From the IMG/VR virus record IMGVR_UViG_3300033984_000473, positions 62,001 to 126,000 of that record: a DNA stretch of 64,000 nucleotides. One strand, written 5' to 3'. This document shows, piece after piece, positions 1 through 64,000 of this stretch. Within the stretch, counting starts at the first letter, position 1; each line of letters starts with the position of its first letter. The notes beneath the pieces are model-generated. The model did not search any database. It saw only the letters and a program-made list of their open reading frames with translations, and had not been told where the DNA came from. A program made the translations under genes and the position numbers.

Positions 1-2
1 AT

Positions 3-1307
3 ATCGATGTACATATCGTACTAGACTTCTCACAATTAGAAGGTGGTGAACAATTTAAAGAAGATTTCTTCTATGCTCAAAAAGCCCTATGGAATCAAGA
101 ACATGATATTACAATACATAGCTACCCAATCGAACTATACGTTCAAGACGTTAAAGCTAAGCTAACAGCAACAGCAGTTTATTCTGTAAAGAATAACAAA
201 TGGATTCTTAAGCCAAAGCGTGAAGAATTCAAGGTAAATAAAAGCGTAATCAAAAACAAAGCCGATAAATTTATCGCAACCCTTAAAGATATAAAAAAAT
301 CATACGAAGAAAATGACTTTCAAGCAGTTGTAGATAAGGTAGAAGTTATCAAAGATAAAATCAAAAAATATAGAACAGCTGGTCTTGAAAAAGGTGGTGA
401 GTTCTCAATAGAAAACATGGTATTTAAGGTGCTTAGAAGAACATCGTTTATGGATATCCTAGATAGCTACAAAGCCAAAGCCTACGATACTCTTATGAGC
501 GTGAAAGAAGCAATAACCGAAACCAGAAAATTAATCAAACAAAGACTTGATGAGATTTCTTATGGAAGTATGTACGCAACTAAAAGCGACCTAGCAAGAA
601 CCATGGCCAGAGTTACAAACGCATACCAATTCGTTCAATCAAGACCCAAACCAGAACTAGTTAACTATTGGAACATAATCACACACAACCCAACAGAACA
701 AGGATTTATAGCTTCAGCTGTTATTGATATTCGTGGTGATGTGCAAATTAGAACATACAACGCTGCCGCTGGTGATGTTAGACAAAATAGATTCGACCTA
801 AGAGGTGAAGATTCAGAACATCTAGTTCTTCCAATCTCAGCCCACCCAGGTATCGACCACCCTAACGCAAAACAAAGAACAGGTTACGCTGTTACAAAAG
901 GTGGTATAAACAACCCAACAGCTGTGGGGCAAGGTGACTTCGGTTCCCCAGCATCAGACGCTCAAATAAAAGCATACTTCAAATATGGTGAAGTCATTAT
1001 AGATTTCGTTAAGTCTAAGATGGAAGAAAAAACAAAATCATATACAGACGGTAGTGGTGCCGAAGTTTCAGCACAAGCAATGGCCAACAACCCAGCACTG
1101 CAAAAAAAGAAAACCAAAAAGGATTTGGAAATGGAACTAGGTAGAAGAATTACTGACGCACAATTTCAAACATACTTAGATACAAACGAAAAACCAGAAG
1201 GTAGAAAAGCTACAAGCATCGAACCAGACAAAGCTGCCGAATTCGAAAAAAGACAAGCCGATGCCATCGCAAGAAGAAATCAAGCCATGGCAAGAAGAAA
1301 TAAATAA
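3..1307 (+). CDS. Pol-beta-like nucleotidyltransferase-domain protein, 5' truncated by window
   Basis: Frame is open from nt 3 (IDVHIVLDF...IELYVQD), upstream of the ORF-track start at 417; DxH and third-Asp motifs of the NTase fold; charged C-terminal extension. Confidence 0.7.
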   Translation: MDVHIVLDFSQLEGGEQFKEDFFYAQKALWNQEHDITIHSYPIELYVQDVKAKLTATAVYSVKNNKWILKPKREEFKVNKSVIKNKADKFIATLKDIKKSYEENDFQAVVDKVEVIKDKIKKYRTAGLEKGGEFSIENMVFKVLRRTSFMDILDSYKAKAYDTLMSVKEAITETRKLIKQRLDEISYGSMYATKSDLARTMARVTNAYQFVQSRPKPELVNYWNIITHNPTEQGFIASAVIDIRGDVQIRTYNAAAGDVRQNRFDLRGEDSEHLVLPISAHPGIDHPNAKQRTGYAVTKGGINNPTAVGQGDFGSPASDAQIKAYFKYGEVIIDFVKSKMEEKTKSYTDGSGAEVSAQAMANNPALQKKKTKKDLEMELGRRITDAQFQTYLDTNEKPEGRKATSIEPDKAAEFEKRQADAIARRNQAMARRNK

Positions 1308-1308
1308 T

Positions 1309-1333
1309 CAAGGGACCACACGGTCCCTTTTTT
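1309..1333. terminator. bidirectional intrinsic terminator
   Basis: AAGGGACC-ACAC-GGTCCCTT followed by a T run, between convergent genes. Confidence 0.7.
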
Positions 1334-1875
1334 TAATACTCATAAACCCCAGCTTGCCGCTGCAAGATTCCATAGCTATCCATGATAACCTTGCCGTTGT
1401 ATAACACAGGAACTTGTATGAACCCAGACTTGCAACTGCAATCTTTTCCAATATGCGATGGACACACTTCTTCCACAACCAAATATATCTCGTTCGTATC
1501 AGCAAACGTTACCCTATCCAAAAATCCTTGCATGTGCAAGTCTTCCACATATGCACCATTCCATATTGAATTATGGTCGTGTGGTGGCCCTTCATTATAA
1601 ACATACCCCATGTCGTTTGGCTTTGCAATAACCTTCATGGAATCAAGACCAAATTCAAAAGATAAGGTACTATCCAATTTATACTTAAAGGTTCCAGCTT
1701 TTCTATCTATCGAATCCACTCTCATGATACCATCTGGAGTATAAGCATAATCGTTAACAAATAACTTTTCATCTGAAAGGATAATGGGAGCAATACCACC
1801 ATCGCCATTAACTATAAACTTTAACTCGTATTTTTTTATTTCTATCATATCTAAAACTTTATTATTAAACCACAC
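1333..1875 (-). CDS. hypothetical protein
   Basis: 180-aa ORF ending at a bidirectional terminator-like hairpin. Confidence 0.6.
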   Translation of the reverse strand: MWFNNKVLDMIEIKKYELKFIVNGDGGIAPIILSDEKLFVNDYAYTPDGIMRVDSIDRKAGTFKYKLDSTLSFEFGLDSMKVIAKPNDMGYVYNEGPPHDHNSIWNGAYVEDLHMQGFLDRVTFADTNEIYLVVEEVCPSHIGKDCSCKSGFIQVPVLYNGKVIMDSYGILQRQAGVYEY

Positions 1876-2246
1876 CTATACGTATAATCACTAACTTGAA
1901 TCCCAGCAGCAACCATCTGACAAACAAATCTAATATCCCTACTCAAATAAACCCTTACACGAACATCATACTTGCCAATACTTAAATAATCTTCAGCTTC
2001 CAAATCCCCTATCGAAACTTCCTCAGAATCCAACTGCTCAAACACATCACCATTGATGCTCGTCTTAACAGTCACCTTCACCCACTTGGTCATACGAAAC
2101 TTCTCAACCGAATCATCAACAATAGGAACAATAAACCTATCATGCTTTAACGTATATATAGAATCCATACGCTTGCTAAACATAGATAAATGAATATGCT
2201 GCCCATAAGACATAATAGAGAATAATAAGAAGACAAATACTTTCAT
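1851..2246 (-). CDS. hypothetical protein with signal-peptide-like N-terminus
   Basis: MKVFVFLLFSIMSYGQ; TACCTTTG promoter directly upstream; start corrected from ORF track. Confidence 0.6.
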   Translation of the reverse strand: MKVFVFLLFSIMSYGQHIHLSMFSKRMDSIYTLKHDRFIVPIVDDSVEKFRMTKWVKVTVKTSINGDVFEQLDSEEVSIGDLEAEDYLSIGKYDVRVRVYLSRDIRFVCQMVAAGIQVSDYTYRCGLIIKF

Positions 2247-2305
2247 TTTACAAAGGTACAAATTTTTAACCTAATAACCAAATATTTATATACAAAATAA
2301 TATAT

Positions 2306-2863
2306 ATGAACACATACATAAAAACCCTACTCAAACAAAAACTTAACGAACACATATCATTCGCTGATAAATACGGTAAACATAAATACATAAACATTTC
2401 ACCATCTGACCTATCCGATTATAAAGAAGTTTTCTTCAACCTTATAAAAACAGCATACGCAGACAAAGGTGGAAACTTCGAAATAACCAATCCTAACGAC
2501 CTAACAACTTCCGACCTTAACTTCTGGCTAGCTAACGATATGGATGCCGACCCAGACGCAGATATAGCCATAGGTGGAAAACAAACTCCACACGGAACGA
2601 AAGTTACAGTAATGGGACAAGATGGAACCAGAGAAGCCAAAAAGGATATAATACATAAAGTAATCGAACTAATGCATACCAAAGGCTTCTATATAGAAAT
2701 GGACCCAGACTTGGCCAACAAGTTTAACCTACAACCCATAGATGATGAAGATAGAATAAGACAAGTGCTCAATAAAGAAATCTCTTATAATGGCAATGGA
2801 ACATATGATAGATTACTAGGTGGTCACATGCATACAAAGGTGCTAGTAGGACAACCTAAATAA
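2306..2863 (+). CDS. hypothetical protein
   Basis: 185-aa ORF, N-terminus MNTYIKTLLKQKLNE. Confidence 0.7.
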   Translation: MNTYIKTLLKQKLNEHISFADKYGKHKYINISPSDLSDYKEVFFNLIKTAYADKGGNFEITNPNDLTTSDLNFWLANDMDADPDADIAIGGKQTPHGTKVTVMGQDGTREAKKDIIHKVIELMHTKGFYIEMDPDLANKFNLQPIDDEDRIRQVLNKEISYNGNGTYDRLLGGHMHTKVLVGQPK

Positions 2864-3035
2864 TCACGCAAAATTTTCTGGAAATAATTTTTTTAAAAAG
2901 GGGTCATCCCCTTTTTTTATTGGAAAAAATCTGGAAAATAATTTTTTGAAAATAGGGTGCCTATATTTTAAGTCCAAAAAATTTCCCCAGAAAAATTTCA
3001 CGAACGTCATCATAGCCCCGATTAGCAACCCATAC

Positions 3036-3083
3036 GGGGGGGTATATAAGGGCAGTAACGGGGGTAGGGGTGCCATAGGGGGG
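3036..3083 (+). other. G-quadruplex-forming motif at strand-skew junction
   Basis: G7-TATATAA-G3-CAGTAAC-G5-TA-G4-TGCCATA-G6; all loops 7 nt or less. Confidence 0.55.
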
Positions 3084-3309
3084 TCTGCTATTGCATTATC
3101 TTTGTATTTACATATCCATATATCATATAAGGCTATCGTGTCTTAAATCGCCTTATTTAATGTGCTGTAAAAAATAGTTAGTATGCAAGTTTTTGAGTAA
3201 TTATTTTACATTATTATTTATTTGACAATTCCTAATTTATTTGTTATTTATATTCATTCTACATTAAATTATTTGACAAAAAATAAGCCCTTTTAAGGGC
3301 TTATAATTT

Positions 3310-3855
3310 TTAATCTATAACTTTGTACGTTTCACCATTTAGCGTTAATTTACGAACGTTTTTAAGGTATAATTTACGCCAAGTGATTTCACGTTCCGTA
3401 CCTTGATTTGTTGCGTGATTTTCAGTAGGTAAAAAATCAACAAGTTTCTTTTTGTCGGTAATTTTACCATTTGCAACAAATTTTGTACGAGGTTTTACAT
3501 TATCATTAGGACGGTATTGTAAAACAAATTCATTTTTGTACGTTCCAATAAATTGGTTATTTTCGCCAAATTCCAATACCATTGTATTTTGCCCTTGCTT
3601 GTAGTCGCTTGTATCTTTATCTTCTTTTACCAATTGATTTTCAACGGCTAAAATGTAGTTGCTATTTAAAAGAATACCTACTTTTGACAATTTAACAACA
3701 TTTTCAAAGTTGTTTTTTATTGTTTTGTCGGTACGGCTTTTTACCAACATTTTAGGACTTGATTTTTGTAATACACTTGCAAATACATTAACGTTTGCAA
3801 CAACTTTAGTGTTTAATAAAATTTGTGCTAATTCTTTTTGTGATACTTTTTTCAT
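3310..3855 (-). CDS. hypothetical phage protein
   Basis: 181-aa ORF with own promoter and terminator hairpin (AAAATAAGCCC..GGGCTTAT). Confidence 0.75.
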   Translation of the reverse strand: MKKVSQKELAQILLNTKVVANVNVFASVLQKSSPKMLVKSRTDKTIKNNFENVVKLSKVGILLNSNYILAVENQLVKEDKDTSDYKQGQNTMVLEFGENNQFIGTYKNEFVLQYRPNDNVKPRTKFVANGKITDKKKLVDFLPTENHATNQGTEREITWRKLYLKNVRKLTLNGETYKVID

Positions 3856-4157
3856 TTTGTGTGATTTTTAATTGGTTACTTATTTTGAACACTGCAAATA
3901 ACGTGAATAGTTTTGATATACGCAAGTTTTTAAGCAATTATTTTTAATATTTTTTTAAAATTTATTGTTACTAATAGTAAAACGCTGATTATCAACACGT
4001 TATCATAAATGGTCAATAAAGCAATAGAAGCAATTACGAAATTTGTAAGATTTTTCATTTTGTGTGATTTTTAATTGGTTATTAATATGGTGCAAATGTA
4101 AAACAAACTTTTTTAATATCCTAGTGTTTTTTATTTTTTTTTTAATTATTTTTTGTT

Positions 4158-4228
4158 TATCTTTGTAGTGTACAAAATGAGATACGGGTCACGGCAAGTG
4201 AGAGAGTAGACTCCGTCACGCCTATATG
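4158..4228 (+). ncRNA. AGTAGACTCC-family element, copy 1
   Basis: TATCTTTG promoter; ACGGG-TCAC(GGCAA)GTGA-GAGAGTAGACTCC-GTCACGCCTATATG. Confidence 0.6.
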
Positions 4229-4322
4229 TTACCCAGTAAAAAATTAACATAATATTAACATTTAAAATTTGGTAGTATGGTTTAAATGTCTTATATTTGC
4301 CCTATCAATTAAAACACACATT

Positions 4323-4598
4323 ATGACACAATTTGAACAAGCACAAGAGCAAGTAAAGAATGGAGAATTGAGAACGCCTAATGTTTCGGCTGGGGCAAAG
4401 ACTGTTGACTATTTTGGTTATCAGTTATCTGTTCACAAATTCAATTTATCGTTGATGGCAAAGGGAATGTCTTTCAAGGGTATTACGTTTACACAGATTA
4501 AAAAGTATTACGGATTGAAAGGTAGAAGTGCGAAAGATTGCCTACCGCAATTCCTTGAGATTGTCGAGAAATACAAACAAGAACTAAACCCTCAATAG
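4323..4598 (+). CDS. hypothetical protein
   Basis: Promoter 4268-4299, AAAACACACA leader, ATG at 4323, terminator AAACCCTC..GAGGGTTT-T run. Confidence 0.8.
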   Translation: MTQFEQAQEQVKNGELRTPNVSAGAKTVDYFGYQLSVHKFNLSLMAKGMSFKGITFTQIKKYYGLKGRSAKDCLPQFLEIVEKYKQELNPQ

Positions 4599-4619
4599 AG
4601 GGTTTTTTTTATGGGTCTA

Positions 4620-4635
4620 TGTACACAAATGTGTA
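4620..4635. repeat. TGTACACAAWTGTGTA palindrome, copy 1 of 6
   Basis: Other copies at 14575, 14734, 27858, 28264, 55749. Confidence 0.7.
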
Positions 4636-4693
4636 GGACGGAGTCTACTCTTTCACTTGACGTGACCCGTTGCTCTTTCAACACTACAAATAT
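4621..4693 (-). ncRNA. AGTAGACTCC-family element, copy 2
   Basis: Core at 4640-4650 on the minus strand behind a TATATTTG promoter. Confidence 0.6.
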
Positions 4694-4740
4694 AGAAAAT
4701 AAAATCCACACTACCTAATATAATGTGGATTTTTTTCAAT

Positions 4741-4920
4741 TTATTTTAGGCTTGTATCGAATAAGCATTTAAACCGATACCACATAGTTGTAAACCTAAC
4801 TATGTTAAGGTTTTTGGTTGCAAAGGTTTTGATGTTTCTTTGGTATCTTAAAATGTCATAATAGCAAGGTATGATTGTAACGCTACCAATAGTAAGTCCG
4901 AATAGTTTCCAATTGTTCAT
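4741..4920 (-). CDS. small hypothetical protein (59 aa, absent from ORF track)
   Basis: MNNWKLFGLTIG...; translated by hand. Confidence 0.5.
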   Translation of the reverse strand: MNNWKLFGLTIGSVTIIPCYYDILRYQRNIKTFATKNLNIVRFTTMWYRFKCLFDTSLK

Positions 4921-4925
4921 ATTTT

Positions 4926-5072
4926 CTATCTTTTTTTACGTTCTAATTTACGTCTTTCACGTCTCAATTCTTTACCACTTTTTGGTATTTCTAATTTGTC
5001 TGGGTGTTGAGCGGGATTAGTAATGTTATATGTTGGATAATTTTCAAATGGGCTTTTACCTTCATTTCTCAT
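4926..5072 (-). CDS. small basic protein (48 aa, absent from ORF track)
   Basis: MRNEGKSPF...ELRRERRKLERKKR; own promoter. Confidence 0.6.
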   Translation of the reverse strand: MRNEGKSPFENYPTYNITNPAQHPDKLEIPKSGKELRRERRKLERKKR

Positions 5073-5145
5073 AGTGTATGTCTTTTAATTAAAAAACAAA
5101 GATAAGGATAAGTTTTCACTTATCCAAATCTTTTTGTATTTATTT

Positions 5146-5595
5146 TTAAACTTTTTTGAATATCAAAAGTCTTGCACTATCAAATACGTTTGAACATTTA
5201 CCGCATGAACTTGCTTTTTTTGGCGTTTTGAATTTTCTATGAACGTGTGAACATTTAGGACAAACCGCTTCAAGTGTACCCTTAACAATGATTGTGTTAT
5301 TTTCGGTATAACAACGATTTCCATCACAACCGATTGACAATGCTTTACGTTTCCACGTGCTATCGTGTCCGTGTCCGTGTCCAACCAATGCGTGAGCAAT
5401 TTCGTGTAGTATTGTATTTTTTACTCTTGCTTCGTCATTCAATAGTATCAAATGTTTTGATAAGCTGATACGTCTGTAAGTGTAGTTGCAACAGCCAAAT
5501 CTACGCTTTGCGTTATCTAAATTAAACATCCAATTATCAAGTCCGTGTTCTTTCATTAATTTTTCCCCTAATTCACTTGCTTTAACTAATTCCAT
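5146..5595 (-). CDS. SprT-like zinc metalloprotease
   Basis: HEIAHAL (HExxH), GHGHDSTWK, C-terminal CxxC pairs. Confidence 0.9.
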   Translation of the reverse strand: MELVKASELGEKLMKEHGLDNWMFNLDNAKRRFGCCNYTYRRISLSKHLILLNDEARVKNTILHEIAHALVGHGHGHDSTWKRKALSIGCDGNRCYTENNTIIVKGTLEAVCPKCSHVHRKFKTPKKASSCGKCSNVFDSARLLIFKKV

Positions 5596-5689
5596 AATTT
5601 GTGTTTTTAATTGGTTACTTATTCAACACTACAAATATAATGATAATAATCCACACTACCAAATATAATGTGGATTATTTTCAATTATT

Positions 5690-5953
5690 TTATAAATTAT
5701 CTGCAAGTTCACAAAGTTGATGTGGTGTGAGTACGCTATAACAATAGGAATAGCCTTGATTATCGAGTATTGAATCGTTTACCAATTCATCGAGCCATCT
5801 ACTACCAACGAGGTTAAACGCTAATTCATCGGGAACTTTAATACAAGGTTGCCCCGTGTGTTTGCTTTTCTTTTTTGATTTCCTTGCTTTAAGGATAAGA
5901 CGCATTTCAATCTTATTGATAAACGTTTCGAGTTGTTGAGTTTTCGTTGTCAT
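5690..5953 (-). CDS. hypothetical protein
   Basis: ORF track; start at MTTK. Confidence 0.65.
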   Translation of the reverse strand: MTTKTQQLETFINKIEMRLILKARKSKKKSKHTGQPCIKVPDELAFNLVGSRWLDELVNDSILDNQGYSYCYSVLTPHQLCELADNL

Positions 5954-5955
5954 AA

Positions 5956-6078
5956 TTATACGCATCTATGGTTGCTCCAGTATCTACGTTGTTGTCCACA
6001 TCGTGAGGCACAACTTTGGCATAATAACCAAACAGAAAATAATACGATTGCTATTGCATAAGGTCTAAATGATTTCAT
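5956..6078 (-). CDS. small putative lipoprotein (40 aa, absent from ORF track)
   Basis: MKSFRPYAIAIVLFSVWLLCQSC...; own promoter. Confidence 0.55.
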   Translation of the reverse strand: MKSFRPYAIAIVLFSVWLLCQSCASRCGQQRRYWSNHRCV

Positions 6079-6117
6079 AATAAGTGTTTTAATTGATTAG
6101 AGTACAAATATAGTGAA

Positions 6118-6315
6118 TTAGTTTGACACTACCAAATTTTCATCTACTTTTTTTGCGTCAAGTATTAAAATAATTCCACACAAAGTGCCGAACCCTAAAA
6201 ACGTAAATAAACTACACATTAATTGGTCATTGGTTTCTGATACGAATATACCGATAAAGCCTAATATTTGACAAAAAAGTGTGATAAGAACAAAGATAAG
6301 ATTTAATTTTTTCAT
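6118..6315 (-). CDS. small membrane protein
   Basis: Two hydrophobic segments; own promoter. Confidence 0.7.
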   Translation of the reverse strand: MKKLNLIFVLITLFCQILGFIGIFVSETNDQLMCSLFTFLGFGTLCGIILILDAKKVDENLVVSN

Positions 6316-6404
6316 TGTGTTTGTTTTAATTGATTAGAGTACAAATATAGGTATTAGTTTTGACATATCCTAATTTATTTGCAATTATTTTTCGTGTGTG
6401 TTGG

Positions 6405-6485
6405 CTGCTGACGTATGTGCGTGTTGGAGTCTACTCTTTTGATATTCCCATATCAACCCGTTACTCTTTCAACACTACAAATATA
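6405..6485 (-). ncRNA. AGTAGACTCC-family element, copy 3
   Basis: Core 6426-6436; hairpin replaced by TTGATAT(GGGA)ATATCAA. Confidence 0.6.
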
Positions 6486-6526
6486 AGAAAAAGAAATGAC
6501 ACTACCAAACGATAGTGCCATTATTT

Positions 6527-6712
6527 TTAAATTAATTTCATTTCAAATCCGTAATGACAAAAGCCAGTGATATTTGAAATTTCGTCTGAAACAAAATCAT
6601 CAATGTCTTGTTCTTCTACGATGTCGCTTGGCACTTCGATTTCAAATTCAACAGGTAAGTCTACTACTTCTCCGTCTGTATCGAATTTAACATTTGTAAC
6701 GATTGCTTTCAT
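6527..6712 (-). CDS. hypothetical acidic protein
   Basis: Own promoter. Confidence 0.75.
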   Translation of the reverse strand: MKAIVTNVKFDTDGEVVDLPVEFEIEVPSDIVEEQDIDDFVSDEISNITGFCHYGFEMKLI

Positions 6713-6797
6713 AATGCTAGTATTAATTGATTAGAGTACAAATATAAGATAAAAAATCCACACTACCTAATATAATGTGGATTAATTTTAATTTATT

Positions 6798-7061
6798 TTA
6801 GTCAACTATTCCTATCAATAATTTGTCTGTGTAACGTCTACCTTTATTCAAGTCGTGTGCTATTCCGACAAGTACGCCATACAACGTATCTTTTATAGGC
6901 AAATCGGGATAGTCCATTTGTAACATTTCGATTGTGGTTTCTGCAACGTACTTGCACGTATCTTTATTTCCATAACCCCAATTCTCGCAATACCCAACCC
7001 TACGAATAAGGTCTGCATAAGATATAGGATAATAACCATTTTGAATTTTTGACTTTGCCAT
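6798..7061 (-). CDS. hypothetical protein
   Basis: Own promoter. Confidence 0.75.
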   Translation of the reverse strand: MAKSKIQNGYYPISYADLIRRVGYCENWGYGNKDTCKYVAETTIEMLQMDYPDLPIKDTLYGVLVGIAHDLNKGRRYTDKLLIGIVD

Positions 7062-7140
7062 AGTGTGTTTTGATTAGAGTACAAATATAGGTAAAAAAAA
7101 ATAACCTACCAAATATTTGATAGGTTATTTTTAATTTATT

Positions 7141-7428
7141 TTATTCTTCCCAAAACATTATCGTTCCAGCATCGTTCCATTCTGCCCACCAGCCGTGTTT
7201 TCTCAATAGCTTCATAAACTCGTTGTGAACTCCGAACTCGTATTTTGTGTAGTTTTCGGTGTAGTAACTGAATAGGTGCAACCCATCTTTTGCTTCGTCT
7301 CCGTTCTCTCCAGAACTCCAAATTCCGCCTTTAGAACCATTGAACTCCTCGGTTGTTCTCATAAACAAATTTGGATACTTTGCTTCGATTGCTTTCATCA
7401 TTGCTTTTCTTGTACTTGCCATAATCAT
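7141..7428 (-). CDS. hypothetical protein
   Basis: Own promoter. Confidence 0.8.
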   Translation of the reverse strand: MIMASTRKAMMKAIEAKYPNLFMRTTEEFNGSKGGIWSSGENGDEAKDGLHLFSYYTENYTKYEFGVHNEFMKLLRKHGWWAEWNDAGTIMFWEE

Positions 7429-7519
7429 AGTGTATTGGTGGTTGCTTCATTGCAACAGTACAAATATAGGTATAATAATCCACACTACCAAATGTAATGT
7501 GAATTATTTTCAATTATTT

Positions 7520-7702
7520 TTAAACTTTTTTTCGTAGTTTCAAATCTTTGATTACCTTTGCAACCATATCTTGCACTTCAAACTCGCTTTGATTATCAGT
7601 ATCGGTGCAATCGGGAACGTACCCCAATTCGATTAGTTTGTTGGTAATTGTGATACCAATTTCTTGTCGTTCATCTCGGTCTAACTTTCTTGTCTTAGCC
7701 AT
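7520..7702 (-). CDS. hypothetical protein
   Basis: Own promoter. Confidence 0.75.
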   Translation of the reverse strand: MAKTRKLDRDERQEIGITITNKLIELGYVPDCTDTDNQSEFEVQDMVAKVIKDLKLRKKV

Positions 7703-7777
7703 TGTGTATGTTTTAATTGATTAGAGTACAAAGATAAGGATAAGTTTTCACTTATCCAAATCTTTTACCAATTATTT

Positions 7778-7978
7778 TTAGTCTTTCTCAAAAGATTTTA
7801 CCCAAAAGATAGGTAGGTCTCCGTATTCTTGTTTGAATTGTACAACCCCTTTTTCTTGTGCGTCTTTGTCGCTGGTCGCTTGGATTGTAAGTCCATACTT
7901 TTGGTGGTCATCGCCTTGTTCTCTGCCATAGTGGTCGTTAGGGTCGATAGACATAATTGTAACGTGATAACTTTTCAT
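7778..7978 (-). CDS. hypothetical protein
   Basis: Start corrected to MKSY, downstream of the promoter. Confidence 0.75.
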   Translation of the reverse strand: MKSYHVTIMSIDPNDHYGREQGDDHQKYGLTIQATSDKDAQEKGVVQFKQEYGDLPIFWVKSFEKD

Positions 7979-8070
7979 AAGATAGTGTGTTAATTGATTA
8001 GAGTACAAATATAGAACATTCTTTTTTAATATCCTAATGAATTTCATTTTTTTTTAAACTTTTTTTACCT

Positions 8071-8135
8071 TATCTTTGTAGTGTTGAAAGGGTCACGACA
8101 AGTGAAAGAGTAGACTCCGACACGTCTATATGCGA
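8071..8135 (+). ncRNA. AGTAGACTCC-family element, copy 4
   Basis: TATCTTTG 8071-8078; core 8108-8118. Confidence 0.6.
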
Positions 8136-8221
8136 ACTGCTCCCGACAAGGCACAAAAAAAGAGGGACACAACTCCCTCTTTCCCCACGTTAATTGCTTA
8201 ACGTTTCACCAATTAAATATA

Positions 8222-8416
8222 TTATTCCATTCCGTATTTATTACATTTTTTCTTTGTCTTAAACTCAAATGTGGGTGCTAACATTCCACCCCAAAAGATA
8301 AAACAAACTACAAACCCTTTAAAAAACATTTCCCAAGTTGATGGCATACCACCAAATGCACTTGTTAATGATGCGAAAAATATAACTACTAATAATACTG
8401 ATAAATTCTTTGACAT
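8222..8416 (-). CDS. small membrane protein
   Basis: Two hydrophobic segments; start corrected. Confidence 0.7.
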   Translation of the reverse strand: MSKNLSVLLVVIFFASLTSAFGGMPSTWEMFFKGFVVCFIFWGGMLAPTFEFKTKKKCNKYGME

Positions 8417-8472
8417 AATGTTTGTGTTTTGATTAGAGTACAAATATAAGATTTTAATTTGACATATCCTAA

Positions 8473-8631
8473 TTAATATCTAAAAACTTTCGGTCTTGTT
8501 CTATTTTTTAAACCCACTTCTGAACACTTCATACATTGTTGTTTTCCATCATTGTGTTTTACAATAACAATATCAAAACCTTGATGTAATACTTCAACTT
8601 GTGTTTGAGTTCCAACGATTATAACTTTCAT
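8473..8631 (-). CDS. small hypothetical protein (52 aa, absent from ORF track)
   Basis: MKVIIVGTQTQVEV...; preceded by a structured leader. Confidence 0.55.
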   Translation of the reverse strand: MKVIIVGTQTQVEVLHQGFDIVIVKHNDGKQQCMKCSEVGLKNRTRPKVFRY

Positions 8632-8651
8632 AGTGTGTTTTTTGATTAAGT

Positions 8652-8715
8652 AATAACCGAGTGGGGATTGCTAGTCGGTTGTTAGTCCGTGCGTTCCAAC
8701 TCTACCTCGATTATT
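8652..8715 (-). promoter_or_regulatory. structured 5' leader
   Basis: AATAATCGAG/CTCGGTTATT 10-bp closing stem right after the promoter. Confidence 0.45.
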
Positions 8716-8764
8716 ACACTACAAATATAAGACTTTAATTTGATATAACCTAATTTATTTTGAA

Positions 8765-9064
8765 TTATTTTCCAATTCTTTTTCTGTGCATTGAACTTGG
8801 GTGCGTGTTGTCTGCTTTGCTTTCAAAACAATATGTAGGCATACCGCTCATTGAGTGTAAATCTGTCAATATGATTATGTACCCCTCGGTCAAACATCGT
8901 TTAAGATTTTCATTCATTTTAAACATTTTGATTTGTGGGAACTTTTTAGCAAATGCTTGTAAGTCGTCATCATTTTCAACTATGTATCTTTCAATTTCAA
9001 CTTCTCCCGATTGTGGACTTGTATAAACGCCCCATTTTAAATCTTTGTGTTTTACTACTAACAT
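8765..9064 (-). CDS. hypothetical protein
   Basis: Own promoter. Confidence 0.7.
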   Translation of the reverse strand: MLVVKHKDLKWGVYTSPQSGEVEIERYIVENDDDLQAFAKKFPQIKMFKMNENLKRCLTEGYIIILTDLHSMSGMPTYCFESKADNTHPSSMHRKRIGK

Positions 9065-9142
9065 AATCTATGTGTTTTGATTAGAGTACAAATATAGGTA
9101 AAAAAAATAAGACTACCAAATAAATGATAGTCTTATTTTAAA

Positions 9143-9385
9143 TTATTCTAAACTTGTTCCCTCAAAATCATACTCATATTGAATATGTGGATATTGTTTA
9201 TCCAAATATTTGTGTAGTCTATCTACACTTCTAAATCTTTTAACAATTTCTTTATCTTGCCACGAATCTAAAAATACATATTCTTTGATTATAGCAACAT
9301 AACCACCTTTGAATATTTTACCTTTATCGGGTATTGCCAAAACATTATCGGTCAAAACATTTTCTCTTAATATAAACTCTCTCAT
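9143..9385 (-). CDS. hypothetical protein
   Basis: Own promoter. Confidence 0.75.
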   Translation of the reverse strand: MREFILRENVLTDNVLAIPDKGKIFKGGYVAIIKEYVFLDSWQDKEIVKRFRSVDRLHKYLDKQYPHIQYEYDFEGTSLE

Positions 9386-9471
9386 TGTCTATTGTTTTAA
9401 TTGATTAGAGTACAAATATAGGTAAAAAAAATAAGACTACCAAATAAATGATAGTCTTATTTTAATTATTT

Positions 9472-10026
9472 TTATTCTGCCGCCCACCCAAAGAAAACGA
9501 ACTCGCCCGAACTTTCCGTAGTTGCTGACTTGTAGCGTATTGTTGCCACCGAACTACCACCACCTACAATACGTTTTTCTAAATGAATACGTGTAGTTTT
9601 TTTGGTTTTTTCAGTATGACTTCTTGCAATCTTAACCGCATCGCCTTTGGTTTTTTTCGCCCCTACTTCGTTGTCGTCCCAATCGGTTACAACATAAACA
9701 AGTTCCCATTTTTTTGTACCTTTGGTTACAATGTGGTCAACTTGGCTCTTAACCTTATTCTCATTGGCTTTAGGTTCTTTGGTACAAATACCCCACGCAT
9801 CGTCCCATTTTGAGCAATGATTTTCGATAGCATCATTGATAAATTCAGATAGTGATTTGCCACTTGCTTTGAATTTTTTAGTAGCATCAAAAACGCCACG
9901 TGTTGTACTAATTGTGCCATTGTAGGTATCGTTGCCGTATTCCTCAATTGCATCGCTTACTGCCTCTTTGTATGCCTCTTGCATACTAAATCCTTTTTGT
10001 CTTTGACTGAAACTTGATGCTCCCAT
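9472..10026 (-). CDS. hypothetical phage protein
   Basis: 184 aa; own promoter. Confidence 0.85.
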   Translation of the reverse strand: MGASSFSQRQKGFSMQEAYKEAVSDAIEEYGNDTYNGTISTTRGVFDATKKFKASGKSLSEFINDAIENHCSKWDDAWGICTKEPKANENKVKSQVDHIVTKGTKKWELVYVVTDWDDNEVGAKKTKGDAVKIARSHTEKTKKTTRIHLEKRIVGGGSSVATIRYKSATTESSGEFVFFGWAAE

Positions 10027-10105
10027 AATATGTGTGTGTTTTAATTAGAGTACAAATATAAGAATAAAAAATAAGACTACCAAATAAATGATAGTCTTTT
10101 TTTAA

Positions 10106-10423
10106 TTATTTTATTTCGTCTAGGATTGCTTGGCATTCCTCGTTAAACCTTTCAGAATTTCCATATAGGTAATCGTTGGTGCTGATAGAGGATAAGATAA
10201 ACTCATCGTCAATACTCATCAATTCCTTTAAATCGTCTTTCATTAATTGCTTATCTGACGTTTTACATTCACTTATCCACATAAAAAGATTGTCGATAAG
10301 AGTTTCTCGGTCTTCAATTCTATATCCTACAAGTTCCTCGTTGAATATTTCGCTAGGTATTCTATTACTATTGATATAGAAATTATCCCCTACTTCCTCG
10401 ATAACATATTTTGCTACGCTCAT
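10106..10423 (-). CDS. hypothetical acidic protein
   Basis: Start corrected to MSVAK. Confidence 0.75.
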   Translation of the reverse strand: MSVAKYVIEEVGDNFYINSNRIPSEIFNEELVGYRIEDRETLIDNLFMWISECKTSDKQLMKDDLKELMSIDDEFILSSISTNDYLYGNSERFNEECQAILDEIK

Positions 10424-10483
10424 AATGTGTGTTAATTGATTAGAGTACAAATATAGTGATAATAATTGACACTACCAAATTTT

Positions 10484-10804
10484 TTAGTATCTTTTTTCGC
10501 TCCTAATAAATTCGCCTACCAAAGTAAACTGATTATCTGACAAACTGCTATATTGTGCGGTAAGATAGCTTTTATACTTGTCATAGATTGATATTGACGT
10601 ATGTGGGTTAATTGATGCTACAAAGATATAACTCATACATATATCCTCGTAAGAGCTTCTAATTTTACTACTACCAAAACGACCATTTAAAATATCTCGT
10701 ATAAGTGGGTGATTTTCGTGTAGTTTAATTTCATTCAACTCAAATGGTAATGTTGGTAAAACTCTCGGTTTAAGTGTTTCTTTTGCAAATGTGTGTAAGC
10801 TCAT
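10484..10804 (-). CDS. hypothetical protein
   Basis: Own promoter. Confidence 0.7.
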   Translation of the reverse strand: MSLHTFAKETLKPRVLPTLPFELNEIKLHENHPLIRDILNGRFGSSKIRSSYEDICMSYIFVASINPHTSISIYDKYKSYLTAQYSSLSDNQFTLVGEFIRSEKRY

Positions 10805-10904
10805 AATATGTGTGTTTTAATTGATAGTACAAATATAGGATAAAGTTTTTTAATATCCTAATAAATTTGTAGTTATTTTATTTGTTTATTAATTTTCTTT
10901 TGTC

Positions 10905-10975
10905 TATCTTTGTAGTGTTGAAAGAGCAACGGGTCATGACAAATGAAAGAGTAGACTCCGACACGCCTATATGCC
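10905..10975 (+). ncRNA. AGTAGACTCC-family element, copy 5
   Basis: Core 10949-10959; hairpin TCAT(GACAA)ATGA. Confidence 0.6.
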
Positions 10976-11000
10976 ACGTGAACCCCAAACAAAAAAAACC

Positions 11001-11198
11001 CTAGTAAGGGTTTCTTGGTGTGTGTGTTTTGCCTGTGGTTATATCCACCCACTTTTGTTTTGATTCTTTTTTGGCTAGAGCTTCAACGCTTTTGATTTTG
11101 TCTTCTCCAGCTTGGGTTGCTTCAGCGTGTGTGTGACCGCATTTGATAGCGAAGTTGTAAGCTGATTTTCTTAAGATTTCTTGGACTCTTGCATTCAT
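11001..11198 (-). CDS. hypothetical protein
   Basis: Own promoter. Confidence 0.75.
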   Translation of the reverse strand: MNARVQEILRKSAYNFAIKCGHTHAEATQAGEDKIKSVEALAKKESKQKWVDITTGKTHTPRNPY

Positions 11199-11307
11199 AG
11201 TGTTTGTGTTTTAATTGGTTACTCATTTTCAACAGTACAAATATAGGTATAAAAAAATAACCTACCAAATAAATGATAGGTTATTTTTAAATTATTTTCA
11301 ATTTTTT

Positions 11308-11826
11308 TTAGATATTCAGCGTGAGCCCCAGTGTTCCTTGATTAAACGTATCGTAACCTAAATTGACATTTAACTTGTCGCTTAACTTATACCCGACATA
11401 TCCACCATATAAAAACTCATAATTTGTGGGCGACTTGCTTTCGTGTACCACGCTTATCGGTGTAGTTGTTACATACCTATTATAATTCGCATCGTTGCAT
11501 ATTCCACCCCTCAACCCTAAAATGATTTTATTTATTTTCTTGCCGACCAATAGATAAAATGCTTGGTTCTTGGTTCGATAACTATCGACATACGTGTAGT
11601 TATTTGCACCGACATTGCTTTGTGCTTCATTCCCTACATACCGACTATACCCAACTCCTACTATGGTGTTGTTTGTGGTTTTGGTTAATTCAGCACCGAG
11701 TGTGTTTGCCGTTCCGTACTGAAACGTAACATCAGTTGAATTTTGCTTGACCTTTGAACATTGTGCGTAGCTTGTTGCCGAGAACAAAAACGCCAATAAC
11801 ATAAACATTCCGAGAATTTTCTTCAT
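11308..11826 (-). CDS. putative outer-membrane beta-barrel protein
   Basis: Signal peptide (..ATSYA), alternating aromatic/hydrophobic strands (VGVGYSRY, YGGYVGYKL, LNVNLGY). Confidence 0.6.
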   Translation of the reverse strand: MKKILGMFMLLAFLFSATSYAQCSKVKQNSTDVTFQYGTANTLGAELTKTTNNTIVGVGYSRYVGNEAQSNVGANNYTYVDSYRTKNQAFYLLVGKKINKIILGLRGGICNDANYNRYVTTTPISVVHESKSPTNYEFLYGGYVGYKLSDKLNVNLGYDTFNQGTLGLTLNI

Positions 11827-11904
11827 AACTTAAAAAGATTTAATTATTAATGATTAGAGAACAAAGGTAGTTTTTTTAATTGATACTACCAAACAATTTA
11901 ACAT

Positions 11905-12234
11905 TTATTTTATTGCTAATAATTCAGCCAATTTGTCTGTGGCTTTTGAACTATGACCGCCAATGTGCCAATTTGTGATTTTGGTTTTTGCTAAACCCCT
12001 TGCACCATTGTAATTTTTACCATTTTTCCAATTGTATATGGTTGCAATTGTGCCATCTTCAAATTCGATTTCCCATTCAGCATCTACCTTGTAGCCATCG
12101 CCATCAGTAGGTTGTCCAAACATTGCTTTTAATTTTGCATAGGTTGTTTGGATTTCGCCTTGCAAGTGAGTACCACAAGCATCAATACTTTTTGTGTTGT
12201 GAGTGTGAAACGGAATTGTGATTTCTTTTGACAT
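11905..12234 (-). CDS. hypothetical phage protein
   Basis: Own promoter. Confidence 0.8.
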   Translation of the reverse strand: MSKEITIPFHTHNTKSIDACGTHLQGEIQTTYAKLKAMFGQPTDGDGYKVDAEWEIEFEDGTIATIYNWKNGKNYNGARGLAKTKITNWHIGGHSSKATDKLAELLAIK

Positions 12235-12305
12235 ATTTTCTATGTGTTAATTGATTAGAGTACAAATATAAGAATTAGTTTTGACATATCCTAATAATTT
12301 TCAAT

Positions 12306-12467
12306 TTATTTTTTTGCTAATAAAGTACCAAATGCGTATCCACCGATACCACACATTAAATAAGATATTAATACCATTGGTGTATTATAAAAAAATTGTA
12401 TTGATAATATTCCAAAGATTACTAATAACGATAATAGAGCAAGTGTTTTCTTTCCAAGGTTTGACAT
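12306..12467 (-). CDS. small two-helix membrane protein (53 aa, absent from ORF track)
   Basis: MSNLGKKTLALLSLLVIFGILSIQFF...; own promoter. Confidence 0.55.
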   Translation of the reverse strand: MSNLGKKTLALLSLLVIFGILSIQFFYNTPMVLISYLMCGIGGYAFGTLLAKK

Positions 12468-12531
12468 AATATGTGTGTTAATTGATTAGAGTACAAATAT
12501 AGTGATTAGTTTTGATATAACCTAATTTATT

Positions 12532-12900
12532 TTAATTTATTTTTGAATAATACCAATTAATTATTTTGTAGATAGTTTCAGCATTAACCAATAAATTAAT
12601 CATTGGCTTATCGTGTCCGTACTTGGCACTTTCCCATTCTTTGGTTTTGTGTTGATTATAGATTTCAGCCAACAAAGTTTCTTTCGGATTGTCATTCATT
12701 AACAATTCAACGTTAAACATATCAGTTTTGTCGCTTGGTGTAATGTATAGACATTTTGCCCAATCAAATAGGTTTCTGTTTGTCTTAATGATTACTACCA
12801 TTTCTTTGATAATATCAGCATCATCAAGTGTAGGTGTAAGTTTTTTAGTTACCTTTGCAACTTTTTTATTCCAACCTAAAATATTTGATAATTGTTCCAT
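12532..12900 (-). CDS. hypothetical protein
   Basis: Own promoter. Confidence 0.75.
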   Translation of the reverse strand: MEQLSNILGWNKKVAKVTKKLTPTLDDADIIKEMVVIIKTNRNLFDWAKCLYITPSDKTDMFNVELLMNDNPKETLLAEIYNQHKTKEWESAKYGHDKPMINLLVNAETIYKIINWYYSKIN

Positions 12901-12954
12901 GATGTGTGTTTTAATTAGAGTACAAATATAGTGATAATAATTTACACTACCAAA

Positions 12955-13158
12955 TTAATAACTAACTAATTTGCAATATTCTCTTAATTCAGCCAAAGGG
13001 ATTCGAGTACCCCTAAATGAATAGTAGCCTTGACGCTCAAAACGTTTTGCCCATTCAATAAACCCTTGTTCAGCTTTTTCAGCACTTGCAAAATCTTTGT
13101 CCATATACATTCCAATTCCATCGGGACTTAAAATATCGTAACGTTTTTTCTTTGACAT
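12955..13158 (-). CDS. hypothetical protein
   Basis: Own promoter. Confidence 0.75.
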   Translation of the reverse strand: MSKKKRYDILSPDGIGMYMDKDFASAEKAEQGFIEWAKRFERQGYYSFRGTRIPLAELREYCKLVSY

Positions 13159-13210
13159 AATATGTGTGTTTTAATTAGAGTACAAATATAAGGATTAGTT
13201 TTGATATATC

Positions 13211-13366
13211 CTAATAATTCTCTAGGTTTTTTTTAAATTCTTTTCGGCTGTACGTTTTCTTGCTTGTGTGTACTCTATGACGTGAGAAATTCATTCCCAA
13301 TTCAATTTGTAATTCACGTTCAATTTTACGTGCATTTTTGATAATTTGTGTTTGTGTAAGTTTCAT
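13211..13366 (-). CDS. small basic protein (51 aa, absent from ORF track)
   Basis: MKLTQTQIIKNARKIERELQIELG...HTSKKTYSRK. Confidence 0.65.
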   Translation of the reverse strand: MKLTQTQIIKNARKIERELQIELGMNFSRHRVHTSKKTYSRKEFKKNLENY

Positions 13367-13465
13367 TATATGTGTCATTTAATTAGAGTACAAATATAGA
13401 ATAAAAAAATTACAATTCCTAATAAAAAAGTGATTATTTTATTAGGTTATTAAAAAACTTTTTTC

Positions 13466-13540
13466 TATCTTTGTAGTGTTGAAAGAGCAACGGGTCACGG
13501 CAAGTGAGAGAGTAGACTCCGTCACACCCTATACTCACTT
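13466..13540 (+). ncRNA. AGTAGACTCC-family element, copy 6
   Basis: Core 13510-13520. Confidence 0.6.
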
Positions 13541-13594
13541 CAAGCCAAAAACAAAAAAAACCCTAATAGGGTTTTTAGTTCCAGATAGTTTTAC

Positions 13595-13921
13595 CTATCT
13601 TTGCATTCTGCCAAGTTGCTCACACTCGTACAAAAGCTCCGACTGGAACAAATCGCTGTCCAAAGCAATTGGTTCGCTAAAAACCAGCTCATGCTCGACA
13701 TACGTGTAACGTGCGTACTCGTTCGACTGCTTAGCCAAAAGCGTAGCAATCGCTTTCAAGCATTCAGCCTCAGCGTACATAAAGCTGTCGCTGTCGACTC
13801 GAAGCGTAAACACTTGACCACCTTTCGGTTTCCAAGCCTGTGGGCACTCGCCTTGACCGTCCCAGCTGTGTGCTCCGTAGTTCTCGTGATATTGTGCCGT
13901 AATGTTAAGTAATGTATTCAT
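13595..13921 (-). CDS. hypothetical phage protein
   Basis: Own promoter; higher GC than neighbours. Confidence 0.75.
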   Translation of the reverse strand: MNTLLNITAQYHENYGAHSWDGQGECPQAWKPKGGQVFTLRVDSDSFMYAEAECLKAIATLLAKQSNEYARYTYVEHELVFSEPIALDSDLFQSELLYECEQLGRMQR

Positions 13922-14099
13922 AATATGTGTGTGTTAATTGGTTACTAATTCAACACTGCAAAGATAGACAAATTTTTGATACTACCAAACTTTTTAGCAA
14001 TTATTTTTAAATTATTTTTTTTTTATTTTTTTACCTAAAAAATTTGCATATATCAAATATTATCGTATCTTTGCACTCTAATCAATTAATACACACATT

Positions 14100-14342
14100 A
14101 TGAGTACTCAAAGAAGTTTGAATGTTATTGCAAGTGAAATCAGAAGCGACTGGAAATCAGTAAACTACGGTGCAAAGCCTTACTTAGATGCAATGGGCTG
14201 TTTAACTAATGTATCGGATAATTTCGGTATGGATACTGGAAAGTCAATTGTGCTGTACTTCCTGTCGAATGCTAGTACATGGTGGGGCGAAACTGCCAAG
14301 CGTGTCAAAGCTGAATTAAAGAAAATGGTGGGGCTGAAATAG
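14100..14342 (+). CDS. hypothetical phage protein
   Basis: Plus-strand promoter at 14066-14073 and terminator AGCCC..GGGCT. Confidence 0.8.
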   Translation: MSTQRSLNVIASEIRSDWKSVNYGAKPYLDAMGCLTNVSDNFGMDTGKSIVLYFLSNASTWWGETAKRVKAELKKMVGLK

Positions 14343-14376
14343 CCCCTTTTTTTTATCTTATCTAAAAAAATTTATC

Positions 14377-14574
14377 ATGGCAAAATTTACCTGTGAAGAA
14401 TGTCTTCAAGAAAAAGATAGCTTCCACGAATCACTGGAAAAAAATAATATGTGTGATGACTGCTTCAACGAGCTATCACAAGCGGACGAGGGCTACAACC
14501 AATGGTGCGGTTGCTGTCAAATGTTTTCTCATATAACTGATAGCAATCCATACGGTACGTGTCAATGTAGTTAA
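14377..14574 (+). CDS. small Cys-rich (Zn-binding?) protein
   Basis: CEEC, CDDC, CGCC, CQC. Confidence 0.55.
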   Translation: MAKFTCEECLQEKDSFHESLEKNNMCDDCFNELSQADEGYNQWCGCCQMFSHITDSNPYGTCQCS

Positions 14575-14875
14575 TGTACACTTATGTGTAATATACCCAG
14601 CCCTAGACTAGCCTCTAGGGTTTTCCTGTTATATATCCTGTTCGCATAACACTACACAATCCGTAGTAGAACGCAAATCAAATATAGCTCATATAAGCCA
14701 CGTTCTCCCTGTGGGTGGCACTAGGCGACCCTATGTACACAAATGTGTATGTGTGGGGCTCTATACATGCGAAAAGGCCGCCTCATAAGAGACAGCCATT
14801 CGTTTTGAGGAACCACCCTCGTTTGTTTGCAAGCCATGCAACAATTTTCCGCTGGCCCATTGCTGGACCATTTTG

Positions 14876-15003
14876 TGTAAGAGACAGGGGTCGAACCTGT
14901 ACAAGAATCAAGCGGGCTACCCCTTTATTAAGGTTTTCGGGATTATGATTATTCCCTACTTATTATGCACAACCACTGCGTTTGCCAATTTCGCCACTCG
15001 AAC
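14876..15003 (-). tRNA. tRNA-like RNA with expanded anticodon region (128 nt)
   Basis: D-arm GCGAAATTGGCAAACGC, T-arm ACAGG-TTCGACC-CCTGT, imperfect acceptor, insert with two hairpins; no assignable anticodon. Confidence 0.55.
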
Positions 15004-15076
15004 ATGTCCACTTTATCAGATAGAGGCAAACTGGCTTTGTGCAATTAAGGGGGCACGATATGCTTACAACCACTTG

Positions 15077-15149
15077 TGGAACCGACAGGACTCGAACCTG
15101 TGACGTACTACGATGAAGCAGCTGCTCTAACCAACTGAGCTACAGAACC
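15077..15149 (-). tRNA. atypical tRNA-Met(CAT)-like / pseudo-tRNA
   Basis: Canonical D and T arms; 6-nt loop TTCATC; two T-T mismatches in acceptor. Confidence 0.6.
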
Positions 15150-15267
15150 ATTTGTTGATGACACAGTTATAACCTAATGCTCTTCACATTCGGTGGAGTG
15201 ACTTATGTGCTCCTTTCTCATCAACAGTACAAAGGTAGGAAATATAATTGACACTACCAAATGTTTT

Positions 15268-15546
15268 TTACTTTATTTTTCTATGTTCATCAATTTGTTC
15301 TGAAGCTATATCTGAATTGGCATAAAAGCTCATGTTATATACTGCCTGTGTTACTGGATGCAGCCTATGTCTGAAGCTGTGGATAACTTTATCCTTCTCC
15401 TTGAGGCTACCCATATATTGCCAAGCTTCTCCTTCGTTGAGAGCTTCTTTAGGATTTTCCAGCCCTTCGTTAACTGGATGTGTTGCCACCTTCTCCCACA
15501 TGGAAATCCATTCGGGGCTGTCTTCTTTTATTAGTAATAATTCCAT
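15268..15546 (-). CDS. hypothetical protein
   Basis: 92-aa ORF with promoter. Confidence 0.7.
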   Translation of the reverse strand: MELLLIKEDSPEWISMWEKVATHPVNEGLENPKEALNEGEAWQYMGSLKEKDKVIHSFRHRLHPVTQAVYNMSFYANSDIASEQIDEHRKIK

Positions 15547-15582
15547 AGTACAAAGATACTAATAAAAAAAGAAATATCCAAA

Positions 15583-15888
15583 TTAATTGGATATTCTTTT
15601 TTCAGTTTGAATTTGCTCGGCTTCCCACATTTCAGCCAACATAAGGATTTCTTCAAGAATGTCTTTGTCCAAGTCTTCGTAACTTATATAGTCTTCGTCA
15701 ACTACTGTTTCGTGAACATAGGTCAAAGCTGTTACTTTGTGTTCTCCAAACTCTTCTAACAACTGGTGCGTATCTTTGCCCAATGAAGCAATACAAGGAC
15801 TGCTATCGGCTTCAACATCGGCTGTGGTAAAACTACCAAACTTAACAATGATTTTGTTAATGTTTTTAATTACTGTTCTTTTTTGCAT
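15583..15888 (-). CDS. hypothetical acidic protein
   Basis: Own promoter. Confidence 0.75.
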   Translation of the reverse strand: MQKRTVIKNINKIIVKFGSFTTADVEADSSPCIASLGKDTHQLLEEFGEHKVTALTYVHETVVDEDYISYEDLDKDILEEILMLAEMWEAEQIQTEKRISN

Positions 15889-15947
15889 GACTACTGTGTT
15901 TTAATTAGAGTACAAATATAATGAATTAAATCTACACTACCAAACAA

Positions 15948-16181
15948 TTATCGAATTATTTTTAAATATAAATCAGTTCGTGTGTTACCACCATATCGGG
16001 GCATAAGGCTACCGTTTTTTCTCCAAGTGGCTACAACGTATCCACCGTGTAATGTTTCTTTGCCAACAACAGGGCATTTAACCAAACCACGAATAACATT
16101 ATCCAATGGCAACCAAGTTAAATCTTTGACAGCATATCCGTCAACCGTTTCAGTTATCTGTATTAATTGTTCTTTTTCCAT
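15948..16181 (-). CDS. hypothetical protein
   Basis: Own promoter. Confidence 0.7.
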   Translation of the reverse strand: MEKEQLIQITETVDGYAVKDLTWLPLDNVIRGLVKCPVVGKETLHGGYVVATWRKNGSLMPRYGGNTRTDLYLKIIR

Positions 16182-16278
16182 GTTGCAAATATATAACTTT
16201 TATTTTAATCTACCAAATTATTTAACATAAAAAAGTTGGATAATTTCTTACCCAACCTTTCCACCAATTAAAACATCT

Positions 16279-16914
16279 TTAATCCTCAATCAAGTCAAAG
16301 ATAAACTTTTCGTAACCTATTGGTTCTGCATCACTTACAGAAATCAAATCTCTAGCCCATAAACCAATCAATGAACTTTCGCCTCTGAAATCTCCACCGC
16401 CTCTGCCGTTGCCCTCGCAAGTCAAAATAGGTAGTGGGTGCAATTGCCAACCGTCATTAAATTTTGGTATTTTGCGTTTATCAACATAACATTTTTTGGT
16501 ATGGTTGATAATAAAACGATATTCTTTTCTTCTTGCTTTAGGAATGATTTTTGTATCATCATCACATAAACCGTAAAGGTTAACTTCTTCCTCAACATCT
16601 ACAAGGTATTTAATACCGTTCAATTCTTTTTCTTCTTTTACCGTAATTTTTTGGTCGGGTTCGTTATCTGCATAATCTCCAGCCCATACAACCCTTTGCG
16701 GATTATCAGCAATAAGCGTTTCAAATGCGTTAACAAAATTGTTTCGTCTGTACGAGTGTTCCATTAGTTTAAGTCCGTTACCCATACTAATTTTTGTACC
16801 GTCATCACGTTTCCACGTAGTCTTAATGTCGTGGGAATAAACCCAATTTACAACTTTCTCAATTTGTTTTTTTACCTTTGGTGCAAGGATAATTCCATGA
16901 TAATACTGTCCCAT
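16279..16914 (-). CDS. hypothetical phage protein
   Basis: 211 aa; own promoter. Confidence 0.85.
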   Translation of the reverse strand: MGQYYHGIILAPKVKKQIEKVVNWVYSHDIKTTWKRDDGTKISMGNGLKLMEHSYRRNNFVNAFETLIADNPQRVVWAGDYADNEPDQKITVKEEKELNGIKYLVDVEEEVNLYGLCDDDTKIIPKARRKEYRFIINHTKKCYVDKRKIPKFNDGWQLHPLPILTCEGNGRGGGDFRGESSLIGLWARDLISVSDAEPIGYEKFIFDLIED

Positions 16915-17007
16915 TTTTTGTGTTTTAATTGTTATTAATTTTCTTTAGCAAAGATAAGAATAATAATCTACACTACCAAATATAATGTAGATTATTTTCA
17001 TTTTATT

Positions 17008-17304
17008 TTACCAATCGTTTTGGTTGAAAGTGGTTTTGGTTTTAATCCAATCCATAACTTGCCCCGCATAATAGCTAGTAGTTAAGTCAAATAGAAACCA
17101 ATCCAATTGTCTTTCAGCTTCACTGCTACTGGTAGATACTTCAAGTCTATTCCACTCTTTAGCGTTTGACTGGTTACTACCTTTGCTACTACCTTGTGAG
17201 AAATCCCACTCTTTAGCAATAATGGTTACTTTGGTTTTACTTGCTTCAACGGTAATAACTCCACCTTTGCAATACTCTCCGATTTTAAATGTTTTACTTG
17301 CCAT
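17008..17304 (-). CDS. hypothetical phage protein
   Basis: Start corrected to MASK. Confidence 0.8.
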   Translation of the reverse strand: MASKTFKIGEYCKGGVITVEASKTKVTIIAKEWDFSQGSSKGSNQSNAKEWNRLEVSTSSSEAERQLDWFLFDLTTSYYAGQVMDWIKTKTTFNQNDW

Positions 17305-17365
17305 GTTTTCTAGTGTTTTAATTAGAGTACAAATATAAGGATAATAAATGAATATACCAAATAAT

Positions 17366-17644
17366 TTATAAAATAATTTCAATAAAAATACCTATCATAA
17401 AAATATCGCCAATGGTTACAACATCTTCGGGTGTTATTCTACCTAAACGATATGCAAGTATTTCTTTTCTATACTTTTCAGCAATTGTTTCAAAGTCGCC
17501 ATCTAATTTGTACTTAAAGGTTCTGTTACCTTTATTCTCTTTTGCAATGAACGTTCCAGTTTCGTTATTATACCACACATCAAACGTGTTACCGTTAGAT
17601 AAGTTTTCGTGCAATTCAATATCAGTTAAGATAAGTTCTAACAT
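17366..17644 (-). CDS. hypothetical protein
   Basis: Own promoter. Confidence 0.7.
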   Translation of the reverse strand: MLELILTDIELHENLSNGNTFDVWYNNETGTFIAKENKGNRTFKYKLDGDFETIAEKYRKEILAYRLGRITPEDVVTIGDIFMIGIFIEIIL

Positions 17645-17702
17645 AATTTCTTTGTGTTTTAATTAGAGTACAAATATAAGAATAATAAATGAATATACCA
17701 AA

Positions 17703-18212
17703 TTAAATTGGTATATTCGTATTAAATATTTCTTCGTTAGGTAACATTCTGCTTTTTACAGCCAAAACTAGACTTTTGATACTAGCCTCACTTAACACAC
17801 TCAACTTGATACCACCTACAAACCCCATGTGTTTATAAGTATCTCCGTTAGGTACACCCCAAACAACTTGTGTTTCCATAATTTTCTGCATCTTTTTATC
17901 TGCTTTGGCTTGTGCTTTGGCATCAGCAATTTTGCTAACAGCATCATCAATCCAACTTTCAAGGCTAGACTTAAATTCATAATCCTTGCCACCAACAGTA
18001 GCAAAAGTGCTAGGTAGTGTAAGTGCGAACGCTTCGGCTTTGGCTAAGGCTTCTCTTTGGTTTTCGTAAGCGTTGCACCATGTACAGCCACCGTGTCCGT
18101 CATTTTCTGCATAAGCAATTTTTTTACCGTCAGCAAATAGGTCGGCTTTGAACATTAGCGTTTCTTCACTAAACGCTTCATTGATTTTGACATTCTTTAA
18201 TTCTAATTTCAT
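17703..18212 (-). CDS. hypothetical phage protein
   Basis: Own promoter. Confidence 0.8.
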   Translation of the reverse strand: MKLELKNVKINEAFSEETLMFKADLFADGKKIAYAENDGHGGCTWCNAYENQREALAKAEAFALTLPSTFATVGGKDYEFKSSLESWIDDAVSKIADAKAQAKADKKMQKIMETQVVWGVPNGDTYKHMGFVGGIKLSVLSEASIKSLVLAVKSRMLPNEEIFNTNIPI

Positions 18213-18296
18213 AGTGTATATGTTTTAATTACAGTGCAAATATAAAACAAAAAATCCACACTACCAAATATAATGTGGATTATTTTTAAATTATTT

Positions 18297-18548
18297 TTAT
18301 TGCCAACCTTGTGTAATGATTTTTAGTTTACCATTTATCAAAGCCCAGTGTTCAAACCATTCGCCCCACTCGCCTCGTCTACTACGGTAAACACTTATAT
18401 ATGGTTCGTTGGTTACACCTAAAACTCTATGTAGATTTTTCTTTAATTCTCTATACGTTTTATACGTTTCTCGAACATACATAGAATTACGTCTACGTTG
18501 GTAATAGTCATCTATTGAATCGTTGGTAGTGTAAAGTATTGTAGCCAT
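18297..18548 (-). CDS. hypothetical protein
   Basis: Coupled to upstream ORF. Confidence 0.7.
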   Translation of the reverse strand: MATILYTTNDSIDDYYQRRRNSMYVRETYKTYRELKKNLHRVLGVTNEPYISVYRSRRGEWGEWFEHWALINGKLKIITQGWQ

Positions 18549-18549
18549 A

Positions 18550-18768
18550 TTACAGTACTGAAAGTGTTACTACTTCATCTAGGTATTGTGGCTTCACTTC
18601 AATTTTTTCTGTGTAGGTATCAGAAAAATCAGTAGTAATACCCATTCCAGTATTGGCTTCATTTTTGATAGCCCTAGCAATGTTACTTGCAATTTCCAGA
18701 ATATCGTTGTCATCGTTGATAGCACTCTCAAATGTAAGAGTAACGCTAAAGGTAAGTTTTTTGCTCAT
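18550..18768 (-). CDS. hypothetical protein
   Basis: Own promoter. Confidence 0.75.
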   Translation of the reverse strand: MSKKLTFSVTLTFESAINDDNDILEIASNIARAIKNEANTGMGITTDFSDTYTEKIEVKPQYLDEVVTLSVL

Positions 18769-18786
18769 AAGTTCTATGTGTTTTAA

Positions 18787-19050
18787 TTAGAGTACAAATA
18801 TAAGATTAAAATTCCTAACTTCCAAATTATTTGCAAGAATATATTTTTTTATTTCATCTTTATTTAAAAACTTTAATTTGTCATCAAGGTACAGCCTGTT
18901 TTCAGCAAAGCTCTCCATTACATTACAATCCCAGTATTTGATATGGTAAATTAATTTACCGTTAACAATATCAGATACCAAAAACCAAAAGTTATCGCCC
19001 TCAAAAAGCTCAACATTGTCATGACTTATATAAACTGCTTTATCTTCCAT
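18787..19050 (-). CDS. hypothetical protein
   Basis: Start corrected to MEDK. Confidence 0.6.
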   Translation of the reverse strand: MEDKAVYISHDNVELFEGDNFWFLVSDIVNGKLIYHIKYWDCNVMESFAENRLYLDDKLKFLNKDEIKKYILANNLEVRNFNLIFVL

Positions 19051-19052
19051 AA

Positions 19053-19292
19053 CTATAAATGTGTTAAACTTCCACAACCCATACACTCAATGTAAGGCTT
19101 TCCACCCTGTGAAACAGCACAGCTTTCCTGTGGCAATAATATCCATTTGTTCCCACCACATTCGCCACACTTGGCTTCTTCACTTCCCATTCTTTCAGTC
19201 ATGGTCATTCCATGATTTTTATGGTAAACGTGTTCAAGTACATCGCCTTTGACTTCCTGTAATACAGCTTGATAAAATTTAGGTTTTGACAT
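19053..19292 (-). CDS. zinc-ribbon protein
   Basis: CGEC...CMGC; own promoter. Confidence 0.7.
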   Translation of the reverse strand: MSKPKFYQAVLQEVKGDVLEHVYHKNHGMTMTERMGSEEAKCGECGGNKWILLPQESCAVSQGGKPYIECMGCGSLTHL

Positions 19293-19348
19293 AACTACTG
19301 TGTTTTAATTAGAGTACAAATATAGTGAATAGTTTTTACACTACCAAA

Positions 19349-19897
19349 TTATTCTTTGTTTTTTTGTATAATTTTTTTTAAGGTTTCAACATAGTTCGGG
19401 TCTTCTGCATAGTTTTGTCGTAGATACTCTAAATATTCAGCCTCGCTTTTCATATCATTCAAATAGGTTGCCGAATAGAAAGCATAATCTACCACACAAT
19501 CTCGCCACGTGTCAAATACAGCGTGTCCTTTGTTTTCTCCTTTGTTGGTTGTTGGTCGCCTTGTTGCCTGTTTCATTCCAAAAAAGTTATGATTCTCTTT
19601 GAATATCGGGCTGGTAAAATGCCCACTTTCAAGTTCAGCCTGTGCCAGTACTACCTGTGGAAATTTAATATTCAACTGTAAAATGTACTCCTTCAATTTT
19701 GCCCTAGAAAATTCGTTGTCTTCTCGCATTACAATTACTCTAGCTTCTTCCGTGAGAATAGTAGTCTTGTATAACTGTGTTGCAATAATGATTGAAAGGA
19801 TAAATGTAAACACAACAAATATTAGTGTGAAAAATGATAATTCTTTTGTTGTAACTTTCTTATATAAAAGTTGGTCTTCGTCAAATTTATAATACAT
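19349..19897 (-). CDS. membrane-anchored glucosaminidase (GH73-like peptidoglycan hydrolase)
   Basis: QAELESG, NHNFFGMK, YAEDPNY motifs; N-terminal TM helix. Confidence 0.85.
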   Translation of the reverse strand: MYYKFDEDQLLYKKVTTKELSFFTLIFVVFTFILSIIIATQLYKTTILTEEARVIVMREDNEFSRAKLKEYILQLNIKFPQVVLAQAELESGHFTSPIFKENHNFFGMKQATRRPTTNKGENKGHAVFDTWRDCVVDYAFYSATYLNDMKSEAEYLEYLRQNYAEDPNYVETLKKIIQKNKE

Positions 19898-20043
19898 ATT
19901 TTATATGTTTTGATTAATAGATTACAAAGATAATACTTTTATTTCATATAACCTAATTTTTTAACAAAAAAAATGAGAACCTTTCGATTCTCACTTTCTC
20001 CTAGCTTCGGACACAACTCCTAGGCTAACCAATTAAAACATCT

Positions 20044-20478
20044 TTATATCATTGTAATCTGTACATAATCTGTATCTACCATTTGAGCCAGTTCGTCCAG
20101 TTGCTTCATAACAGTTTCCTGTATAAACATTGGTGTATCTTCCAGTTCAGCAAATTCTCCTAGTATAGCCTCAAACACATCGCCACTATAAATTCTCTCC
20201 CCTAAATCAAAATCGGTGTCTTCAAACATTTCACGTCCTTGTAATTCTTTGATTACTTTATCTAGCAAAGCTGTTTTTGGTATCTGTGTAATAGTAGCTT
20301 TGGTTAAGTACCTAGATAATTCCACCAGTTCAATCTTACCACCAAACGTATTAGCTTTCTTCAATGCCTCGCCTCTAGTATAGATTGATTCGCTACTTTC
20401 GTTTCCTAGGTATCCTGTAGTTGTTACCTGGTCGGGTCTAGCGTTATGCCCCTCTTTTAATTTTACTTTGTAATTCAT
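20044..20478 (-). CDS. hypothetical protein
   Basis: Own promoter. Confidence 0.75.
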   Translation of the reverse strand: MNYKVKLKEGHNARPDQVTTTGYLGNESSESIYTRGEALKKANTFGGKIELVELSRYLTKATITQIPKTALLDKVIKELQGREMFEDTDFDLGERIYSGDVFEAILGEFAELEDTPMFIQETVMKQLDELAQMVDTDYVQITMI

Positions 20479-20552
20479 GGCTAATGGTTTTTAATTAGAG
20501 TACAAAGATAAGGATTATATTTCTATAATCCAAATCTTTTTTGAATTATTTT

Positions 20553-20759
20553 TTAGTCAACATCAACTTCTAACCTGTAGCCCTCGATTTCAAAAAAATC
20601 GCTGTCACCGTCTTCTACAATAACATTTCCGTTATCCAGTATATCGGCAATTGTACCTTGAAACTCGTGGTTATGAATGTCATCAGCTATTGGGTCTGGC
20701 ACGGTTACAACTTGCATCACTTCTAACTTAACTCCGTTTTTATCTACAAATGGATACAT
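20553..20759 (-). CDS. hypothetical protein
   Basis: Own promoter. Confidence 0.75.
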   Translation of the reverse strand: MYPFVDKNGVKLEVMQVVTVPDPIADDIHNHEFQGTIADILDNGNVIVEDGDSDFFEIEGYRLEVDVD

Positions 20760-20821
20760 AATATTTTTCTTTATTGATTAGAGAACAAAGGTATGGATTA
20801 ATATCCAGGTAACCTAATTTT

Positions 20822-21013
20822 TTAACATCTTTTTTTATAATCTCTTACTACGTTGGAATACTTCTCCAGTAAATCTTCATAAAGCCCTAGATTCACAAGC
20901 TTCAACTTATTCAAATGCAAACCTACGTTAGCATCCTTGGGGCTTTTGTTTCCCATCCTAATTGCACGGATTCCATTCTCAATGTGCCGTACATATAATT
21001 CCTCGCAACTCAT
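20822..21013 (-). CDS. hypothetical protein
   Basis: Coupled to upstream ORF. Confidence 0.7.
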   Translation of the reverse strand: MSCEELYVRHIENGIRAIRMGNKSPKDANVGLHLNKLKLVNLGLYEDLLEKYSNVVRDYKKRC

Positions 21014-21300
21014 TATTCAGCACACAAGCTCCACGCTTCCAGTTTTTTCATTGAGTGTCCAGTAATTTTCAACTGTTCACAAATATACTTGGCTAGTCGT
21101 TTGTTGCCTCTAGTACCCTCATCAATGATTCCTGTACCAATTTTTTTGACAATATAGCTTGGGTCAGCTCCTAGAACCCTTGTACAAAATTTAACATCTT
21201 GTCCTAGATAAAAAGATTTTGTTACCTTTGGTGTAGTTAACACTAACGTCCAGTTATGGTCAAAGCCGTATGAACTTCCTATTTTAATTTCTGCTGTCAT
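21013..21300 (-). CDS. hypothetical phage protein
   Basis: Own promoter. Confidence 0.75.
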   Translation of the reverse strand: MTAEIKIGSSYGFDHNWTLVLTTPKVTKSFYLGQDVKFCTRVLGADPSYIVKKIGTGIIDEGTRGNKRLAKYICEQLKITGHSMKKLEAWSLCAE

Positions 21301-21358
21301 CCTGTATGTGTTTTTAATTAGAGTACAAAGATAATAAATAAAATTGAATTACCCTAAT

Positions 21359-21544
21359 TTATTTTAAAATTAATGAATAAAATTCTCCCTCAATCCACTC
21401 ATTCCAACCCTCTTCCCAATCCGTTTCATCATAGTCAGTCCAACCACCACTTCTATCTCTATTTATTTCGTTTAAAATATCCGCTAGTGTCCATTCTTGA
21501 ATTTCGTTTGTTTCAAGTACCTTTATCTTATATGTTTCTACCAT
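21359..21544 (-). CDS. hypothetical acidic protein
   Basis: ORF track. Confidence 0.75.
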   Translation of the reverse strand: MVETYKIKVLETNEIQEWTLADILNEINRDRSGGWTDYDETDWEEGWNEWIEGEFYSLILK

Positions 21545-21560
21545 AGTGTTTTTAAATATT

Positions 21561-21851
21561 TTATTGGAATTCGTAACCTACTTCGGTAATGTGAATTGTA
21601 TTTCCGTAATAATCGGGTTTACGCAACTTCAAATAATAAACATCAATATCACAAAAAATATCTTTCTTCTCCAAACAACACATAAGATTGTAATCACTTG
21701 TATCACATTCATCTTTACCGTCAGTAACATCTTCGATAACCATTGGTGCATCTAACTTAAATTCTCCCTGTAAGTATTCAGCAAGTGTATCAATTGAAAA
21801 TCTACAACCAACCAATTCTTCTAAAATCTTAATTACTTTTTTCTGTTTCAT
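21561..21851 (-). CDS. hypothetical protein
   Basis: Start corrected to MKQK. Confidence 0.75.
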   Translation of the reverse strand: MKQKKVIKILEELVGCRFSIDTLAEYLQGEFKLDAPMVIEDVTDGKDECDTSDYNLMCCLEKKDIFCDIDVYYLKLRKPDYYGNTIHITEVGYEFQ

Positions 21852-21919
21852 GATATACTGTGTTTTAATTAGAGTACAAAGATAAGGATATGTTTTCACA
21901 TATCCAAATCTTTTTTGAT

Positions 21920-22294
21920 TTATTTTACAAATAGTTTATTCCCTATACTGTATATAAACCCAAACTTGTAACCGTCAGCGTTCACGCCATTGAATACCCA
22001 GTTCGGACATACTCTTGGATTATACGTTACAGCCTCGCCACCTAATCCGTATATCATATCTCGACAACGAATTTCCTCACATAGTATCCACGCACACACA
22101 ACTTTCTCGCCACCCTCAAAAATCTTTTGAGCTGTCTTCTTGCCACTACGCAACTCACAATCAATGAAGTGCATTTGACAAACATCTGGGTGTACATACT
22201 GTACAACGCCATTCGGGTACTGTATTTTCCAGTGCATGAAATGTTTTCCAGCCCCTAAATGAAATCTTACCTTAAACCGTCTAACTCTTGCCAT
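21920..22294 (-). CDS. hypothetical phage protein
   Basis: Own promoter. Confidence 0.75.
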   Translation of the reverse strand: MARVRRFKVRFHLGAGKHFMHWKIQYPNGVVQYVHPDVCQMHFIDCELRSGKKTAQKIFEGGEKVVCAWILCEEIRCRDMIYGLGGEAVTYNPRVCPNWVFNGVNADGYKFGFIYSIGNKLFVK

Positions 22295-22368
22295 AATTAC
22301 TGTGTTTTAATTAGAGTACAAATATAGAAATAAAAAATGACATTACCAAATGATAATGCCATTATTTT

Positions 22369-22602
22369 TTATAATCTTACTAATTCGTATTCATCACTCA
22401 CATTGTCGCCATATCCATTACCACTTAACCAGTCGAAAATTTCCTCTTGGCTATCAGTAAAATTCTCCAACGTCAAAGTAGTAATTCGTTTGGGTTCATT
22501 GTCGGTTATTTGATATACTGTAACATCTTTGTAACCTGTACACTCTTGGACATCATCAATATCCTGTACTTCTTTCTCGATAACATAATACAATTTTTTC
22601 AT
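22369..22602 (-). CDS. hypothetical protein
   Basis: ORF track. Confidence 0.75.
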   Translation of the reverse strand: MKKLYYVIEKEVQDIDDVQECTGYKDVTVYQITDNEPKRITTLTLENFTDSQEEIFDWLSGNGYGDNVSDEYELVRL

Positions 22603-22604
22603 AA

Positions 22605-22931
22605 CTATTCTAAATTGGTTTCCATTAATTCACAAATCGTAATACGGTCTTGAATACTTCCCAAATCAGATAACTTCAATAGGTGTCTTACAAAGCTACC
22701 GTCAGCCTCAACTACCAGTATTCCGTCCTGTGTTACTTTTAGTGGGTGTACATCAAATACGCCCCCTGTAATATCGTTTCTTACCTCTAGGTAATCATCG
22801 GGTGTATCGTTTTCCAAATCCACTTCATCAAAGATAGTGATTTCGGATTGCTTGGTTAATAATTCAGAAAAGTAGTTCGCAACTTCACTTTCTAAATTGT
22901 CTAAATCATTGTTGAAATTTTTGCTTGACAT
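22605..22931 (-). CDS. hypothetical acidic protein
   Basis: Own promoter. Confidence 0.75.
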   Translation of the reverse strand: MSSKNFNNDLDNLESEVANYFSELLTKQSEITIFDEVDLENDTPDDYLEVRNDITGGVFDVHPLKVTQDGILVVEADGSFVRHLLKLSDLGSIQDRITICELMETNLE

Positions 22932-22992
22932 AATATATGTTTTTAATTAGAGTACAAATATAAGAATAAAAATCCACACTACCAAATATTTT

Positions 22993-23220
22993 TTAAAGTA
23001 TTTCTAAAAATACTCGTTCAATTTGAGTAACTCGGTTTTCATTGTTCCAGTCAACAAATTCGTCAACATCGCAATTGTCTAAATCATGTTCTTCTAATAC
23101 ATGAAATTCATTCCAACTTTCTTTCACTTCCTCATCAAAGTTAGCAACCTCGCCAACATTGGTTACTTTAACAATACCTAAGTCTTCCCCACTATCGCTG
23201 TCTGTTAATTGATAATACAT
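22993..23220 (-). CDS. hypothetical acidic protein
   Basis: Own promoter. Confidence 0.75.
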   Translation of the reverse strand: MYYQLTDSDSGEDLGIVKVTNVGEVANFDEEVKESWNEFHVLEEHDLDNCDVDEFVDWNNENRVTQIERVFLEIL

Positions 23221-23305
23221 AATATATGTTTTAATTGATTAGAGTACAAATATAAGAATAAAAATCCACACTACCAAAAATAATGTGGATTATTTTCAAT
23301 TATTT

Positions 23306-23644
23306 TTAATAAGCCCCAATACTCCCATAAGATATTGGGTAACCTTTGTTGCCCCACATAACATTTCCGTCAACGTACTCCTGTTTTATATCAGTCAATA
23401 CCGTATCTAAATAATATTCGTAAGCAATTCTTAAACTATCAGCTTTGGTAGTCTGTGGTGGATAAAATGCAAATAGGTTTTCTCTAGGGTGTCCTACAAA
23501 TAGAATGTAGATTTTATTACGCCCACGTCCGTATTCGTGTGCGTTTACTCGGTTCTTAAAGCCTGTGAATGACAAAGGCTTTCCGTTCATAATAAGCCCC
23601 AACCACGTTAATCTTTCGTTAACTTCTTCTAATGGTAAATTCAT
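23306..23644 (-). CDS. hypothetical protein
   Basis: ORF track. Confidence 0.75.
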   Translation of the reverse strand: MNLPLEEVNERLTWLGLIMNGKPLSFTGFKNRVNAHEYGRGRNKIYILFVGHPRENLFAFYPPQTTKADSLRIAYEYYLDTVLTDIKQEYVDGNVMWGNKGYPISYGSIGAY

Positions 23645-23646
23645 AA

Positions 23647-23907
23647 TTATTGGATTTCAAGGTTATTCCAAATCATATCCCCATTGTCGTCAAGGATTTC
23701 CATTGTGGTTTGATAATCGTTTTCTTCGATTGTGATAAACTCTACGGTGTCTTCCAAAAGAGTAGCCCCAATACCTAAATAATCTGCAACGCTGTCGCTG
23801 TCAGTAAGTTCGCCACTTTGTAACTTTGCTTTTACGTCTTCCATTTGTTCCACGCTATCAAATTCGATACGTTCCCAAACTGTAACTTTTACATCTAAAC
23901 TTGCCAT
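23647..23907 (-). CDS. hypothetical acidic protein
   Basis: Own promoter. Confidence 0.75.
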   Translation of the reverse strand: MASLDVKVTVWERIEFDSVEQMEDVKAKLQSGELTDSDSVADYLGIGATLLEDTVEFITIEENDYQTTMEILDDNGDMIWNNLEIQ

Positions 23908-23976
23908 AATTTCTTTGTGTTTTAATTAGAGTACAAATATAGGTAATTAAAATGTAACTACCAAATTTTTATTGGA

Positions 23977-24303
23977 TTATTTCCACAAACAACATTCCTG
24001 TAAAAAATCGTATTGTTTATCAGTCAATTCTCCAACCGTGTCAAACTCAAACTTTTCGTTGAAATAGTTTTCGTCCTCAAGTTCAACCTTGGTAGTTACC
24101 GTAATATCCAATATAGCACCTATAAGACTTTCATAGCCCATACCACTATCAATACTGCCGTCCTTTAAAGCAACATTTGCTTTTTCTAACAATTCCTCTT
24201 TGGTATCAGCCGTGAACTCAATCGTTGGATACGAACCTGTACCACCGCCCCAATAATTCCCCAATACAAAACCTGTGGCTTTGAATGATTTTTTCTTTTC
24301 CAT
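23977..24303 (-). CDS. hypothetical protein
   Basis: Own promoter. Confidence 0.75.
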   Translation of the reverse strand: MEKKKSFKATGFVLGNYWGGGTGSYPTIEFTADTKEELLEKANVALKDGSIDSGMGYESLIGAILDITVTTKVELEDENYFNEKFEFDTVGELTDKQYDFLQECCLWK

Positions 24304-24425
24304 AATGATATACTTTTTATTTCTTGTACAAATATAAGACTATTATTCTAATCCACCTAACAAAATGTGAATTATTTTTTATTTATTTTTCTGCTGTTTT
24401 ATTTGGTAGTGTCAAAACTATTCCC

Positions 24426-24500
24426 TATCTTTGTAGTGTTGAAAACAACGGGCGAACCCTAGCAAGGTGGAAGAGTAGACTCCGTCCTACCTTATACTCA
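24426..24500 (+). ncRNA. AGTAGACTCC-family element, copy 7
   Basis: Core 24473-24483. Confidence 0.6.
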
Positions 24501-24557
24501 AATAAAAAAATTTCAAAAAAAAATGCCCTACCATTTCTGATAGGGCTAATTTTTATT

Positions 24558-24917
24558 TTAGCATTCGGCTTCAAACTCGCATTGTCCGTTTTCTTTTAGA
24601 TAATCTCGAATTTGTCGCCCAAGCCCCAAGTCAGCATAATCGCTTAATTCAGCTTTTGAAATTCCAGCTTCCTCTAATTGCTTGTCATTGTAGCCGTTTT
24701 TCTCTTTAAAGAAATTGTCAATAATTCCTAACTTGTCGCCTAGGCTTTCCTCAATGTTTTTGATTTCTTCCTCAACTCCTTCCAAATCTTCCTCTTGAAA
24801 ATTGTAGTTAAGAGTTTCGGGTTGAAACCCTGTTACTCCAAACCTGTCAGCCGCACTGCTACTTTGAACAGCAAACCAAAATTTTCCCTCGATGTCGCCA
24901 CTGTAATACCTACCCAT
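24558..24917 (-). CDS. hypothetical phage protein
   Basis: MGRYYSGDIEGKFWFAVQSS; own promoter. Confidence 0.8.
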   Translation of the reverse strand: MGRYYSGDIEGKFWFAVQSSSAADRFGVTGFQPETLNYNFQEEDLEGVEEEIKNIEESLGDKLGIIDNFFKEKNGYNDKQLEEAGISKAELSDYADLGLGRQIRDYLKENGQCEFEAEC

Positions 24918-25014
24918 AATTTCTAATTTTTAATGTGATTATTAATTTCTTTAGCAAAGATAGAAAAAATAATCCATACTACCAAATGTAATATGGATTA
25001 TTTTCAAATTATTT

Positions 25015-25896
25015 TTAAACCATTTCCAATACGCCACTTTTTCTAGCAACGAACTCCAAAGATTTTTGGTTCATTTTGTAACCACTACCCAACATAATCG
25101 TTTCCAGTTTACCGTTTTCACGTTTCGGTGCAGATAATTCGTGTGTAGTGAATTTCGTAATACCACTATGCAAACCCCAAAGGTTAAGCCCTTTGTCATT
25201 AAATTCGCCCTCAATACAGTTGTACAACGTTTCCATTTTGTTAATGCTACGTGTACTCTTTTCCGACAATTCCTTTATACTTGTCAATTCCTTGTCAAAC
25301 CCTAACAAATACTTAACCATTTCGTCAGCCAATTCTCTAGTACAATCCCTGTCAGCCAGTACGTTATATAGCTCAATTTGTTTAAGGCTACGGTTCAATG
25401 CAGTTTCAATCAAAAATGGAATTTCTTTGATACGGTGTTCAATACTAGCCGAGTGTCTAAATTTCGCTTCGCCTTGCTTATAGAACTTGAAAAACTGATT
25501 AGAACAGCTCATAGTAAAATCCCCAATACCAATAGACAATGAAGTACTACCGTCATTACTATCCAGTACTGTAATGAATTTTTTAATCCTGTCATGCCCT
25601 ACAACGCCATCGCCAGTAATACCTAACTGTAAAAATACCTTGCGACCCTCATTCATAGAACCAGCTTTGGTTACAATCAAATCGTTACCAAACGGTCTAA
25701 TGCCTTGAAGCACCATATCAACGATTTCGTGGTTCTGTGATACTGTATAACCGTCCTTAACAGTATTGATACACTTGCCTAACTTGTCATTGAATAAACC
25801 AAAGTAACCACTAGGATTAAGGTTAGAATCAAATAACGGTCTTTTGCTAATGTTGAAGTCTAAACCGTTCGCTACTAAAATGTCTTGTGTGTTCAT
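25015..25896 (-). CDS. DUF932 (DUF945/TIGR03299-like) protein
   Basis: YTVSQN, AGSMNEGRKVFLQL, DSNDGSTS, CSNQF, HSASI, NLWGL pattern typical of the family. Confidence 0.85.
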   Translation of the reverse strand: MNTQDILVANGLDFNISKRPLFDSNLNPSGYFGLFNDKLGKCINTVKDGYTVSQNHEIVDMVLQGIRPFGNDLIVTKAGSMNEGRKVFLQLGITGDGVVGHDRIKKFITVLDSNDGSTSLSIGIGDFTMSCSNQFFKFYKQGEAKFRHSASIEHRIKEIPFLIETALNRSLKQIELYNVLADRDCTRELADEMVKYLLGFDKELTSIKELSEKSTRSINKMETLYNCIEGEFNDKGLNLWGLHSGITKFTTHELSAPKRENGKLETIMLGSGYKMNQKSLEFVARKSGVLEMV

Positions 25897-26034
25897 ATCT
25901 AAAATTGTTTAATTGATTAGAGTGCAAATATACAACCTTTATTTCATTCCACCAAATAAAAATGCAATTATTTTTAATTTATTTTTTTATGTAAAATAAT
26001 CTATAAAAAATTAGGATATGTAAAAAACATTCCC

Positions 26035-26110
26035 TACCTTTGTACTGTAATTAAATTACGGGTCGCATAGGATGTGAAAGAGTAGACTCCACCGTACCTT
26101 ATACTCAAAT
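26035..26110 (+). ncRNA. AGTAGACTCC-family element, copy 8
   Basis: Core 26080-26090; hairpin TCGCAT(AGG)ATGTGA. Confidence 0.6.
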
Positions 26111-26204
26111 AGCCAAATAGCCAAATACAAAAAACAAAAATGCAAAATAAACCTATAACTTAATATAAGCCTATTTCGCATTTTAAGGTACTTTTAAAGG
26201 ACGT

Positions 26205-27023
26205 TTATACCAATTCCAATTCCTTGGTAGGAACGCTATCATAAATAGCGTTAACCTTATCAAAAATAGCTTGGCTATCTTTGGCTGTTTCAATTACAAA
26301 ACCACTTGTAAAAGCAATTTTATTATCAGCACCTTTGCCTGTCATTTTTTTGTATTTTAAACCACAAATAACATTCTGTTTATCCAAAAATCGTAGGTCG
26401 TCATTATCAGCATTGATAACCTCAAAACCGTTATAAGTAGTAGGTAATTTGTCAAATACCATTGCTACATTAAAACCACGTTTCAATAATTCTAATGATT
26501 TAATATCATTCGTTTCAGAACGTGAAAAAGTCAAATGATAATTACTAGGTAACACTTTGTCAAAACGAAAATGATTTTTTGTATAATCATAAAATTGTAC
26601 ATTCGGGTACATTTCAAAAATGTTTTTAGTATTATTGTCAAATACTTTGTATTTTTCAAATGGCAAATCACTTGTACCATTTAAACGTATAGTAACAATA
26701 GCTTTGTCAGTATGTTTTTTTACCGCTTTGCCAATTTCCACATATAATTGGTTCATAAATTCAATACGACTACTTAAAAAGTATTCAGTTTTGGCAACCC
26801 TACCTTGCATAACATTACTATACATACCGCCAAAACCACTACCAACAAGGCAACTATCAGCACAACCTTTACTTGCATGGCTACATACATTGATACCTTT
26901 GCTATTGGCTGTAAAAGGCGACATATACATTATATAGGTCATATAACCTAATTTTTCTCCTTTTACTGTTTTCGCATTATTAGTACTTAATAATGGTTTT
27001 CTTTTTACTACTTCTACATTCAT
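26205..27023 (-). CDS. GP88-like phage protein
   Basis: NVCSHASKGCADSCL Cys cluster, IRLNGTSD, FYDYTK, YHLTFS, DLRFLD. Confidence 0.8.
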   Translation of the reverse strand: MNVEVVKRKPLLSTNNAKTVKGEKLGYMTYIMYMSPFTANSKGINVCSHASKGCADSCLVGSGFGGMYSNVMQGRVAKTEYFLSSRIEFMNQLYVEIGKAVKKHTDKAIVTIRLNGTSDLPFEKYKVFDNNTKNIFEMYPNVQFYDYTKNHFRFDKVLPSNYHLTFSRSETNDIKSLELLKRGFNVAMVFDKLPTTYNGFEVINADNDDLRFLDKQNVICGLKYKKMTGKGADNKIAFTSGFVIETAKDSQAIFDKVNAIYDSVPTKELELV

Positions 27024-27161
27024 AACTAATTTGTTTTAATTGATTAGAGTGCAAATATACAACTATTATTTTAATATACAAGTTTTTTTGTAATTATTTT
27101 TAATATTTTTTTTATGTGTAAAATAATTCACTTTTTATTTGGTAGTGTCATTTATTATCAC

Positions 27162-27245
27162 TACATTTGTACTGTTGAAATGAAACACCCAAAGCAAGAT
27201 ACCACAAATCTGAGAAGTAGACTCCGTCCTACCTTATATCCAAGT
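27162..27245 (+). ncRNA. AGTAGACTCC-family element, copy 9 (divergent)
   Basis: AAGTAGACTCCGTCCTACCTTAT at 27215-27237. Confidence 0.5.
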
Positions 27246-27502
27246 TATTTAGAACGAATATAAATAAGAAAATAATTTGGTAGATTCAAAAATTTTTTGT
27301 ACCTTTGTGGTTATAATCTATACGAACCAAAAAAGTTTGCAAAGATACAACAAAAATAATTAATATGCAAATTTATTTTACTTGTTTTTTAAAAAAGTTT
27401 ATCGTACCTTTGTACTTCATTCTGCACATTACACATAGTAGTAGTGCCTAGACAAAAACTGCCCAAGTTCATTGTAACTCTGGGCTAAACTTGTTGCACC
27501 TA

Positions 27503-27518
27503 TGTTCCACGTGGAACA
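27503..27518. promoter_or_regulatory. parS site 1
   Basis: Perfect TGTTCCACGTGGAACA. Confidence 0.8.
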
Positions 27519-27540
27519 CTGGGGCGATGACCTATGCAAT

Positions 27541-27556
27541 TGTTCCACGTGGAACA
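27541..27556. promoter_or_regulatory. parS site 2
   Basis: Perfect TGTTCCACGTGGAACA. Confidence 0.8.
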
Positions 27557-27989
27557 TTCAAAAAAATTTTGGCTGAAAAATTTGTGAGAACGAACGGACA
27601 GTATAAAGTTTTTTAAAGATTACCTAGATTTTTTTTATTAACCCTAACACCCAATAATCCCAATGAAATAAGCACTTCCCATTTTTCGGCTATGAAAACT
27701 CGTACTTTTACCACATTATACCATTATTTACCACTTTTTGCTAAAAACTGCAAAAAAGTACATACGTGCTAATGAAGGTACATTTAGGAACATCATAAAT
27801 ACATATATCTGTGTATTAGGTAGATACGTTTTGCCCTAACGGGCAAGTCGATTCCACGTACACAATTGTGTACATAGGACAGTATTATTGCATCTCAATT
27901 TGTGGGAATGCGATATGTACTACTATGTGTTGTTCATAGAGTTTATGGAGTATCCTAGTTTTTCTTTCTTAAGAAATGCTATGCTTTTG

Positions 27990-28238
27990 TTATGCTTTTC
28001 CATTAGGGTTTTCTCCCAGTTCATTTTCTGTATATGAACTTCCTTTACGAAATGTTATTGTGGTAGAAGCTTCGTATGCCATATCTTTGCCACCTCTTAA
28101 ATGTCTAAGAGAATCTTCAAGTTCTGGTATTTCATTCTTGATTACTTCTGCTACGTTTCTTAGTTCGTATGTAGTTCCTAGTATTGGACTATATGACATA
28201 ACTAATATTGGATAGATATTTATTTCTGTTCCTTTCAT
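27990..28238 (-). CDS. hypothetical protein
   Basis: ORF track. Confidence 0.5.
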   Translation of the reverse strand: MKGTEINIYPILVMSYSPILGTTYELRNVAEVIKNEIPELEDSLRHLRGGKDMAYEASTTITFRKGSSYTENELGENPNGKA

Positions 28239-28286
28239 GTGTTTGTTGTTTTATGTTGTTGTATGTACACAATTGTGTGCATTGGG

Positions 28287-28652
28287 TTATTCTTTATTAA
28301 GAGTATCTAATTGTTTTTGTATATCGGATAGCTTTCCTTCAATTTCTTTTTGTTTCCCTATATACTTTTCTATGCTTGTTACATTATCGGTATATATTCT
28401 TGATAGGAATTTCTTTCTTAGTTCTAATTGTCTTATAAGGCATATTCTTTTTACATCGTTGAGATGTGCTGTATGTTGTGGGATTGGTTCAAGGCTTGTT
28501 ACTGGCATCATATCGTATATGTGACCGAGTTCATCTTTTATGTCATAGAAACCATCGTATGCGTAATGGATTTCCACTGGATATTTTTCGTATGGTGTAT
28601 CTAGTAGAGTTCCTGTAAATAGGACAGTTTGTCCTTTGGTGAATGTTTTCAT
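28287..28652 (-). CDS. hypothetical protein
   Basis: Start corrected to MKTF. Confidence 0.65.
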   Translation of the reverse strand: MKTFTKGQTVLFTGTLLDTPYEKYPVEIHYAYDGFYDIKDELGHIYDMMPVTSLEPIPQHTAHLNDVKRICLIRQLELRKKFLSRIYTDNVTSIEKYIGKQKEIEGKLSDIQKQLDTLNKE

Positions 28653-28656
28653 GGTA

Positions 28657-29022
28657 TTAACGTTTATTAGAAATTTTTGATAAATCAATAGTACCGACCA
28701 CTTTAAATGTTGCGAATTGCAATGCGATATTATTACTTCTTTGTTTTTCTTTAGCCAATTGTTCTTTGGTAGGATTTTCTTTTTGTAGCTTAGTTCTAAG
28801 TTTATTAGAGATTTCTTTTCCGTTTCTTCCTATGTGATAATTATGACATACGTTACATTTATAGGATATTACTTTGTGTATTCTATCTGGAATCGCATTT
28901 TCTTTTTTACATTCTTTTATGGCTTCCTCTAGTGTATTGAATTTTTTCTTATTCTTATACACTGGTTTTCCTTCTTCATAACGTAAGAGTGTTTGACATT
29001 GATTTTTGGTAGCGTTTTCCAT
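28657..29022 (-). CDS. basic zinc-ribbon protein
   Basis: YKCNVCHNYHIGR. Confidence 0.7.
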   Translation of the reverse strand: MENATKNQCQTLLRYEEGKPVYKNKKKFNTLEEAIKECKKENAIPDRIHKVISYKCNVCHNYHIGRNGKEISNKLRTKLQKENPTKEQLAKEKQRSNNIALQFATFKVVGTIDLSKISNKR

Positions 29023-29063
29023 AATACAAAGGTACATAAATTAATTGGACTGCACAAGTTTTT

Positions 29064-29408
29064 TTATGAAAAATGTGAGAAGATAAATAGCTTTGGATTT
29101 GTTTGTGGTTCAAATCCGAATACTTCAATGAACTTGGCGATTATCTTATCATCGTCAAACTTTTTAATATCAATATCTACAAAGTCCCACCCTTCATATT
29201 CTTCGTCACAGCTTTGCACGTTAAGTCCAAAGACGTTATAGCTACCACACATTCCATCACAGATTAGTGTATAGTCTTCTCCTTCAAACCCACACATCAT
29301 GGATTCAAACTTTTCATCATAGACATCAATTTCGTTTCCTTCGTTGTCTAGGATTTCGAATGGCAATTTCCAACCATATACAATGTAATCACTTCTATCT
29401 ACTCCCAT
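29064..29408 (-). CDS. hypothetical protein
   Basis: Start corrected to MGVDR. Confidence 0.75.
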   Translation of the reverse strand: MGVDRSDYIVYGWKLPFEILDNEGNEIDVYDEKFESMMCGFEGEDYTLICDGMCGSYNVFGLNVQSCDEEYEGWDFVDIDIKKFDDDKIIAKFIEVFGFEPQTNPKLFIFSHFS

Positions 29409-29758
29409 TATTCTTTTTCTTTTATAAGTTTTAATCCTTCTTGCAGTCCAATTTCCAATGCTTCTTCCCAAGTTGGGAATCTATTAATAGGAAGCTTTGG
29501 GTTATTATGTGAAACGTAAATATCATTTACGGTACATACATATTCTAGTGTTTTATCAAACGCATAACTTTCTCTGGGTGTTACGTGAATATGATATTTT
29601 TCTCTAAGCCATTTTTGAAGTATAGCTTGTGTTGGCACATAGGTATATTCAACATTTTTAATGGTCATATCGTTATTATAATGTATCATTCTACCTATTG
29701 GGTAATTTTTCCCAAAAGCTAAAATAGTAGTTTCAACATTAATTTTTTCTTCTTTCAT
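29408..29758 (-). CDS. hypothetical phage protein
   Basis: LQKWLREKY..EEALEIGLQEGLKLI pattern. Confidence 0.75.
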   Translation of the reverse strand: MKEEKINVETTILAFGKNYPIGRMIHYNNDMTIKNVEYTYVPTQAILQKWLREKYHIHVTPRESYAFDKTLEYVCTVNDIYVSHNNPKLPINRFPTWEEALEIGLQEGLKLIKEKE

Positions 29759-29836
29759 AGCATTATTTAATTTTCTTTATCCACCTTAACCAGATGAATG
29801 TTGTTTGTGTCAGCACCCATGTGATTATTCTCTGTT

Positions 29837-30034
29837 TCATACTAGGTCAGTGGTTATTATTTGTTCTTCTGGTGTTAGTGGTATATTGCTAGGTGATGTA
29901 GAGTGTTGTCCACATACTACGCACCATGTTATACCCAACTTGTTATCTCTAAACTTATGTTTACCGTTAGAACATTGTTGTCTTAGTTTCCAATAGTGTT
30001 CAAGTGTTTGAACCACCTTAACTATTTTACCCAT
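29837..30034 (-). CDS. hypothetical protein
   Basis: CxxC motif. Confidence 0.6.
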   Translation of the reverse strand: MGKIVKVVQTLEHYWKLRQQCSNGKHKFRDNKLGITWCVVCGQHSTSPSNIPLTPEEQIITTDLV

Positions 30035-30046
30035 AGCCTATATATG

Positions 30047-30442
30047 TTAAATTGATATGTCGTACTCTTTGATGAATTGAATGATTGCTCTTACGCATTC
30101 AAGTTCGGCTTCCATAAATGTATCATAGATACCTACGCTAGTTCCTTCTGTTGGTGTTCTTCCACCGTACCAAAACTTGGCTTCACATTTTCTAGGTTCT
30201 GGTGATAGGTATGGTTGTACCCATCCTTCGATTCTAAACTTCTCTCTAAAGAAATCGAATGCTTGTCCGTATGTCAGACCTAGTATGGTATCTAGTGTAC
30301 AGTGTGTAGAATGGAAGAAACCTAGTGCAAGTTTTTCGTTTATGTAGTTACCATGGCAAGTTACTTGTTCATTGTTAACACCGAAGTTTTTTAGTTCAAG
30401 TGCTTCTGGGTATGGTACGTAGTTTTCGTTAATATTTCTCAT
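30047..30442 (-). CDS. hypothetical phage protein
   Basis: Operon context. Confidence 0.75.
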   Translation of the reverse strand: MRNINENYVPYPEALELKNFGVNNEQVTCHGNYINEKLALGFFHSTHCTLDTILGLTYGQAFDFFREKFRIEGWVQPYLSPEPRKCEAKFWYGGRTPTEGTSVGIYDTFMEAELECVRAIIQFIKEYDISI

Positions 30443-30720
30443 TTGATTTGTTTTAATTTACAACCTCTAAATGTTTTCTGTCCTTTGATATATGGGAATA
30501 GGTTATAGAAGTTTCTCCATACCTTATCGGAACGTTTCAATGATGGCACTCTAACAGATATTTGACCGTAACCACCATCACCACTTTTGACATTGTAGGC
30601 TTTTTGGTTATCTCTGGTAACTTGCTTTGGCATATAGTTATAGTCTGGTCTTCCATTCCATCTAAGTCCCCAGTGTCCGTTATAGGATTTGACTAGTCTG
30701 TATATTGGTTTTTCTTCCAT
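30439..30720 (-). CDS. hypothetical protein
   Basis: Operon context. Confidence 0.7.
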   Translation of the reverse strand: MEEKPIYRLVKSYNGHWGLRWNGRPDYNYMPKQVTRDNQKAYNVKSGDGGYGQISVRVPSLKRSDKVWRNFYNLFPYIKGQKTFRGCKLKQIK

Positions 30721-31469
30721 TAGTATCTTTCGTTAAATCGTTTAAGGATATCTAGTAGATAAGGGTCTAGTTTACTTTCTACGTAGTCTATATCTGCTTG
30801 TGTTAGGTCTTGAAGGTGATAGTTTAGTAGTTCACCAACTATTGATGCGTTTGTATCGGTATCACCGCCACAGCTAACAACGTTTTTGATAGCATCTTGG
30901 GTGTTCTTATCTGAATGATAGATAAATGCACTTTTACAGAATCTAAAAGTATCTTTGGCTTTCACTTCAAACTTTTTAAATGGAAATAATTTAAACTTAA
31001 TAAAGTAGTCATACTCCTTAACGTTTGCATAGTACAGTTCAGCCAGTTCCAACGAATATACAATGCTTTCAGCGTTCACGTGTGATGTTAGGCAAGATTC
31101 AGCGATAAGTTCTTTGGTTGTTAACAAAGCATTTGATAGATACATAAACGGTGCTATTCTCATAAGACAGCCGTTACCCCAAGATTTATTAATGGTACCC
31201 ATTGGTGAGTTAAGCCATTCTTTGAAGTCTTTCCCATAGTGGTCGCCTTGGTATCTCATACCAACTTCTTTGTATGCTTCCTCGAATGATTGGTTATCTA
31301 GGATTGCTTTGGCAGTTGCCAGTGTCATTAGCGTATCATCGCTAAATACTGAATCTGGGTTATGTAGGTTGATTGTATCTTCTGGTGGGAAGTTTGCCAT
31401 AATGGGAAACTCGTAGGGTTGTCCTACGAGGTCACCAAGTATTGCTCCGTATAGTTTATCTTTTTTCAT
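30720..31469 (-). CDS. ADP-ribosylglycohydrolase (DraG/ARH family)
   Basis: GAILGDLVG, FSDDT, GNGCLMR, GGDTDTNASI. Confidence 0.9.
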   Translation of the reverse strand: MKKDKLYGAILGDLVGQPYEFPIMANFPPEDTINLHNPDSVFSDDTLMTLATAKAILDNQSFEEAYKEVGMRYQGDHYGKDFKEWLNSPMGTINKSWGNGCLMRIAPFMYLSNALLTTKELIAESCLTSHVNAESIVYSLELAELYYANVKEYDYFIKFKLFPFKKFEVKAKDTFRFCKSAFIYHSDKNTQDAIKNVVSCGGDTDTNASIVGELLNYHLQDLTQADIDYVESKLDPYLLDILKRFNERY

Positions 31470-31519
31470 AGTACAAAGGTACATATAATATTTCATATAT
31501 GCAAATTTAATATTAGAAA

Positions 31520-31927
31520 TTAGTCAACCAGAGCGTAGTAATGTACATTCCACAATTCATCAGCATCAATTTCTTTTAGCAATTGTAGTGCATCTTCATC
31601 AGACGTTGGTTCTCTATCAACTTTGATAGCACCTTCGTCACCCGATTCTGTTCTGTATTGTATGTACCAACCTTTTTCTGTTGGGGTAAATGACTTGTCG
31701 GTGTTTGACGAATAGAACACTGGGTTATTCTTTTTGACATTATTTTGCCAGAATAAGGTTTCCAATTCTTCATCGATTAACGGTTTGTAATCGGCTGTAT
31801 TATCTTCGTTAAGATGCCAAGTGATTGTTATTTCACCATCAACCCATTGGATTTCTTCTCTGACGTATGAGTGACCTTCGGCTTCGCATAGCCATTTTCT
31901 TCTTGATTCTAGTTTTCTGATATTCAT
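31520..31927 (-). CDS. hypothetical protein
   Basis: ORF track. Confidence 0.65.
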   Translation of the reverse strand: MNIRKLESRRKWLCEAEGHSYVREEIQWVDGEITITWHLNEDNTADYKPLIDEELETLFWQNNVKKNNPVFYSSNTDKSFTPTEKGWYIQYRTESGDEGAIKVDREPTSDEDALQLLKEIDADELWNVHYYALVD

Positions 31928-32088
31928 AGTATTAGTATTTACTGCTAAGATATTGGATTTCCTTTAAGGTGTAGCAACCATCAAAAACACTATTTGCTTT
32001 TGAAAGTAATTCCATATATCTTTTATGTGATATTTTATTGAATAGATTTCTTTTACCCTTTAGGTAAACTCGTAGTAGTCTAAACATA

Positions 32089-32373
32089 TTACTTCTTTTT
32101 AAATTGTTCTTTTAACTCCCTTTTGATATCTCGATATGAGTCTGGGTTTATACCATTAATCAAAAATGCCAATGGTATATAAAACAACAACATGATGTAA
32201 GTCAGTGGGTTATAGATGTTTATTCTAATTTCACTATAATAATCATTATTGTTTTTCCAAACATTCTGGTCGGTTATGATAAGTTTGAACAATTTTATTT
32301 GCACCATGAATCGCATAAAACCACTTAGTCTACGCATTTCAAATTTTCGATATTCTTTTAAGGTCATTTTCAT
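32089..32373 (-). CDS. hypothetical membrane-associated protein
   Basis: Own promoter; hydrophobic segment. Confidence 0.65.
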   Translation of the reverse strand: MKMTLKEYRKFEMRRLSGFMRFMVQIKLFKLIITDQNVWKNNNDYYSEIRINIYNPLTYIMLLFYIPLAFLINGINPDSYRDIKRELKEQFKKK

Positions 32374-32413
32374 ACTACAAAGGTACGAATACTATTTCAA
32401 AAAAGCAAGTAAA

Positions 32414-32752
32414 TTACAGAATATTTAGAAACTCTGCCAATTTATCTTCAATCATTTCACCCACGTCCAAATCGGTTCCTTTGGCTGACGTTCTAACAAG
32501 ACAGCTCATTAACCCTAAAGCTTCTGCTTTGGTTAATTCTAGTGTAAACTTAGGTTCTACATATAGAATTGAGTCTGATTCATCATCCAAGCAACTTATC
32601 CAGTAATCACCAAGACTTTCGTCATTGGCAAACGATGCACATTTAGCTTCTAATTTAAGTTCACAAGACTTTTCACCACCATTATTGGTGTTATGTAAAT
32701 TGCAAGTAGCACAGCTTCTATTTGAGTAATCTCTTACACGAGTTTCTGGCAT
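32414..32752 (-). CDS. hypothetical Cys-rich protein
   Basis: Operon context. Confidence 0.65.
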   Translation of the reverse strand: MPETRVRDYSNRSCATCNLHNTNNGGEKSCELKLEAKCASFANDESLGDYWISCLDDESDSILYVEPKFTLELTKAEALGLMSCLVRTSAKGTDLDVGEMIEDKLAEFLNIL

Positions 32753-32753
32753 C

Positions 32754-32942
32754 TTATTTCTTTTTAAGGATTTCTTTTAGCTTCGCCACGATTTCTCTGT
32801 AAGCATATTCCTCACCTACTTCAACGCCATACTCATAGCTATCGTCAAAGTTTCCATTGTCCCAGTGTTCCACTTCAAAATCAAAATCTGGGTCAATCTT
32901 TGATTCCATTTCGTTCAATAATCCTTCTAATTCTTCTTGCAT
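32754..32942 (-). CDS. hypothetical acidic protein
   Basis: Operon context. Confidence 0.7.
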   Translation of the reverse strand: MQEELEGLLNEMESKIDPDFDFEVEHWDNGNFDDSYEYGVEVGEEYAYREIVAKLKEILKKK

Positions 32943-32944
32943 AG

Positions 32945-33553
32945 TTATTGTTTTTTAAATTGTTTAAACCATTGTTTTAAATCTACCTTAACTAAAGCAG
33001 ATTGTAATGCTTCTGAAATTATAATTTTAACTTCTTCCTCATTATAAAGACTTTTCATCTTAGCATCCAAATCGTTAATGATTGATTTGAGTGCTGATAT
33101 TTCAAAGTTAAGTGCGTTGATATTCATGTTTTCTCTTTCCCATTTAACACCTTCCTCAAAGCTTTTAGGGCATTGCCAAACTCCGCTGTTTGCAAAATCT
33201 TTGGTTGCTTTCTCTAGCATTGCTTTTTTGATATCTTTCGTACCGTGATAGATTTCTTCAAGTTCTTCTGGCATGATACCAAATAGTGTATTGATACCTT
33301 TTGAATTACCGCCAATAAAGTAGTTTGTTATTAGGACACGTCTTTCAGTTTCTTGTTTGGCTAACCACCATGTTCTGACAATCTTATCGGTATATCGGTC
33401 TTCAACTTCTCTCTCCCACATTGTTTCAATTTCGCTACCAGTAAGGCTACCAGTTTGTCTATCTGGAAAATATAATCTTGTAGCATCGGCTTGACATTTA
33501 GCCATTCTACCGCTATTCCACCAACCCATTGCGTTTTCTCTCGTTGTAGTCAT
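32945..33553 (-). CDS. hypothetical protein
   Basis: 202 aa. Confidence 0.7.
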   Translation of the reverse strand: MTTTRENAMGWWNSGRMAKCQADATRLYFPDRQTGSLTGSEIETMWEREVEDRYTDKIVRTWWLAKQETERRVLITNYFIGGNSKGINTLFGIMPEELEEIYHGTKDIKKAMLEKATKDFANSGVWQCPKSFEEGVKWERENMNINALNFEISALKSIINDLDAKMKSLYNEEEVKIIISEALQSALVKVDLKQWFKQFKKQ

Positions 33554-34368
33554 TATCTTTTTAATTTATCAATGATTTCTTTAAATTTAATCATGTAATC
33601 ATAGTGTACATTTTCATTATGAACAATACTAAGTCTGTCAAAAATAAATGTTAAGTGTTTGATATCATCTTCGGATATATTTTCAGATATGTTTTCATCA
33701 AAGCCATCGATAAATCCAATACATTCCTCTTGTGTATGTTTTTCTTTCACATATTTATCCAAGGCTTTTGCAAGTCTATCTTTGTGAGTTACTTTAGATT
33801 GTTCTCTTATCTTAAACCTTTGCATTGGTGATAACCATTCACCATCGCCACCGAAATACTTTTTAGGTATCTTAAATATATTAAGAAAATCATCTATGTT
33901 TAATGTTTTTTCACTAGGTAGCTCAATGTAGTACATGAGTTTTTCGTAGTCACCTTCTTGACAGATTAAACTAACACAGAAACCATGTTTATCGTAAAAT
34001 TTAATTTCGGATTCAATCTTGACAAAATCATGCGTTGGGTTTTTGGCGTACCATTCCAGAACTTCCATGGATATTTCTTGAACACCCGCTCTGATAAGTT
34101 CTTGGTCGGTGGTCATAATGATTTTCTTACAGTATAGTTTACCGTATTCATCAGAGGTAAATCCTTTGTCTTTAAAGATAATATTATTATCAATGTTGAT
34201 TCCCCATTCATCAAGCTTCGGTTCTTCATTGATTGTGATGTGCATATCCAAGGCATCCATTCTAAGTGATGGTTCACCGAATATTGGTGTATAATCAAAA
34301 CGAACCCTACCATTCATGACGGTAAGGTAAGCTTTTTCTTGTGTTATTGTTAGGTGTATGTTTTTCAT
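33553..34368 (-). CDS. hypothetical protein
   Basis: 271 aa; own promoter. Confidence 0.75.
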   Translation of the reverse strand: MKNIHLTITQEKAYLTVMNGRVRFDYTPIFGEPSLRMDALDMHITINEEPKLDEWGINIDNNIIFKDKGFTSDEYGKLYCKKIIMTTDQELIRAGVQEISMEVLEWYAKNPTHDFVKIESEIKFYDKHGFCVSLICQEGDYEKLMYYIELPSEKTLNIDDFLNIFKIPKKYFGGDGEWLSPMQRFKIREQSKVTHKDRLAKALDKYVKEKHTQEECIGFIDGFDENISENISEDDIKHLTFIFDRLSIVHNENVHYDYMIKFKEIIDKLKR

Positions 34369-34404
34369 AGTACAAAGGTATGTAAAGTTTTTGGAATATC
34401 CTAA

Positions 34405-34695
34405 TTAATCTGTAACAAAATGACAACTTGCAAGTCCTTGAATTGAAATCATGCGATAGAAATCATCTAAGTTAATCATTCTAGGTGTTTTATCAGCATA
34501 AGAATGTGCATAATACATAATGGTAAAGTCATGGATATATTCTGTGATATGCCAACATGGTGACTTACTTGAATAGTAGGTATTGAATATTCCAGTAGGT
34601 TTATGTAGTATCATCAAATCAACAAATTCATCCATTGATAATTTTTCAGTTTTTACACTTACTACTTCGACTAACCTATATAATTTTATTTCCAT
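34405..34695 (-). CDS. hypothetical protein
   Basis: Operon context. Confidence 0.55.
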   Translation of the reverse strand: MEIKLYRLVEVVSVKTEKLSMDEFVDLMILHKPTGIFNTYYSSKSPCWHITEYIHDFTIMYYAHSYADKTPRMINLDDFYRMISIQGLASCHFVTD

Positions 34696-34864
34696 CTACG
34701 AGTTTTAATATACGAGAAGACTTAGGGCAAAGCACCATATCTTCTCCAATGCGTTCATATTGAACACCATTTATTTCTAGTGTCTTTCCGTTTCTCTTTG
34801 AGTTTCTGATTTCTTTCAGACTGGTTGAATCGTCTTCGCACCAGAATCTTTTTGATTTACTCAT
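34676..34864 (-). CDS. hypothetical protein
   Basis: Operon context. Confidence 0.6.
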   Translation of the reverse strand: MSKSKRFWCEDDSTSLKEIRNSKRNGKTLEINGVQYERIGEDMVLCPKSSRILKLVDGNKII

Positions 34865-35222
34865 GGTATTGTTCAGCCAATTCGATTACTCTAATTACCT
34901 TAGAGGTTTCTTGTTTGATGATAAGGTGTTGGAATCTCTCATAGAACTTCACATCGGTAGCTTCAAACTCATGGATAAACCAACCTTGTTCTTGTAGTTG
35001 TAGGATATCTTCGTTAGTAAACCAATTGTATAATGTTTCTAAGCTTTCGGTAGCTGAAAGCCAACCAACAATCTCTGGGTCGAAATCCATTTCAAGTTTG
35101 TTGTTCAAACAAAAGCTAAATTCCTCATGGATAAGTCCTGTAAATTGACCTTTCCAATCGTACCACAATCCTTGTAGGGTATCTTTGTGGCATACTCTGT
35201 AATATATTTTTTTATTGCTCAT
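34857..35222 (-). CDS. hypothetical phage protein
   Basis: Operon context. Confidence 0.75.
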   Translation of the reverse strand: MSNKKIYYRVCHKDTLQGLWYDWKGQFTGLIHEEFSFCLNNKLEMDFDPEIVGWLSATESLETLYNWFTNEDILQLQEQGWFIHEFEATDVKFYERFQHLIIKQETSKVIRVIELAEQYHE

Positions 35223-35406
35223 TTTTCAATGTTTTTCTGCCCACACATTTTGTTTCTTCTTTGCAATCCCATAACCCACCTCTTTTCTCTGATGGTATCA
35301 TATGACAGTTATGTGGTTTGTTATGTTTTTTTGAATGTTCGATAATTATATCGTTATGCTGTGTTCTAACAACCCATGGACATTCCTTGCATGGTTTCTT
35401 ACTCAT
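35212..35406 (-). CDS. small Cys/His-rich protein
   Basis: PCKECPW...CH...C. Confidence 0.7.
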   Translation of the reverse strand: MSKKPCKECPWVVRTQHNDIIIEHSKKHNKPHNCHMIPSEKRGGLWDCKEETKCVGRKTLKNEQ

Positions 35407-35782
35407 TTTTCAATGTTTTTAACTTGGCTTCCAACGCTTCAATATCACGTTGTTTTTTGGCATCCGCTTTCACTTTCAATGCGTTGTGGTACGCTTCGAT
35501 TTCTACTTGTTTAGCAAGACGATATTCAACACCGTACAAATCCAACTCGCCATGGTCACAGTGCCAGTCACAACTAACGTGTGTTGCACCATGCGACCTC
35601 ATTTGAGTTAGGTTATTGATAAGAGTTTCAATATCTACAAGACCAACATCGGTCAATGCACCATCACCTAATTCAATATAGTTATCGTGTTTGTCGTAAT
35701 CGTAACCCATTTCCTCATATGGTCTTGAGTCCATTGAGATTTCTTGAATATTTTTCTGATGTAAATAGATAGCGTTTTTCAT
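35399..35782 (-). CDS. hypothetical protein
   Basis: Operon context. Confidence 0.75.
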   Translation of the reverse strand: MKNAIYLHQKNIQEISMDSRPYEEMGYDYDKHDNYIELGDGALTDVGLVDIETLINNLTQMRSHGATHVSCDWHCDHGELDLYGVEYRLAKQVEIEAYHNALKVKADAKKQRDIEALEAKLKTLKNE

Positions 35783-35786
35783 TGTT

Positions 35787-36143
35787 TTAAGATTTGATTG
35801 TTGATACTTTAGTTATTCTTCCACCGCCACCCCAAGAGTAGAAATCTGGGTGTTCCACTGCGTAGCTTAGTGCTTCTTTAAGAGTTCCCTCGAAGATACC
35901 TAAGTCTGGTTCGTGGTGATATCCACCCATATCACAGTTAGGGTCTTCACCTTTGATTTTCCATAAGCCAAAATCATCAAGGTTATTCTTAGCCATTAGT
36001 TCTTTGGCAGAGTAAGCACCATCTAAGTATTTTTGAATCTTGCGTTCAACCAGTGGTATTCTCTCTATGGCTTCTAGCTTTTCTTTTTCAAGGTTTAGCT
36101 TTTGAATTTCTTTTTCGATTTCGTTGATGCGGTTTTGACTCAT
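35787..36143 (-). CDS. hypothetical phage protein
   Basis: Own promoter. Confidence 0.75.
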   Translation of the reverse strand: MSQNRINEIEKEIQKLNLEKEKLEAIERIPLVERKIQKYLDGAYSAKELMAKNNLDDFGLWKIKGEDPNCDMGGYHHEPDLGIFEGTLKEALSYAVEHPDFYSWGGGGRITKVSTIKS

Positions 36144-36195
36144 AGTATTTCGATATTAGATTACAAAGGTATGAATAATATTTCAGACTACCAAA

Positions 36196-36780
36196 TTAAA
36201 ATGTAAATTTTAATTTATAATTGTTTGATTCCCAGATTTCACTCGTAATGTCTAGTTTATCTTTAAGAATTTCTAACATTTTCTCGTGATTCCTAGACCG
36301 ATACAATGTCATTTTACCAGTACAAGTTTCAATAACCCATGGATAATTTTCCTCATTTTTCCTACACTTCAATTTAAAATCGTTCAAACCATGGTCTTGG
36401 TTTATAATCGTAACCACCAACTGATAATAAACCAAATGATACATATAACCACCTTCACCACAATGTCTATTTTCACATTTAATAATTCTAAACTCCATAG
36501 TTTCTCTAGGGAAATAAAAACACTCATAGTAAACACCTTCGGTATCTTTATAATAATCTAAAATATCATCATTTATTAATTTAGCACCATAATCACTAAT
36601 GTTGGCTTTGAACCTTTTTTCCATGGTAAAACCCTTACCATCTGCGAAAAATATTTGATTGCGTCTTTCATCGTATCTTTCGAATGTAGTAAGGGTGTTA
36701 TCGTAATACTCTTTAAACTCTTTCAAGTCAAAGTTATCGTAATAGGTAGTTTCTTGTCTAACTAACTTCTTCATTGACAT
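36196..36780 (-). CDS. hypothetical protein
   Basis: 194 aa. Confidence 0.7.
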   Translation of the reverse strand: MSMKKLVRQETTYYDNFDLKEFKEYYDNTLTTFERYDERRNQIFFADGKGFTMEKRFKANISDYGAKLINDDILDYYKDTEGVYYECFYFPRETMEFRIIKCENRHCGEGGYMYHLVYYQLVVTIINQDHGLNDFKLKCRKNEENYPWVIETCTGKMTLYRSRNHEKMLEILKDKLDITSEIWESNNYKLKFTF

Positions 36781-37240
36781 CTTCCACTACTTCAAAATAA
36801 AAAGTTTCGTCATTATATTTAAGTGAAAACTTTAATTGGTTGTTAATAACCAATGAACTAGAAATCATAAACCCAACAGCATCTTTGTAGTATTCAGAAC
36901 CTTTAGGTATTGTACACTCATAAATCTTGTGAATTTCGTTACCTTCAACTAAAACCTTCTTTGCACTTTCCAGATTATCAATCGAATGGAACCCTTGTCC
37001 TAGACAAATCAAATCTGGTTCTCTTTTCCACCCATTAGGATAATTTGATTGTAACCATTCAACATCGAGAATACCTAGACAACACCATTCATCTGAATGT
37101 TCTATCTTTTCTGTATAAACCTTACCTATTTCATAGGTGAATAACTGATAAACAGCACTCTCATTTTCGGTTAATACTTTGAAAACAGTAATGTCTTCAT
37201 TAGCAATCAATGCTATTTTTTGTGTTGTAATTAAGCACAT
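36758..37240 (-). CDS. hypothetical phage protein
   Basis: GFH..ECTIPKGSEYY pattern. Confidence 0.75.
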   Translation of the reverse strand: MCLITTQKIALIANEDITVFKVLTENESAVYQLFTYEIGKVYTEKIEHSDEWCCLGILDVEWLQSNYPNGWKREPDLICLGQGFHSIDNLESAKKVLVEGNEIHKIYECTIPKGSEYYKDAVGFMISSSLVINNQLKFSLKYNDETFYFEVVEDVNEEVS

Positions 37241-37258
37241 AATATTTTTGTTTTTAGA

Positions 37259-38332
37259 TTAATCTTCGTCTTCTTCGTATTCATCAACATACGATTTGTT
37301 GATTTCAGCAAATGCTTCAAGCAACTTTTGGTGGTGTGCGTGTTCGCCACATTGTGGTGTTAAGTACAAAACGTGTGGGTAAAATCTACTAGACATTGGG
37401 TGCATATTACCTCTAATGTTGATAAGGTCAACAATTCTATCACCATAAGCATCCAAGTCCTTGAAATACTTATTGACAATTGTTGCTGATTTTTCAGCTT
37501 TGGCTAATATTTTCTTAACGCTTTCTTCGTTTTTAACATCACCATCACTTGCCAACTCTAACATCATTGCTTTCAAGTCCAACTCTCGTTCCATATTTCC
37601 AAATCTGTCACCAAAGATGTAATTTAGCGTTGACATTTGTTTTCTTTCTGACATCAATCTCCATGCTTCGCTTTTGGTTTTACCTTTAAGGTATTGCAAT
37701 TCTTCTGGAACATCAATGTACGTTTCAATGCTACTCTCGTTTCCTTTACCCATGTGGTAAACATATCGCCTACTTTGACTTAACAAAGTGCTTCCATCGG
37801 AGTACAAGATAGTATCACCTTTTTTGTATGCAGTCTTAAATCTTGTTGGGTCGTAGTTGTTAATCTCAAATCCTTCAACTATTTCTAAACCTAATAGCTT
37901 TGTCATTTCTGGTGTGCCATAGTCCATATACCCTTGGTCGTGAATGTTTAAGTTTTGAATCATTACTTCATATACTTGTTTGTCAACCCACATAAAACGC
38001 CAGTTAGCAACTTCTTCCAGTCTATCGTTAGCTTCCAGTTTTGCTTTGGTAGCTTTAGCTTCATCTCTATCGTAGGTAAATTTACCATCGACCAAGAACT
38101 CAACAAATTCATCAATCGTGATACCTAAGTGGTCTTCGATTAATTTGGTGTTGTCGTCATGAATGATGTCTTCCATTCCACCGTAGTCATTGTATCTACC
38201 GAAGATAGGCAACGTAGATGGTAAGTAACCGCCATACTCACTGCTATCACCTTTGATAGGTATAATTACACATTCATTTCCAGATGTAATAGCGATATTA
38301 CTTATTCCACAGCTTACTGACCAACTTCCCAT
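37259..38332 (-). CDS. hypothetical phage protein
   Basis: About 357 aa; start corrected to MGSWSVSC. Confidence 0.85.
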   Translation of the reverse strand: MGSWSVSCGISNIAITSGNECVIIPIKGDSSEYGGYLPSTLPIFGRYNDYGGMEDIIHDDNTKLIEDHLGITIDEFVEFLVDGKFTYDRDEAKATKAKLEANDRLEEVANWRFMWVDKQVYEVMIQNLNIHDQGYMDYGTPEMTKLLGLEIVEGFEINNYDPTRFKTAYKKGDTILYSDGSTLLSQSRRYVYHMGKGNESSIETYIDVPEELQYLKGKTKSEAWRLMSERKQMSTLNYIFGDRFGNMERELDLKAMMLELASDGDVKNEESVKKILAKAEKSATIVNKYFKDLDAYGDRIVDLINIRGNMHPMSSRFYPHVLYLTPQCGEHAHHQKLLEAFAEINKSYVDEYEEDED

Positions 38333-38391
38333 AATAGTTTCTTTTAGATTAGAGTACAAAGGTATGTATAATATTTTAGATATGCAAATTT

Positions 38392-38631
38392 TTAATCAAA
38401 AAAATCAGTATCAAATGTCCAATTAAAAAATGCAAAGAGAATAGCTTGGCAAATCCCTACAAAACCAAACATTAAAACAACACCAAGACCTATTAGTGTG
38501 AACATACCAATCATTAATGGTATTACTAACCAATTTGATGTATTGTTACTCATAAAGACTACACTATACACAGAAAATAACCAGAATAATAAAAGTAAAA
38601 TTCTGGTTATTAGTTTTAATTTATTTTCCAT
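38392..38631 (-). CDS. small membrane protein
   Basis: Hydrophobic; start corrected. Confidence 0.65.
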   Translation of the reverse strand: MENKLKLITRILLLLFWLFSVYSVVFMSNNTSNWLVIPLMIGMFTLIGLGVVLMFGFVGICQAILFAFFNWTFDTDFFD

Positions 38632-38888
38632 TATCGATTTGGATTTGTTCCACACCCACAACCCTTAGACCCAACATATTGAGCTTTGTTATAGACTGAA
38701 CTGGATAAATAATAATGTCCGTTGGTACCAATTGGTGGTGTAACAGATAGTCCACCGCCAGATGATTCAACACTCCAAGCCTTAACGACTTGACCATCAT
38801 TCATGTAGATAAGGTATTGATAAGCACCTTTCTTTTGACAACTGACTACCATTAACATAATGGCTAGTAATAATAAGATTTTTTTCAT
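38631..38888 (-). CDS. putative lipoprotein
   Basis: MKKILLLLAIMLMVVSC lipobox-like. Confidence 0.7.
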   Translation of the reverse strand: MKKILLLLAIMLMVVSCQKKGAYQYLIYMNDGQVVKAWSVESSGGGLSVTPPIGTNGHYYLSSSVYNKAQYVGSKGCGCGTNPNR

Positions 38889-38891
38889 AAT

Positions 38892-39146
38892 TTAAGGCAT
38901 TACCCAATATAGCTTTCCATGTTTGTAGCATACTGGTATGTTTGTTAATGGTTGTTCCAATGGTACTCGGTGTATAACTACTTCACCGTTAGGTGTTTGT
39001 ATCACTACCATTCTTGTTTTGTTCGGTGTTGGTATTGCGTAGGTTACTTCACCGTTTATACGGATTGATTCTTTACAGATATTTTCAAGGTTCACACAAG
39101 ATATGGTGAAAATAAAAAAGATTACGAAAGCATAAAGATATTTCAT
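38892..39146 (-). CDS. putative lipoprotein
   Basis: FFIFTISC lipobox-like. Confidence 0.6.
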   Translation of the reverse strand: MKYLYAFVIFFIFTISCVNLENICKESIRINGEVTYAIPTPNKTRMVVIQTPNGEVVIHRVPLEQPLTNIPVCYKHGKLYWVMP

Positions 39147-39391
39147 TATTGTTTGATTTGTTTTACGCTATTCATTACAGTATCAACAGCTAGTTGTAAG
39201 GCATCTTCTTTGATTACGTAGATTACGCTACCTTTGATATCGTAGTGATGTAGTTTGTTATCAACTGCCCACAGTACTCGGACAACATCAGCCATTTTGA
39301 TACACATCACTTCGATTGCAGTAATCTTAGTGATATGTTTCTCCATTGCTTTGGCAGACTTGATTTTAAATTTGTCGTCTATGTATTCCAT
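39146..39391 (-). CDS. hypothetical protein
   Basis: Operon context. Confidence 0.6.
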   Translation of the reverse strand: MEYIDDKFKIKSAKAMEKHITKITAIEVMCIKMADVVRVLWAVDNKLHHYDIKGSVIYVIKEDALQLAVDTVMNSVKQIKQ

Positions 39392-39951
39392 TAGTTCTGT
39401 CTACCATCATTCCATTCAATCCTAGGACAGTATTCACCATATTTAGCTTTGATAAACTCAATTGCCATGTTAGGTGTTTTTTCTTTAGGTTTTTCCCAAA
39501 TTCTGTACCCATTTTCATCGTATTTTATTCTACTATTAATGATGTATTCACGCCATGCTTTGATTCCTTGATAACCACCTATTATGATAGTAGCAATCCA
39601 TAATAAAATACCAATAGGTACAACTTTAGTACAGAAACCATACTTGGCATACGTTATAAAAAACGCCCCCACTGCTATAACCATAAAACTAGCCAATAAA
39701 ACTGCTACATACATAAGGAAACTCAAACCAAGTCTTTCACCAGTTTTATTGTCACCGTTGGAATAGTTTTTATCCAACAATTCAGTAAAAACTATCATTG
39801 GTAACGAGAAAATAGCATAAGGGATAAACAATATGTAAGCCAACACCAACTTCCAGAAATATGGACATAAGTTGTTAGGTAATTGTTTCACACGTTTAGC
39901 ATAAAACCAACAATATAATTTTGCACTAATAGAATTTGTATTCGCTTTCAT
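39391..39951 (-). CDS. membrane protein
   Basis: About 3 TM segments; own promoter. Confidence 0.8.
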   Translation of the reverse strand: MKANTNSISAKLYCWFYAKRVKQLPNNLCPYFWKLVLAYILFIPYAIFSLPMIVFTELLDKNYSNGDNKTGERLGLSFLMYVAVLLASFMVIAVGAFFITYAKYGFCTKVVPIGILLWIATIIIGGYQGIKAWREYIINSRIKYDENGYRIWEKPKEKTPNMAIEFIKAKYGEYCPRIEWNDGRQN

Positions 39952-40003
39952 AATTATTATTTTTAGATTAGATTACAAAGGTATGTATAATATTTGGAAC
40001 TAC

Positions 40004-40276
40004 CTAATTTTTTAACTTATTTTCTTTATCATAAAGTTCTGAACTTATATAATTACCATCTTTATCATAGTAATTCTTACCCCAGTCGCCAGTGTGTGGG
40101 TTGTCTATACCTCTATTTATCTCTGAATAGTAGGCAACATTGGTTGAGCAACCCGCAATGTCTAGGTTTGAGTGTTCAATCCCTTCTTCAATCCAATTAT
40201 CATCAGACCAAAGCGTGTGCCAACCATGTGTTCGTAGGTATTGGCTTTTTTCTTCGTAAGTCGGTTCGTTAGTCAT
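40004..40276 (-). CDS. hypothetical protein
   Basis: Operon context. Confidence 0.65.
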   Translation of the reverse strand: MTNEPTYEEKSQYLRTHGWHTLWSDDNWIEEGIEHSNLDIAGCSTNVAYYSEINRGIDNPHTGDWGKNYYDKDGNYISSELYDKENKLKN

Positions 40277-40679
40277 GGTATAATTTATCTGTTATTTTTT
40301 TTTTGATTTTATCAAACCATTCTTTACCAGATTCAGTTATACCATTTTCATCCCAATAATGGCTTGTATCGTGAAATTCTTGCAAATCAGTCCAGAAATC
40401 AAATTCGTGTCCTCTATATCTAGGTGACAACATTGGGTCAATATTACCAAATTGATAATTTTCATACAAAACAACAACACCCCAATCATTTTTTTGTAGT
40501 TTGTTACCTAACTTGAGGTATTTTGTCATAAGGCATCTACCCACAGCACAATGTGTTCCATCAGCACCATTATACACACAGTTGCTATCGGCATCCATTG
40601 AACGTCTTTTAGGGTCGGCAGTGTAAAACGCCAACGTTTCTTCAAGTATTTCTAACTTGGTTAATTTTTTATATCCCAT
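40269..40679 (-). CDS. hypothetical protein, tandem paralog A
   Basis: CVYNGADGTHCAVGRCLMTKY. Confidence 0.8.
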   Translation of the reverse strand: MGYKKLTKLEILEETLAFYTADPKRRSMDADSNCVYNGADGTHCAVGRCLMTKYLKLGNKLQKNDWGVVVLYENYQFGNIDPMLSPRYRGHEFDFWTDLQEFHDTSHYWDENGITESGKEWFDKIKKKITDKLYHD

Positions 40680-41076
40680 TGTAAGCTTCTTTTAATTCGT
40701 TAAGATTTTTAAGTCCTTCTTCGGTAAAACCTTCTTCATTCCAGAACTTACTACCATCATGAACACGTTGCATAGAACTCCAAAATTGTTTTGAGTGTCC
40801 TCTATAACGAGGAACCAACATTTCATCAAGCATATCGACTTTATTCATTTCAAGCAAATCGCTAATAACGTTTTGGTTTCCTTCCAAATTAGCACCCATT
40901 TTTTTGTATTTTGTCATAAGGCATCTACCAACAGCACAGTGTCTTCCACCACCACCATTATACATACAAGTATCTGGATTACCTTTAGGGTTCTTACCTC
41001 TCAATAAAGGATTTGCGATAAAAAAATCGAATGTTTCATTGATGATTTGCGTTTTGGTCATTTTAGTTTCTGACAT
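40669..41076 (-). CDS. hypothetical protein, tandem paralog B
   Basis: CMYNGGGGRHCAVGRCLMTKY. Confidence 0.8.
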   Translation of the reverse strand: MSETKMTKTQIINETFDFFIANPLLRGKNPKGNPDTCMYNGGGGRHCAVGRCLMTKYKKMGANLEGNQNVISDLLEMNKVDMLDEMLVPRYRGHSKQFWSSMQRVHDGSKFWNEEGFTEEGLKNLNELKEAYNGI

Positions 41077-41135
41077 AATAGTTTTTATTTATTGATTAGA
41101 TTACAAAGGTAATAATAATATTTGACACTACCAAA

Positions 41136-41363
41136 TTATTTCTTAAAAAGAATTTTAAATTCTATCTGTAACATTTTATTCATAATCGAAATTGTAAATC
41201 TAGTCATGTTTTCACTAAGATAGCTTTCATACATTCCCATTGATAAAATATGAACCAATACATCAATGAATAACAATAACCAAACAATCGGATATGTGAT
41301 TATAAAGAACAACCCTTTTATGATTGTCATTAACGCTAATTTAACTGTATCTCTTTTTCTCAT
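41136..41363 (-). CDS. small membrane protein
   Basis: Hydrophobic core. Confidence 0.6.
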   Translation of the reverse strand: MRKRDTVKLALMTIIKGLFFIITYPIVWLLLFIDVLVHILSMGMYESYLSENMTRFTISIMNKMLQIEFKILFKK

Positions 41364-41725
41364 TTTTTTGTTTTTTTATCTAATAAACGACTATCAATGC
41401 AGACATCTGTTTCTGCGTTAAAAATGCCAATCCAGATAGATTTTTCAGCGGGTCGGTTTACCATTAACCGATAGGTATTATTGGTTTTTGAATACGAATA
41501 TTTATCCCATTGACCGTCTGAATAATGCTTACTTATCAATTTTTTACCTCGATACTTTGATATTCGAGAAAGAATAACAATACCCGAAACATCATCCATT
41601 ACTTCTTGATGTGTTTCTTGCCCCAACTTATTGTATTGAATGTATCTAGTTAAAACACCACCAGTAAATTCACTGAATGTCTTGATTGTAAAGTCCTCAT
41701 AGTAAGTGCTTTCTTGCCTAATCAT
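41360..41725 (-). CDS. hypothetical protein
   Basis: Operon context. Confidence 0.6.
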   Translation of the reverse strand: MIRQESTYYEDFTIKTFSEFTGGVLTRYIQYNKLGQETHQEVMDDVSGIVILSRISKYRGKKLISKHYSDGQWDKYSYSKTNNTYRLMVNRPAEKSIWIGIFNAETDVCIDSRLLDKKTKK

Positions 41726-41853
41726 TAAAAAATCTTTTGGCTAATGGAAACCACTTCAATATTCGGCATCGATTCTTGGCTCTCTTGAAACCTTCTGCTC
41801 TCACCTTATCTTTTACCTCTTGTGGTGTTTCCTGTAAGATACGCTGTGCTGTT

Positions 41854-42348
41854 TTACTTCTCATTGGTTTTCTTGTTAGGAATCTCATAGTTCTTATCCA
41901 ACCATTCAAACAATTCGTTTGGTAAGATACAAGGATAAAAATCAATAAAATCGAATAGAATTTCTTCCCAATCATTCTCAACTGGTTCTGGCTCTGGCAA
42001 ACTTATCATGTTTGACAACGCATCTCTTGCGTGGTCGTTAAGTCTTTTGAATAATTCTTGACCTTCAAGTTTTTTAGCGACTTCTTTGATTCTCTCGTAG
42101 CTACCATCCAAAACAATTGCCATGTCTTCAAACTCACCGCCATTGTGTAGGTTAGGACAACTTTTAATATAGAACTCACATTCTTTATCAACCTTAGCCA
42201 AAGAGTATTGGTTTGGGTGTAATGATAATCTCTTGGTTATAATGATATCATTTTCAGTAGTTTGATACACTACATCCCATGTTAGTTCTGATATATCCCA
42301 GTTTGTATTAGGCAAATCGAATTTACCTTTTAATTTTGTTTGTTCCAT
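41854..42348 (-). CDS. hypothetical protein
   Basis: Own promoter. Confidence 0.7.
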   Translation of the reverse strand: MEQTKLKGKFDLPNTNWDISELTWDVVYQTTENDIIITKRLSLHPNQYSLAKVDKECEFYIKSCPNLHNGGEFEDMAIVLDGSYERIKEVAKKLEGQELFKRLNDHARDALSNMISLPEPEPVENDWEEILFDFIDFYPCILPNELFEWLDKNYEIPNKKTNEK

Positions 42349-42426
42349 TTTGTTTTATTTGATACAAAGGTACTAATTAAAATCCATATAAACAAAAAAA
42401 GAGAGTAAAATTTACCCTCTTTATTT

Positions 42427-42738
42427 TTATTCTATTTTCCAGTTAATATTTTTAGGATTGACAAACTTAGGAACGCTAGATGTTATCAAGTCGATAACAC
42501 AGTCACTAGCTGAATCAGAGATTACAACACTAATAACTTCGATTTCAACGAGGTTCTGGTAAACTTCCACAACTCTTACCTTTACGAAGATATTGTGCTT
42601 TAAACCATCCGTTGTGTCGTTTGAACTAAAGAATGTCAGAATGTCTTGAAGTACTCCTTCATCACCCTTGTTTGGTATTCTAATTTTTTTAAAAAAATCT
42701 ATGAATCTATCATAGAATGTTGTTTCTTTATTACCCAT
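42427..42738 (-). CDS. hypothetical protein
   Basis: Start corrected to MGNK. Confidence 0.7.
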   Translation of the reverse strand: MGNKETTFYDRFIDFFKKIRIPNKGDEGVLQDILTFFSSNDTTDGLKHNIFVKVRVVEVYQNLVEIEVISVVISDSASDCVIDLITSSVPKFVNPKNINWKIE

Positions 42739-42801
42739 AGTTTTATTTTGTAGGTTAGAGTACAAAGGTAGGAAAAAGATTTCAATCTACCAAATATTTT
42801 G

Positions 42802-43101
42802 CTAAATTATTTCACCTCTTTTTATTTCGTCTTTTCTATCCAATAGTTCTACTTCACGTTCAAGCCATTTTCTAATTTCAGCTTTGGTATAGGTTTCACT
42901 TTCAATGTTTTTCCAAAGGTTAAAAGCAAACCTAGGTTCTATCTTAACAAGTTCTTCACCAAATAACCAATACTTTTTGTAAATGGTAGTTGTTGTCCCT
43001 TGATAAAACTTCGTCCATTCAAAAGAACCATCTTCACCATTATCAATTATTACTTGATATTGAAATTCTTTTCCGTTTATTTTCAGTGGTTTTAGTATCA
43101 T
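42802..43101 (-). CDS. hypothetical protein
   Basis: Operon context. Confidence 0.7.
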   Translation of the reverse strand: MILKPLKINGKEFQYQVIIDNGEDGSFEWTKFYQGTTTTIYKKYWLFGEELVKIEPRFAFNLWKNIESETYTKAEIRKWLEREVELLDRKDEIKRGEII

Positions 43102-43349
43102 ACGTAATAGGTATATTCGTGGTAATGGTATTCGTTGGGTCTAGGTTGGGTGATTTCACCATGTCGGTTGCAATACACTTTGATTATTCGATGTTCTGCT
43201 TCAACATAAGAACCAAATTCCAACTCAACTAAATCACGATTTTCACCACCTTTAACGGTTTTCCAACCCCAGAAGGTTTTATATTGGATTTTCCATTTAA
43301 TCTTGGTTAAATCGTTTGCAGATACGGTAATTATTCTATACTTTGCCAT
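43098..43349 (-). CDS. hypothetical protein
   Basis: Operon context. Confidence 0.65.
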   Translation of the reverse strand: MAKYRIITVSANDLTKIKWKIQYKTFWGWKTVKGGENRDLVELEFGSYVEAEHRIIKVYCNRHGEITQPRPNEYHYHEYTYYV

Positions 43350-43687
43350 TAGTTCCTATCTTCTATGTCTTCTTTTAAATCATCAATAAAATCAGAAATT
43401 ACGTCAATATAAAACACACATTGAAGATTATGCCAAAACCCTTGTCTAGGTTGTGCAATAATTCTAACTATTCCGAAGAATATTATGATTCCTAATATGA
43501 TTAAAGCTATAACCATTTTTTAAAATCCAAATCAATTGGTCTTAAATAAGCCAATAATACTGCCATAACAACTCTCATTGGTATGAAACCACCAATACCT
43601 GTTAGTAATGCGAAAAATCCAACTACAAGTGATAGTAATACGTAGTAGATTGCGAATGTTATAAAGAATTTTTTCATAAGTTTTTTT

Positions 43688-43882
43688 TTAGTTTTCCCAG
43701 TCTTTGATTAAATAATATTTGACGATTGTTAGAATAAGATTTAACGGTGCAAATGTGACACCAAAAAGACAATGCGTGACAGCATCATCATCTTCGTTTT
43801 TATACCAGTTTCTTTTTTTACAGATGAATAAACCTAAGTTTATCCAAACAATTATAATAAGTATGATTTCAAGTGTGGTCAT
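43688..43882 (-). CDS. small membrane protein
   Basis: Likely start MTTLEII; ORF-track extension runs through a structured intergenic region. Confidence 0.6.
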   Translation of the reverse strand: MTTLEIILIIIVWINLGLFICKKRNWYKNEDDDAVTHCLFGVTFAPLNLILTIVKYYLIKDWEN

Positions 43883-44202
43883 TTTTATTTTTTTAAGTAT
43901 CGATGTCGAAGGCAACCAAAATGCAAAAAAAGATTGCCTTCTAACCGATTGTGATTCGTTGTCTTTCCAACTGTCTGTCTTCACCGCCAAACGCTAATCT
44001 AGTACTAGCACGTATGTAAGTCACCAAAACCCAAATTATGTCTAAGGAGTCGAGGGGGGTTTTTGGAGCCGATGGCGAGTGATTTCATTATCCGACAAGA
44101 TAAATCCCTAGCTAGTATTTCCCTCTATCCTATATATTGTTAGGGCTACCTACATCCCTTGTAGGTACTTTCCTCTCCCGTGTATAAGAGAACCCGATTA
44201 TC

Positions 44203-45192
44203 CTATGCTATGATTTTAGTGTCATGTGTAACTGTATTGAAGAAGTTTAAAGCTTTTTCATTTAAGTCACCACTAAATTGAACGTTGATAAGATTTGAAC
44301 CATTTGGTCTACCAACCAATTTTTTTCTTGGTTTCATTTCAACATTTTTCATGAATTTGTTTGAAGCATCAATCATCAAACCTAACAAGTCTTTCGTCTT
44401 GAATTTAAGACCAAACTTTTTCATTGCGTTTTCTTGTAACACATCTCTCAATTTGGTTGCGGGACAAGTTGTTGGATTTTGAGCAACTTCATTACCACAC
44501 ACAATATTAATAAATTGAGTTATACGTCTTTTGTTAAAGAATTTGTGCATTTGGTACACAAAGAATAAATGTGTATCTTGTGCATATTTACAATTCTTAC
44601 TCAAACCAGTAACGTATAAAACTGATTCCATCAATTCATCTTCATTTTTTTGAACGAAGTCAACAATTTCATCATTTGTAATTATATTACCAAATGCTTG
44701 AATGTTATTGAAACGATTTGTTTGGTGTAAAATGATGTAAGCCGATACAGATGCCAACAATTTTGAGTAATCTCTTTTCTTACCTTTTGCTTCTTTTAAA
44801 CCTAAGTTCATCATTTGAAGCGAATTAGCATGACTTCTTTTACGACCAGTATCTACTACTAACCTAGCTTTTGGGTCTAAGTTTCTGGCAACAATCATTT
44901 CAACAGGTACGTTTGATTTGACAATTGCACTCAATCTTTGCTGACCATCAGTCAATACATTGTTTGTGTCGATACCGACACCAACGTTTGTGGTAACGAA
45001 CGAACCGTTCACCATGCTTTGAGCAATACGATTAACCGTTGAATGACAAATCTTACGGTTTTGTGTATTTAAGCTTAATAACTCTGTTGCTCTTTGAGGT
45101 GTAATAAGCTCAAAAGCTACTGTACGAACTTTTTGTTTCGTGTACTTTCTTTTTGGTTTTTCAACTAATAATTTTTTTGTTGACATAGTCAT
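44203..45192 (-). CDS. ParB-N/DGQHR-like domain protein
   Basis: LLSLNTQNRKI...LTDGQQRLSAIVKS pattern. Confidence 0.7.
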   Translation of the reverse strand: MTMSTKKLLVEKPKRKYTKQKVRTVAFELITPQRATELLSLNTQNRKICHSTVNRIAQSMVNGSFVTTNVGVGIDTNNVLTDGQQRLSAIVKSNVPVEMIVARNLDPKARLVVDTGRKRSHANSLQMMNLGLKEAKGKKRDYSKLLASVSAYIILHQTNRFNNIQAFGNIITNDEIVDFVQKNEDELMESVLYVTGLSKNCKYAQDTHLFFVYQMHKFFNKRRITQFINIVCGNEVAQNPTTCPATKLRDVLQENAMKKFGLKFKTKDLLGLMIDASNKFMKNVEMKPRKKLVGRPNGSNLINVQFSGDLNEKALNFFNTVTHDTKIIA

Positions 45193-45269
45193 AACAGTTT
45201 TAAATTTAACATTACAAAGGTAGTCATAATTTTTTAAACTACCAAATTTCTTTCTCTTTTTTTTTCTTT

Positions 45270-45560
45270 TTATTTCAATTGATATTTTTCTTTCAATATC
45301 GAATCAACTTCACTAACTAATGTTTCAAACAAAGTTTGTATTTTTTTACAATCATGTGGTTTAATTAAATCATCAAACCCACGATTATTAACTCTTTGTA
45401 AAACATTTTTAACTTTCAACCCAGATAACATTAAATTCTCGTTGTCAGTTAAATGACCTCTCAAACGACCTTGTTTTAAAATCTTTGCTTTGTTTGGTCT
45501 TTTTCTAGTAGATGTTGTTAACTCATTTCGATTAACAACATTAGATACTTCTACATTCAT
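45270..45560 (-). CDS. hypothetical protein
   Basis: Own promoter. Confidence 0.6.
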   Translation of the reverse strand: MNVEVSNVVNRNELTTSTRKRPNKAKILKQGRLRGHLTDNENLMLSGLKVKNVLQRVNNRGFDDLIKPHDCKKIQTLFETLVSEVDSILKEKYQLK

Positions 45561-45636
45561 AATAATTAGTATTTTAGGATTAGATTACAAAGGTATGAAA
45601 TGTTTTTGACATACACAAGTTTTCCTTGTTTTTTTT

Positions 45637-46074
45637 TTAATTATTTCTAATTTCATTGATAACACTAGGAAGGATTGCTTTTAGATTAATTCTAAATCTA
45701 ACATTACTTGCATACTCACCCATGGATAATCTGTACGATGCACCCAATAATTCTTTTTCCTTATTTTTGATAAGGGTTTCATCGTTTTGTCCCAGAATTT
45801 TTTCTACTTCAAGGATTAATTCTAATTCTTGACGAGAATTAATTATCTTTTCTTTTTTACGGTCATTGACACCTATAAATAAGTTAAGTTCTTGTTTCGA
45901 TAATTCTTCAACAATCAACATACCAATAGCGTGAATTTTTTCAGAAGTAATTTCTACTTCGTTATGTGAAACAAAATATCTTTGAACAATAACGTGCCTA
46001 TCTTTATTATAGATAGTTAAATTATGTGTCTGATTTTTTTCTTTTTTTAACTTTTCCTCTAATGTCGATTTCAT
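45637..46074 (-). CDS. hypothetical protein
   Basis: ORF track. Confidence 0.6.
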   Translation of the reverse strand: MKSTLEEKLKKEKNQTHNLTIYNKDRHVIVQRYFVSHNEVEITSEKIHAIGMLIVEELSKQELNLFIGVNDRKKEKIINSRQELELILEVEKILGQNDETLIKNKEKELLGASYRLSMGEYASNVRFRINLKAILPSVINEIRNN

Positions 46075-46084
46075 TTTTTTATTT

Positions 46085-46549
46085 TTAATTAAACCATTCT
46101 GGTATTTCTCTGTTTTTCCAAACTGCTATGCTACGTTTCTCAACCATATAATAAGTTCTATATGCTTGAACTATATCATCATTTTTACATTCATCTGGCA
46201 TAGCTACTGCGAACTCGGTAATGTCACCATTGTCACGTAAATCGGGTTGGTTCATCAAACACCATTCAATGATGTCTTCCGACTTATGTCGTTTACCATA
46301 ACGATACGTGTATTCGGCACATAGTTCAAGACCCAAGTCACATAACCAAATGTAATTCTCAATACATTCACGTGTCCAAATGGCACATGGATGATTCTTG
46401 TGTGAAAGTTTATATGGTGCTTCACCACCCAACACCCAGTGTACACCACAAAGAAGTTGTGCAGTTTCAAGTATCATTTTTACGCAGTGCTTATCATTAT
46501 GATATTCAGCACATTTTTTCGGATTGGAATCTAATACAAATATATTCAT
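46085..46549 (-). CDS. pyrimidine dimer DNA glycosylase family protein (DenV-like)
   Basis: MNIFVLD...DKHCVKMILETAQLL...HKNHPC...AYRTYY. Confidence 0.85.
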   Translation of the reverse strand: MNIFVLDSNPKKCAEYHNDKHCVKMILETAQLLCGVHWVLGGEAPYKLSHKNHPCAIWTRECIENYIWLCDLGLELCAEYTYRYGKRHKSEDIIEWCLMNQPDLRDNGDITEFAVAMPDECKNDDIVQAYRTYYMVEKRSIAVWKNREIPEWFN

Positions 46550-46568
46550 AGGGCAAAGGTAGTAAAAA

Positions 46569-46838
46569 TTAATCTTCTTTCCAAATTTCTTTTGAAGAAT
46601 TATTCTCCTTTCCGTTAATTGTCCGTGTAATACCTAAGTTATTACCAAAAAGTAAACAGAAAATAGCGAAAACAACCCAACCATTGGTGTTGTACCATAA
46701 GAAACCATAACCCAAGGAACTTACAAATAGTTCAAACCATAATCGTTTTCTTTGTATCCTACGTTTCTTTGAAGCCATTCTTTGACTTAATTCATTTAAT
46801 TCGCCAAGCAATTCGTTTTTATCTTTTAAAGTACTCAT
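46569..46838 (-). CDS. membrane protein
   Basis: Two hydrophobic segments. Confidence 0.65.
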   Translation of the reverse strand: MSTLKDKNELLGELNELSQRMASKKRRIQRKRLWFELFVSSLGYGFLWYNTNGWVVFAIFCLLFGNNLGITRTINGKENNSSKEIWKED

Positions 46839-47170
46839 ATCTCTATTGGTTTTGTATTGGTATCATTCATAGAAGTATAAACATGAAGCTTTAATCTATT
46901 GTACTCATTGGTATCAGTAGCTTGTTCAAAGTTCATAAGCATTCTCATTTGTGCCAATTCGCCATAGTCTAACGATTTAGCGTTCTTACTAAATCTAACA
47001 CCATTGCCAGTGATAGTCATTTTCATAGCCAACTTACCTCTAATTCGAGAAGACCAGAAATCAGCCTCAGAATAGTGCAACGATAAGGTTCTACCATTCT
47101 TTCTTTCTCGCTCTATGATATTGTACTCGTGTTGTCCATTGTCCAAGACAACGTAGGTTTTATTCTCCAT
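46835..47170 (-). CDS. hypothetical protein
   Basis: Start corrected to MENK. Confidence 0.65.
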   Translation of the reverse strand: MENKTYVVLDNGQHEYNIIERERKNGRTLSLHYSEADFWSSRIRGKLAMKMTITGNGVRFSKNAKSLDYGELAQMRMLMNFEQATDTNEYNRLKLHVYTSMNDTNTKPIEI

Positions 47171-47384
47171 CTTTGATAAGTCTTTGAAGTTCGTTAAAGT
47201 CTGAATCACGTAATGCTTCATCTTCGTAATAAACATAGCTACTATAAGCCATTTCCTCTTTGAAGTCCACTTCTATTGAGAAGCCACTTACAGTACCCTT
47301 TTCAACTCTTGATACATTTCCTGGATTTTCCAAGATAAGCTTTAAGTCGTTTTTAAGTCCGATATTTAGTATTTTATTTTTCAT
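47160..47384 (-). CDS. hypothetical protein
   Basis: Own promoter. Confidence 0.7.
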   Translation of the reverse strand: MKNKILNIGLKNDLKLILENPGNVSRVEKGTVSGFSIEVDFKEEMAYSSYVYYEDEALRDSDFNELQRLIKDGE

Positions 47385-47421
47385 AGTACAAAGGTATGGA
47401 ATTAATTTAGATATTCCTAAT

Positions 47422-47727
47422 TTATTCGTATTTTATTTTCCCAATCCAAAATCCCTTATCGATGATGTCAGCGTTAGGTTCGCCAGTGGTGTAACCTTTA
47501 CTAATCAAAGCATCAATTTCGTATCTGAAAGAGATAAGTGGGTGATAAGGCAGTCTAAGACAACCAAAACGGTTAGCCAATTCTTCAATGATAACCATTG
47601 GTGGTTTTGTTTCCAACACTATATTGAAATAGTACCATATATTTGACAAGTGTTGGTGAGATAGCTTAGATATCTCCATTGTCGTTCCGTAGTGGGTTCC
47701 CCACATTGTTGGTTTTTTTTCAGCCAT
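47422..47727 (-). CDS. hypothetical protein
   Basis: Operon context. Confidence 0.7.
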   Translation of the reverse strand: MAEKKPTMWGTHYGTTMEISKLSHQHLSNIWYYFNIVLETKPPMVIIEELANRFGCLRLPYHPLISFRYEIDALISKGYTTGEPNADIIDKGFWIGKIKYE

Positions 47728-48077
47728 TAGTAATCTAATTTACATTCAAATTCTTCGGTAATAGGTTCTTCGGTTACAAAATACCCAATTCGATTGACAA
47801 GGTGATATCCACTAACGTAGTAGATTGTAGAACCACATTGACAAGCTTCACACTCACCAGAACAAGATTCATCATCACCTTCAAGTATAGTGATAACTCG
47901 GTTCTGTTTAGCCATTTCTATTACGAAATCAACTTCTTCACCAAAGGTTTCAAACATATGTCCGTTGAATGAACAAATGTCTTCGTTAGCAACCGTGTCT
48001 GGTTGTTTGGCTCTCTCAAAATGGTTGAATGCCAATTTGTATTTTTCGTCAAATTCTGTTTCGTCTATCTGTTTCAT
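47727..48077 (-). CDS. hypothetical phage protein
   Basis: FETFGEE...SGYHLVNRIGYFVT. Confidence 0.8.
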   Translation of the reverse strand: MKQIDETEFDEKYKLAFNHFERAKQPDTVANEDICSFNGHMFETFGEEVDFVIEMAKQNRVITILEGDDESCSGECEACQCGSTIYYVSGYHLVNRIGYFVTEEPITEEFECKLDY

Positions 48078-48087
48078 AGTTCTAATA

Positions 48088-48438
48088 TTAAATGAATCCT
48101 AAATATCTACTTGGTTTATCAAAACCTTCCAACGCCATGTACTCTTTCGCTCTAACCTCGGAAGTTCCTTCGGCAACGTATTGAGCCGTTTGAGCTTCTT
48201 TAAATCCTTTCATAAGGGTTTGTGCCACTTTCTTGGAATCAGCGTTTCTGGCATCGGTATGATACTCGTCAGAAGCCATGTGTTCCATCAATTGAAGTAC
48301 CAACCCAAATGCTGATTGTTGTAGTGTTCGGTGTTGGTTGCTGAATGATTGAATAAACTCTTGATACTTCTCTTTGTTGCTAGAGTTAACGAAGTCTGCT
48401 AACTCTGATGCTAATTCTTTACCTGTAAGTCTTGACAT
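48088..48438 (-). CDS. hypothetical phage protein
   Basis: HRTLQQS; own promoter. Confidence 0.8.
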   Translation of the reverse strand: MSRLTGKELASELADFVNSSNKEKYQEFIQSFSNQHRTLQQSAFGLVLQLMEHMASDEYHTDARNADSKKVAQTLMKGFKEAQTAQYVAEGTSEVRAKEYMALEGFDKPSRYLGFI

Positions 48439-48488
48439 GATAATTTGTTTTATTGATTAGAGTACAAAGGTAGATATAATAATTTAAA

Positions 48489-48920
48489 CTACCTAATAAT
48501 AATTGAGTTATTTTTAGTTGTTACCATTTTATTATTGTCAGTCGTTATCGTAACGGTTAAAATATATTCACCTTTTTCAACATTTTCAAATAAAAAATTA
48601 TAATTCTGTTTTAACCATTTGCAATTTTTGATGTTCTCATAAAATTCTTCACTATGGTTAGGTCTTGTAAACCCACTAAACGCAAAATAGTTATCACCAA
48701 CACTATATTGGACACCATCTATTTCCATAACCAAATCGTATTCTCTGGTTATCCTTACATTAAAATTTTTGTCATTGGTTGAGAACACCAAACACTTAGG
48801 CGGTATTACAATAAGCATTGACTTGGTTTTTTGTTCATAGGTAAGTGTAACGTTTTCAACCGTAATTGATTGTCCGAAACACATGGTAGATACCAGTAAA
48901 AAGAATAATAGCTTTTTCAT
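48489..48920 (-). CDS. secreted hypothetical protein
   Basis: MKKLLFFLLVSTMCFG signal-like. Confidence 0.65.
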   Translation of the reverse strand: MKKLLFFLLVSTMCFGQSITVENVTLTYEQKTKSMLIVIPPKCLVFSTNDKNFNVRITREYDLVMEIDGVQYSVGDNYFAFSGFTRPNHSEEFYENIKNCKWLKQNYNFLFENVEKGEYILTVTITTDNNKMVTTKNNSIIIR

Positions 48921-48921
48921 A

Positions 48922-49419
48922 TTAGATTTTTTTAGTTGCACCGTTAGCATCTGTAGCTATCATATAGCTATTCAACCTTGTTAACCATTTATGGTTAGTT
49001 ATGAAGTCACTTGCTCTGTTAAGACTTTTTGTTTTGAATAACAAATTATCTGTTTGGTCGTAAACTCTAAAGGTAAGACTTGATGTTGCATCAAATCTGT
49101 ATTTGAAACGGTCTTCTTTGAAGTAATCATCACGATTACCTATTGCTTTCACTTTGATTGATGTGTAATCATCCCAGTTGGTTGATTGGTAGCCATCTTC
49201 GTTTGGTTCTTCCAAAGCATAGATACTAAGATAAGGTTTTTCACCTTTGGTATCTTCCCATGTAAAGTTGATATCCCATACTACATCGTTTTGGTCTTGG
49301 ATTGAGTTCCAATTATCGTGTAAGTCACCCTCTCTTAGGTCAACTACGTGTTCTTCTCCGTTGAAGATAATTGTAAGTGTTTTAGTTTTGCAATTTACAA
49401 TGGCTGAATTCTTTTTCAT
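48922..49419 (-). CDS. hypothetical protein
   Basis: Own promoter. Confidence 0.75.
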   Translation of the reverse strand: MKKNSAIVNCKTKTLTIIFNGEEHVVDLREGDLHDNWNSIQDQNDVVWDINFTWEDTKGEKPYLSIYALEEPNEDGYQSTNWDDYTSIKVKAIGNRDDYFKEDRFKYRFDATSSLTFRVYDQTDNLLFKTKSLNRASDFITNHKWLTRLNSYMIATDANGATKKI

Positions 49420-49478
49420 AATTATTGGTTTATGTTAATGATGATACAAAGGTAAGAATAATATTTTAGATAACCTAA

Positions 49479-49787
49479 TTAATTCTTAGAAATATTTAAC
49501 TCAATACCCATTGAAGTCATTAGGGTTTCAAAAGAGTTGATTTCAAAATAATCTAAAGCATCTTTAAATGTTAGTATATTTAAAGCCAAATACCGTAATT
49601 GTCTATCAATTGATGCTTTGATTGTTCTTTCTGGAACACTGGTTAAGTTAGATAGTGCATATTTTTCATATGTTAATTCACTTGAAACTTCTTCCAAGTT
49701 GATTATCATTTCTAATGTTTTAGAATAATTTAGTTTAGTAATAACTTCTTCGAGTGTGAAAAGTTTAGTATTAACGTTGATTGCCAT
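49479..49787 (-). CDS. hypothetical protein
   Basis: Own promoter. Confidence 0.6.
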   Translation of the reverse strand: MAINVNTKLFTLEEVITKLNYSKTLEMIINLEEVSSELTYEKYALSNLTSVPERTIKASIDRQLRYLALNILTFKDALDYFEINSFETLMTSMGIELNISKN

Positions 49788-50052
49788 AATTTATATTGAT
49801 TAGAATACAAAGGTACATATAAATATTGATATATCCTAATTTTATATAAAAAAAGGGTAGACTAGCTACCCATTTCTCCAATATACAAGAACCACCAAGT
49901 ATATTTATCACTAACATAAAACTAATACCATACTAGTATAGTTATTATAGTTAGTTATTTATATATTATTTATTATATTTTATTATTATAATACAAAGGT
50001 ACGGATTTTTTAGGACAATTTCAAGTAAATTTACTTTTATTTTTATTAAATT

Positions 50053-50673
50053 TTAGATATTATCGTAATTAAGTGGTTCATCAAGTCTTAAACGGTTAGG
50101 TGAATCGTTATAATCACCCAACTTTAGTACTTTATTTACCCAATCTTTGTCTTTATTAACGATAGAATTACCTTTTATACACCCAAATACGAAAAGTAGT
50201 AGTACAAATCCAAATAAATATGCTAACTTGCTATGATAATTTTCAATTTTTTCATTTATCCAATAAAATAATGGTCTTCCAAACAACATCAACCCACTAA
50301 TTGTAATCAAAACACCTAGATTTATAGATACCAATAGGTTAATGAACCAATAACACCCTGTTCCAGTGTCACCATTACAGATAAAACTTAATAATAGTAG
50401 TATTAACCACCCATGGTAACAATCATATAGGAAGTACCCACTAAATATGATACCTAATACATATAGCATATTAAACCTACCATTGAAAGATAGTATTGAT
50501 ACCAATAAAACAATAGGTGCTACAAATCCAGAGAACAACGCACCGAACAATAGATATACAAAGAAATTAGCAGAAGCTATATTTGCATACGTTGAGAAAT
50601 CATATTCGTTGGCAGTAAACTTACTACCATCAGCGTTCGTGCCTTTAAAGACACTCTTTGGAAATATATTCAT
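50053..50673 (-). CDS. polytopic membrane protein
   Basis: About 4-5 TM segments. Confidence 0.75.
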   Translation of the reverse strand: MNIFPKSVFKGTNADGSKFTANEYDFSTYANIASANFFVYLLFGALFSGFVAPIVLLVSILSFNGRFNMLYVLGIIFSGYFLYDCYHGWLILLLLSFICNGDTGTGCYWFINLLVSINLGVLITISGLMLFGRPLFYWINEKIENYHSKLAYLFGFVLLLFVFGCIKGNSIVNKDKDWVNKVLKLGDYNDSPNRLRLDEPLNYDNI

Positions 50674-50683
50674 AGTTTTGTTT

Positions 50684-50902
50684 TTATAGTTCGTCTATCG
50701 AATCCAAATAAATGATTGTATCATTCACTGTAATGTACTCTCTATCTTCCATTTCGGAATCATACCATACTTGAAACCAACCCAACGTACATGGTTCACT
50801 TAAATCATCATAAAGACAAACAACATCACCCTTATGCTCGAAGAATAAGTTTTCTTCGCTTGAAAAATCTGCGTACTCGATTACTTTTATTGTGTTTGAC
50901 AT
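50684..50902 (-). CDS. hypothetical acidic protein
   Basis: Operon context. Confidence 0.7.
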   Translation of the reverse strand: MSNTIKVIEYADFSSEENLFFEHKGDVVCLYDDLSEPCTLGWFQVWYDSEMEDREYITVNDTIIYLDSIDEL

Positions 50903-50914
50903 GGCTTTTGGTTT

Positions 50915-51253
50915 TTAGTTATAGTTAAAGGTATTTGCAACTTCATTCATTCTGGCGTAAGCACGTTCAAGGTTTCCAAATGAACCCACACTAGCAGTTT
51001 CATCTTTCAAGTCTTTGTAGACTTCCGTACCATCAGCAAATTCAGTACATTCTTCAACTACAAGCCAAACCTTGTATGTTTTTTTAACCACTAGGGTTGA
51101 TAAATGGTCACGTAGTGCTTGGAAGCAAAGAGTTCCACCAGTACATTCACCAGTTTTGATATTGATTTTACCGTAAGATTTCGTGTTGTCTTCGGCATCA
51201 AAGGCTACAATGTTGTTACCTTTCTTTTTAAATTTAAACTTTAATTCTGACAT
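50915..51253 (-). CDS. hypothetical protein
   Basis: Own promoter. Confidence 0.7.
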   Translation of the reverse strand: MSELKFKFKKKGNNIVAFDAEDNTKSYGKINIKTGECTGGTLCFQALRDHLSTLVVKKTYKVWLVVEECTEFADGTEVYKDLKDETASVGSFGNLERAYARMNEVANTFNYN

Positions 51254-51331
51254 GACTTTTGGTTTTTATTAATGATTAGAGTACAAAGGTAAGGAATGTT
51301 TTTGACATATCCTAATTTTATTAAATATTTT

Positions 51332-51727
51332 TTATTCAGTTTCAAATCCTTCGTAGTATTCGATTTCTTCTAAAAATTCTTCACAAGTGAATGTATTAGA
51401 TACCTTATCCCAAACGATTATCCCATCAACCCAATCAACATACGCATCTTGGTCTTCGTGGTTAACAACGGCTCTAACAGCTTCAACAACTTCTTCGTCA
51501 GTATCTAACTCGCAAAGTAAATGACGTACTCTGGTGATTACATTCTGTTTTTCAGTTGGCACCACACCCATTCCAGATTGTGCGATTTCATCAACGTGGT
51601 CTTCTTCGACATACATCAAAGCATTGGCTTTCATTGTGTCACGTTCATCATCGTTGGTAGTAAAATTATCGATATAGTTTTCGATAATCATCAATTTAAT
51701 CTCTTGTGTTTTTGTTAATTTTGACAT
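51332..51727 (-). CDS. hypothetical acidic protein
   Basis: Own promoter. Confidence 0.75.
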   Translation of the reverse strand: MSKLTKTQEIKLMIIENYIDNFTTNDDERDTMKANALMYVEEDHVDEIAQSGMGVVPTEKQNVITRVRHLLCELDTDEEVVEAVRAVVNHEDQDAYVDWVDGIIVWDKVSNTFTCEEFLEEIEYYEGFETE

Positions 51728-51817
51728 AGCTTTTGGTATTTGTTATTGATTAGAGTACAAAGGTAAGTAAAATCCTGGACACTTGCAAATTTTTGCCCAG
51801 GTTTTTTTAAATTATTT

Positions 51818-52450
51818 TTAGATGCACTTGATAATCCAGTGTTTATCACCTCTTTCCAATTCAAAAGTTTCTGGTGAATCATCCCAATCCAAGAATGTTT
51901 GAACACCCTCTCTTACATCACCTTCGCTAAATTTTAAGCTTAATGTAGTTGAATAAATCATTTCACCACTCGTTACATCAGAATGCAAGTATTCATCACA
52001 CAAGATATCGTAAACTTCGTCTGACTTATCATCATCAACTTCAACAGTTTCAAAATAGTTACAAAACTTTTCAAGACTAGCATAATCTTCTCTATGGATT
52101 CTTAGGTTGATATTCCAGTCGTCTTCGTGAGTCATTCTGGACTCGTTATCGTGATGATTTATACCATCGATAGAGAAAGACATGATTTCTTCTTTACAAC
52201 GCAACCACGTGTCTAATTCAACACTAGCGTAAACATCAATATAGTTTTCGATGTCTTCATCTTCTGATTCTTCGTAAGGACATTCGGTATCATCAACGAT
52301 TTCATCAATGCTATCAAATGGAGAATCCATAAGATTTTCAGATAACTTTGGAACTGCAAGTTCCATTATCTCTTGTTCTGTTGCATCGATATCAACAATT
52401 ACTCTTGTTACCAACGATACTCTTACTAATTTTGCTACTTTTTTTGACAT
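51818..52450 (-). CDS. hypothetical acidic protein
   Basis: 210 aa; own promoter. Confidence 0.75.
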   Translation of the reverse strand: MSKKVAKLVRVSLVTRVIVDIDATEQEIMELAVPKLSENLMDSPFDSIDEIVDDTECPYEESEDEDIENYIDVYASVELDTWLRCKEEIMSFSIDGINHHDNESRMTHEDDWNINLRIHREDYASLEKFCNYFETVEVDDDKSDEVYDILCDEYLHSDVTSGEMIYSTTLSLKFSEGDVREGVQTFLDWDDSPETFELERGDKHWIIKCI

Positions 52451-52525
52451 GACTTTTGGTTTTTGTTAGTGTTACTATTTTAATACCCGACAAAGGTAAA
52501 ACAAATTTTTGATTTGTGCAAATTT

Positions 52526-52807
52526 TTATAGAACTTTTTTTGGTTGACCTGTTGGTTTACTATAACCATCTTTGGATTCAACAGCGTATATACAAGGTTC
52601 TGTAATTTCAATACCTTCCATAACTTCAGTACCATCGTTGCCCCATGATTGGTAAAAGTAATCTCTAACATAACTTATAGATATTCTTTTACCTATGGTA
52701 TCAAATAATTCAACTACTTGCTTTTGAGAAGAAGCCATAATATAATATCGAGTTCCTTTATCTGACCCAAATTGACTCCAGTAACTAAATTGTTTTAATT
52801 TTTTCAT
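52526..52807 (-). CDS. hypothetical protein
   Basis: Start corrected to MKKLK. Confidence 0.7.
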   Translation of the reverse strand: MKKLKQFSYWSQFGSDKGTRYYIMASSQKQVVELFDTIGKRISISYVRDYFYQSWGNDGTEVMEGIEITEPCIYAVESKDGYSKPTGQPKKVL

Positions 52808-52835
52808 AGTACAAAGGTAAACAAAAAAAATGACA

Positions 52836-52982
52836 CTACCTAACGATAATGTCATTATTTTTTCTATTTTCTTCTATTTGTTTCTTTTCCAAGCTTTTAC
52901 GATAGCGTAACATTTTCTTACCATATTCATTTGCGAACACTGGGTCACCCATCCTTATAGGGTTATAGGTCGGAATCTTCAT
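52836..52982 (-). CDS. small hypothetical protein
   Basis: Likely start MKIPTY. Confidence 0.5.
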   Translation of the reverse strand: MKIPTYNPIRMGDPVFANEYGKKMLRYRKSLEKKQIEENRKNNDIIVR

Positions 52983-53095
52983 ATCTGTCTTTTTTGTTCT
53001 TATAGTATTTCTTAGTCCCAATGTGGATACTAGGAAAACCATTCATAAGAAATGCAAATGCTAAGATACATAATGGTATTGCGAATACTTCCATA

Positions 53096-53722
53096 TTACT
53101 TTTTCTTTTTTAAAATTTCACTCAACTGTCTTTCAGCAATCGTAATCACCGATACTATCTTTCTACAATCTTCATCGGATAATAGATTTGTACCACCAAC
53201 CATGTCTTTTATACCTCTAGCAGATAAATTGACATAGATATTTTTCAAGTCGTTTACCTTTAACATAGCACGTTGAACTGGCTTTGCGTTTCCACCTTGT
53301 GCCAATATGTCTGCGTTAATCTTTTCCTTTCCGTATCTACGAGGAATATCACTTTCTTTCTTCACGGACACTTTGTCCTTGATAATGTCCTTGATAGGTT
53401 CTTCAACCACTTCTTCGATAACTTCAACGACTTCTGGTGTTACCATAGAAACATTGATAACCTTTCCATCTTCACTAGCCAAACGCAAGTACTTATCGAT
53501 TAATTCTTTCTTGGTAAGAATAATCATCTGGAAGATACTAGAAATCAAGTCTTTGGTTTCATCATTAAGTTTACCTTCTTTCTGTAGTTTATATAACATA
53601 GAGAAAGGTATGTTGATTTCACCGCTGAATATGTCACGTAAATCATCATCTTGTTCAATGATAGCCAGTGTGATTAGTTCATCATAATCTAAATCACGTA
53701 TTTTTTCTACTGTTGTTGCCAT
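53096..53722 (-). CDS. hypothetical protein
   Basis: 208 aa. Confidence 0.75.
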   Translation of the reverse strand: MATTVEKIRDLDYDELITLAIIEQDDDLRDIFSGEINIPFSMLYKLQKEGKLNDETKDLISSIFQMIILTKKELIDKYLRLASEDGKVINVSMVTPEVVEVIEEVVEEPIKDIIKDKVSVKKESDIPRRYGKEKINADILAQGGNAKPVQRAMLKVNDLKNIYVNLSARGIKDMVGGTNLLSDEDCRKIVSVITIAERQLSEILKKKK

Positions 53723-53724
53723 AC

Positions 53725-54078
53725 TTATACTTTTACTGCTCTTTCTTTAATCTCAATTAAAATTTCGTCATGCTTCGCCAATCGTTTATCGTTAGCCACC
53801 TTCAACGTTTTGATTGAGTTTCTAAGAGTATCACAAGTAGATGATAATATGATTACGTCTAACTTGTTAATTCTACGCTTTTCTAACAACGCTTGTAAGT
53901 ATTTCAACTTCTCGTGTGACTTATAGGTAGCACCCAATTTCGTTCCTTCTAAGTTATGGTAAAATTCAGAGAGTTCGCAGTCAATTTTGCTTTGGTCTAC
54001 TCTGGAAGCTTCTAATAATGCTTCAATGTTTTCGTACTCTTTAATAAAGTTGGTAACGATGGTAATTTGATTGCTCAT
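53725..54078 (-). CDS. coiled-coil hypothetical protein
   Basis: Own promoter. Confidence 0.7.
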   Translation of the reverse strand: MSNQITIVTNFIKEYENIEALLEASRVDQSKIDCELSEFYHNLEGTKLGATYKSHEKLKYLQALLEKRRINKLDVIILSSTCDTLRNSIKTLKVANDKRLAKHDEILIEIKERAVKV

Positions 54079-54142
54079 AATGGTAAGTGTTAATGATTAG
54101 AATGCAAAGGTAAGAATAATATTTGAATATACCAAATAAATC

Positions 54143-54544
54143 CTAGAAAAAATCTTCGTCAAATGGTTGATTTAATAAACGTTCTCTTTCTGTTATAAAT
54201 TCTTCTTTGGTAATTTCAACAAAATATCGGTCTTTACCAAGCATTATCTCTAACGCTGTTCGTCTAATATCGTTGGTATCTGAAAGCCAGTAATCTTGTC
54301 TACAATCTTTAGTAGGTACAAAATCAGTATAGAATTGCTTTCCTCTCTCAACTTCAAAGAGTAAAAAAGTGGTTGAGTATTTTACAAGAATACCAAATAG
54401 AATAACACCTCTAGCGAAAAAAGCACCATCATCATTTCTTTTGTAAAACTTATCTTGTGTTGGATATTTTAAGTTGATTGTTTCTCTAACTTCTTCAACA
54501 ATTGTTTTTTTAGCTCTTGTAAGTAATTGAATTTCTTTTACCAT
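54143..54544 (-). CDS. hypothetical protein
   Basis: Start corrected to MVKE. Confidence 0.65.
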   Translation of the reverse strand: MVKEIQLLTRAKKTIVEEVRETINLKYPTQDKFYKRNDDGAFFARGVILFGILVKYSTTFLLFEVERGKQFYTDFVPTKDCRQDYWLSDTNDIRRTALEIMLGKDRYFVEITKEEFITERERLLNQPFDEDFF

Positions 54545-54769
54545 TTTATTGTGTATTAAATTAAAAGACAAAGGTACATATAATATTTGAACCTACCAAA
54601 TAAAAAATGGTAAATTTTACTTGCATATTAAAAAAGTTTGTTATACCTTTGCAGAACTTACATAAAACTTGTAGTCTAACCAACTACAACCAAAGCCATG
54701 CGACCCAACACCAAATACGGTGATTGGGTTTACGTGTTGACTATTTTATTTTTTTAACTATATTTGTAT

Positions 54770-55219
54770 ATGACAAAAGAAGAAAAGTGTAAAATAGTTA
54801 TAGATAAAGGTTTTACCTACAACCCAGAAACTGGAATTATTTATGGTGTTAGAGGTGGTGTTTTAAAAAATATGGACGGTAGAGGATATTTCGAAATAAA
54901 CTTCAATTATGAAAAAAAGAGATATTATTTAAAAGGTCATATCTTTGCATGGTATTGGGTTAATAAGGAATGTGTTGAAGAAATAGACCATATAAATAGA
55001 ATACGTTCAGATAATAGAATCGATAATTTAAGAAGTGTGACTCGTGGTCAAAATATGTGGAACACTAAAGGTAAAGGTTTTTATTATCATAAAAATATAA
55101 AAAAATGGCACGTACAAATAACCGTAAATAATGTTAAAAAACACATTGGTTATTTTGATACTGAAGAAGAAGCTAATAAAATTTATAAACTAAATAAAAA
55201 TCTATATCATTTAATTTAA
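54770..55219 (+). CDS. HNH homing endonuclease (HNH_3 with AP2-like C-terminus)
   Basis: IDHINRIRSDNRIDNLR; KKWHVQITVNNVKKHIGYFDTEEEA. Confidence 0.9.
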   Translation: MTKEEKCKIVIDKGFTYNPETGIIYGVRGGVLKNMDGRGYFEINFNYEKKRYYLKGHIFAWYWVNKECVEEIDHINRIRSDNRIDNLRSVTRGQNMWNTKGKGFYYHKNIKKWHVQITVNNVKKHIGYFDTEEEANKIYKLNKNLYHLI

Positions 55220-55297
55220 GAAAATCGTTTATATCGGCAGTAATCACCGTTAACTAATAAAATGTTAAACTATGATAGAAAAAAAGATTCAGAAATA

Positions 55298-55325
55298 AAA
55301 AACCCCGAACAGTGTCGGGGTTAGT
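55298..55325. terminator. bidirectional terminator
   Basis: AACCCCGA-ACAGTG-TCGGGGTT between convergent genes. Confidence 0.65.
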
Positions 55326-55330
55326 GTGTA

Positions 55331-55696
55331 TTAGTTATAAGCACCAGGATTCTTAGTTACCTTACTAAGAGCGGCTGCTTCTTTGGGTGAAAGATGTCTA
55401 TCATTTCTACCGAAGATTTTCTGTGTGAATTTACCTCTCGCACTGGCATCTGTTGCTGAACCTAAGTTAGCGTCTTCAATGGCTTGAGAAATCTTAAGGG
55501 ATTTACCAGGACCAACTGCTTGTCTTATCTCAATGGTTTGAGTATCCACTTTCTTTTGTTCTTTTGGTGAAAGCTCACCATATTCTTTGCTAGTTTCCTC
55601 ATCTTCAGATTTAGGCTCTTGCGTATTTTTACTTTTCTCTGCCAAGCGTTTGAATAAGTTCTCTCTCAAAGCTTGTTTTATAAATGTTTTTATCAT
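55331..55696 (-). CDS. hypothetical protein
   Basis: N-terminus MIKTFIKQALRE. Confidence 0.75.
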   Translation of the reverse strand: MIKTFIKQALRENLFKRLAEKSKNTQEPKSEDEETSKEYGELSPKEQKKVDTQTIEIRQAVGPGKSLKISQAIEDANLGSATDASARGKFTQKIFGRNDRHLSPKEAAALSKVTKNPGAYN

Positions 55697-55748
55697 GACG
55701 TATTTCTTTTAATATAAATATCTAGTTTTTCAATAAAAGACAACCTCT

Positions 55749-55768
55749 ATGTACACAATTGTGTACAT
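55749..55768. repeat. perfect 20-bp palindrome ATGTACACAATTGTGTACAT
   Basis: Best copy of the six-member family. Confidence 0.75.
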
Positions 55769-55771
55769 GAC

Positions 55772-56110
55772 TTATTCATTCATCCTTATTATTTGCTCTA
55801 AGTCGTCCTTACTTAAAACCGCATTTATTTCATTGATACCCACTTCAACATCTTGTCCAGTTATTTCAAAAATCTTATATCGAATATCAGTAATTCGGTT
55901 ATTCAATTCAATTATCTTTTTATCGGCCCAGAAATCCCAAATATCTTGAAGTTCGTCATCCTCAATACCAAAAATAACTTTAAGGTTTTCGAATACAGTT
56001 CTAAGATACACGTCTTTTTTCGTATATCTATCTTGTAACATGTAAGATGAGTACGTTGATAACGTAAAACGATATTGGTCGTCTAAGAATTTAGATACTA
56101 TCTCCTTCAT
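55772..56110 (-). CDS. hypothetical protein
   Basis: Operon with sigma gene. Confidence 0.7.
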   Translation of the reverse strand: MKEIVSKFLDDQYRFTLSTYSSYMLQDRYTKKDVYLRTVFENLKVIFGIEDDELQDIWDFWADKKIIELNNRITDIRYKIFEITGQDVEVGINEINAVLSKDDLEQIIRMNE

Positions 56111-56387
56111 AATCAAATTTTAATTGTTTGGATTGTAATTTTAAGATTTCTTCGTTACATATTTCTTTGAAGGCTGCCGCTACTATTGTATCTTCAACAC
56201 CAAATAATTTGTTCAATAAATTGTACACGTTGTAGTTATTAACTTCACACTTTTCCTCATAACTAAAAATACTAAAGCTTCTATATCCATTGGAAATGTC
56301 ATCAGTAAATGGATATATCCTATAAACTTTATAATGCTTGCGAATATAAACCTTCACAAGCATTACGTTATGTTTTACAATGTCCAT
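56091..56387 (-). CDS. hypothetical protein
   Basis: Operon with sigma gene. Confidence 0.6.
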   Translation of the reverse strand: MDIVKHNVMLVKVYIRKHYKVYRIYPFTDDISNGYRSFSIFSYEEKCEVNNYNVYNLLNKLFGVEDTIVAAAFKEICNEEILKLQSKQLKFDYEGDSI

Positions 56388-57271
56388 TAGTTCATCTCAT
56401 TGTATGCTAAATTTACTCTAGCATTTTGTCTTAATTTCTTAAGTGATTTTTCTTTGATTTGACGAGCCATCTCACGTGTGATGCCAACTTCATCACCAAT
56501 CTCTTTCAAGGTCATTGGTATCGCCCCATTCAACCCAAACAACGCTTCCATTACACGTTTATCTCTTGGTTTCAATATATCTAGACTAGCCGCAATCTCT
56601 GATTGGACATCTTGTTGATATAATAAATGGTCAGTAGCCTTATATGTTGAATCATCAGAGATTAAATCTGATAACATAGACCCAGAACCACCATCATCAG
56701 TTCCAATAGTACGGTCCATTGAGTCCATGTTGTATGTATTCAAGACATCCAAGAACATAAAGTCCTCACTAGATATCTCGTTTCCAAACTCACTTATCAC
56801 TTCGTTGATGTCAACACTACGACCAGCTTTTTGTTCCAATTCTTGGATGTACTTATCCAACTTAGACAAGTTATTAACCTTGTTTGCTGGAATACGAACC
56901 AACTTACCATATTTGGTAATGTGTTCCATAATGATTTTTCTAACCCACCATACAGCATATGAAATGAATTTGTAGCCCATGTCTGGTGTGAACTTTTCAG
57001 CCGCCAATACCAACCCAATGTTACCTTCGTTAACCAAGTCTTCCAAGTGAACATTTTCTGTAGCATATTGCTTAGCAACCGATACTACGAAACGTAGATT
57101 TCTACGTACCAATTCATCGATAGCCTTTCTATCGCCTTTACTAGCCTTTTCAGTACATATCTTTTCTTCTTCTGGTGTGAACATAGGAATACATGAAATG
57201 TCTTTCAAATACTGTTTAAACGATTCATTTTCCGTGTTCGTGTACTTCTGTGCAATTTTAAATTGTCTCAT
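56387..57271 (-). CDS. RNA polymerase sigma factor, RpoD/SigA family (short Bacteroidota type)
   Basis: YLKDI (1.2), NLRFVVSVAKQY, DLVNEGNIGL, KFISYAVWWVR, MTLKEIG..TREMARQIKEKSLKKLR. Confidence 0.95.
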   Translation of the reverse strand: MRQFKIAQKYTNTENESFKQYLKDISCIPMFTPEEEKICTEKASKGDRKAIDELVRRNLRFVVSVAKQYATENVHLEDLVNEGNIGLVLAAEKFTPDMGYKFISYAVWWVRKIIMEHITKYGKLVRIPANKVNNLSKLDKYIQELEQKAGRSVDINEVISEFGNEISSEDFMFLDVLNTYNMDSMDRTIGTDDGGSGSMLSDLISDDSTYKATDHLLYQQDVQSEIAASLDILKPRDKRVMEALFGLNGAIPMTLKEIGDEVGITREMARQIKEKSLKKLRQNARVNLAYNEMN

Positions 57272-57339
57272 AAAAAATTTTGGGGTTTAGTTGTTTATTG
57301 TTAAGTGCAAAGGTAGGAATAATATTACATATATCCTAA

Positions 57340-57783
57340 TTAATCTAAGTTTCTTTCAACTTCTCTTTTTAAGTCTTTCTCTTTCAAACTGTTGCGTTTG
57401 TCGTATAGGTGCTTACCTTTGGCAAGACCAATTTCCACTTTAATGAATCCAGTGTTCGATAGTATAATCTCTAAAGGTACAATAGTCAAGCCTTTTTGTG
57501 AAATACTTTCACGTAATTTGATTATTTCTTTCTTCTTCATAAGAAGTTTTCTATCCCTTAGTGGTTGATGGTTATAGTATTTACCACCTTCTTTGTGTTC
57601 AGTTACGTGCATTCCTTTGATGAAGATTTCATCATTGGTAATAAAACAATAGGCTTCTACTATAGAAACCTTGCTTGATTTTATTGATTTAACCTCGGAA
57701 CCTTGTAATTGAATACCAGCTATGTGCTTTTCGAGTATAATGTATTCAAAATATGCTCGTTTGTTTTTAGTTATTGATTTCAT
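57340..57783 (-). CDS. smpB: SsrA-binding protein SmpB
   Basis: NKRAYFEY, AGIQLQGSEVKS, RKLLMKKKEI, GLTIVPL, LAKGKHLYDKR. Confidence 0.95.
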   Translation of the reverse strand: MKSITKNKRAYFEYIILEKHIAGIQLQGSEVKSIKSSKVSIVEAYCFITNDEIFIKGMHVTEHKEGGKYYNHQPLRDRKLLMKKKEIIKLRESISQKGLTIVPLEIILSNTGFIKVEIGLAKGKHLYDKRNSLKEKDLKREVERNLD

Positions 57784-57815
57784 TGTACAAAGGTACGATT
57801 AAATTAGTTAATATC

Positions 57816-58511
57816 CTAGAGTTTTTTCGCTATCGGTATGTTTTTTTCTATTACTAGATACTCACCACTAGTACCTATGGTATCTATAGCAATGATTTTA
57901 TCAGTGATTACTATGTTTTCTTGTGTAGTATGCCCTATTACATATGTAATATCATCAATAGTATCAGCAAATAGCGATGGAATACGTACCCATATAGGTG
58001 ATTGGGTAACATCGTTACCTGTTTGACTCATATTTGGACCGTATGCAAAGCAAAATGAGTCTAAATCAGTAGTAAATTTATCATTTATTTCCTTTTCTAG
58101 GTCATTTGTTTTGATTCCATTGCGTAAACACCATGTTTTTGTTACTCCAGCATGTGTAAAAACATATTTATCATGTTGAAAACACATTTGGACTAGTCCA
58201 GAATCTATTGCTGGTTGTAAAACTGTGTTAATATCTAATGCTCTGTATGTATTATGACCAGAATATTTCTCTCCAGCACCTTTTAAATAGTGAAAATCAT
58301 GGTTACCAAGAAGTAAAACTACTTGTTCCATGTTATTTTTCTTAAATTCTAAGATTTTTGTGAAGTTTTCTATCTGTTGGTCAGTAGTAATATCATAATG
58401 AGTATCAAAATAGTCACCTATGAAGATAATTTTATCAGCATCCTTATTTTTTTTCACGATTTCTTCCCATAATACACGACCATGTGTATCACCTAGTGCT
58501 ACTATCTTCAT
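57816..58511 (-). CDS. calcineurin-like metallophosphoesterase
   Basis: GDTHG, GDYFD, GNHD, THAG, GHT. Confidence 0.9.
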   Translation of the reverse strand: MKIVALGDTHGRVLWEEIVKKNKDADKIIFIGDYFDTHYDITTDQQIENFTKILEFKKNNMEQVVLLLGNHDFHYLKGAGEKYSGHNTYRALDINTVLQPAIDSGLVQMCFQHDKYVFTHAGVTKTWCLRNGIKTNDLEKEINDKFTTDLDSFCFAYGPNMSQTGNDVTQSPIWVRIPSLFADTIDDITYVIGHTTQENIVITDKIIAIDTIGTSGEYLVIEKNIPIAKKL

Positions 58512-58528
58512 ATTCTATTCTTTTTATG

Positions 58529-58627
58529 TACATAGCGAGGGAATCGAACCCCCATCTCCGCAAGCGATTGGTACTGCATCTCACGATGTGCTCCCATTTC
58601 GGCACTCTACCACTGAGCTAGCTACAT
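58529..58627 (-). tRNA. tRNA-like RNA with extended anticodon arm (99 nt), G3-U70
   Basis: D-arm GCTCAGTGGTAGAGT; T-arm GGGGG-TTCGATT-CCCTC; no 7-nt anticodon loop. Confidence 0.55.
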
Positions 58628-58735
58628 ATTCGGTTATACTATATGGTGGTCTATCACCTTAGCCTTTCGCTAAAACTGTTAATGTGTGCCTCACTGGACT
58701 ACTCAACCAATGTCGCTTTAATAGTATAACCTAGA

Positions 58736-58804
58736 AACTCATACTGGATTCGAACCAGTGTCTGCGGGCTCCACGCCCCCCGTGGTTCCACTCCACTAAT
58801 GAAT
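58736..58804 (-). tRNA. atypical short tRNA (anticodon possibly TGG, uncertain)
   Basis: D stem GTGG/CCAC; T-arm ACTGG-TTCGAAT-CCAGT; irregular anticodon arm. Confidence 0.5.
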
Positions 58805-58902
58805 CAACTATCACCATGTCGCTCGGCAAAGCTAAACGTAATAGAAAGGATTATAACCGTCTGAAAGTTTGCCGACCTTCATGTTGCTATTCCCCAATTT
58901 TG

Positions 58903-59001
58903 TGCGAGAGGGTGGATTCGAACCACCGACACCTAGTCCCTAGTTGTTCCCTTGTACTTTGGGCTAAAGACCTTAGCGTTTACCAACTTCGCCACTCTCG
59001 C
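58903..59001 (-). tRNA. tRNA-Leu(TAG)-like with insertion in the anticodon loop (99 nt)
   Basis: Perfect acceptor GCGAGAG/CTCTCGC, Leu-type D-arm, TT-TAG followed by extra hairpin CCC..GGG. Confidence 0.65.
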
Positions 59002-59114
59002 AGTTTCTAGTCTTTCCCAGTGTCAACCATTGCAGTATGAAGAGTGCACATCGTCATTGCCAATTACCATAGTTTGTATACAGTGACCATAGGGCTTAAC
59101 CGTTGGATTTCTTG

Positions 59115-59188
59115 TGGAAGTAACGGGACTCTAACCCGTGTTCTCGCAGCTACAGCCGCTTTATACTATACTATTGTACTATACTCCC
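59115..59188 (-). tRNA. atypical tRNA (GTA in shortened loop; G3-U70 acceptor)
   Basis: GGGAGTA/TACTTCC-A; T-loop TTAGAGT is non-canonical. Confidence 0.5.
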
Positions 59189-59420
59189 ATTTGATTACTA
59201 CCAGCAACGAGTAACATATATCCGAATCATTAGCATCACGGAGCGTCTTTCTTTGTTACCCTACTCTCGGTGTCGCTAACGCCTCATGTCAAGTAGTAAT
59301 CTTCGTCTTTCCGAATTGTCAAGATATTTTCAGACACATTGTCCAAGACTGCTTCTCAATCAGCTAAGCACCTTATACGTCAGAGGATTACGCTTAGATT
59401 TACCTCTCGAACAGGCTTCG

Positions 59421-59624
59421 TGGTTAGAACAGGAATCGAACCTGTGTGTAATTATAGTCGCTTAGTCGACACCATTTGACTGGGACATAAGGTTTTATTA
59501 TTATTACGACTTTTATTGGGTTGATGAATGTTACACCTGTTTACACGACTTGTCCACTAACTCATCTCATCGGCAACCCATTACTTAACCTTGTTAATTA
59601 GCAATTCCATTCTGCCATCTAACC
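59421..59624 (-). ncRNA. 204-nt tRNA-like RNA with about 150-nt structured insert
   Basis: GGTTAGA/TCTAACC-A, D-arm GCAGAATGGAATTGC, T-arm ACAGG-TTCGATT-CCTGT; internal stems AAGGTT/AACCTT, TGGGTTG/CAACCCA. Confidence 0.65.
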
Positions 59625-59813
59625 ATTTGGGTGCTACCTTTAGCATCGGTCAACACACCCTCATGTTATTTTTGTTTCTGTATTAGGCTAGGAAACTCCT
59701 TTCTTTGGAAATAAGCCGTACTTTAATATGGTTTAACTTTTAACACCTCTATTTTGCAACCAGTTTCATAACTATCCAAACTGTTCTCCATAGTGGAGTA
59801 CCAAAGCGACTTG

Positions 59814-59864
59814 TGGTAAGGATGGGACTCGAACCCACAATCTCTGGCTTATGACCACCAGCGA
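59814..59864 (-). pseudogene. orphan 3' half of a tRNA-Met(CAT)-like gene
   Basis: CTGGT-GGTCATAA-GCCAG, T-arm GTGGG-TTCGAGT-CCCAT, CCTTACC-A; matching 5' strand not found. Confidence 0.5.
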
Positions 59865-60128
59865 ATACTTTTCTTTCTAATGCTAGGAACCTTGTTATCG
59901 GGTTACGTACCCCTCAAATTAAAAACTAAAATTTCAAACAAAAGAACTTCCAATCATTCTTCCTTACGAACGGTTTTGTTTAAGAACTTTTCCTCATAGC
60001 ACCATGACAATTCATGGGTATTAAAACCGCCAAACTGGGGGTTAGCTATAAGTAAAAGCCATGTGATTAATTAGGACACCATTTCTGGGATATCATTCTA
60101 CTTTCTTTCAACCACATATTTAACTTAG

Positions 60129-60294
60129 TAGATAAGGCAAGATTTGAACTTGCACCGCCAAGCTAGCCACGCTCGGATTGAGTGTTTAACGAGCTATCCC
60201 CAATTGCTCCAAGCCGTTATGTGTCTACTAATTTAAGATTCTCCCAGAACCACCACTTCTAATGAAGTCAGCTTAGCTTTTCCACCACTTATCT
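60129..60294 (-). ncRNA. 166-nt tRNA-like RNA lacking a D stem, long insert
   Basis: AGATAAG/CTTATCT-A, helix GCTAAGC/GCTTGGC, T-arm GCAAG-TTCAAAT-CTTGC. Confidence 0.6.
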
Positions 60295-60629
60295 AATTCT
60301 TGTCACCTATACAAATCGGTGAGTAGCGTACATGCACGAGAATGGAAGCATCTGCTCATCTCTTTAGGAACTTGTACTCCCTACTATTTACGGCATAGTT
60401 GCCAGTGCTACCTCTTAATTAACATACGTCATTTGTATTTGACTAATAGTGGATAGACATACCAAGTCTAATTGGTTTTGATTACACTCTCAGCCGCTAA
60501 GCTTTGTGTCACTTGCCAGACCTTACTGGCATTATTAGTGGTCCCACTATCTGTTAACCTCGAACAAAAAAAATCATCATGTGCAGAATCCCACTGCAAG
60601 TGCCAGTTCATAAACTGACTAAATTAGCG

Positions 60630-60723
60630 TGGAGAAGAGAGGATTCGAACCTCTACAAGCCGCTAAGCTATCAGCCATGACCTTCCTTGGGACTCGAACC
60701 CAACTTCCATCCAAAGCTTCTCC
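60630..60723 (-). ncRNA. 94-nt tRNA-like RNA with two T-arms
   Basis: GGAGAAG/CTTCTCC-A enclosing TTGGG-TTCGAGT-CCCAA and AGAGG-TTCGAAT-CCTCT. Confidence 0.6.
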
Positions 60724-60951
60724 AGTAATTACACATCCATCAAGATTGGGATTCCGAAGTAAGTAACTTAATCCTACCAGTTAATCATACTCAACAACCA
60801 TATTACTTCTTGTAGTAAACGCAATTTCTATACTAGCTTGCACAAAATCTAGTTATTTAACGTGCTTTATAGAATCTACTTGTTTGTCTTTCTATGCGTA
60901 ATTATAATACAAAGGTACTACCTTTTTATTTGATATGCAAGTTTTTTGCAA

Positions 60952-61803
60952 TTAATTTCTATTCAAAAGAATATTTGATGAAGAACCGAATACGTTGTTT
61001 GAACCGTATGGTGATTTACCCTTTTCTGCCCAAATTCTTTCAGTTTCTGCTCTATATAATTCTAACAACTTAGGTTGTGATAAAATCTCTTTCGTTTTAG
61101 CATCGTAGATAGCCGCTTCATAGTTACCTTTAGCCAAAGCTACTTTCTTCAAAGCTGTTTGTTCTGCTTGTACAGTTTGTGATTTAATCGTAGCCGTTTC
61201 TTGCAATACCGCAATCTTTCTTTCAATCGCTTGTTTATAAGATGGTGGCAATGCCATTTTCAAGATAGCAATATTGGTCAAGGTGAAACCTTCTTTCTCC
61301 AAAGATGCTGATAATGTTTTAGTTACATTTGCTTCATAAACATTTCTATGTTGTAATAAGCTATCAGATGCAAACATAGTAGCGTTGTCTAATAATTCTT
61401 TTCTAACAATTGTTCTAACTCTCGTATTAATTAAATCTTCCATCCCAACTCTATACTTGATGAATAAATCAGATGCTTTTGCTCTCTGTAATTGTAAGTT
61501 AACCGCTACATCTAATCCGAATGTTGCTCCATCTGCTGATGTTACATCAATATGTTCATCTGTTGGTGAATCTTCATCTACTGCTGATGTCCAAACCTTG
61601 TGTTGAACTGATGTTGGATACATAAACACGTCTTGTGTTGGTGGGAAATAAAAGATAAAACCAGAAGCCATTTCAATATTCGGAACCCCTTTGTCATTCC
61701 CAATCTGGTCAACGACCAATGCAACTTCTGCTGAGTCTGCTGTTGTACACGATGTAACACTCATTAATAATACCAACGATAATAATCCTAATAGTTTTTT
61801 CAT
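60952..61803 (-). CDS. SPFH/prohibitin (band 7) family lipoprotein
   Basis: Lipobox-like VTSC; TSADGATFGLDV, VRTIVR, coiled-coil AIERK..AEQ. Confidence 0.9.
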   Translation of the reverse strand: MKKLLGLLSLVLLMSVTSCTTADSAEVALVVDQIGNDKGVPNIEMASGFIFYFPPTQDVFMYPTSVQHKVWTSAVDEDSPTDEHIDVTSADGATFGLDVAVNLQLQRAKASDLFIKYRVGMEDLINTRVRTIVRKELLDNATMFASDSLLQHRNVYEANVTKTLSASLEKEGFTLTNIAILKMALPPSYKQAIERKIAVLQETATIKSQTVQAEQTALKKVALAKGNYEAAIYDAKTKEILSQPKLLELYRAETERIWAEKGKSPYGSNNVFGSSSNILLNRN

Positions 61804-61804
61804 T

Positions 61805-62011
61805 TTACTTTTTTGTTTTTGTTTTTGTTTTTAAATTTAGTTTGAAATTTGTGAATACTTTTGTTTTAATGATAACAATCACTAACGTTACCAATCCGAT
61901 AATTCCAGTAATGTTTAGTAATGTATTTGCTTTGCTTATTAATGGTAGCAAATTCATAATAGCGATTAAGCTTAGAAATATACCTAACGGTATCGTGTAA
62001 TAGTTTTTCAT
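61805..62011 (-). CDS. small membrane protein
   Basis: Two TM segments; upstream of SPFH gene; start corrected. Confidence 0.7.
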   Translation of the reverse strand: MKNYYTIPLGIFLSLIAIMNLLPLISKANTLLNITGIIGLVTLVIVIIKTKVFTNFKLNLKTKTKTKK

Positions 62012-62056
62012 ATTGTTTGTTTTTATTATAATACAAAGGTACAACCTTTTTTTTTA

Positions 62057-63103
62057 TTATGCAAGTATTTTTTCTAAAATTTCTTCTTTTTTATAATCTT
62101 TTTCTAAAGACTTGGCAAAGAATACTTTATCAGTAGTCATACCTTCTGTTAATTCAGCTAATTCTATGTTACCATCTAGTATTTCTAGACGTTTTGCGTA
62201 GGATGGGCCAGTTATTTCCCTAACGAACTTCATTCTAGACGGTCTATTCTTGATTGAATCATCGATTTTTTCGATATCATTACATGACATAACGAACAAA
62301 ACCTTGTTATACTCATTGTAAACTCCATCTAAGATACTTAATATAACGTCAAACGTAAATTTTACTTCATTATTCTTCATCAAACATGTTCTTTTATCGA
62401 AATAGTTATCAAAATCTTCAAATAATACGATACAATTCTCTGGTACATCGTTAAACATCACCAATATATCCAAGTTATTATACTCTGGGTTAAGATAAAT
62501 CGAATATATCGGTAAATTATACTTAAGAGAGAAGTATTTTACTAGTCTAGTCTTACCAGTTCCAGGAACACCATGTAATAAAGCACTTGTTTTACCACCG
62601 TTTTTTAGCATATTGACAACATCATTCTCTATATCACTATATTGTTCGTTATCTATATACACTTTAGGTACTTCTCTAGTATATATCTGCCCTAACTTAT
62701 CTGACCCCCATGGTGTCAACGCCATAACATTGACATGTTCCTCGTTGTTGACTATAGAGTGTATGAATTTCTCTACCTTATCTCTATGCCATCTTAAAAA
62801 ATATAGCTCAGATATGATTTCTTTGGACTGCCAACCAGCTGTAAGCAAACGCTCACTTCTAGAAAACAAAACTGGAATACCATTTACGATAGCAAAAGCC
62901 GAATAAGTAGATGGGTATTTTTTGTTAACAGTAATCTCGTTAACCAACTCAAACTTATATTTCGCACCTTTAACCAATGGTATTATCAACTTGCTCAAAT
63001 TGTTATCAAGTCTTGTATTTTGTGACACAAGATATTTCATTGCAGCCCAAATAGAAACCAATACACTTAATAAAACTCCAAATATTCCTAATAATCCTGT
63101 CAT
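62057..63103 (-). CDS. membrane-anchored AAA+ ATPase (BCS1-like)
   Basis: Walker A GVPGTGKT, Walker B VLFEDFD, ILDG, NRPSR; N-terminal TM. Confidence 0.85.
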   Translation of the reverse strand: MTGLLGIFGVLLSVLVSIWAAMKYLVSQNTRLDNNLSKLIIPLVKGAKYKFELVNEITVNKKYPSTYSAFAIVNGIPVLFSRSERLLTAGWQSKEIISELYFLRWHRDKVEKFIHSIVNNEEHVNVMALTPWGSDKLGQIYTREVPKVYIDNEQYSDIENDVVNMLKNGGKTSALLHGVPGTGKTRLVKYFSLKYNLPIYSIYLNPEYNNLDILVMFNDVPENCIVLFEDFDNYFDKRTCLMKNNEVKFTFDVILSILDGVYNEYNKVLFVMSCNDIEKIDDSIKNRPSRMKFVREITGPSYAKRLEILDGNIELAELTEGMTTDKVFFAKSLEKDYKKEEILEKILA

Positions 63104-63104
63104 A

Positions 63105-63335
63105 TTAGCATCTTAATGTTACTCCATCACTATCTTTACTCGGAAACGATGGTGCTGAATGTGTTTGGTTTAATTCTAATTGATGTTCTGGACCACCCAT
63201 GCTTGGGTCAATCTCATGCTTGAATACAAGATTCAAGTGTCTTTTAATCATTTCGGTTTCCACCTTCCCAATTTGAACTGGGTCTGAAACTTCGAAGTAT
63301 CCTTGAAGCCAGAATGCAAAATCTCTGCTTGTCAT
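63105..63335 (-). CDS. hypothetical phage protein
   Basis: FAFWLQGYFE..IKRHLNLVFKHEIDP. Confidence 0.8.
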   Translation of the reverse strand: MTSRDFAFWLQGYFEVSDPVQIGKVETEMIKRHLNLVFKHEIDPSMGGPEHQLELNQTHSAPSFPSKDSDGVTLRC

Positions 63336-63448
63336 AGTTATTGTTTTATATAGTTTTCATTTGAATCCAACACATACTCAATTAGAGTACCGCTATTTTT
63401 AATAATAAAGTTGGTTTTCTAGCGTATGGTCCTAAGTTATGTGCAAGG

Positions 63449-63631
63449 CTACTCCCCGACATAAGTCCACTTGAAATATAGGTTTACATAATCAAGTCCT
63501 GGTGCTACCGTAACATTATCTAAATACATATCCGATACGTCTCCAGCGTTCTTTTCAGTTTCTTGCGTAAACACTATATCATAATGCTCTGGAAACTCTT
63601 CTAAAATTGCTAATAATTCTTTCTTTGTCAT
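63449..63631 (-). CDS. hypothetical protein
   Basis: Operon context. Confidence 0.65.
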   Translation of the reverse strand: MTKKELLAILEEFPEHYDIVFTQETEKNAGDVSDMYLDNVTVAPGLDYVNLYFKWTYVGE

Positions 63632-63761
63632 TTTGTTTTTAAATTTAATTCAGTGCTGATAATCCGCCCAGCACATAACAGCGGTTTTGCGTCAGTCTTT
63701 CTATTATAGTCATTCCAGAATGTATCATCTGGATTATAACTTGGATATTTATTACTCATTG

Positions 63762-63944
63762 TTAACCAAATTTAGGTTCTTGATGAACCACGTTAATATT
63801 TGGTTTTGTTTTTTTGACTGGCTTCTCGTAGTTTGGTAAGTAATCACCAAATTCTCTAAGCATATTTACCTTAGCTATGTAATGATATTTTATTTCAACA
63901 TCAAAGTCTTTAGCTAGGATATTCCAAGCTGTACCTTTTGTCAT
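63762..63944 (-). CDS. hypothetical protein
   Basis: Operon context. Confidence 0.55.
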   Translation of the reverse strand: MTKGTAWNILAKDFDVEIKYHYIAKVNMLREFGDYLPNYEKPVKKTKPNINVVHQEPKFG

Positions 63945-64000
63945 ACCTTTATTAACCTTGCTAACTTTGGTCCAATCAGTAATATTACATTTAGCGTTGT

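What the first reader, a model, noticed from the sequence alone, without database searches (positions are those of the whole stretch)
3850..27070. 23-kb array of single-gene cassettes separated by fused terminator/promoter hairpins with covarying stems
Seen: about 50 near-identical promoter/leader units. In many, the -33 TTTG (taccaaa on +) sits within an inverted repeat whose arms differ between copies but stay paired: AAAATCCACA..TGTGGATTTT (4701-4734), AAAAATAACCTA..TAGGTTATTTTT (~7096-7132), AAAATAAGACTA..TAGTCTTATTTT (~9103-9139), AATGACATTA..TAATGCCATT (~22336-22363). On the coding strand the stem is followed by a T run, so it can terminate the upstream gene while overlapping the next promoter. 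Established: comparable promoter/stem-loop repeats (PeSL) occur in hypervariable regions of T4-like phages. Inference: modular cassettes that can be shuffled by recombination between the repeats, an integron-like anti-host gene library without an integrase.
Basis: partly seen in the sequence, partly recalled or inferred. Interest (0 to 1): 0.7.

Follow-up and report, generated by a model that had tools for sequence, protein, structure and literature searches.

The report
Promoter-terminator gene cassettes in lake phage
A 23-kb stretch of a large freshwater phage holds about 55 small genes, most with their own copy of one promoter and leader and many with a terminator hairpin built into that promoter; this is the counterpart, for a Bacteroidota-type host, of the PeSL cassettes known from T4-type phages.

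Summary
Window 3.9-27.1 kb holds 50 minus-strand promoters of one design: -33 TTTG, a 20-nt spacer, the -7 box TAnnTTTG, and a conserved G-poor leader with no Shine-Dalgarno sequence. They serve about 55 unrelated small genes.

About 21 units carry a hairpin whose 3' arm and T run form the promoter spacer. The arms come in about 10 sequence types that fit only their own partner. There are three compensatory double changes. The fold is stronger as sense-strand RNA, which suggests intrinsic terminators.

The grammar is that of Bacteroidota. The genome is a 233-kb lake-metagenome phage with a T4-type head and packaging module.

Relatives carry the same architecture with their own leader variants. 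Shared cassettes are few and often reordered. In one near-identical variant both crossovers lie between the -7 box and the ATG, as in RB49/phi1 PeSL mini-circles.

The closest known kind is the PeSL, so I call this a new variant. The integron analogy fails: there is no integrase, no attC, and every cassette has its own promoter. Anti-host function is untested.

Side findings: a phage-restricted, multi-copy small RNA family inside the array, and a sharp split of -7 box types between the array and the rest of the genome.

The parts
3310..27100 (-). The whole array: about 55 small minus-strand genes, 50 minus-strand promoter/leader units, 9 embedded small-RNA genes and 2 tRNA-like genes
   Evidence: no paralogues among the 59 proteins
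4059..27082 (-). Units without a strong hairpin. Their -7 boxes start (minus strand) at 4100, 6112, 6349, 8013, 8448, 8729, 10455, 10837, 11869, 12270, 12501, 12930, 13190, 13398, 13966, 15237, 15920, 16193, 17337, 18802, 19324, 19932, 20793, 21333, 22962, 23941, 24336, 25932 and 27059
   Evidence: Units 16193 and 15558 are leaderless, with the ATG 4 nt after the box
4701..4733 (-). Hairpin spanning the -33, arms CCACA/TGTGG; this promoter drives a small RNA
   Evidence: -16.0 kcal/mol
5641..5683 (-). Hairpin CCACA/TGTGG before the SprT-like gene 5146-5595
   Evidence: -19.9 kcal/mol
6495..6522 (-). Hairpin GGCACTA/TAGTGTC; this promoter drives a small RNA
6755..6783 (-). Hairpin CCACA/TGTGG followed by a T run; gene 6527-6712
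7097..7132 (-). Hairpin AACCTA/TAGGTT, 16 pairs, then a T run; gene 6798-7061
7474..7508 (-). Hairpin TTCACA/TGTGGA with a U.G pair; gene 7141-7428
9104..9139 (-). Hairpin AAGACTA/TAGTCTT; shares a 65-nt exact run with the unit at 9420
9428..9463 (-). Second copy of the AAGACTA/TAGTCTT hairpin; gene 9143-9385
10073..10098 (-). Third AAGACTA/TAGTCTT hairpin; gene 9472-10026
11249..11292 (-). Hairpin AACCTA/TAGGTT; gene 11001-11198
   Evidence: -17.1 kcal/mol
15563..15604 (-). Palindrome that includes the TTTGG itself (ATATCCAA/TTTGGATAT); leaderless gene 15268-15546
16958..16999 (-). Hairpin CTACA/TGTAG, a compensatory double change from CCACA/TGTGG
   Evidence: alignment A1
17691..17718 (-). 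Palindrome ATATACCAA/TTGGTATAT including the -33
18253..18281 (-). Hairpin CCACA/TGTGG plus a T run; gene 17703-18212
22336..22363 (-). Hairpin GGCATTA/TAATGTC, a compensatory double change from GGCACTA/TAGTGTC
23263..23291 (-). Hairpin CCACA/TGTGG; gene 22993-23220
24965..25005 (-). Hairpin CCATA/TATGG, a compensatory double change
   Evidence: -19.8 kcal/mol
5106..5125 (-). Spacer hairpin with a GAAA loop (GGATAAGT/ACTTATCC) between the -33 and the TATCTTTG box
   Evidence: the same hairpin occurs in relatives L105 and L109
7738..7757 (-). Spacer hairpin GGATAAGT-GAAA-ACTTATCC; gene 7520-7702
20512..20531 (-). Spacer hairpin GGATTATA-GAAA-TATAATCC
21886..21905 (-). Spacer hairpin GGATATGT-GAAA-ACATATCC, covarying with the 5106 type
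4166..27256 (+). Seven plus-strand small-RNA genes with the invariant AGAGTAGACTCC: 4166-4245, 8079-8149, 10913-10990, 13474-13551, 24434-24514, 26043-26121 and 27170-27256
4609..6477 (-). Two minus-strand copies of the same small RNA: 4609-4686 and 6395-6477
14876..15149 (-). Two aberrant tRNA-like genes (15077-15149 and 14876-15003) downstream of the promoter at 15237

Best explanation
The region is the hyperplastic, probably earliest-expressed, region of a large lytic phage of a Bacteroidota-type host. Each unit is a self-contained expression module. It has a consensus host sigma-A promoter (-33 TTTG, 20-nt spacer, -7 TAnnTTTG). A leader of about 20 nt follows, nearly free of G, with A at -3 and at -11 to -14 and no Shine-Dalgarno sequence. 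Then comes one small gene, sometimes two. In about 40% of units an intrinsic terminator for the upstream gene is built into the promoter: the 5' arm lies upstream, the -33 sits in or next to the loop, and the 3' arm plus U tract is the spacer. This insulates neighbours, so genes can be gained, lost or replaced without polar effects. The 20-65-nt identical runs shared by units give homologous recombination places to cross over, which produces the mosaic of cassettes seen among relatives. Shown here: the anatomy, arm covariation, the sense-strand bias of the fold, the mosaicism, and one pair of crossovers inside units. Inferred: promoter activity and timing, termination, and that unit-by-unit recombination is the main route of change.
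For: Repeat statistics. Hairpins against shuffles and the terminator scan. Cognate against non-cognate arms: -14.9 against -6.3 kcal/mol, p < 1e-4. Three compensatory double substitutions. Sense RNA is more stable than antisense in 23 of 24 units (Wilcoxon p = 2e-5), with 32 G.U pairs in sense against 6 in antisense. The leader matches the Flavobacterium johnsoniae translation determinants: A at -3 in 37 of 46, A at -11 to -14 in 31-39 of 46, and no Shine-Dalgarno sequence in 46 (PMC6847099). The cassette proteins are unrelated to each other. Relatives have the same architecture with lineage-specific leaders. Shared cassettes are in different order and context. L115 is about 97-98% identical over a two-gene module, and both crossovers lie between a -7 box and an ATG; RB49/phi1 mini-circle crossovers lie between the -10 box and the ATG (PMC2839356). 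Of 1225 unit pairs, 204 share exact runs of 20 nt or more. The -7 box types are partitioned between the array and the rest of the genome.
Against: There are no transcript data. The RNA-run contigs break at the repeats and say nothing about starts or ends. About 60% of units lack a strong hairpin, so read-through must be common. Contigs of the same phage from four other samples are collinear. A relative of about 95% identity is collinear over the 6 kb examined. Some relatives keep significant collinearity: 10 of 12 shared genes in L199. One junction is not a unit-by-unit product: in L121 the homologues of genes 9143 and 7520 sit 5 nt apart with no unit between them. Selection for intact genes alone would push surviving breakpoints into intergenic DNA. 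No RecA/UvsX-type Pfam match was found in the record, which is an estimated 64% complete.
Confidence: 0.7

Rival explanations
1. The units are only strong promoters, translation leaders and ordinary terminators, kept alike by selection for expression. They play no special part in recombination. Differences in gene content arise from general illegitimate or homologous exchange, followed by selection for intact genes.
For: Order is stable at 99% identity or more and in a relative of about 95% identity. There is partial collinearity in L199, L249 and L108. One junction has no unit between the genes. Joints in short-read contigs have short sides and are explained by the repeats themselves.
Against: Both crossovers in L115 lie in the leader of a unit, although the flanking coding DNA is 97-98% identical. 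Homology tracts to L106 start at the -33, the -7 box or the ATG and end at stop codons. Recombination at the same position was shown experimentally for PeSLs.
Confidence: 0.25
2. The inverted repeats are DNA-level sites. They could be operators for a dimeric regulator that shuts early promoters, or folded single-strand crossover sites for a recombinase (attC-like).
For: The repeat covers the -33 element, where a bound protein would block the polymerase. The arms are followed and preceded by symmetric A and T tracts.
Against: At least 10 unrelated arm sequences are not what a single sequence-specific protein would recognise. Pairing relies on G.U pairs that are A.C mismatches on the other strand, and the sense fold is stronger in 23 of 24 units. 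There is no integrase. The arm register shifts between types.
Confidence: 0.05
3. The hairpins are RNA 3'-end stabilisers or processing sites (barriers to RNase III or exonucleases) in long read-through transcripts, not terminators.
For: The stems are AT-rich and long (12-16 pairs), unlike the short GC-rich terminators that end the small RNAs of the same region. Many units have none, so polycistronic RNA is likely.
Against: Most are followed at once by 5 or more T in 8 nt and preceded by an A tract, which is the form of intrinsic terminators.
Confidence: 0.15

Closest known systems
PeSL (promoter-early stem-loop) cassettes of T4-type phages RB49/phi1, T4/PST and KVP40/nt-1 (PMC2839356, PMC4122927)
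   Same: Intergenic composite elements in a hyperplastic region of small ORFan genes. Each has an AT-rich tract, a stem-loop that can terminate upstream transcription, a host-type strong promoter, a conserved leader and an ATG. Stem sequences differ between lineages. The elements are linked to insertions, deletions and replacements between relatives, and crossovers lie between the proximal promoter box and the ATG.
   Different: The promoter grammar is that of Bacteroidota (-33 TTTG, -7 TAnnTTTG), not sigma-70. There is no Shine-Dalgarno sequence; the leader is A-rich and G-poor. The stem-loop is not upstream of the promoter but overlaps it: the -33 is in or beside the loop, and the 3' arm and U tract are the spacer. 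A second hairpin form lies wholly in the spacer with a GAAA loop. The arms are AT-rich and of about 10 types within one genome. The phage shares only head and packaging genes with T4-type phages, at about 30% identity. Mini-circles and promoter or terminator activity were not tested.
Integron gene-cassette arrays
   Same: A long one-directional run of small, unrelated, mostly single-gene units separated by imperfect inverted repeats. Content varies between relatives.
   Different: There is no IntI integrase, no attC architecture and no attI. There is no single Pc promoter; every cassette has its own. The inverted repeat is best read as an RNA terminator.
Primary-sigma promoters and Shine-Dalgarno-less initiation regions of Bacteroidota (Flavobacterium johnsoniae; PMC6847099)
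   Same: The -7 box TAnnTTTG without G at the nn positions, the -33 TTTG, and a start about 5 nt after the box. A at -3 and at -12/-13, and no Shine-Dalgarno sequence.
   Different: The phage units are far more uniform than host promoters. They have a fixed 20-nt spacer, a clear -33 extended to TTTGGTAG, and about 20 nt of conserved transcribed leader.

Membership tests
PeSL | Lies between genes in a hyperplastic region of a T4-type phage | tested here: inconclusive
   The position between genes and the hyperplastic region are clear. T4-type large terminase, major head protein and portal are present, but only about 30% identical to named T4-like phages, and the replication module was not recognised.
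PeSL | Contains a near-consensus promoter for the host's primary sigma factor | tested here: met
   Fifty minus-strand matches to the Bacteroidota consensus, nearly all with a 20-nt spacer (consensus from PMC6847099). This is a sequence match only; activity and timing are not testable with these tools.
PeSL | Stem-loop able to terminate transcription coming from upstream | tested here: met
   Structure only: z-scores, T runs, arm covariation and sense-strand bias. It is present in about 21 of 50 units. Termination itself is not testable here.
PeSL | Stem-loop placed just upstream of the -35 element | tested here: not met
   The hairpin spans the -33 or lies inside the spacer.
PeSL | Shine-Dalgarno sequence and ATG at the 3' end | tested here: not met
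   None of 46 leaders has a Shine-Dalgarno-like sequence; an A-rich Bacteroidota-type leader stands in its place.
PeSL | Insertions, deletions and replacements between close relatives have crossovers inside the element | tested here: met
   One case at base resolution, L115 against the window. The rest is gene-level support. The sample is small.
PeSL | Forms mini-circles by recombination between neighbouring elements | not testable with these tools
   Only assembled contigs of public runs were available. They break at the repeats, and their joints have sides of 21-46 nt.
Integron | IntI tyrosine recombinase next to the array | tested here: not met
   No PF00589 match in the 233-kb record; all 14 control genomes matched. 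The record is an estimated 64% complete.
Integron | Promoterless cassettes expressed from a common Pc promoter | tested here: not met
   About 45 of about 55 genes have their own promoter.
Integron | attC sites with conserved R/L boxes | tested here: not met
   The arms have about 10 unrelated sequences. The only conserved core is the promoter's TTTGG(TAG).

The most novel reading that the evidence does not exclude
The array is an active cassette-exchange system and not a passive recombination substrate. In this reading the covarying hairpins are folded-strand crossover sites used by an unrecognised recombinase, and the phage-restricted GUAGACUCC small RNAs scattered through the array, on both strands and in every relative, are cofactors or guides of that system or a new host-takeover RNA class. 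A milder and likelier part of this reading (about 0.35) is only that the small RNA is a real, new, trans-acting phage RNA family.
Probability: 0.06. Interest if true: 0.85.

Novelty: new variant of a known kind. Interest (0 to 1): 0.5.

Why it matters
PeSLs have been described only in T4-type phages of Proteobacteria, with sigma-70 promoters and Shine-Dalgarno sites. The paper library I searched holds no paper that mentions both PeSLs and Bacteroidetes. This array shows the same design rebuilt in a quite different transcription and translation grammar, in a widespread clade of large freshwater phages. That argues the insulated-cassette architecture is a general, convergent answer to rapid turnover of accessory genes. 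The terminator inside the promoter is a compact arrangement that may be useful as a part for Bacteroidota genetics. The units also give a ready set of about 50 natural promoter/leader variants and about 10 terminator variants to test. The small RNA family and the split of -7 box types give two further testable leads on how these phages time their gene expression.

Tried and rejected
1. Near-identity DNA search of the array against named phages found no match.
2. An exact search for the unit in IMG/VR gave only single, probably chance, matches. Relatives use other leader variants.
3. Laying public-run contigs on 16-22 kb to find deletion or circle joints was not informative. Contigs end at the repeats, depth spikes at the units, and the joints have short sides. 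I count them as repeat artefacts, apart from one RNA-run contig that joins the stop of gene 19053 to the unit of gene 21561, which is only suggestive.
4. A DNA search of five relatives' records found no relative of 90% identity or more.
5. A single column-wise covariation count on alignment A1 was rejected because the arm types pair in different registers. I used a chimera test instead.
6. Pairing of the small RNA motif with the conserved leader was rejected. The match is only 6 nt, and the leader changes between lineages while the motif does not.
7. No complementary site for the small RNA motif exists elsewhere in the phage genome.
8. RNAalifold on MAFFT alignments of the small RNA gave no consensus structure and no Rfam family matched.
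9. Pfam, PHROGs and atlas searches gave no function for most cassette proteins.
10. Paralogy between cassettes was rejected.


Full report
**What the window is.**
The window is bases 62,001-126,000 of a single 232,931-bp contig. The record is a lake-water metagenome contig, JGI 3300033984. CheckV rates it 64% complete. It encodes a T4-type large terminase, major head protein and portal. The nearest named phages are only about 30% identical in the terminase. In contrast, more than 300 IMG/VR contigs encode a relative of that protein, and the 80 best are 77-100% identical. It therefore belongs to a common, uncultured clade of large freshwater phages. GC content is about 33%, and the genes of the region lie on the minus strand.

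- The core of the repeat matches 46 times in the window against 0.05 expected.
- Genome-wide, 42 of 48 matches lie in window 4.1-27.2 kb.
- Read on the minus strand, a unit runs: A-rich tract, -33 TTTG (often TTTGGTAG), a 20-nt T-rich spacer, the -7 box TAnnTTTG, a conserved leader, then ATG.
- Fifty such promoters lie on the minus strand between 4100 and 27059. The spacer is 20 nt in all but three (19 nt).
- About 45 of about 55 genes have their own promoter. About 10 are second genes of two-gene operons.
- The 59 proteins tested show no paralogy, so the repeat is confined to the regulatory DNA.

**The grammar is that of Bacteroidota.**
- The -33/-7 consensus and a start about 5 nt after the box are those described for Flavobacterium johnsoniae (PMC6847099).
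- The leaders have A at -3 in 37 of 46 and A at -11 to -14 in 31-39 of 46. They contain almost no G, and none has a Shine-Dalgarno sequence. These are the positive determinants of translation reported in that paper.
- Two cassettes are leaderless.

**The hairpins.**
- Twenty-three of 58 units fold better than shuffles, with z < -2.
- A generic terminator scan gives 34 sites against 9.4 +/- 3.0 expected. Fourteen of them are unit hairpins on the coding strand.
- There are two forms. In 17 units the arms flank the -33, and the 3' arm and T run form the promoter spacer. In 4 units a GGATAAGT-GAAA-ACTTATCC type hairpin lies wholly in the spacer.
- The arms fall into about 10 sequence types in different registers, so I did not use a column-wise count.
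- Instead I joined each 5' half to each 3' half. Own partners give -14.9 kcal/mol and foreign partners -6.3 (permutation p < 1e-4).
- Three compensatory double changes are visible in alignment A1: CCACA/TGTGG to CTACA/TGTAG, CCACA/TGTGG to CCATA/TATGG, and GGCACTA/TAGTGTC to GGCATTA/TAATGTC.
- The fold is stronger as sense RNA in 23 of 24 units (-14.0 against -9.7 kcal/mol, p = 2e-5). It uses 32 G.U pairs, against 6 in the antisense fold.
- This points to an RNA structure on the coding strand, most simply an intrinsic terminator. It argues against a DNA operator or cruciform.

**Relatives.**
- Loci around homologues of the DUF932 cassette have the same architecture, but each lineage has its own leader. 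One example is a unit repeated 27 times in L105.
- Only 3-13 of the window's cassettes have homologues in any relative's 12-20 kb locus. Over 15 of these loci, 76 of 108 shared genes lie in the longest collinear run. Order ranges from collinear (L199, 10 of 12) to random-like (L106, L225).
- L106 shares single cassettes at 75-83% DNA identity, while DUF932 is only 66% identical. The homology tracts start at a -33, a -7 box or an ATG and end at stop codons.
- The 60-aa protein of 7520-7702 occurs letter for letter in three other genomic contexts. There it is the second gene of an operon.
- Contigs of the same phage at 99% identity or more from four other samples are collinear.
- A variant in JGI 3300059473 has a 121-aa gene where the window has the 87-aa gene.

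**A base-level case.**
L115 is about 97-98% identical to the window across a two-gene module and through the next -33, spacer and -7 box. Upstream it carries a different unit, one with a hairpin, and a different neighbour. Downstream it diverges 4 nt after the -7 box into an unrelated gene. Both crossovers therefore lie between a -7 box and an ATG. RB49/phi1 PeSL mini-circle crossovers were mapped between the -10 box and the ATG (PMC2839356). Exact runs of 20 nt or more are shared by 204 of 1225 unit pairs, and the longest run is 65 nt.

**What could not be shown.**
No raw reads were served. Assembled contigs of public runs end at the repeats, so starts, ends, deletions and circles remain untested. 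No integrase and no RecA-type Pfam match were found. Cassette functions are unknown except for five with Pfam names.

**Comparison and verdict.**
The closest known kind is the PeSL (PMC2839356, PMC4122927). Shared features are the composite AT tract, stem-loop, host promoter, leader and ATG, the setting in a hyperplastic region, and the position of crossovers. The differences are the Bacteroidota promoter and leader grammar, the absence of a Shine-Dalgarno sequence, and a terminator that overlaps the promoter instead of preceding it. I file it as a new variant of a known kind, not as an integron analogue.

**Side findings.**
- Nine promoter-driven small RNAs with the invariant AGAGUAGACUCC lie in the array, on both strands.
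  - Each has two variable hairpins with covarying stems and a 3' hairpin.
  - The family recurs in every relative examined and in at least 45 promoter-preceded IMG/VR copies.
  - It is absent from Rfam and from the cellular species genomes searched, except for two contigs of one metagenome bin.
- Array promoters use TATATTTG or TATCTTTG in 44 of 46 cases, while promoters elsewhere in the genome use TACCTTTG in 44 of 50. The phage encodes a sigma-70-family factor.

Noticed in passing
window 4166-4245, 8079-8149, 10913-10990, 13474-13551, 24434-24514, 26043-26121, 27170-27256 (+); 4609-4686, 6395-6477 (-): A multi-copy small RNA family. A Bacteroidota promoter drives two variable hairpins, then the invariant AGAGUAGACUCC, which starts a 3' hairpin followed by a U run. 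There are nine copies, all inside the array. The family is present in all relatives examined and in at least 45 promoter-preceded IMG/VR copies. It has no Rfam family and no complementary site in the phage. It is absent from the cellular species genomes searched, apart from two contigs of one metagenome bin. The plus-strand copies converge on minus-strand genes and, in the window, end in GC-rich two-way terminators.
   Followed up: partly
whole genome; window 56387-57271 (-): The -7 box types are split by place. The array has TATATTTG 33 times and TATCTTTG 11 times, with TACCTTTG only twice. The rest of the genome has TACCTTTG in 44 of 50 promoters. The phage encodes a sigma-70-family factor with regions 1.2, 2 and 4, which might read one of the two classes.
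   Followed up: partly
window 15077-15149 (-) and 14876-15003 (-): Two tRNA-like genes with aberrant anticodon arms lie downstream of the array-type promoter at 15237, in a GC-richer stretch. One has a 6-nt anticodon loop, and ARAGORN could not name it. The other has a 39-nt insert and scores below the Rfam threshold.
   Followed up: partly
window 58529-59188 (-): A cluster of tRNA genes. Rfam reports three (two of them 99 nt long), while ARAGORN reports only a tRNA-Pro at 58734-58805.
   Followed up: no
window 8645-8729 (-): The promoter at 8729 is followed by a GC-richer leader of about 90 nt before the 52-aa gene 8473-8631. The first 85 nt are 84% identical to L106 5520-5604, so this may be a conserved structured leader or RNA.
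   Followed up: no
window 15546-15558 and 16181-16193 (-): Two cassettes have the ATG 4 nt after the -7 box. That places the predicted start on the A of the ATG, so these would be leaderless mRNAs.
   Followed up: no
window 7520-7702 (-); L121-L127: This 60-aa protein is identical in at least three other genomic contexts, although the DNA is only 83-89% identical. This implies strong purifying selection on a mobile cassette of unknown function.
   Followed up: partly
genome 41387-43666 (L013:1387-3666, -): A 759-aa reading frame whose two ends match thymidylate synthase. The middle 340 residues match a family named anaerobic ribonucleotide reductase. It may be an inserted domain or an intein.
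   Followed up: no
L257, L258 (CAZNER010000085.1, CAZNER010000163.1): Two contigs of a metagenome bin labelled Candidatus Saccharibacteria carry the phage small-RNA motif. They are probably phage contigs binned by mistake.
   Followed up: no
window 30720-31496 (-), 25015-25896 (-), 5146-5595 (-): An ADP-ribosylglycohydrolase gene lies just outside the array. DUF932 and SprT-like genes lie inside it. From my own knowledge, not tested here, these families often occur in plasmid leading regions and anti-restriction contexts.
   Followed up: no

What the first reader, a model, noticed from the sequence alone, without database searches (positions are those of the whole stretch)
4158..27245. Family of nine dispersed, promoter-driven ~70-nt non-coding elements with an invariant AGTAGACTCC core
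Seen: cores at 4204(+), 4640(-), 6426(-), 8108(+), 10949(+), 13510(+), 24473(+), 26080(+), 27215(+). Each lies just downstream of its own TAnnTTTG promoter and is not followed by a real ORF. Architecture: (AC)GGG - variable hairpin - A(A/G)GAGTAGACTCC - variable tail usually ending CTATATG or CTTATA. The hairpin changes sequence but keeps pairing (TCAC/GTGA, TCAT/ATGA, TTGATAT/ATATCAA, TCGCAT/ATGTGA), which suggests selection on structure. GGG can pair with TCC, leaving the conserved purine-rich core bulged. Seven of nine point against the gene array. I do not recognise it as a known RNA family. Inference: an early multi-copy small RNA (decoy for a host defence protein, antitoxin mimic or guide scaffold with variable tail), or a DNA site (GAGT-AG-ACTC is itself an inverted repeat) for a dimeric protein.
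Basis: partly seen in the sequence, partly recalled or inferred. Interest (0 to 1): 0.85.

Follow-up and report, generated by a model that had tools for sequence, protein, structure and literature searches.

The report
Multi-copy small RNA family of Bacteroidota phages
The nine repeats are real copies of a previously undescribed, strongly conserved small-RNA gene family found in many phages of Flavobacteria-type bacteria. Its job is unknown, but it most likely acts early in infection by binding a host factor.

Summary
All nine cores are present (plus-strand coordinates are off by one) where chance predicts about 1.4. A covariance model finds no further copy in the 64 kb. Each copy is a stand-alone unit: a Bacteroidota-type TAnnTTTG -7 box, a 5' hairpin (P0) that starts at the predicted +1, GGG, a covarying hairpin (P2), an invariant stretch RAG-AGUAGACUCC, a semi-conserved tail (NNC-CUAC/ACGY-C-YUAUA), then a U-run or terminator.

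The family extends well beyond the window. I found 132 hits (about 106 distinct) on 62 contigs of 4-360 kb, and copies in the cultured Tenacibaculum phage Larrie. In the one-genome-per-species bacterial set, family members occur only on short MAG contigs. Rfam 15 has no match.

P2 (92.8% of cells paired, all four pairs with compensatory changes, many G.U pairs) and P0 are well supported. No other helix is.

Copies lie in either orientation to their neighbours and hug DUF932, GP88 and SprT-like early genes, yet Larrie has neither DUF932 nor GP88. In one lineage the element points into an iteron array.

Best reading: an early, trans-acting, multi-copy small RNA that presents an invariant single-stranded motif to a conserved host factor (decoy or sponge). 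The RNA gene family is well supported. The mechanism is inferred.

The parts
4158..4232 (+). Element 1. -7 box 4158-4165; predicted +1 at 4170; P0 GUAC..(GA)UAC; GGG; P2 UCAC-GGCAA-GUGA; core 4205-4214; tail GUCACGCCUAUAUG. A separate promoter (box ends 4299) and a 91-aa ORF (4323-4598, +) follow.
   Evidence: (62.3 bits)
4586..4694 (-). Element 2. -7 box 4694-4687; +1 at 4682; P0 GUUGAAAGAGCAAC; P2 UCAC-GUCAA-GUGA; core 4649-4640; bidirectional terminator 4605-4586. Convergent with element 1 and the ORF between them.
   Evidence: (57.8 bits)
6408..6485 (-). Element 3. -7 box 6485-6478; +1 at 6473; P0 GUUGAAAGAGUAAC; P2 UUGAUAU-GGGA-AUAUCAA; core 6435-6426; tail AACACGCACAUAC. No own terminator; the next minus-strand promoter (box ends 6342) follows.
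   Evidence: (42.6 bits)
8071..8183 (+). Element 4. -7 box 8071-8078; +1 at 8083; short leader GUUGAAA (no P0); GGG; P2 UCAC-GACAA-GUGA; core 8109-8118; 35-nt 3' extension; terminator hairpin about 8161-8178.
   Evidence: (56.3 bits)
10905..11020 (+). Element 5. -7 box 10905-10912; +1 at 10917; P0 GUUGAAAGAGCAAC; P2 UCAU-GACAA-AUGA; core 10950-10959; terminator 10993-11016.
   Evidence: (59.5 bits)
13466..13581 (+). Element 6. -7 box 13466-13473; +1 at 13478; P0 GUUGAAAGAGCAAC; P2 UCAC-GGCAA-GUGA; core 13511-13520; terminator 13556-13576.
   Evidence: (63.7 bits)
24426..24553 (+). Element 7. -7 box 24426-24433; +1 at 24438; P0 GUUGAAAACAAC; P2 CGAACC-CUAGCA-AGGUGG; core 24474-24483; tail GUCCUACCUUAUAC; terminator hairpin about 24525-24546.
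   Evidence: (51.7 bits)
26035..26108 (+). Element 8. -7 box 26035-26042; +1 at 26047; P0 GUAAUUAAAUUAC; P2 UCGCAU-AGG-AUGUGA; core 26081-26090; tail ACCGUACCUUAUAC. Lies between the DUF932 and GP88 genes.
   Evidence: (54.5 bits)
27162..27266 (+). Element 9, a divergent 'class B' copy. -7 box 27162-27169; no GGG; hairpin AGAU-ACCACAA-AUCU; GAGA-AGUAGACUCC (core 27216-27225); tail GUCCUACCUUAUAU; then an AU-rich hairpin UUAUUUAGAACGAAUAUAAAUAA.
   Evidence: (19.6 bits, E 0.01)
25015..25896 (-). Associated neighbour, not part of the RNA: the DUF932 (PF06067) gene. Its relatives in other phages are flanked by elements on one or both sides.
26205..27023 (-). Associated neighbour, not part of the RNA: the GP88-family (PF17338) gene. 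Here it is flanked by elements 8 and 9. It is the most widely shared protein family near elements (18 contigs).

Best explanation
Each element is an independent small-RNA gene of about 55-110 nt, transcribed by the host RNA polymerase from a consensus Bacteroidota promoter.

Shown:
- The predicted 5' end is locked into a hairpin (P0) that abuts a GGG.
- A second hairpin of arbitrary sequence (P2) follows.
- Exactly 3 nt later comes an almost invariant stretch, AGUAGACUCC, and then a semi-conserved pyrimidine-rich tail and a U-run or terminator.
- The family is phage-restricted, multi-copy, independent of the orientation of its neighbours, and spread across unrelated phages of Bacteroidota.

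Inferred:
- The RNA acts in trans, early in infection.
- Two generic helices hold out the invariant 10-13-nt motif so that a conserved host macromolecule binds it. The partner is most likely an RNA-binding, RNA-processing or nucleic-acid-sensing defence protein common to Bacteroidota.
- Several gene copies supply the dose needed to titrate that partner (decoy or sponge).
For: 1. The copies are real and non-random.
2. Transcription signals are present. A -7 box occurs in 85 of 108 distinct copies, and a -33 element in 66 of those. In 54 of 75 leaders the terminal helix starts exactly at the 5th nt after the box, against at most 10 of 75 at any other offset. A direct U-run follows in 31 of 108; most window copies and many others have canonical terminators instead.
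3. It is an RNA of the given strand. In P2, 92.8% of cells pair and all 4 pairs show double changes. The first pair is U:A in 59 and C:G in 45, with 0 mismatches. There are 41 G.U cells. Slid controls pair at 28-55%.
4. The core sits at a fixed 3-nt distance from P2. UAGACUCC is invariant apart from one UAAACUCC among the pattern- and model-collected copies; in copies found independently of the RNA pattern it varies at one position (GUAUACUCC in L139 and L144).
5. The units are stand-alone. They lie in either orientation to flanking genes, and the copy upstream of DUF932 is flipped between lineages.
6. The same RNA sits behind at least three promoter types.
7. It is phage-only. In the one-genome-per-species bacterial set, family members occur only on short MAG contigs.
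8. No obligatory phage protein partner exists. The complete genome of phage Larrie has 3-4 copies but no GP88 or DUF932. This points to a host partner.
9. Copy number is 1-10 per contig, clustered among small early genes next to DUF932 and SprT-like genes. I read these as entry or anti-defence genes from my own knowledge of plasmid leading regions; that reading was not tested here.
Against: - There are no expression data. The +1 and the 3' ends are predictions.
- No partner has been identified.
- Single-sequence folding is not unusually stable (z from -4.7 to +0.6). Only P0 and P2 are supported by covariation.
- The invariance of the core is partly an ascertainment effect of the search pattern.
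- The tight linkage to DUF932 and the iteron arrays of one lineage hint at cis or DNA-level roles that a pure trans decoy does not explain.
Confidence: 0.38

Rival explanations
1. Seed-pairing regulator. The invariant single-stranded AGAGUAGACUCC base-pairs with a highly conserved host RNA (rRNA, tRNA, tmRNA or a conserved mRNA) or with a phage mRNA, altering its stability or translation.
For: The conserved stretch is unpaired and flanked by structured scaffolds, as in many sRNA seeds. The family is multi-copy and probably early.
Against: No site within 2 mismatches of the complement exists anywhere else in the 64-kb window on either strand. Bacteroidota lack Hfq and ProQ (my knowledge). Host RNAs were not available to scan, and the only genome scan demanded the full element, so a host target is untested.
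Confidence: 0.14
2. RNA anti-CRISPR or another defence-RNA mimic, a specific form of the decoy. The element imitates the handle of a Bacteroidota crRNA or another defence ncRNA and loads into the effector unproductively.
For: The units are solitary and promoter-driven in phages, multi-copy and host-phylum specific, like the published phage 'solitary repeat units'. From memory only, the 3' halves of Cas13b repeats (..GAAGGGUAnnnACAAC) loosely resemble GAAGAGUAGACUCCAAC.
Against: The full-element pattern found no array-like multi-hit locus in any bacterial genome of 185,579 species. The family lacks the closing GUUG...CAAC geometry of a 36-nt Cas13b repeat in most members (P0 is usually GUAC, GUAG or GUC). 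The resemblance is recalled, not tested.
Confidence: 0.1
3. Origin-associated RNA. The promoter and RNA activate or prime replication (transcriptional activation, R-loop or primer), and the conserved motif is recognised by replication or RNA-processing factors.
For: In at least 15 Cbastvirus-like contigs the single element points straight into 5-7 direct iterons (CCCCnTCATATTAAACA) followed by an A-run. In L021 two tandem elements precede a different iteron set. In phage Larrie the copies sit in or next to the genome's only long non-coding, repeat-rich stretch.
Against: The window has nine copies spread over 23 kb, each with an ordinary terminator and no iterons. 31 of 108 copies terminate at once in a U-run. 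Covarying RNA hairpins are not needed for an R-loop. The iterons could equally be packaging or operator sites; TerL lies 0.2-2.4 kb away.
Confidence: 0.12
4. RNA partner or regulator of the neighbouring DUF932, GP88 or SprT-like early proteins (a ribonucleoprotein, a substrate, or a cis-antisense control of the cassette).
For: DUF932 genes have an element within 300 nt in 11 of 11 contigs, against 13.5% for all ORFs. In loci fetched by DUF932 alone, 11 of 14 carry elements, nine of them on both sides of the gene (L135-L138, L140-L143, L145; the second copy in L142 was seen by eye). GP88 lies near elements in 18 contigs.
Against: The complete Larrie genome has the elements but no GP88 or DUF932. 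Most window copies are not next to these genes. The orientation of the upstream copy flips between lineages. The linkage may only reflect a shared early-gene module moving between phages.
Confidence: 0.1
5. DNA-level element: a conserved promoter-plus-stem-loop cassette that serves as a recombination linker for shuffling early genes (like the PeSL cassettes of T4-type phages), or a protein-binding DNA site.
For: Elements flank individual genes in direct or inverted orientation (4205+/4640- around one ORF; DUF932 cassettes). Insertion and duplication variants exist in L047, L088 and L091.
Against: The shared identical stretch is only 10-13 nt, while P0 and P2 differ between copies, so it is a poor substrate for homologous recombination. 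G.U pairs, strand-specific promoters and the exact +1 register argue for a selected RNA. Core variants break the GAGT/ACTC palindrome.
Confidence: 0.08
6. Cis-acting leader, such as a put-like antitermination RNA or a riboswitch, that modifies the polymerase or controls read-through into downstream genes.
For: The position is promoter-proximal. A U-run or terminator lies directly downstream, and in L086 a gene follows each element.
Against: The downstream genes have their own promoters. Many elements converge on the 3' ends of genes or face away from them, and orientation flips between orthologous loci. There is no alternative terminator/antiterminator pairing.
Confidence: 0.05

Closest known systems
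RNA anti-CRISPRs (Racr; phage 'solitary repeat units')
   Same: Phage-encoded, promoter-driven and non-coding. Short structured RNAs that can occur in several copies and are thought or shown to act as decoys for a host effector.
   Different: Racrs are recognisable copies of host CRISPR repeats. Here no host counterpart was found in the one-genome-per-species bacterial set, and the architecture (P0-GGG-P2-core-tail) is not that of a known repeat.
Protein-sponge sRNAs (CsrB/RsmZ type, 6S RNA)
   Same: Conserved single-stranded motifs are displayed on variable helices. High dosage is needed. They act in trans on a protein.
   Different: Those RNAs carry many repeats of a short motif within one molecule, or mimic an open promoter. 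Here there is one long invariant motif per molecule and many genes. Bacteroidota lack CsrA (my knowledge).
PeSL cassettes of T4-type phages (early promoter plus stem-loop repeats flanking small ORFs)
   Same: Repeated promoter and stem-loop units in the hyperplastic early region of a large phage, flanking single small genes. The window also holds about 50 such ordinary gene promoters with a shared leader.
   Different: PeSLs are regulatory and recombination cassettes in front of genes within one phage group. The present element is a separate transcription unit with an invariant RNA core, conserved across unrelated phages and promoter types.
HK022 put RNAs / lambda nut sites
   Same: About 70 nt, two stem-loops, immediately downstream of early promoters, in more than one copy per phage.
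   Different: put and nut act in cis on transcripts that continue into genes. Here the units end in terminators, often face away from genes, and flip orientation.
Origin RNAs (ColE1 RNA II, T4 oriF/oriG transcripts)
   Same: A promoter-driven RNA next to iterons or an AT-rich region in one lineage.
   Different: Nine dispersed, terminated copies without iterons in the window. The conserved hairpin-plus-motif design is not known for origin primers.

Membership tests
Any Rfam 15 family | Covariance-model score at or above the gathering threshold, or at least a consistent sub-threshold hit on the copies | tested here: not met
   The gathering scan of the window found only tRNAs. The E<=5 scan of 4-28 kb gave no hit overlapping any copy. 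The E<=1 scan of five other loci holding 14 copies gave 0 hits.
tRNA / tRNA-like | Cloverleaf recognised by ARAGORN or RF00005 | tested here: not met
   ARAGORN and Rfam tRNA hits lie elsewhere (15.1 kb, 58.5-59.2 kb); none falls at an element.
RNA anti-CRISPR (repeat mimic) | Sequence and structure identity to a CRISPR repeat present as an array in host genomes | tested here: not met
   The full-element pattern gave 19 loci in 185,579 species genomes. The real ones are on short MAG contigs with phage-type context. None is an array and none is from an isolate chromosome. Partial mimicry of a repeat was not tested.
RNA anti-CRISPR (repeat mimic) | Inhibits the cognate Cas effector | not testable with these tools
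   Needs interference assays.
MITE / transposon end | Terminal inverted repeats bounding a mobile unit, with target-site duplications | tested here: not met
   Copies occur singly (the L044 group), in direct or in inverted orientation. The conserved part is internal to a promoter-to-terminator unit. No flanking duplications were seen.
PeSL-type mobile regulatory cassette | An early promoter and stem-loop directly serving the downstream ORF | tested here: not met
   Downstream ORFs have their own promoter, and many elements converge on or diverge from genes.
put-like / nut-like antitermination signal | Lies in the 5' part of a transcript that continues into genes through terminators | tested here: not met
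   The units are followed by a U-run or terminator, and orientation is independent of the genes. Read-through itself is not testable here.
Riboswitch / cis-regulatory leader | A conserved aptamer with an expression platform (alternative pairing) upstream of a regulated gene class | tested here: not met
   There is no conserved downstream gene in cis. There is no alternative pairing of the tail with the leader or P2 (matched -4.03 against swapped -3.74 kcal/mol, 20 of 300 permutations).
Structured trans-acting sRNA gene (generic kind) | Own promoter, defined 5' end, terminator, no ORF, covarying helices | tested here: met
   Actual transcription was not tested.

The most novel reading that the evidence does not exclude
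The family is a phylum-wide RNA counter-measure. It would be a small decoy RNA, carried by very different Bacteroidota phages (77-kb siphoviruses to contigs of more than 300 kb), that neutralises or hijacks one conserved host factor, for example an RNA-guided or RNA-sensing defence effector or an RNase, within the first minutes of infection. This would be an RNA-only takeover or anti-defence device with no protein partner of its own.
Probability: 0.25. Interest if true: 0.85.

Novelty: new member of a known kind. Interest (0 to 1): 0.68.

Why it matters
Phage non-coding RNAs are far less explored than phage proteins, and almost nothing is known for phages of Bacteroidota, which dominate marine, freshwater and gut habitats.

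This RNA has an almost invariant 10-13-nt motif. It occurs in up to ten or more genes per genome and in unrelated phages behind different promoter types. That pattern implies strong selection and a conserved target.

A cultured phage-host pair (Tenacibaculum phage Larrie) carries the element, so the question can be tested directly. Identifying the partner could reveal a new host vulnerability or defence system and a new class of RNA-based takeover tool.

The work also supplies a usable covariance-model seed and a marker for early regions of Bacteroidota phages.

Tried and rejected
- **Rfam and tRNA searches.** Nothing at the elements.
- **Literature searches.** Searches for the core sequence, for phage sRNAs in Bacteroidota, and for DUF932/GP88 found only unrelated primers and papers. 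Two papers that were read do not mention the element.
- **A long-range helix between the 5' leader and the tail.** GUGUUG:CRACAC looks convincing in window copies 6426, 8109 and 10950. It does not generalise. An anchored search is no better than shuffled (3.95 against 3.80 bp), and matched against swapped duplex energies are not significant.
- **Tail pairing with P2.** Not significant.
- **GGG pairing with tail positions 3-5.** Two of three pairs are at least 94% compatible. The middle pair is G.A in the ACGY class. Of the ACGUG variants, three compensate and two do not. I judged this inconclusive.
- **P3 (GUAG:CUAC or UAGAC:GUCUA).** Only one-sided variation is possible, and the pairing is broken in the GUAUAC variants. 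Unproven.
- **A mini-hairpin GAG-UAGA-CUC.** Contradicted by the GAC and GGC variants.
- **RNAalifold on the model alignment.** It predicted nothing because of gaps.
- **Single-sequence folds.** Inconsistent between copies.
- **A scan with the bare 14-mer of the class-B core.** It returned more than 110 mostly coding chance hits and only one new family member. This is useful as a negative control only.
- **blastn of a second element group against cultured phages.** No relevant hit.
- **GC skew of Larrie.** Monotonic and uninformative for the origin.
- **GP88 structure model (pLDDT 75).** No significant PDB neighbour.
- **Direct-repeat search near window copies.** No iterons.

Full report
**1. 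The observation**

The 10-mer AGTAGACTCC occurs exactly nine times in the window, at 4205+, 4640-, 6426-, 8109+, 10950+, 13511+, 24474+, 26081+ and 27216+. Dinucleotide-preserving shuffles give a mean of 1.39 and a maximum of 5.
- Eight copies share the 12-mer AGAGTAGACTCC. The ninth has GAAGTAGACTCC.
- No other site within two mismatches exists on either strand of the 64 kb.
- A covariance model built from 20 family members (R1) and run without filters finds these nine and nothing else credible.
- All copies lie in the first 27 kb. That region is packed with small genes, nearly each with its own Bacteroidota-type promoter (TTTG ... TAnnTTTG) and a shared leader.

**2. Anatomy**

Every copy has a TAnnTTTG box, and seven of nine have a -33 TTTG/TTAG. 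Downstream come five parts:
- a 5' hairpin P0 (GUUG-loop-CAAC, GUAC..., GUAAU...);
- GGG;
- hairpin P2;
- the 3-nt spacer RAG and the core AGUAGACUCC;
- a tail NNC-(CUAC or ACGY)-C-YUAUA.

Five window copies then have a 20-35-nt extension and a canonical, often bidirectional, terminator (4605-4586, about 8161-8178, 10993-11016, 13556-13576, about 24525-24546). Copy 8109 lacks P0. Copy 27216 lacks GGG and is a divergent 'class B' form, also seen in L086, L003 and L169.

**3. The family outside the window**

A pattern scan of IMG/VR (CGGG-N8-30-AGAGTAGACTCC) returned 112 loci. Chance hits in G+C-rich coding DNA are easy to tell from true members, which share the promoter, P0, P2 and tail.
- Running R1 over the true loci gave 132 hits, about 106 distinct, on 62 contigs of 4 to about 360 kb, with 1-10 copies in the stretches fetched.
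- The window is part of IMGVR_UViG_3300033984_000473, which is 232,931 bp.
- The same RNA sits behind at least three promoter types: TAnnTTTG..ATCGTTATAC.. (L004, L013, L020, L088); and ..GTATAGCA.. (L006, L028, L033). So the RNA, not the promoter, is the conserved unit.
- One cultured phage carries it. Tenacibaculum phage Larrie (ON950054, Cbastvirus, 77.5 kb) has copies at 16935+, 18784+ and 19417+, plus a diverged minus-strand copy (seen by eye, about 17010-17035). All are in unannotated intergenic DNA opposite to the genes.
- A scan of one genome for each of 185,579 bacterial species found 19 loci. The genuine ones are on short MAG contigs (binned as Bacteroidales, Bacteroidota, Saprospirales, Mollicutes, Acidimicrobiaceae, and Patescibacteria/Saccharibacteria), with a phage-like layout. 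None is on an isolate chromosome.
- The host assignment to Bacteroidota rests on the promoter type, the Larrie host, those MAG bins that are Bacteroidota, and protein similarity to Tenacibaculum phages.
- Rfam 15 has no match at any threshold tried, and literature searches found nothing.

**4. Structure**

P2 is firmly supported.
- On 106 distinct sequences, 92.8% of cells pair, against 72% after shuffling and 28-55% for slid partners.
- All four modelled pairs show changes on both sides.
- The pair adjoining GGG and the RAG spacer is U:A in 59 and C:G in 45, with no exception.
- Forty-one G.U cells show that the given strand is the folded one.

P0 is supported by register. Taking the 5th nucleotide after the -7 box as +1, 54 of 75 distinct leaders form a terminal helix of at least 3 bp whose first base is +1 and whose last base is the C before GGG. 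At every other offset at most 10 of 75 do so. The third pair covaries: GUA:UAC, GUU:AAC, GUC:GAC, GUG:CAC. The same kind of 5' hairpin also heads some mRNAs of the window, so it is a generic 5' cap-hairpin.

Nothing else is proven.
- GGG could pair with CUC/UCC of the core, but both sides are invariant.
- GGG could also pair with tail positions 3-5. That gives 97% and 94% compatible outer pairs and a middle pair of G:C or G.A. Three GUG variants compensate and two do not.
- Pairing of the tail with the leader or with P2 is not significant.
- Single-sequence folds disagree with one another.

The core is therefore best described as a 10-13-nt single-stranded segment held at a fixed distance from P2. 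Its invariance is partly due to the search pattern. In loci fetched through a neighbouring protein instead, the core is canonical in most, GUAAGUAGACUCC in L142 and GAGGUAUACUCC in L139 and L144.

**5. Context**

The units are independent of their neighbours. In the window, five copies converge on minus-strand genes and four are followed by same-strand genes that have their own promoters. In L086 every unit is co-oriented with the genes and sits between a terminator and the next gene promoter.

Clustering all ORFs in the fetched flanks gave these results:

| Protein family | Contigs with the family near elements | Element within 300 nt |
|---|---|---|
| GP88 (PF17338) | 18 | 1 of 19 genes (median distance 764 nt) |
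| DUF932 (PF06067) | 11 | 11 of 11 contigs (median distance 118 nt) |
| SprT-like protease | 9 | 5 of 9 contigs |
| All ORFs (baseline) | - | 13.5% |

- In 14 loci fetched by the DUF932 protein alone, 11 carry elements, nine of them on both sides of the gene. The upstream copy lies in either orientation.
- In the window the order is element 24474, a small gene, DUF932, element 26081, GP88, element 27216.
- The complete Larrie genome has elements but no GP88 or DUF932 (profile search E<0.01). Neither protein can therefore be an obligatory partner.
- In at least 15 Cbastvirus-like contigs the single element is followed by an AU-rich hairpin and 5-7 iterons. L021 has two tandem elements and a different iteron set. 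The window has no iterons near its copies.

**6. Interpretation**

What is shown:
- The copies form a family of stand-alone, strand-specific, non-coding units with strong promoter and terminator signals.
- Two helices covary or are defined by register.
- The motif is nearly invariant.
- The family is restricted to phages of one host phylum, is multi-copy, and clusters in early regions.

What I infer:
- These are trans-acting early small RNAs.
- Their conserved motif is read by a conserved host macromolecule, because the only complete genome examined lacks the candidate phage partners, and because sequence conservation spans phages that share almost no proteins. The window and Larrie share only a SprT-like protein and a weak phosphoesterase match.
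- A protein decoy or sponge is the simplest fit with one long invariant motif per RNA and many genes per genome.

I put about 0.8 on 'real small-RNA gene family' and about 0.35-0.4 on the decoy mechanism as stated. The rivals and what would refute each are listed separately: seed pairing, crRNA mimicry, origin RNA, partner of DUF932/GP88, DNA-level cassette, and cis leader.

**7. Comparison with known systems**

The element works most like phage decoy RNAs (RNA anti-CRISPRs) or protein-sponge sRNAs. It is not a member of any described family.
- It has no Rfam hit, no host repeat counterpart, no tRNA fold, no MITE logic and no cis expression platform.
- It resembles T4-type PeSL cassettes in genomic habit (promoter and stem-loop repeats among small early genes). 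It differs in being a separate, terminated transcription unit conserved across unrelated phages.

I file it as a new family within the known kind 'phage-encoded structured small RNA'.

**8. Limits**
- There are no transcript data.
- The +1 and the 3' ends are predicted.
- Contigs were sampled only around hits.
- Relatedness among contigs inflates counts and the neighbour statistics.
- The model alignment leans towards the P2 structure, although the decisive first pair is fixed by invariant flanks.
- Host RNAs and CRISPR repeats could not be scanned.

Noticed in passing
window 4.7-26 kb, minus strand (e.g. -7 boxes ending at 6105, 7082, 9089, 10053, 12923, 17330, 22319): About 50 small genes each have their own promoter (TTTGGTAG..N..TATATTTG) followed by a shared leader tACTCTAAT(C/T)AA(TT)AAAACAC. 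The -33 TTTG often sits in the loop of the upstream terminator hairpin. This layout resembles the PeSL cassettes of T4-type phages.
   Followed up: partly
window 5632-, 7461-, 11238-, 13959-, 15230- (promoter ends): Some mRNAs start with the same kind of 5' hairpin as the elements (GUUGAAUAAGUAAC and the like). It is then followed by the ordinary leader, so P0 is a generic 5'-end hairpin.
   Followed up: partly
window about 27241-27265; L027:3867-3900, L021:250-285, L019, L044:2876-2900, L062, L053: A recurrent AU-rich hairpin, UUAUUUAGAA(U/C)GAAUAUAAAUAA, lies downstream of elements in several unrelated contigs. It may be a second conserved RNA or terminator motif.
   Followed up: no
L044:2895-3000 and 14 related contigs; L021:400-620: Arrays of 5-7 direct iterons (CCCCnTCATATTAAACA; in L021 TACCCCCTATTGAATTG) lie directly downstream of the element. 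They are followed by an A-run, GGAGnnACAAAnTTAATnG and one or two further iterons. This looks like an origin or packaging site. TerL lies 0.2-2.4 kb away.
   Followed up: partly
window 26205-27023 (-) and 11 homologues (alignment A4): The GP88-family protein has three invariant cysteines (C47, C54, C58; Cx6Cx3C). Its predicted alternating beta/alpha fold has only weak, TIM-barrel-type PDB neighbours, TYW1 among them. It may be an Fe-S or radical-SAM-like enzyme. No PDB match was significant.
   Followed up: partly
L027:1060-1075, L010, L022, L045, L084, L112; window about 27330-27345: A conserved AAAAAATTTGCAAAGGTAC lies 30-40 nt downstream of many elements. It contains the palindrome TTTGCAAA. 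On the other strand it reads as a -7 box (TACCTTTG) pointing back across the element, so antisense transcription of the element is possible in this lineage.
   Followed up: no
window 4240-4262; Larrie (L132) 11860-11915, 12480-12540, 12840-12860, 13010-13045; L086, L005, L011: TTAACAT / TGTTAAA motifs are repeated just upstream of the -33 element of many promoters in several of these phages. They may be an UP-like element or a regulator site.
   Followed up: no
L047:3629-3690 (also L084, L094), L091:585-660, L088:182-260: Variant elements have an extra hairpin inserted right after the core and a second copy of (UAGA)CUCC before the normal tail. This suggests that CUCC plus the tail forms a unit of its own.
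   Followed up: no
window 15076-15149 (-); 58529-59188 (-): A tRNA-like gene that ARAGORN reports with an abnormal 2-nt anticodon, and a cluster of tRNA genes. Two of these are 99 nt long and are seen by Rfam only.
   Followed up: no
window 56387-57271 (-), 30720-31496 (-), 60952-61803 (-), 62057-63103 (-): The phage encodes its own sigma-70-family factor, an ADP-ribosylglycohydrolase, an SPFH/Band 7 protein and an AAA ATPase. The nearest phage relatives by protein are Tenacibaculum jumbo phages.
   Followed up: partly
L133 (Larrie record) 16935-17035: Two elements converge only about 45 nt apart with no terminator between them, so their transcripts would be complementary over the core.
   Followed up: no

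What the first reader, a model, noticed from the sequence alone, without database searches (positions are those of the whole stretch)
4620..55768. Recurrent palindrome TGTACACAATTGTGTACA at six dispersed sites
Seen: 4620, 14575, 14734, 27858, 28264 and 55749 (the last a perfect 20-mer), often with CTA upstream or TAG downstream, all at gene boundaries or in gene-free stretches; copy 1 abuts an AGTAGACTCC element. Inference: binding site for a dimeric phage protein (repressor, nucleoid organiser, replication block or packaging factor).
Basis: partly seen in the sequence, partly recalled or inferred. Interest (0 to 1): 0.6.

Follow-up and report, generated by a model that had tools for sequence, protein, structure and literature searches.

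The report
Conserved boundary palindrome in Bacteroidota jumbo phages
A 20-22 bp palindrome occurs five or six times in this large uncultured phage, at the borders of its blocks of early, middle and late genes, and recurs at the same places in dozens of related phages, so it is a real control signal, but the factor that reads it is not identified.

Summary
Five sites share an invariant core ACACAAWTGTGT (0.11 expected by chance). A sixth, at 14575, is weak. There is no further copy in the 233-kb record.

The window belongs to an uncultured jumbo phage whose promoters are of the Bacteroidota type (TTTG / TAnnTTTG).

The same motif (consensus tATGTACACAAWTGTGTACATa) occurs 3-6 times per genome in about 35 related IMG/VR contigs, at syntenic places:
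- a pair 160-660 bp apart at the head of a dense array of early promoters, next to host-type parS sites and a GP88-family gene;
- further sites inside or at the end of that array, often where transcription converges;
- one site a few bases after the sigma-factor operon and just upstream of a late-type promoter of a conserved 100-135-aa protein ("family A").

Sequence rather than pairing is conserved, mismatches show no wobble bias on the transcribed strand, and T-runs are not enriched. I therefore favour a double-stranded DNA site for a symmetric phage protein that acts as a boundary or operator element (about 0.5).

Family A, predicted to carry an XRE-like helix-turn-helix domain (weak scores), is the leading candidate binder, but this is unproven. 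The motif has the TGTACA-N6-TGTACA geometry of YefM operators but fails membership in that family.

The parts
4620..4637 (.). Palindrome copy 1 (3 mismatches, all in the right outer part). It lies at the far end of the early-promoter block, between the 3' end of a small RNA-like unit on the - strand and the terminator of + gene 4269-4598.
14575..14592 (.). Weak copy (5 mismatches, two in the core). It lies directly after the stop of + ORF 14377-14574 and before an intrinsic-terminator-like hairpin.
   Evidence: statistically marginal
14734..14751 (.). Palindrome copy (3 mismatches, outer bases). It lies downstream of the - strand tRNA unit (promoter at 15237) and faces the + unit that starts at promoter 14066, so this is a convergent junction inside the early block.
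27857..27874 (.). Palindrome, right-hand end of the 850-bp non-coding control region. It is reached by + strand promoters at 27162, 27300 and 27405 after two parS-like sites. First member of the conserved pair.
28264..28281 (.). Palindrome, second member of the pair. It lies 5 nt after the stop of - gene 28287-28688 (last gene under TACCTTTG-type promoters) and 25 nt before the ATG of ORF82.
55749..55768 (.). Perfect 20-bp palindrome. It lies 4 nt after the stop of ORF114 (sigma operon) and 27-28 nt upstream of the late-type promoter of the family A gene.
55714..55722 (-). GATATTTAT box of a third promoter-like class (TTTT-N15-(G/C)ATATTTAT, about 20 nt before the ATG). It is conserved upstream of every family A gene examined.
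55331..55696 (-). Family A protein (121 aa): N-terminal helix, acidic/basic linker and a C-terminal domain of about 75 aa predicted as XRE/Cro-like HTH. Candidate reader of the palindrome.
55772..56116 (-). ORF114, a conserved small gene between the sigma gene and the palindrome (7 loci). Function unknown.
56387..57271 (-). Phage RpoD-like sigma factor (regions 1.2, 2 and 4), itself behind a TACCTTTG-type promoter at 57315.
27990..28238 (-). ORF82 enclosed by the pair. It is weakly similar to the ORF in the same position in G001 (pairwise E 8e-7). No family assignment.
27503..27556 (.). Two perfect parS-like palindromes TGTTCCACGTGGAACA (27503-27518 and 27541-27556) in the non-coding control region. 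Canonical parS-like sites lie beside the pair in at least 6 related phages.
26205..27023 (-). GP88-family (PF17338) gene, first gene of the early array. It neighbours the palindrome pair in 11 loci.
4100..27400 (-). Block of about 45 TTTG/TTAG-N20-TAT(A/C)TTTG promoters, nearly one per small gene. It is bounded by copy 1 and by the pair.

Best explanation
The motif (consensus tATGTACACAAWTGTGTACATa) is a conserved cis-element of a clade of uncultured large phages of Bacteroidota. I propose that a two-fold symmetric, phage-encoded protein reads it as double-stranded DNA, and that it works as a boundary or operator element. Its positions are shown: at the head, inside and at the end of the array of early host-type promoters, and between the sigma-factor operon and the first late-type promoter. 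A bound protein there would stop or modulate RNA polymerase arriving from either side, which is inferred. This would keep the temporal classes and converging units apart. At the family A gene the same protein would occupy about -45 to -62 of that gene's promoter. The most likely reader is family A itself, a new 100-135-aa family with a predicted XRE/Cro-like HTH domain; this is inferred with weak support.
For: Reality and selection:
- 5 sites against 0.11 expected.
- Exact 18-mers occur in 34 IMG/VR contigs, often as pairs.
- There are 3-6 sites per genome in G001-G006, and the reversed-pattern controls are 0-1.
- The inner 14 bp are invariant, and unsearched flanks extend the dyad.

Synteny:
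- The order sigma gene, then small ORF, then palindrome, then family A holds in 14-15 loci.
- The pair lies beside GP88 in 11 loci.
- The palindrome lies upstream of family A in 17 of 28 loci that were fetched by protein, not by motif.

Boundary position:
- TATATTTG/TATCTTTG promoters are confined to the block between copy 1 and the pair, and TACCTTTG promoters lie outside it.
- G001, G003 and G004 have the same layout.
- Convergent junctions hold 11 of 53 sites, against 50 of 809 intergenic spaces.
- Many sites lie 4-17 nt after a stop codon.

DNA-level rather than RNA-level reading:
- Mismatches give wobble pairs equally on the sense and antisense strand (12 vs 13), and many variants break pairing.
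- T-runs are not enriched (15% vs 11%).

Phage rather than host reader:
- Bacterial genomes show scattered single hits and no Bacteroidota regulon.

Candidate binder:
- The family A C-terminal domain gives hit lists made almost entirely of lambda-repressor-like/XRE HTH domains in three libraries (Z 3.8-5.5; TM 0.52-0.56 by target).
- Its most conserved residues lie on the putative recognition helix.
Against: - No binding is shown.
- The fold matches for family A are below the tool's own reliability marks.
- The homodimer test gave no verdict.
- 11 of 28 family A genes lack the palindrome upstream, so autoregulation is not universal.
- The window's own family A has a divergent 'recognition helix' but the same DNA motif.
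- Co-occurrence of family A and the motif is uninformative, because the whole clade shares both.
- The centre is ATTT on the sense strand 24 times against AAAT 11 times. This hints at strand-specific (RNA-level) reading, but it is not corrected for shared ancestry.
- In the window, four sites are followed within 5-25 nt by terminator-like hairpins, so they are probably transcribed into 3' UTRs.
- A roadblock function is pure inference.
Confidence: 0.5

Rival explanations
1. RNA-level element. The palindrome is transcribed into the 3' ends of transcripts as an 8-10-bp hairpin. A sequence-specific RNA-binding or processing factor recognises it and causes factor-dependent termination, RNase cleavage or 3'-end stabilisation.
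For: Sites often lie 4-17 nt after stop codons. In the window they sit just upstream of terminator-like hairpins at 4620, 14575, 14734 and 27857. In some relatives the palindrome is embedded in a canonical terminator: L041 has a stem extension plus a T-run, and L162 is flanked by A5 and T7. Where relatives lack the palindrome after the sigma gene, an ordinary terminator occupies that place (L136, L137). The centre shows a sense-strand bias of ATTT 24 vs AAAT 11.
Against: The sequence, not the pairing, is conserved. There is no strand bias of wobble-compatible changes (12 vs 13), and variants frequently break pairs. T-runs are not enriched. Terminator adjacency is not significant (6/79 vs 3.5%). 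The symmetric consensus extends into the flanks on both sides.
Confidence: 0.2
2. Site for a host protein, such as a Bacteroidota nucleoid-associated protein, regulator or topoisomerase, that the phages exploit at junctions of converging transcription.
For: The phages also carry host-type parS sites beside the pair but no ParB gene, so they do use host DNA-binding proteins in this region. Sites are enriched at convergent junctions.
Against: The exact-match scan of 185,579 species genomes gave only scattered single hits in Bacteroidota (about 9 of 69 loci) and no multi-site regulon. The known Bacteroidetes LexA motifs are different. The scan was exact-match only, so degenerate host sites would be missed.
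Confidence: 0.1
3. Marker of physical genome structure: borders of a long terminal repeat holding the early genes, a stop signal for stepwise DNA entry, or a packaging recognition site.
For: The early host-takeover-like block is bracketed by the sites. From memory, not tested here: T5 has an injection-stop region rich in inverted repeats beside its pre-early genes, and Twort-like phages have short inverted repeats at the borders of long terminal repeats that hold early genes.
Against: In G001 and G003 the early array continues past the third site. The sigma-adjacent site lies far from the array. No read data could be obtained to look for a coverage step or read ends. The sites are not at the contig ends of genomes flagged as complete.
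Confidence: 0.1
4. Operator of a Phd/YefM-type toxin-antitoxin module (paired TGTACA hexamers 12 bp apart).
For: The perfect copy is exactly TGTACA-N6-TGTACA, the published YefM-YoeB operator geometry. In bacterial hits of the same 18-mer, Phd/YefM genes (4 loci), a Phd-like 83-aa gene (7 loci, E 0.011) and BrnT genes follow within 7-61 nt.
Against: There is no PF02604 match in G000, in the complete G001, or in G002 and G003. In the phages the 'spacer' is the most conserved part and the outer hexamer bases vary, which is the reverse of YefM operators. The small ORFs downstream of the sites show no Phd signal.
Confidence: 0.03
5. Recombination sites of an invertase or resolvase, with pairs flanking a 160-660-bp invertible segment as in Bacteroidota invertons.
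For: The pair spacing is typical of invertons. The central dinucleotide is either symmetric (AT) or asymmetric (AA/TT).
Against: Conservation is highest at the centre and lowest at the outer arms, unlike hix/gix sites (from memory). Gene order and orientation around the pairs is the same in all relatives examined. I did not search for a recombinase gene.
Confidence: 0.04

Closest known systems
YefM-YoeB / Axe-Txe operator (paired TGTACA palindromes, centre-to-centre 12 bp; Kedzierska et al. 2007, PMC1802561)
   Same: The perfect copy has the identical hexamer geometry. The same 18-mer precedes Phd/YefM-type genes in several bacterial loci.
   Different: The phages encode no Phd/YefM protein. 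The spacer is invariant and the hexamer ends vary. The sites lie at unit borders, not within 80 bp upstream of an antitoxin gene.
Operators of small XRE-type controllers (restriction-modification C-proteins with C-boxes; anti-CRISPR-associated Aca repressors)
   Same: A small HTH protein whose gene follows a palindromic site. The structural neighbours of family A include C.Csp231I, C.Esp1396I, Aca1, Aca7 and Aca10. The logic would be to curb very strong early promoters.
   Different: Fold similarity is weak (Z up to 5.5). The site lies upstream of the promoter rather than over it, is missing at 11 of 28 family A genes, and further copies sit at distant junctions. Binding is untested.
Protein roadblocks and boundary elements of transcription (for example LacI-type roadblocks; from general knowledge)
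   Same: A symmetric site that would act on polymerases from both directions. It is placed at convergent junctions and between temporal classes.
   Different: No phage system of dispersed, dedicated roadblock sites delimiting temporal classes is known to me. The function here is inferred from position only.
Repetitive extragenic palindromes (REP/BIME) of enterobacteria (from memory)
   Same: Extragenic palindromes just after stop codons, frequent between converging genes, transcribed into 3' UTRs.
   Different: REPs number in the hundreds, are imperfect and are lineage-specific. Here there are 3-6 near-perfect copies per genome at syntenic places across a wide clade.
Dispersed centromere sites of plasmid-prophage N15 (sopC inverted repeats; from memory)
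   Same: A few identical palindromes are scattered over a phage genome, and parS-type sites are their neighbours here.
   Different: No partition genes (ParA, ParB/SopB) were found in the record. The motif is unlike parS.

Membership tests
YefM/Phd-type toxin-antitoxin operator | Two TGTACA hexamers with 6-bp spacer (12 bp centre to centre) | tested here: inconclusive
   Exact only at 55750. The other window sites have a degenerate outer hexamer (TGTAGG, TGTATG, CGTACA, TGTGCA). In G004-G006 the outer T/A is replaced (AGTACA...TGTACT).
YefM/Phd-type toxin-antitoxin operator | Lies within about 80 bp upstream of a phd/yefM antitoxin gene that it autoregulates | tested here: not met
   No PF02604 match at E<=10 in G000, and none at E<=1 in G001 (100% complete), G002 and G003. 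The downstream small ORFs show no Phd signal.
YefM/Phd-type toxin-antitoxin operator | Hexamers conserved, spacer sequence diverse | tested here: not met
   The inner ACACAAWTGTGT, which includes the spacer, is invariant in 59 unique phage sites, while the outer bases vary. The paper describes diverse spacers.
Intrinsic (factor-independent) terminator | G+C-rich hairpin directly followed by a T-run | tested here: not met
   The stem has only 2-3 G:C pairs. TTTT occurs within 13 nt in 15% of flanks against 11% background. Only a few relatives (L041, L162) have that context.
Structured RNA element | Pairing kept through compensatory or wobble changes on the transcribed strand | tested here: not met
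   Wobble-compatible changes number 12 on the sense and 13 on the antisense strand, with 48 and 47 true mismatches. No Rfam family matches.
parS / ParB centromere site | 16-bp TGTTNCACGTGAAACA-like palindrome with a cognate ParB | tested here: not met
   The motif differs from parS at most positions. Genuine parS-like sites lie nearby as separate elements. There is no ParB_N match in G000.
Bacteroidetes SOS (LexA-like) box | GGA-N5-TCC or CTAA-N5-TTAG palindrome | tested here: not met
   The motifs reported in PMC8565304 differ from this one.
Operator of an XRE/Cro-type HTH dimer | Two-fold symmetric duplex site of about 14-22 bp | tested here: met
   Symmetrised logo of 59 sites: a 20-22-bp dyad.
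Operator of an XRE/Cro-type HTH dimer | A cognate HTH protein that binds it, usually encoded nearby | tested here: inconclusive
   The family A gene adjoins the site in 17 of 28 loci. Its C-terminal domain resembles XRE HTH domains only weakly. The dimer test gave no verdict. Protein-DNA binding is not testable with these tools.
Operator of an XRE/Cro-type HTH dimer | Overlaps or abuts the regulated promoter | tested here: inconclusive
   At family A the site ends 26-37 nt before the GATATTTAT box, with variable spacing. In L021/L146 it ends 16 nt before the next ATG. The other sites are not next to recognisable promoters.

The most novel reading that the evidence does not exclude
The palindrome and the family A protein form a previously undescribed insulator system of Bacteroidota jumbo phages. 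In this reading a late-expressed XRE-like dimer, made under the phage's own sigma factor, clamps 3-6 identical sites. These sites fence off the host-takeover gene array and the sigma operon, and the bound protein blocks RNA polymerase from both directions. The genome would thus be partitioned into temporal domains beside a host-ParB-loading (parS) region.
Probability: 0.2. Interest if true: 0.7.

Novelty: new member of a known kind. Interest (0 to 1): 0.45.

Why it matters
The phages that carry this element are abundant, uncultured, 90-370-kb viruses of Bacteroidota, and their gene regulation is unknown. The motif, together with the three promoter classes mapped here, gives a first sketch of their transcription programme:
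- a block of about 45 host-type early promoters;
- a second host-type class;
- a class likely served by the phage sigma factor;
- a handful of identical palindromes exactly at the seams.

If the sites are protein roadblocks or operators, they offer a compact, portable insulator-regulator pair for Bacteroidota, a phylum with few genetic tools. They would also assign a function to a family of at least 287 metagenomic protein clusters that is still unannotated. If they are merely 3'-end hairpins, the finding is ordinary.

Tried and rejected
1. Chance was rejected.
2. A literature search for the motif strings found no relevant paper.
3. YefM/Phd operator: the geometry matches, but no Phd/YefM gene is present and the conservation pattern is inverted.
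4. Bacteroidetes LexA box: the motifs differ.
5. ParB/parS: the motif is unlike parS and no ParB is encoded.
6. Intrinsic terminator: there is no T-run enrichment and only weak adjacency to terminators.
7. RNA structure: there is no strand-biased wobble and no Rfam hit.
8. A Pfam scan of 136 window ORFs found no HTH or other DNA-binding family except the sigma factor and the HNH endonuclease scanned earlier.
9. The family A homodimer prediction gave no verdict; it counts neither for nor against.
10. Foldseek against the PDB gave nothing significant for family A. The feature search of the protein atlas gave nothing usable.
11. ORF82 and the other small ORFs between pairs have no family assignment.
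12. GP88 has no solved relative. It is widespread as an early gene of unknown function in pelagiphages, mycobacteriophages and jumbo phages.
13. Searches for close cultured relatives in the phage collection found none by DNA, and only distant sigma and GP88 hits.
15. The profile scan for family A loci failed with the broad alignment and worked with a narrower one.
16. GC skew shows no inflection at the pair, so there is no support for an origin or terminus.

Full report
**Observation**

The 18-mer with up to three mismatches occurs at 4620, 14734, 27857, 28264 and 55750. Shuffles give 0.11 expected, and none of 100 reaches five. All five keep ACACAAWTGTGT, and the differences lie in the outer bases. 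55749-55768 is a perfect 20-mer.

The sixth site (14575) has five mismatches, two of them in the core. At that stringency eight unrelated places in the record match as well. Only its position supports it: it lies 159 bp from 14734 and directly after a stop codon.

The window is bases 62,001-126,000 of a 232,931-bp IMG/VR virus record judged 64% complete. The rest of the record holds no further strong copy.

**What the genome is**

G+C is about 33% and nearly all genes lie on the - strand. The intergenic spaces carry a repeated element. Read on the gene strand, it is TTTG(G)-N20-TAnnTTTG followed by a conserved A-rich leader. This is the -33/-7 promoter type of Bacteroidota, so the host is very probably a member of that phylum.

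The promoter-like sites fall into three classes.
- TATATTTG/TATCTTTG boxes: 43 have an exact -33 element, and 37 of these lie in genome 60-90 kb. They fill window 4.1-27.4 kb at about one per small gene.
- TACCTTTG boxes: 32 of 37 lie outside that block. They serve window 28-62 kb and the rest of the record.
- TTTT-N15-(G/C)ATATTTAT, about 20 nt before an ATG: this class is scattered over the whole record.

The phage encodes an RpoD-like sigma factor at 56387-57271. No close cultured relative exists in the phage collection.

**Where the palindromes sit in the window**

- 28264 lies 5 nt after the last gene of the TACCTTTG region. 27857 closes an 850-bp non-coding region that holds two perfect parS-like sites. 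That region also holds divergent promoters, and three of them (27162, 27300, 27405, + strand) point at the palindrome. The pair thus marks the seam between the two host-type promoter classes and encloses only ORF82.
- 14575 and 14734 lie where a + strand unit (promoter 14066, two small ORFs) meets a - strand unit that carries a tRNA and a sub-threshold tRNA-like sequence.
- 4620 lies at the far end of the early block. It comes after a small promoter-plus-conserved-core unit and faces the terminator of a + gene.
- 55750 lies 4 nt after the stop of ORF114 in the sigma operon. It is 27-28 nt upstream of the GATATTTAT box of the next gene, family A.

**Relatives**

An exact-pattern scan of IMG/VR returned 44 loci in 34 contigs of 4-369 kb with G+C of 25-39%. 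Many hold two to four copies, and pairs 160-610 bp apart are frequent.

Clustering the neighbouring ORFs showed two conserved settings.
- Sigma gene, sometimes an ORF114 homologue, then the palindrome, then family A: 14-15 loci.
- A GP88-family gene about 0.7-1.4 kb from the pair: 11 loci.

Whole-record scans gave 3-4 sites in G001-G003 and 3-5 in the complete 340-362-kb genomes G004-G006. In G004-G006 the core GTACACAAWTGTGTAC persists while the outermost bases change.

Promoter maps of G001, G003 and G004 repeat the layout. The pair stands at the head of the dense early array, often with parS-like sites beside it, and further sites follow 5-15 kb into the array.

A logo of 59 unique sites is invariant over the inner 14 bp. 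It also shows A/T at the positions just outside every pattern I searched with (79%), which gives a dyad of 20-22 bp.

**DNA or RNA, terminator or binding site**

Evidence against a plain terminator or a structure-only RNA hairpin:
- Wobble-compatible substitutions are as frequent on the antisense strand as on the sense strand (13 vs 12), and true mismatches are common.
- T-runs are not enriched next to the sites.
- My simple terminator finder sees only a non-significant excess nearby.
- Sequence identity is kept across phages whose proteins are 20-40% identical.

Evidence that transcription matters:
- Sites are enriched at convergent junctions (11 of 53 against 50 of 809).
- Many lie 4-17 nt after a stop codon.
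- A few relatives embed the palindrome in a canonical terminator.
- Relatives that lack it after the sigma gene have an ordinary terminator there.
- The asymmetric centre is ATTT on the sense strand in 24 cases and AAAT in 11. This count is not corrected for shared ancestry.

I read this as a sequence-specific element that acts on transcription at unit borders. It is most simply a duplex site for a symmetric protein that hinders polymerase from either side. A sequence-specific RNA reader remains a serious rival.

**Who reads it**

The motif has the TGTACA-N6-TGTACA geometry of YefM-YoeB operators. In bacterial genomes the same 18-mer does precede Phd/YefM-type, Phd-like and BrnT genes. The phages, however, encode no Phd/YefM protein, and their conservation pattern is the reverse of YefM operators. 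Membership therefore fails.

Other candidates also fail:
- Bacteroidetes LexA boxes are different.
- No ParB is encoded.
- None of 136 window ORFs carries a Pfam DNA-binding domain apart from sigma and an HNH endonuclease.
- The host genomes show no regulon of such sites.

Family A remains. It is a family of at least 287 clusters, all of them unannotated metagenomic proteins. Two AlphaFold models (pLDDT 75 and 78) give an N-terminal helix, a disordered charged linker and a C-terminal bundle of about 75 residues. The structural neighbours of that bundle in three libraries are almost all lambda-repressor-like/XRE domains: C-proteins, Aca repressors, HipB, HigA, SinR and POU-specific domains. The scores are modest (Z 3.8-5.5; TM 0.52-0.56 by target), and Foldseek found nothing significant. 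The best-conserved residues, including the one invariant arginine, lie on the helix that would be the recognition helix.

- 11 of 28 family A genes have no palindrome upstream.
- The dimer test gave no verdict.
- Co-occurrence is uninformative within one clade.

**Verdict**

The position data point to a boundary or roadblock-operator role rather than replication or packaging.

The element is a new member of a familiar kind (phage regulatory palindromes) in a poorly known phage group. The reads tools could not be used.

Noticed in passing
window 4100-27400 (- strand mainly), and 28300-62100: There are two classes of Bacteroidota-type promoters (-33 TTTG/TTAG, -7 TAnnTTTG). About 45 TAT(A/C)TTTG promoters, each followed by TACTCTAATCAATTAAAACA-like leaders, stand before nearly every small gene of a 23-kb block. 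TACCTTTG promoters serve the genes beyond it. Relatives show the same split.
   Followed up: partly
window 55714-55722 and about 35 places in the whole record: A third promoter-like class, TTTT-N15-(G/C)ATATTTAT(A), lies about 20 nt before start codons and is spread over the whole genome. It may be the class served by the phage's own RpoD-like sigma factor.
   Followed up: partly
window 27503-27518 and 27541-27556; L010, L018, L052, L123, L019, L033: Perfect or canonical host-type parS palindromes (TGTTCCACGTGGAACA / TGTTTCACGTGAAACA) sit beside the palindrome pair in several related phages. No ParB gene is present in this record, which suggests recruitment of host ParB.
   Followed up: partly
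window 4159-4279, 8063-8183, 10904-11024, 13465-13585, 24428-24548, 26035-26155, 27170-27290 (+); 6361-6481, 4575-4695 (-): Nine copies of a small unit occur: an early-type promoter, a conserved core of about 60 nt with invariant AGTAGACTCC, no ORF, and often a terminator. Most are antisense to the gene array. There is no Rfam match and only a weak consensus fold. Copy 1 of the palindrome replaces the variable 3' part of one of them.
   Followed up: partly
L017 1963-2379, L032 3364-3783, L033 11798-12217, L046 2248-2676; L012, L027, L031, L034, L039, L051; window 54764-55219: HNH endonuclease genes lie within about 600 bp of a palindrome in at least 11 related genomes. In four of them a variant palindrome lies inside the HNH reading frame (read as MYTNVYI). 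This may be a hot spot for mobile endonuclease genes or a functional link.
   Followed up: partly
L053, L065, L075, L080, L098, L106, L109, L116, L083, L088: A nearly identical element of about 4.2-4.4 kb appears in assemblies of unrelated organisms (Bacteroides, Collinsella, Segatella, Helicobacter, Geodermatophilus, an archaeon). It carries the 18-mer 61 nt upstream of an 83-aa Phd-like gene. It may be a small plasmid or a contaminant.
   Followed up: no
L068, L072, L076, L085, L114 (one MAG labelled Verrucomicrobiota, G+C about 0.6): Five contigs of one high-G+C MAG each carry the exact 18-mer with similar flanks (…aaaac/gtttt…). This is a separate repeated element in that genome.
   Followed up: no
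window 34860-63631 (one ORF; by synteny with L026/L028 probably 57340-57783): The phage encodes a full SmpB homologue (Pfam E 1.5e-52). In relatives it lies just upstream of the sigma gene. ARAGORN found no tmRNA in the window.
   Followed up: no
window 58529-59188, 15077-15149, 14876-15003: A tRNA cluster holds two 99-nt matches (possible introns or long arms). ARAGORN could not assign the anticodon of one tRNA, and there is one 128-nt sub-threshold tRNA-like sequence.
   Followed up: no
window 30720-31496, 5146-5595: An ADP-ribosylglycohydrolase-like gene lies in the middle region, and a SprT-like metalloprotease is the last gene of the early block. Both are possible host-takeover functions.
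   Followed up: no
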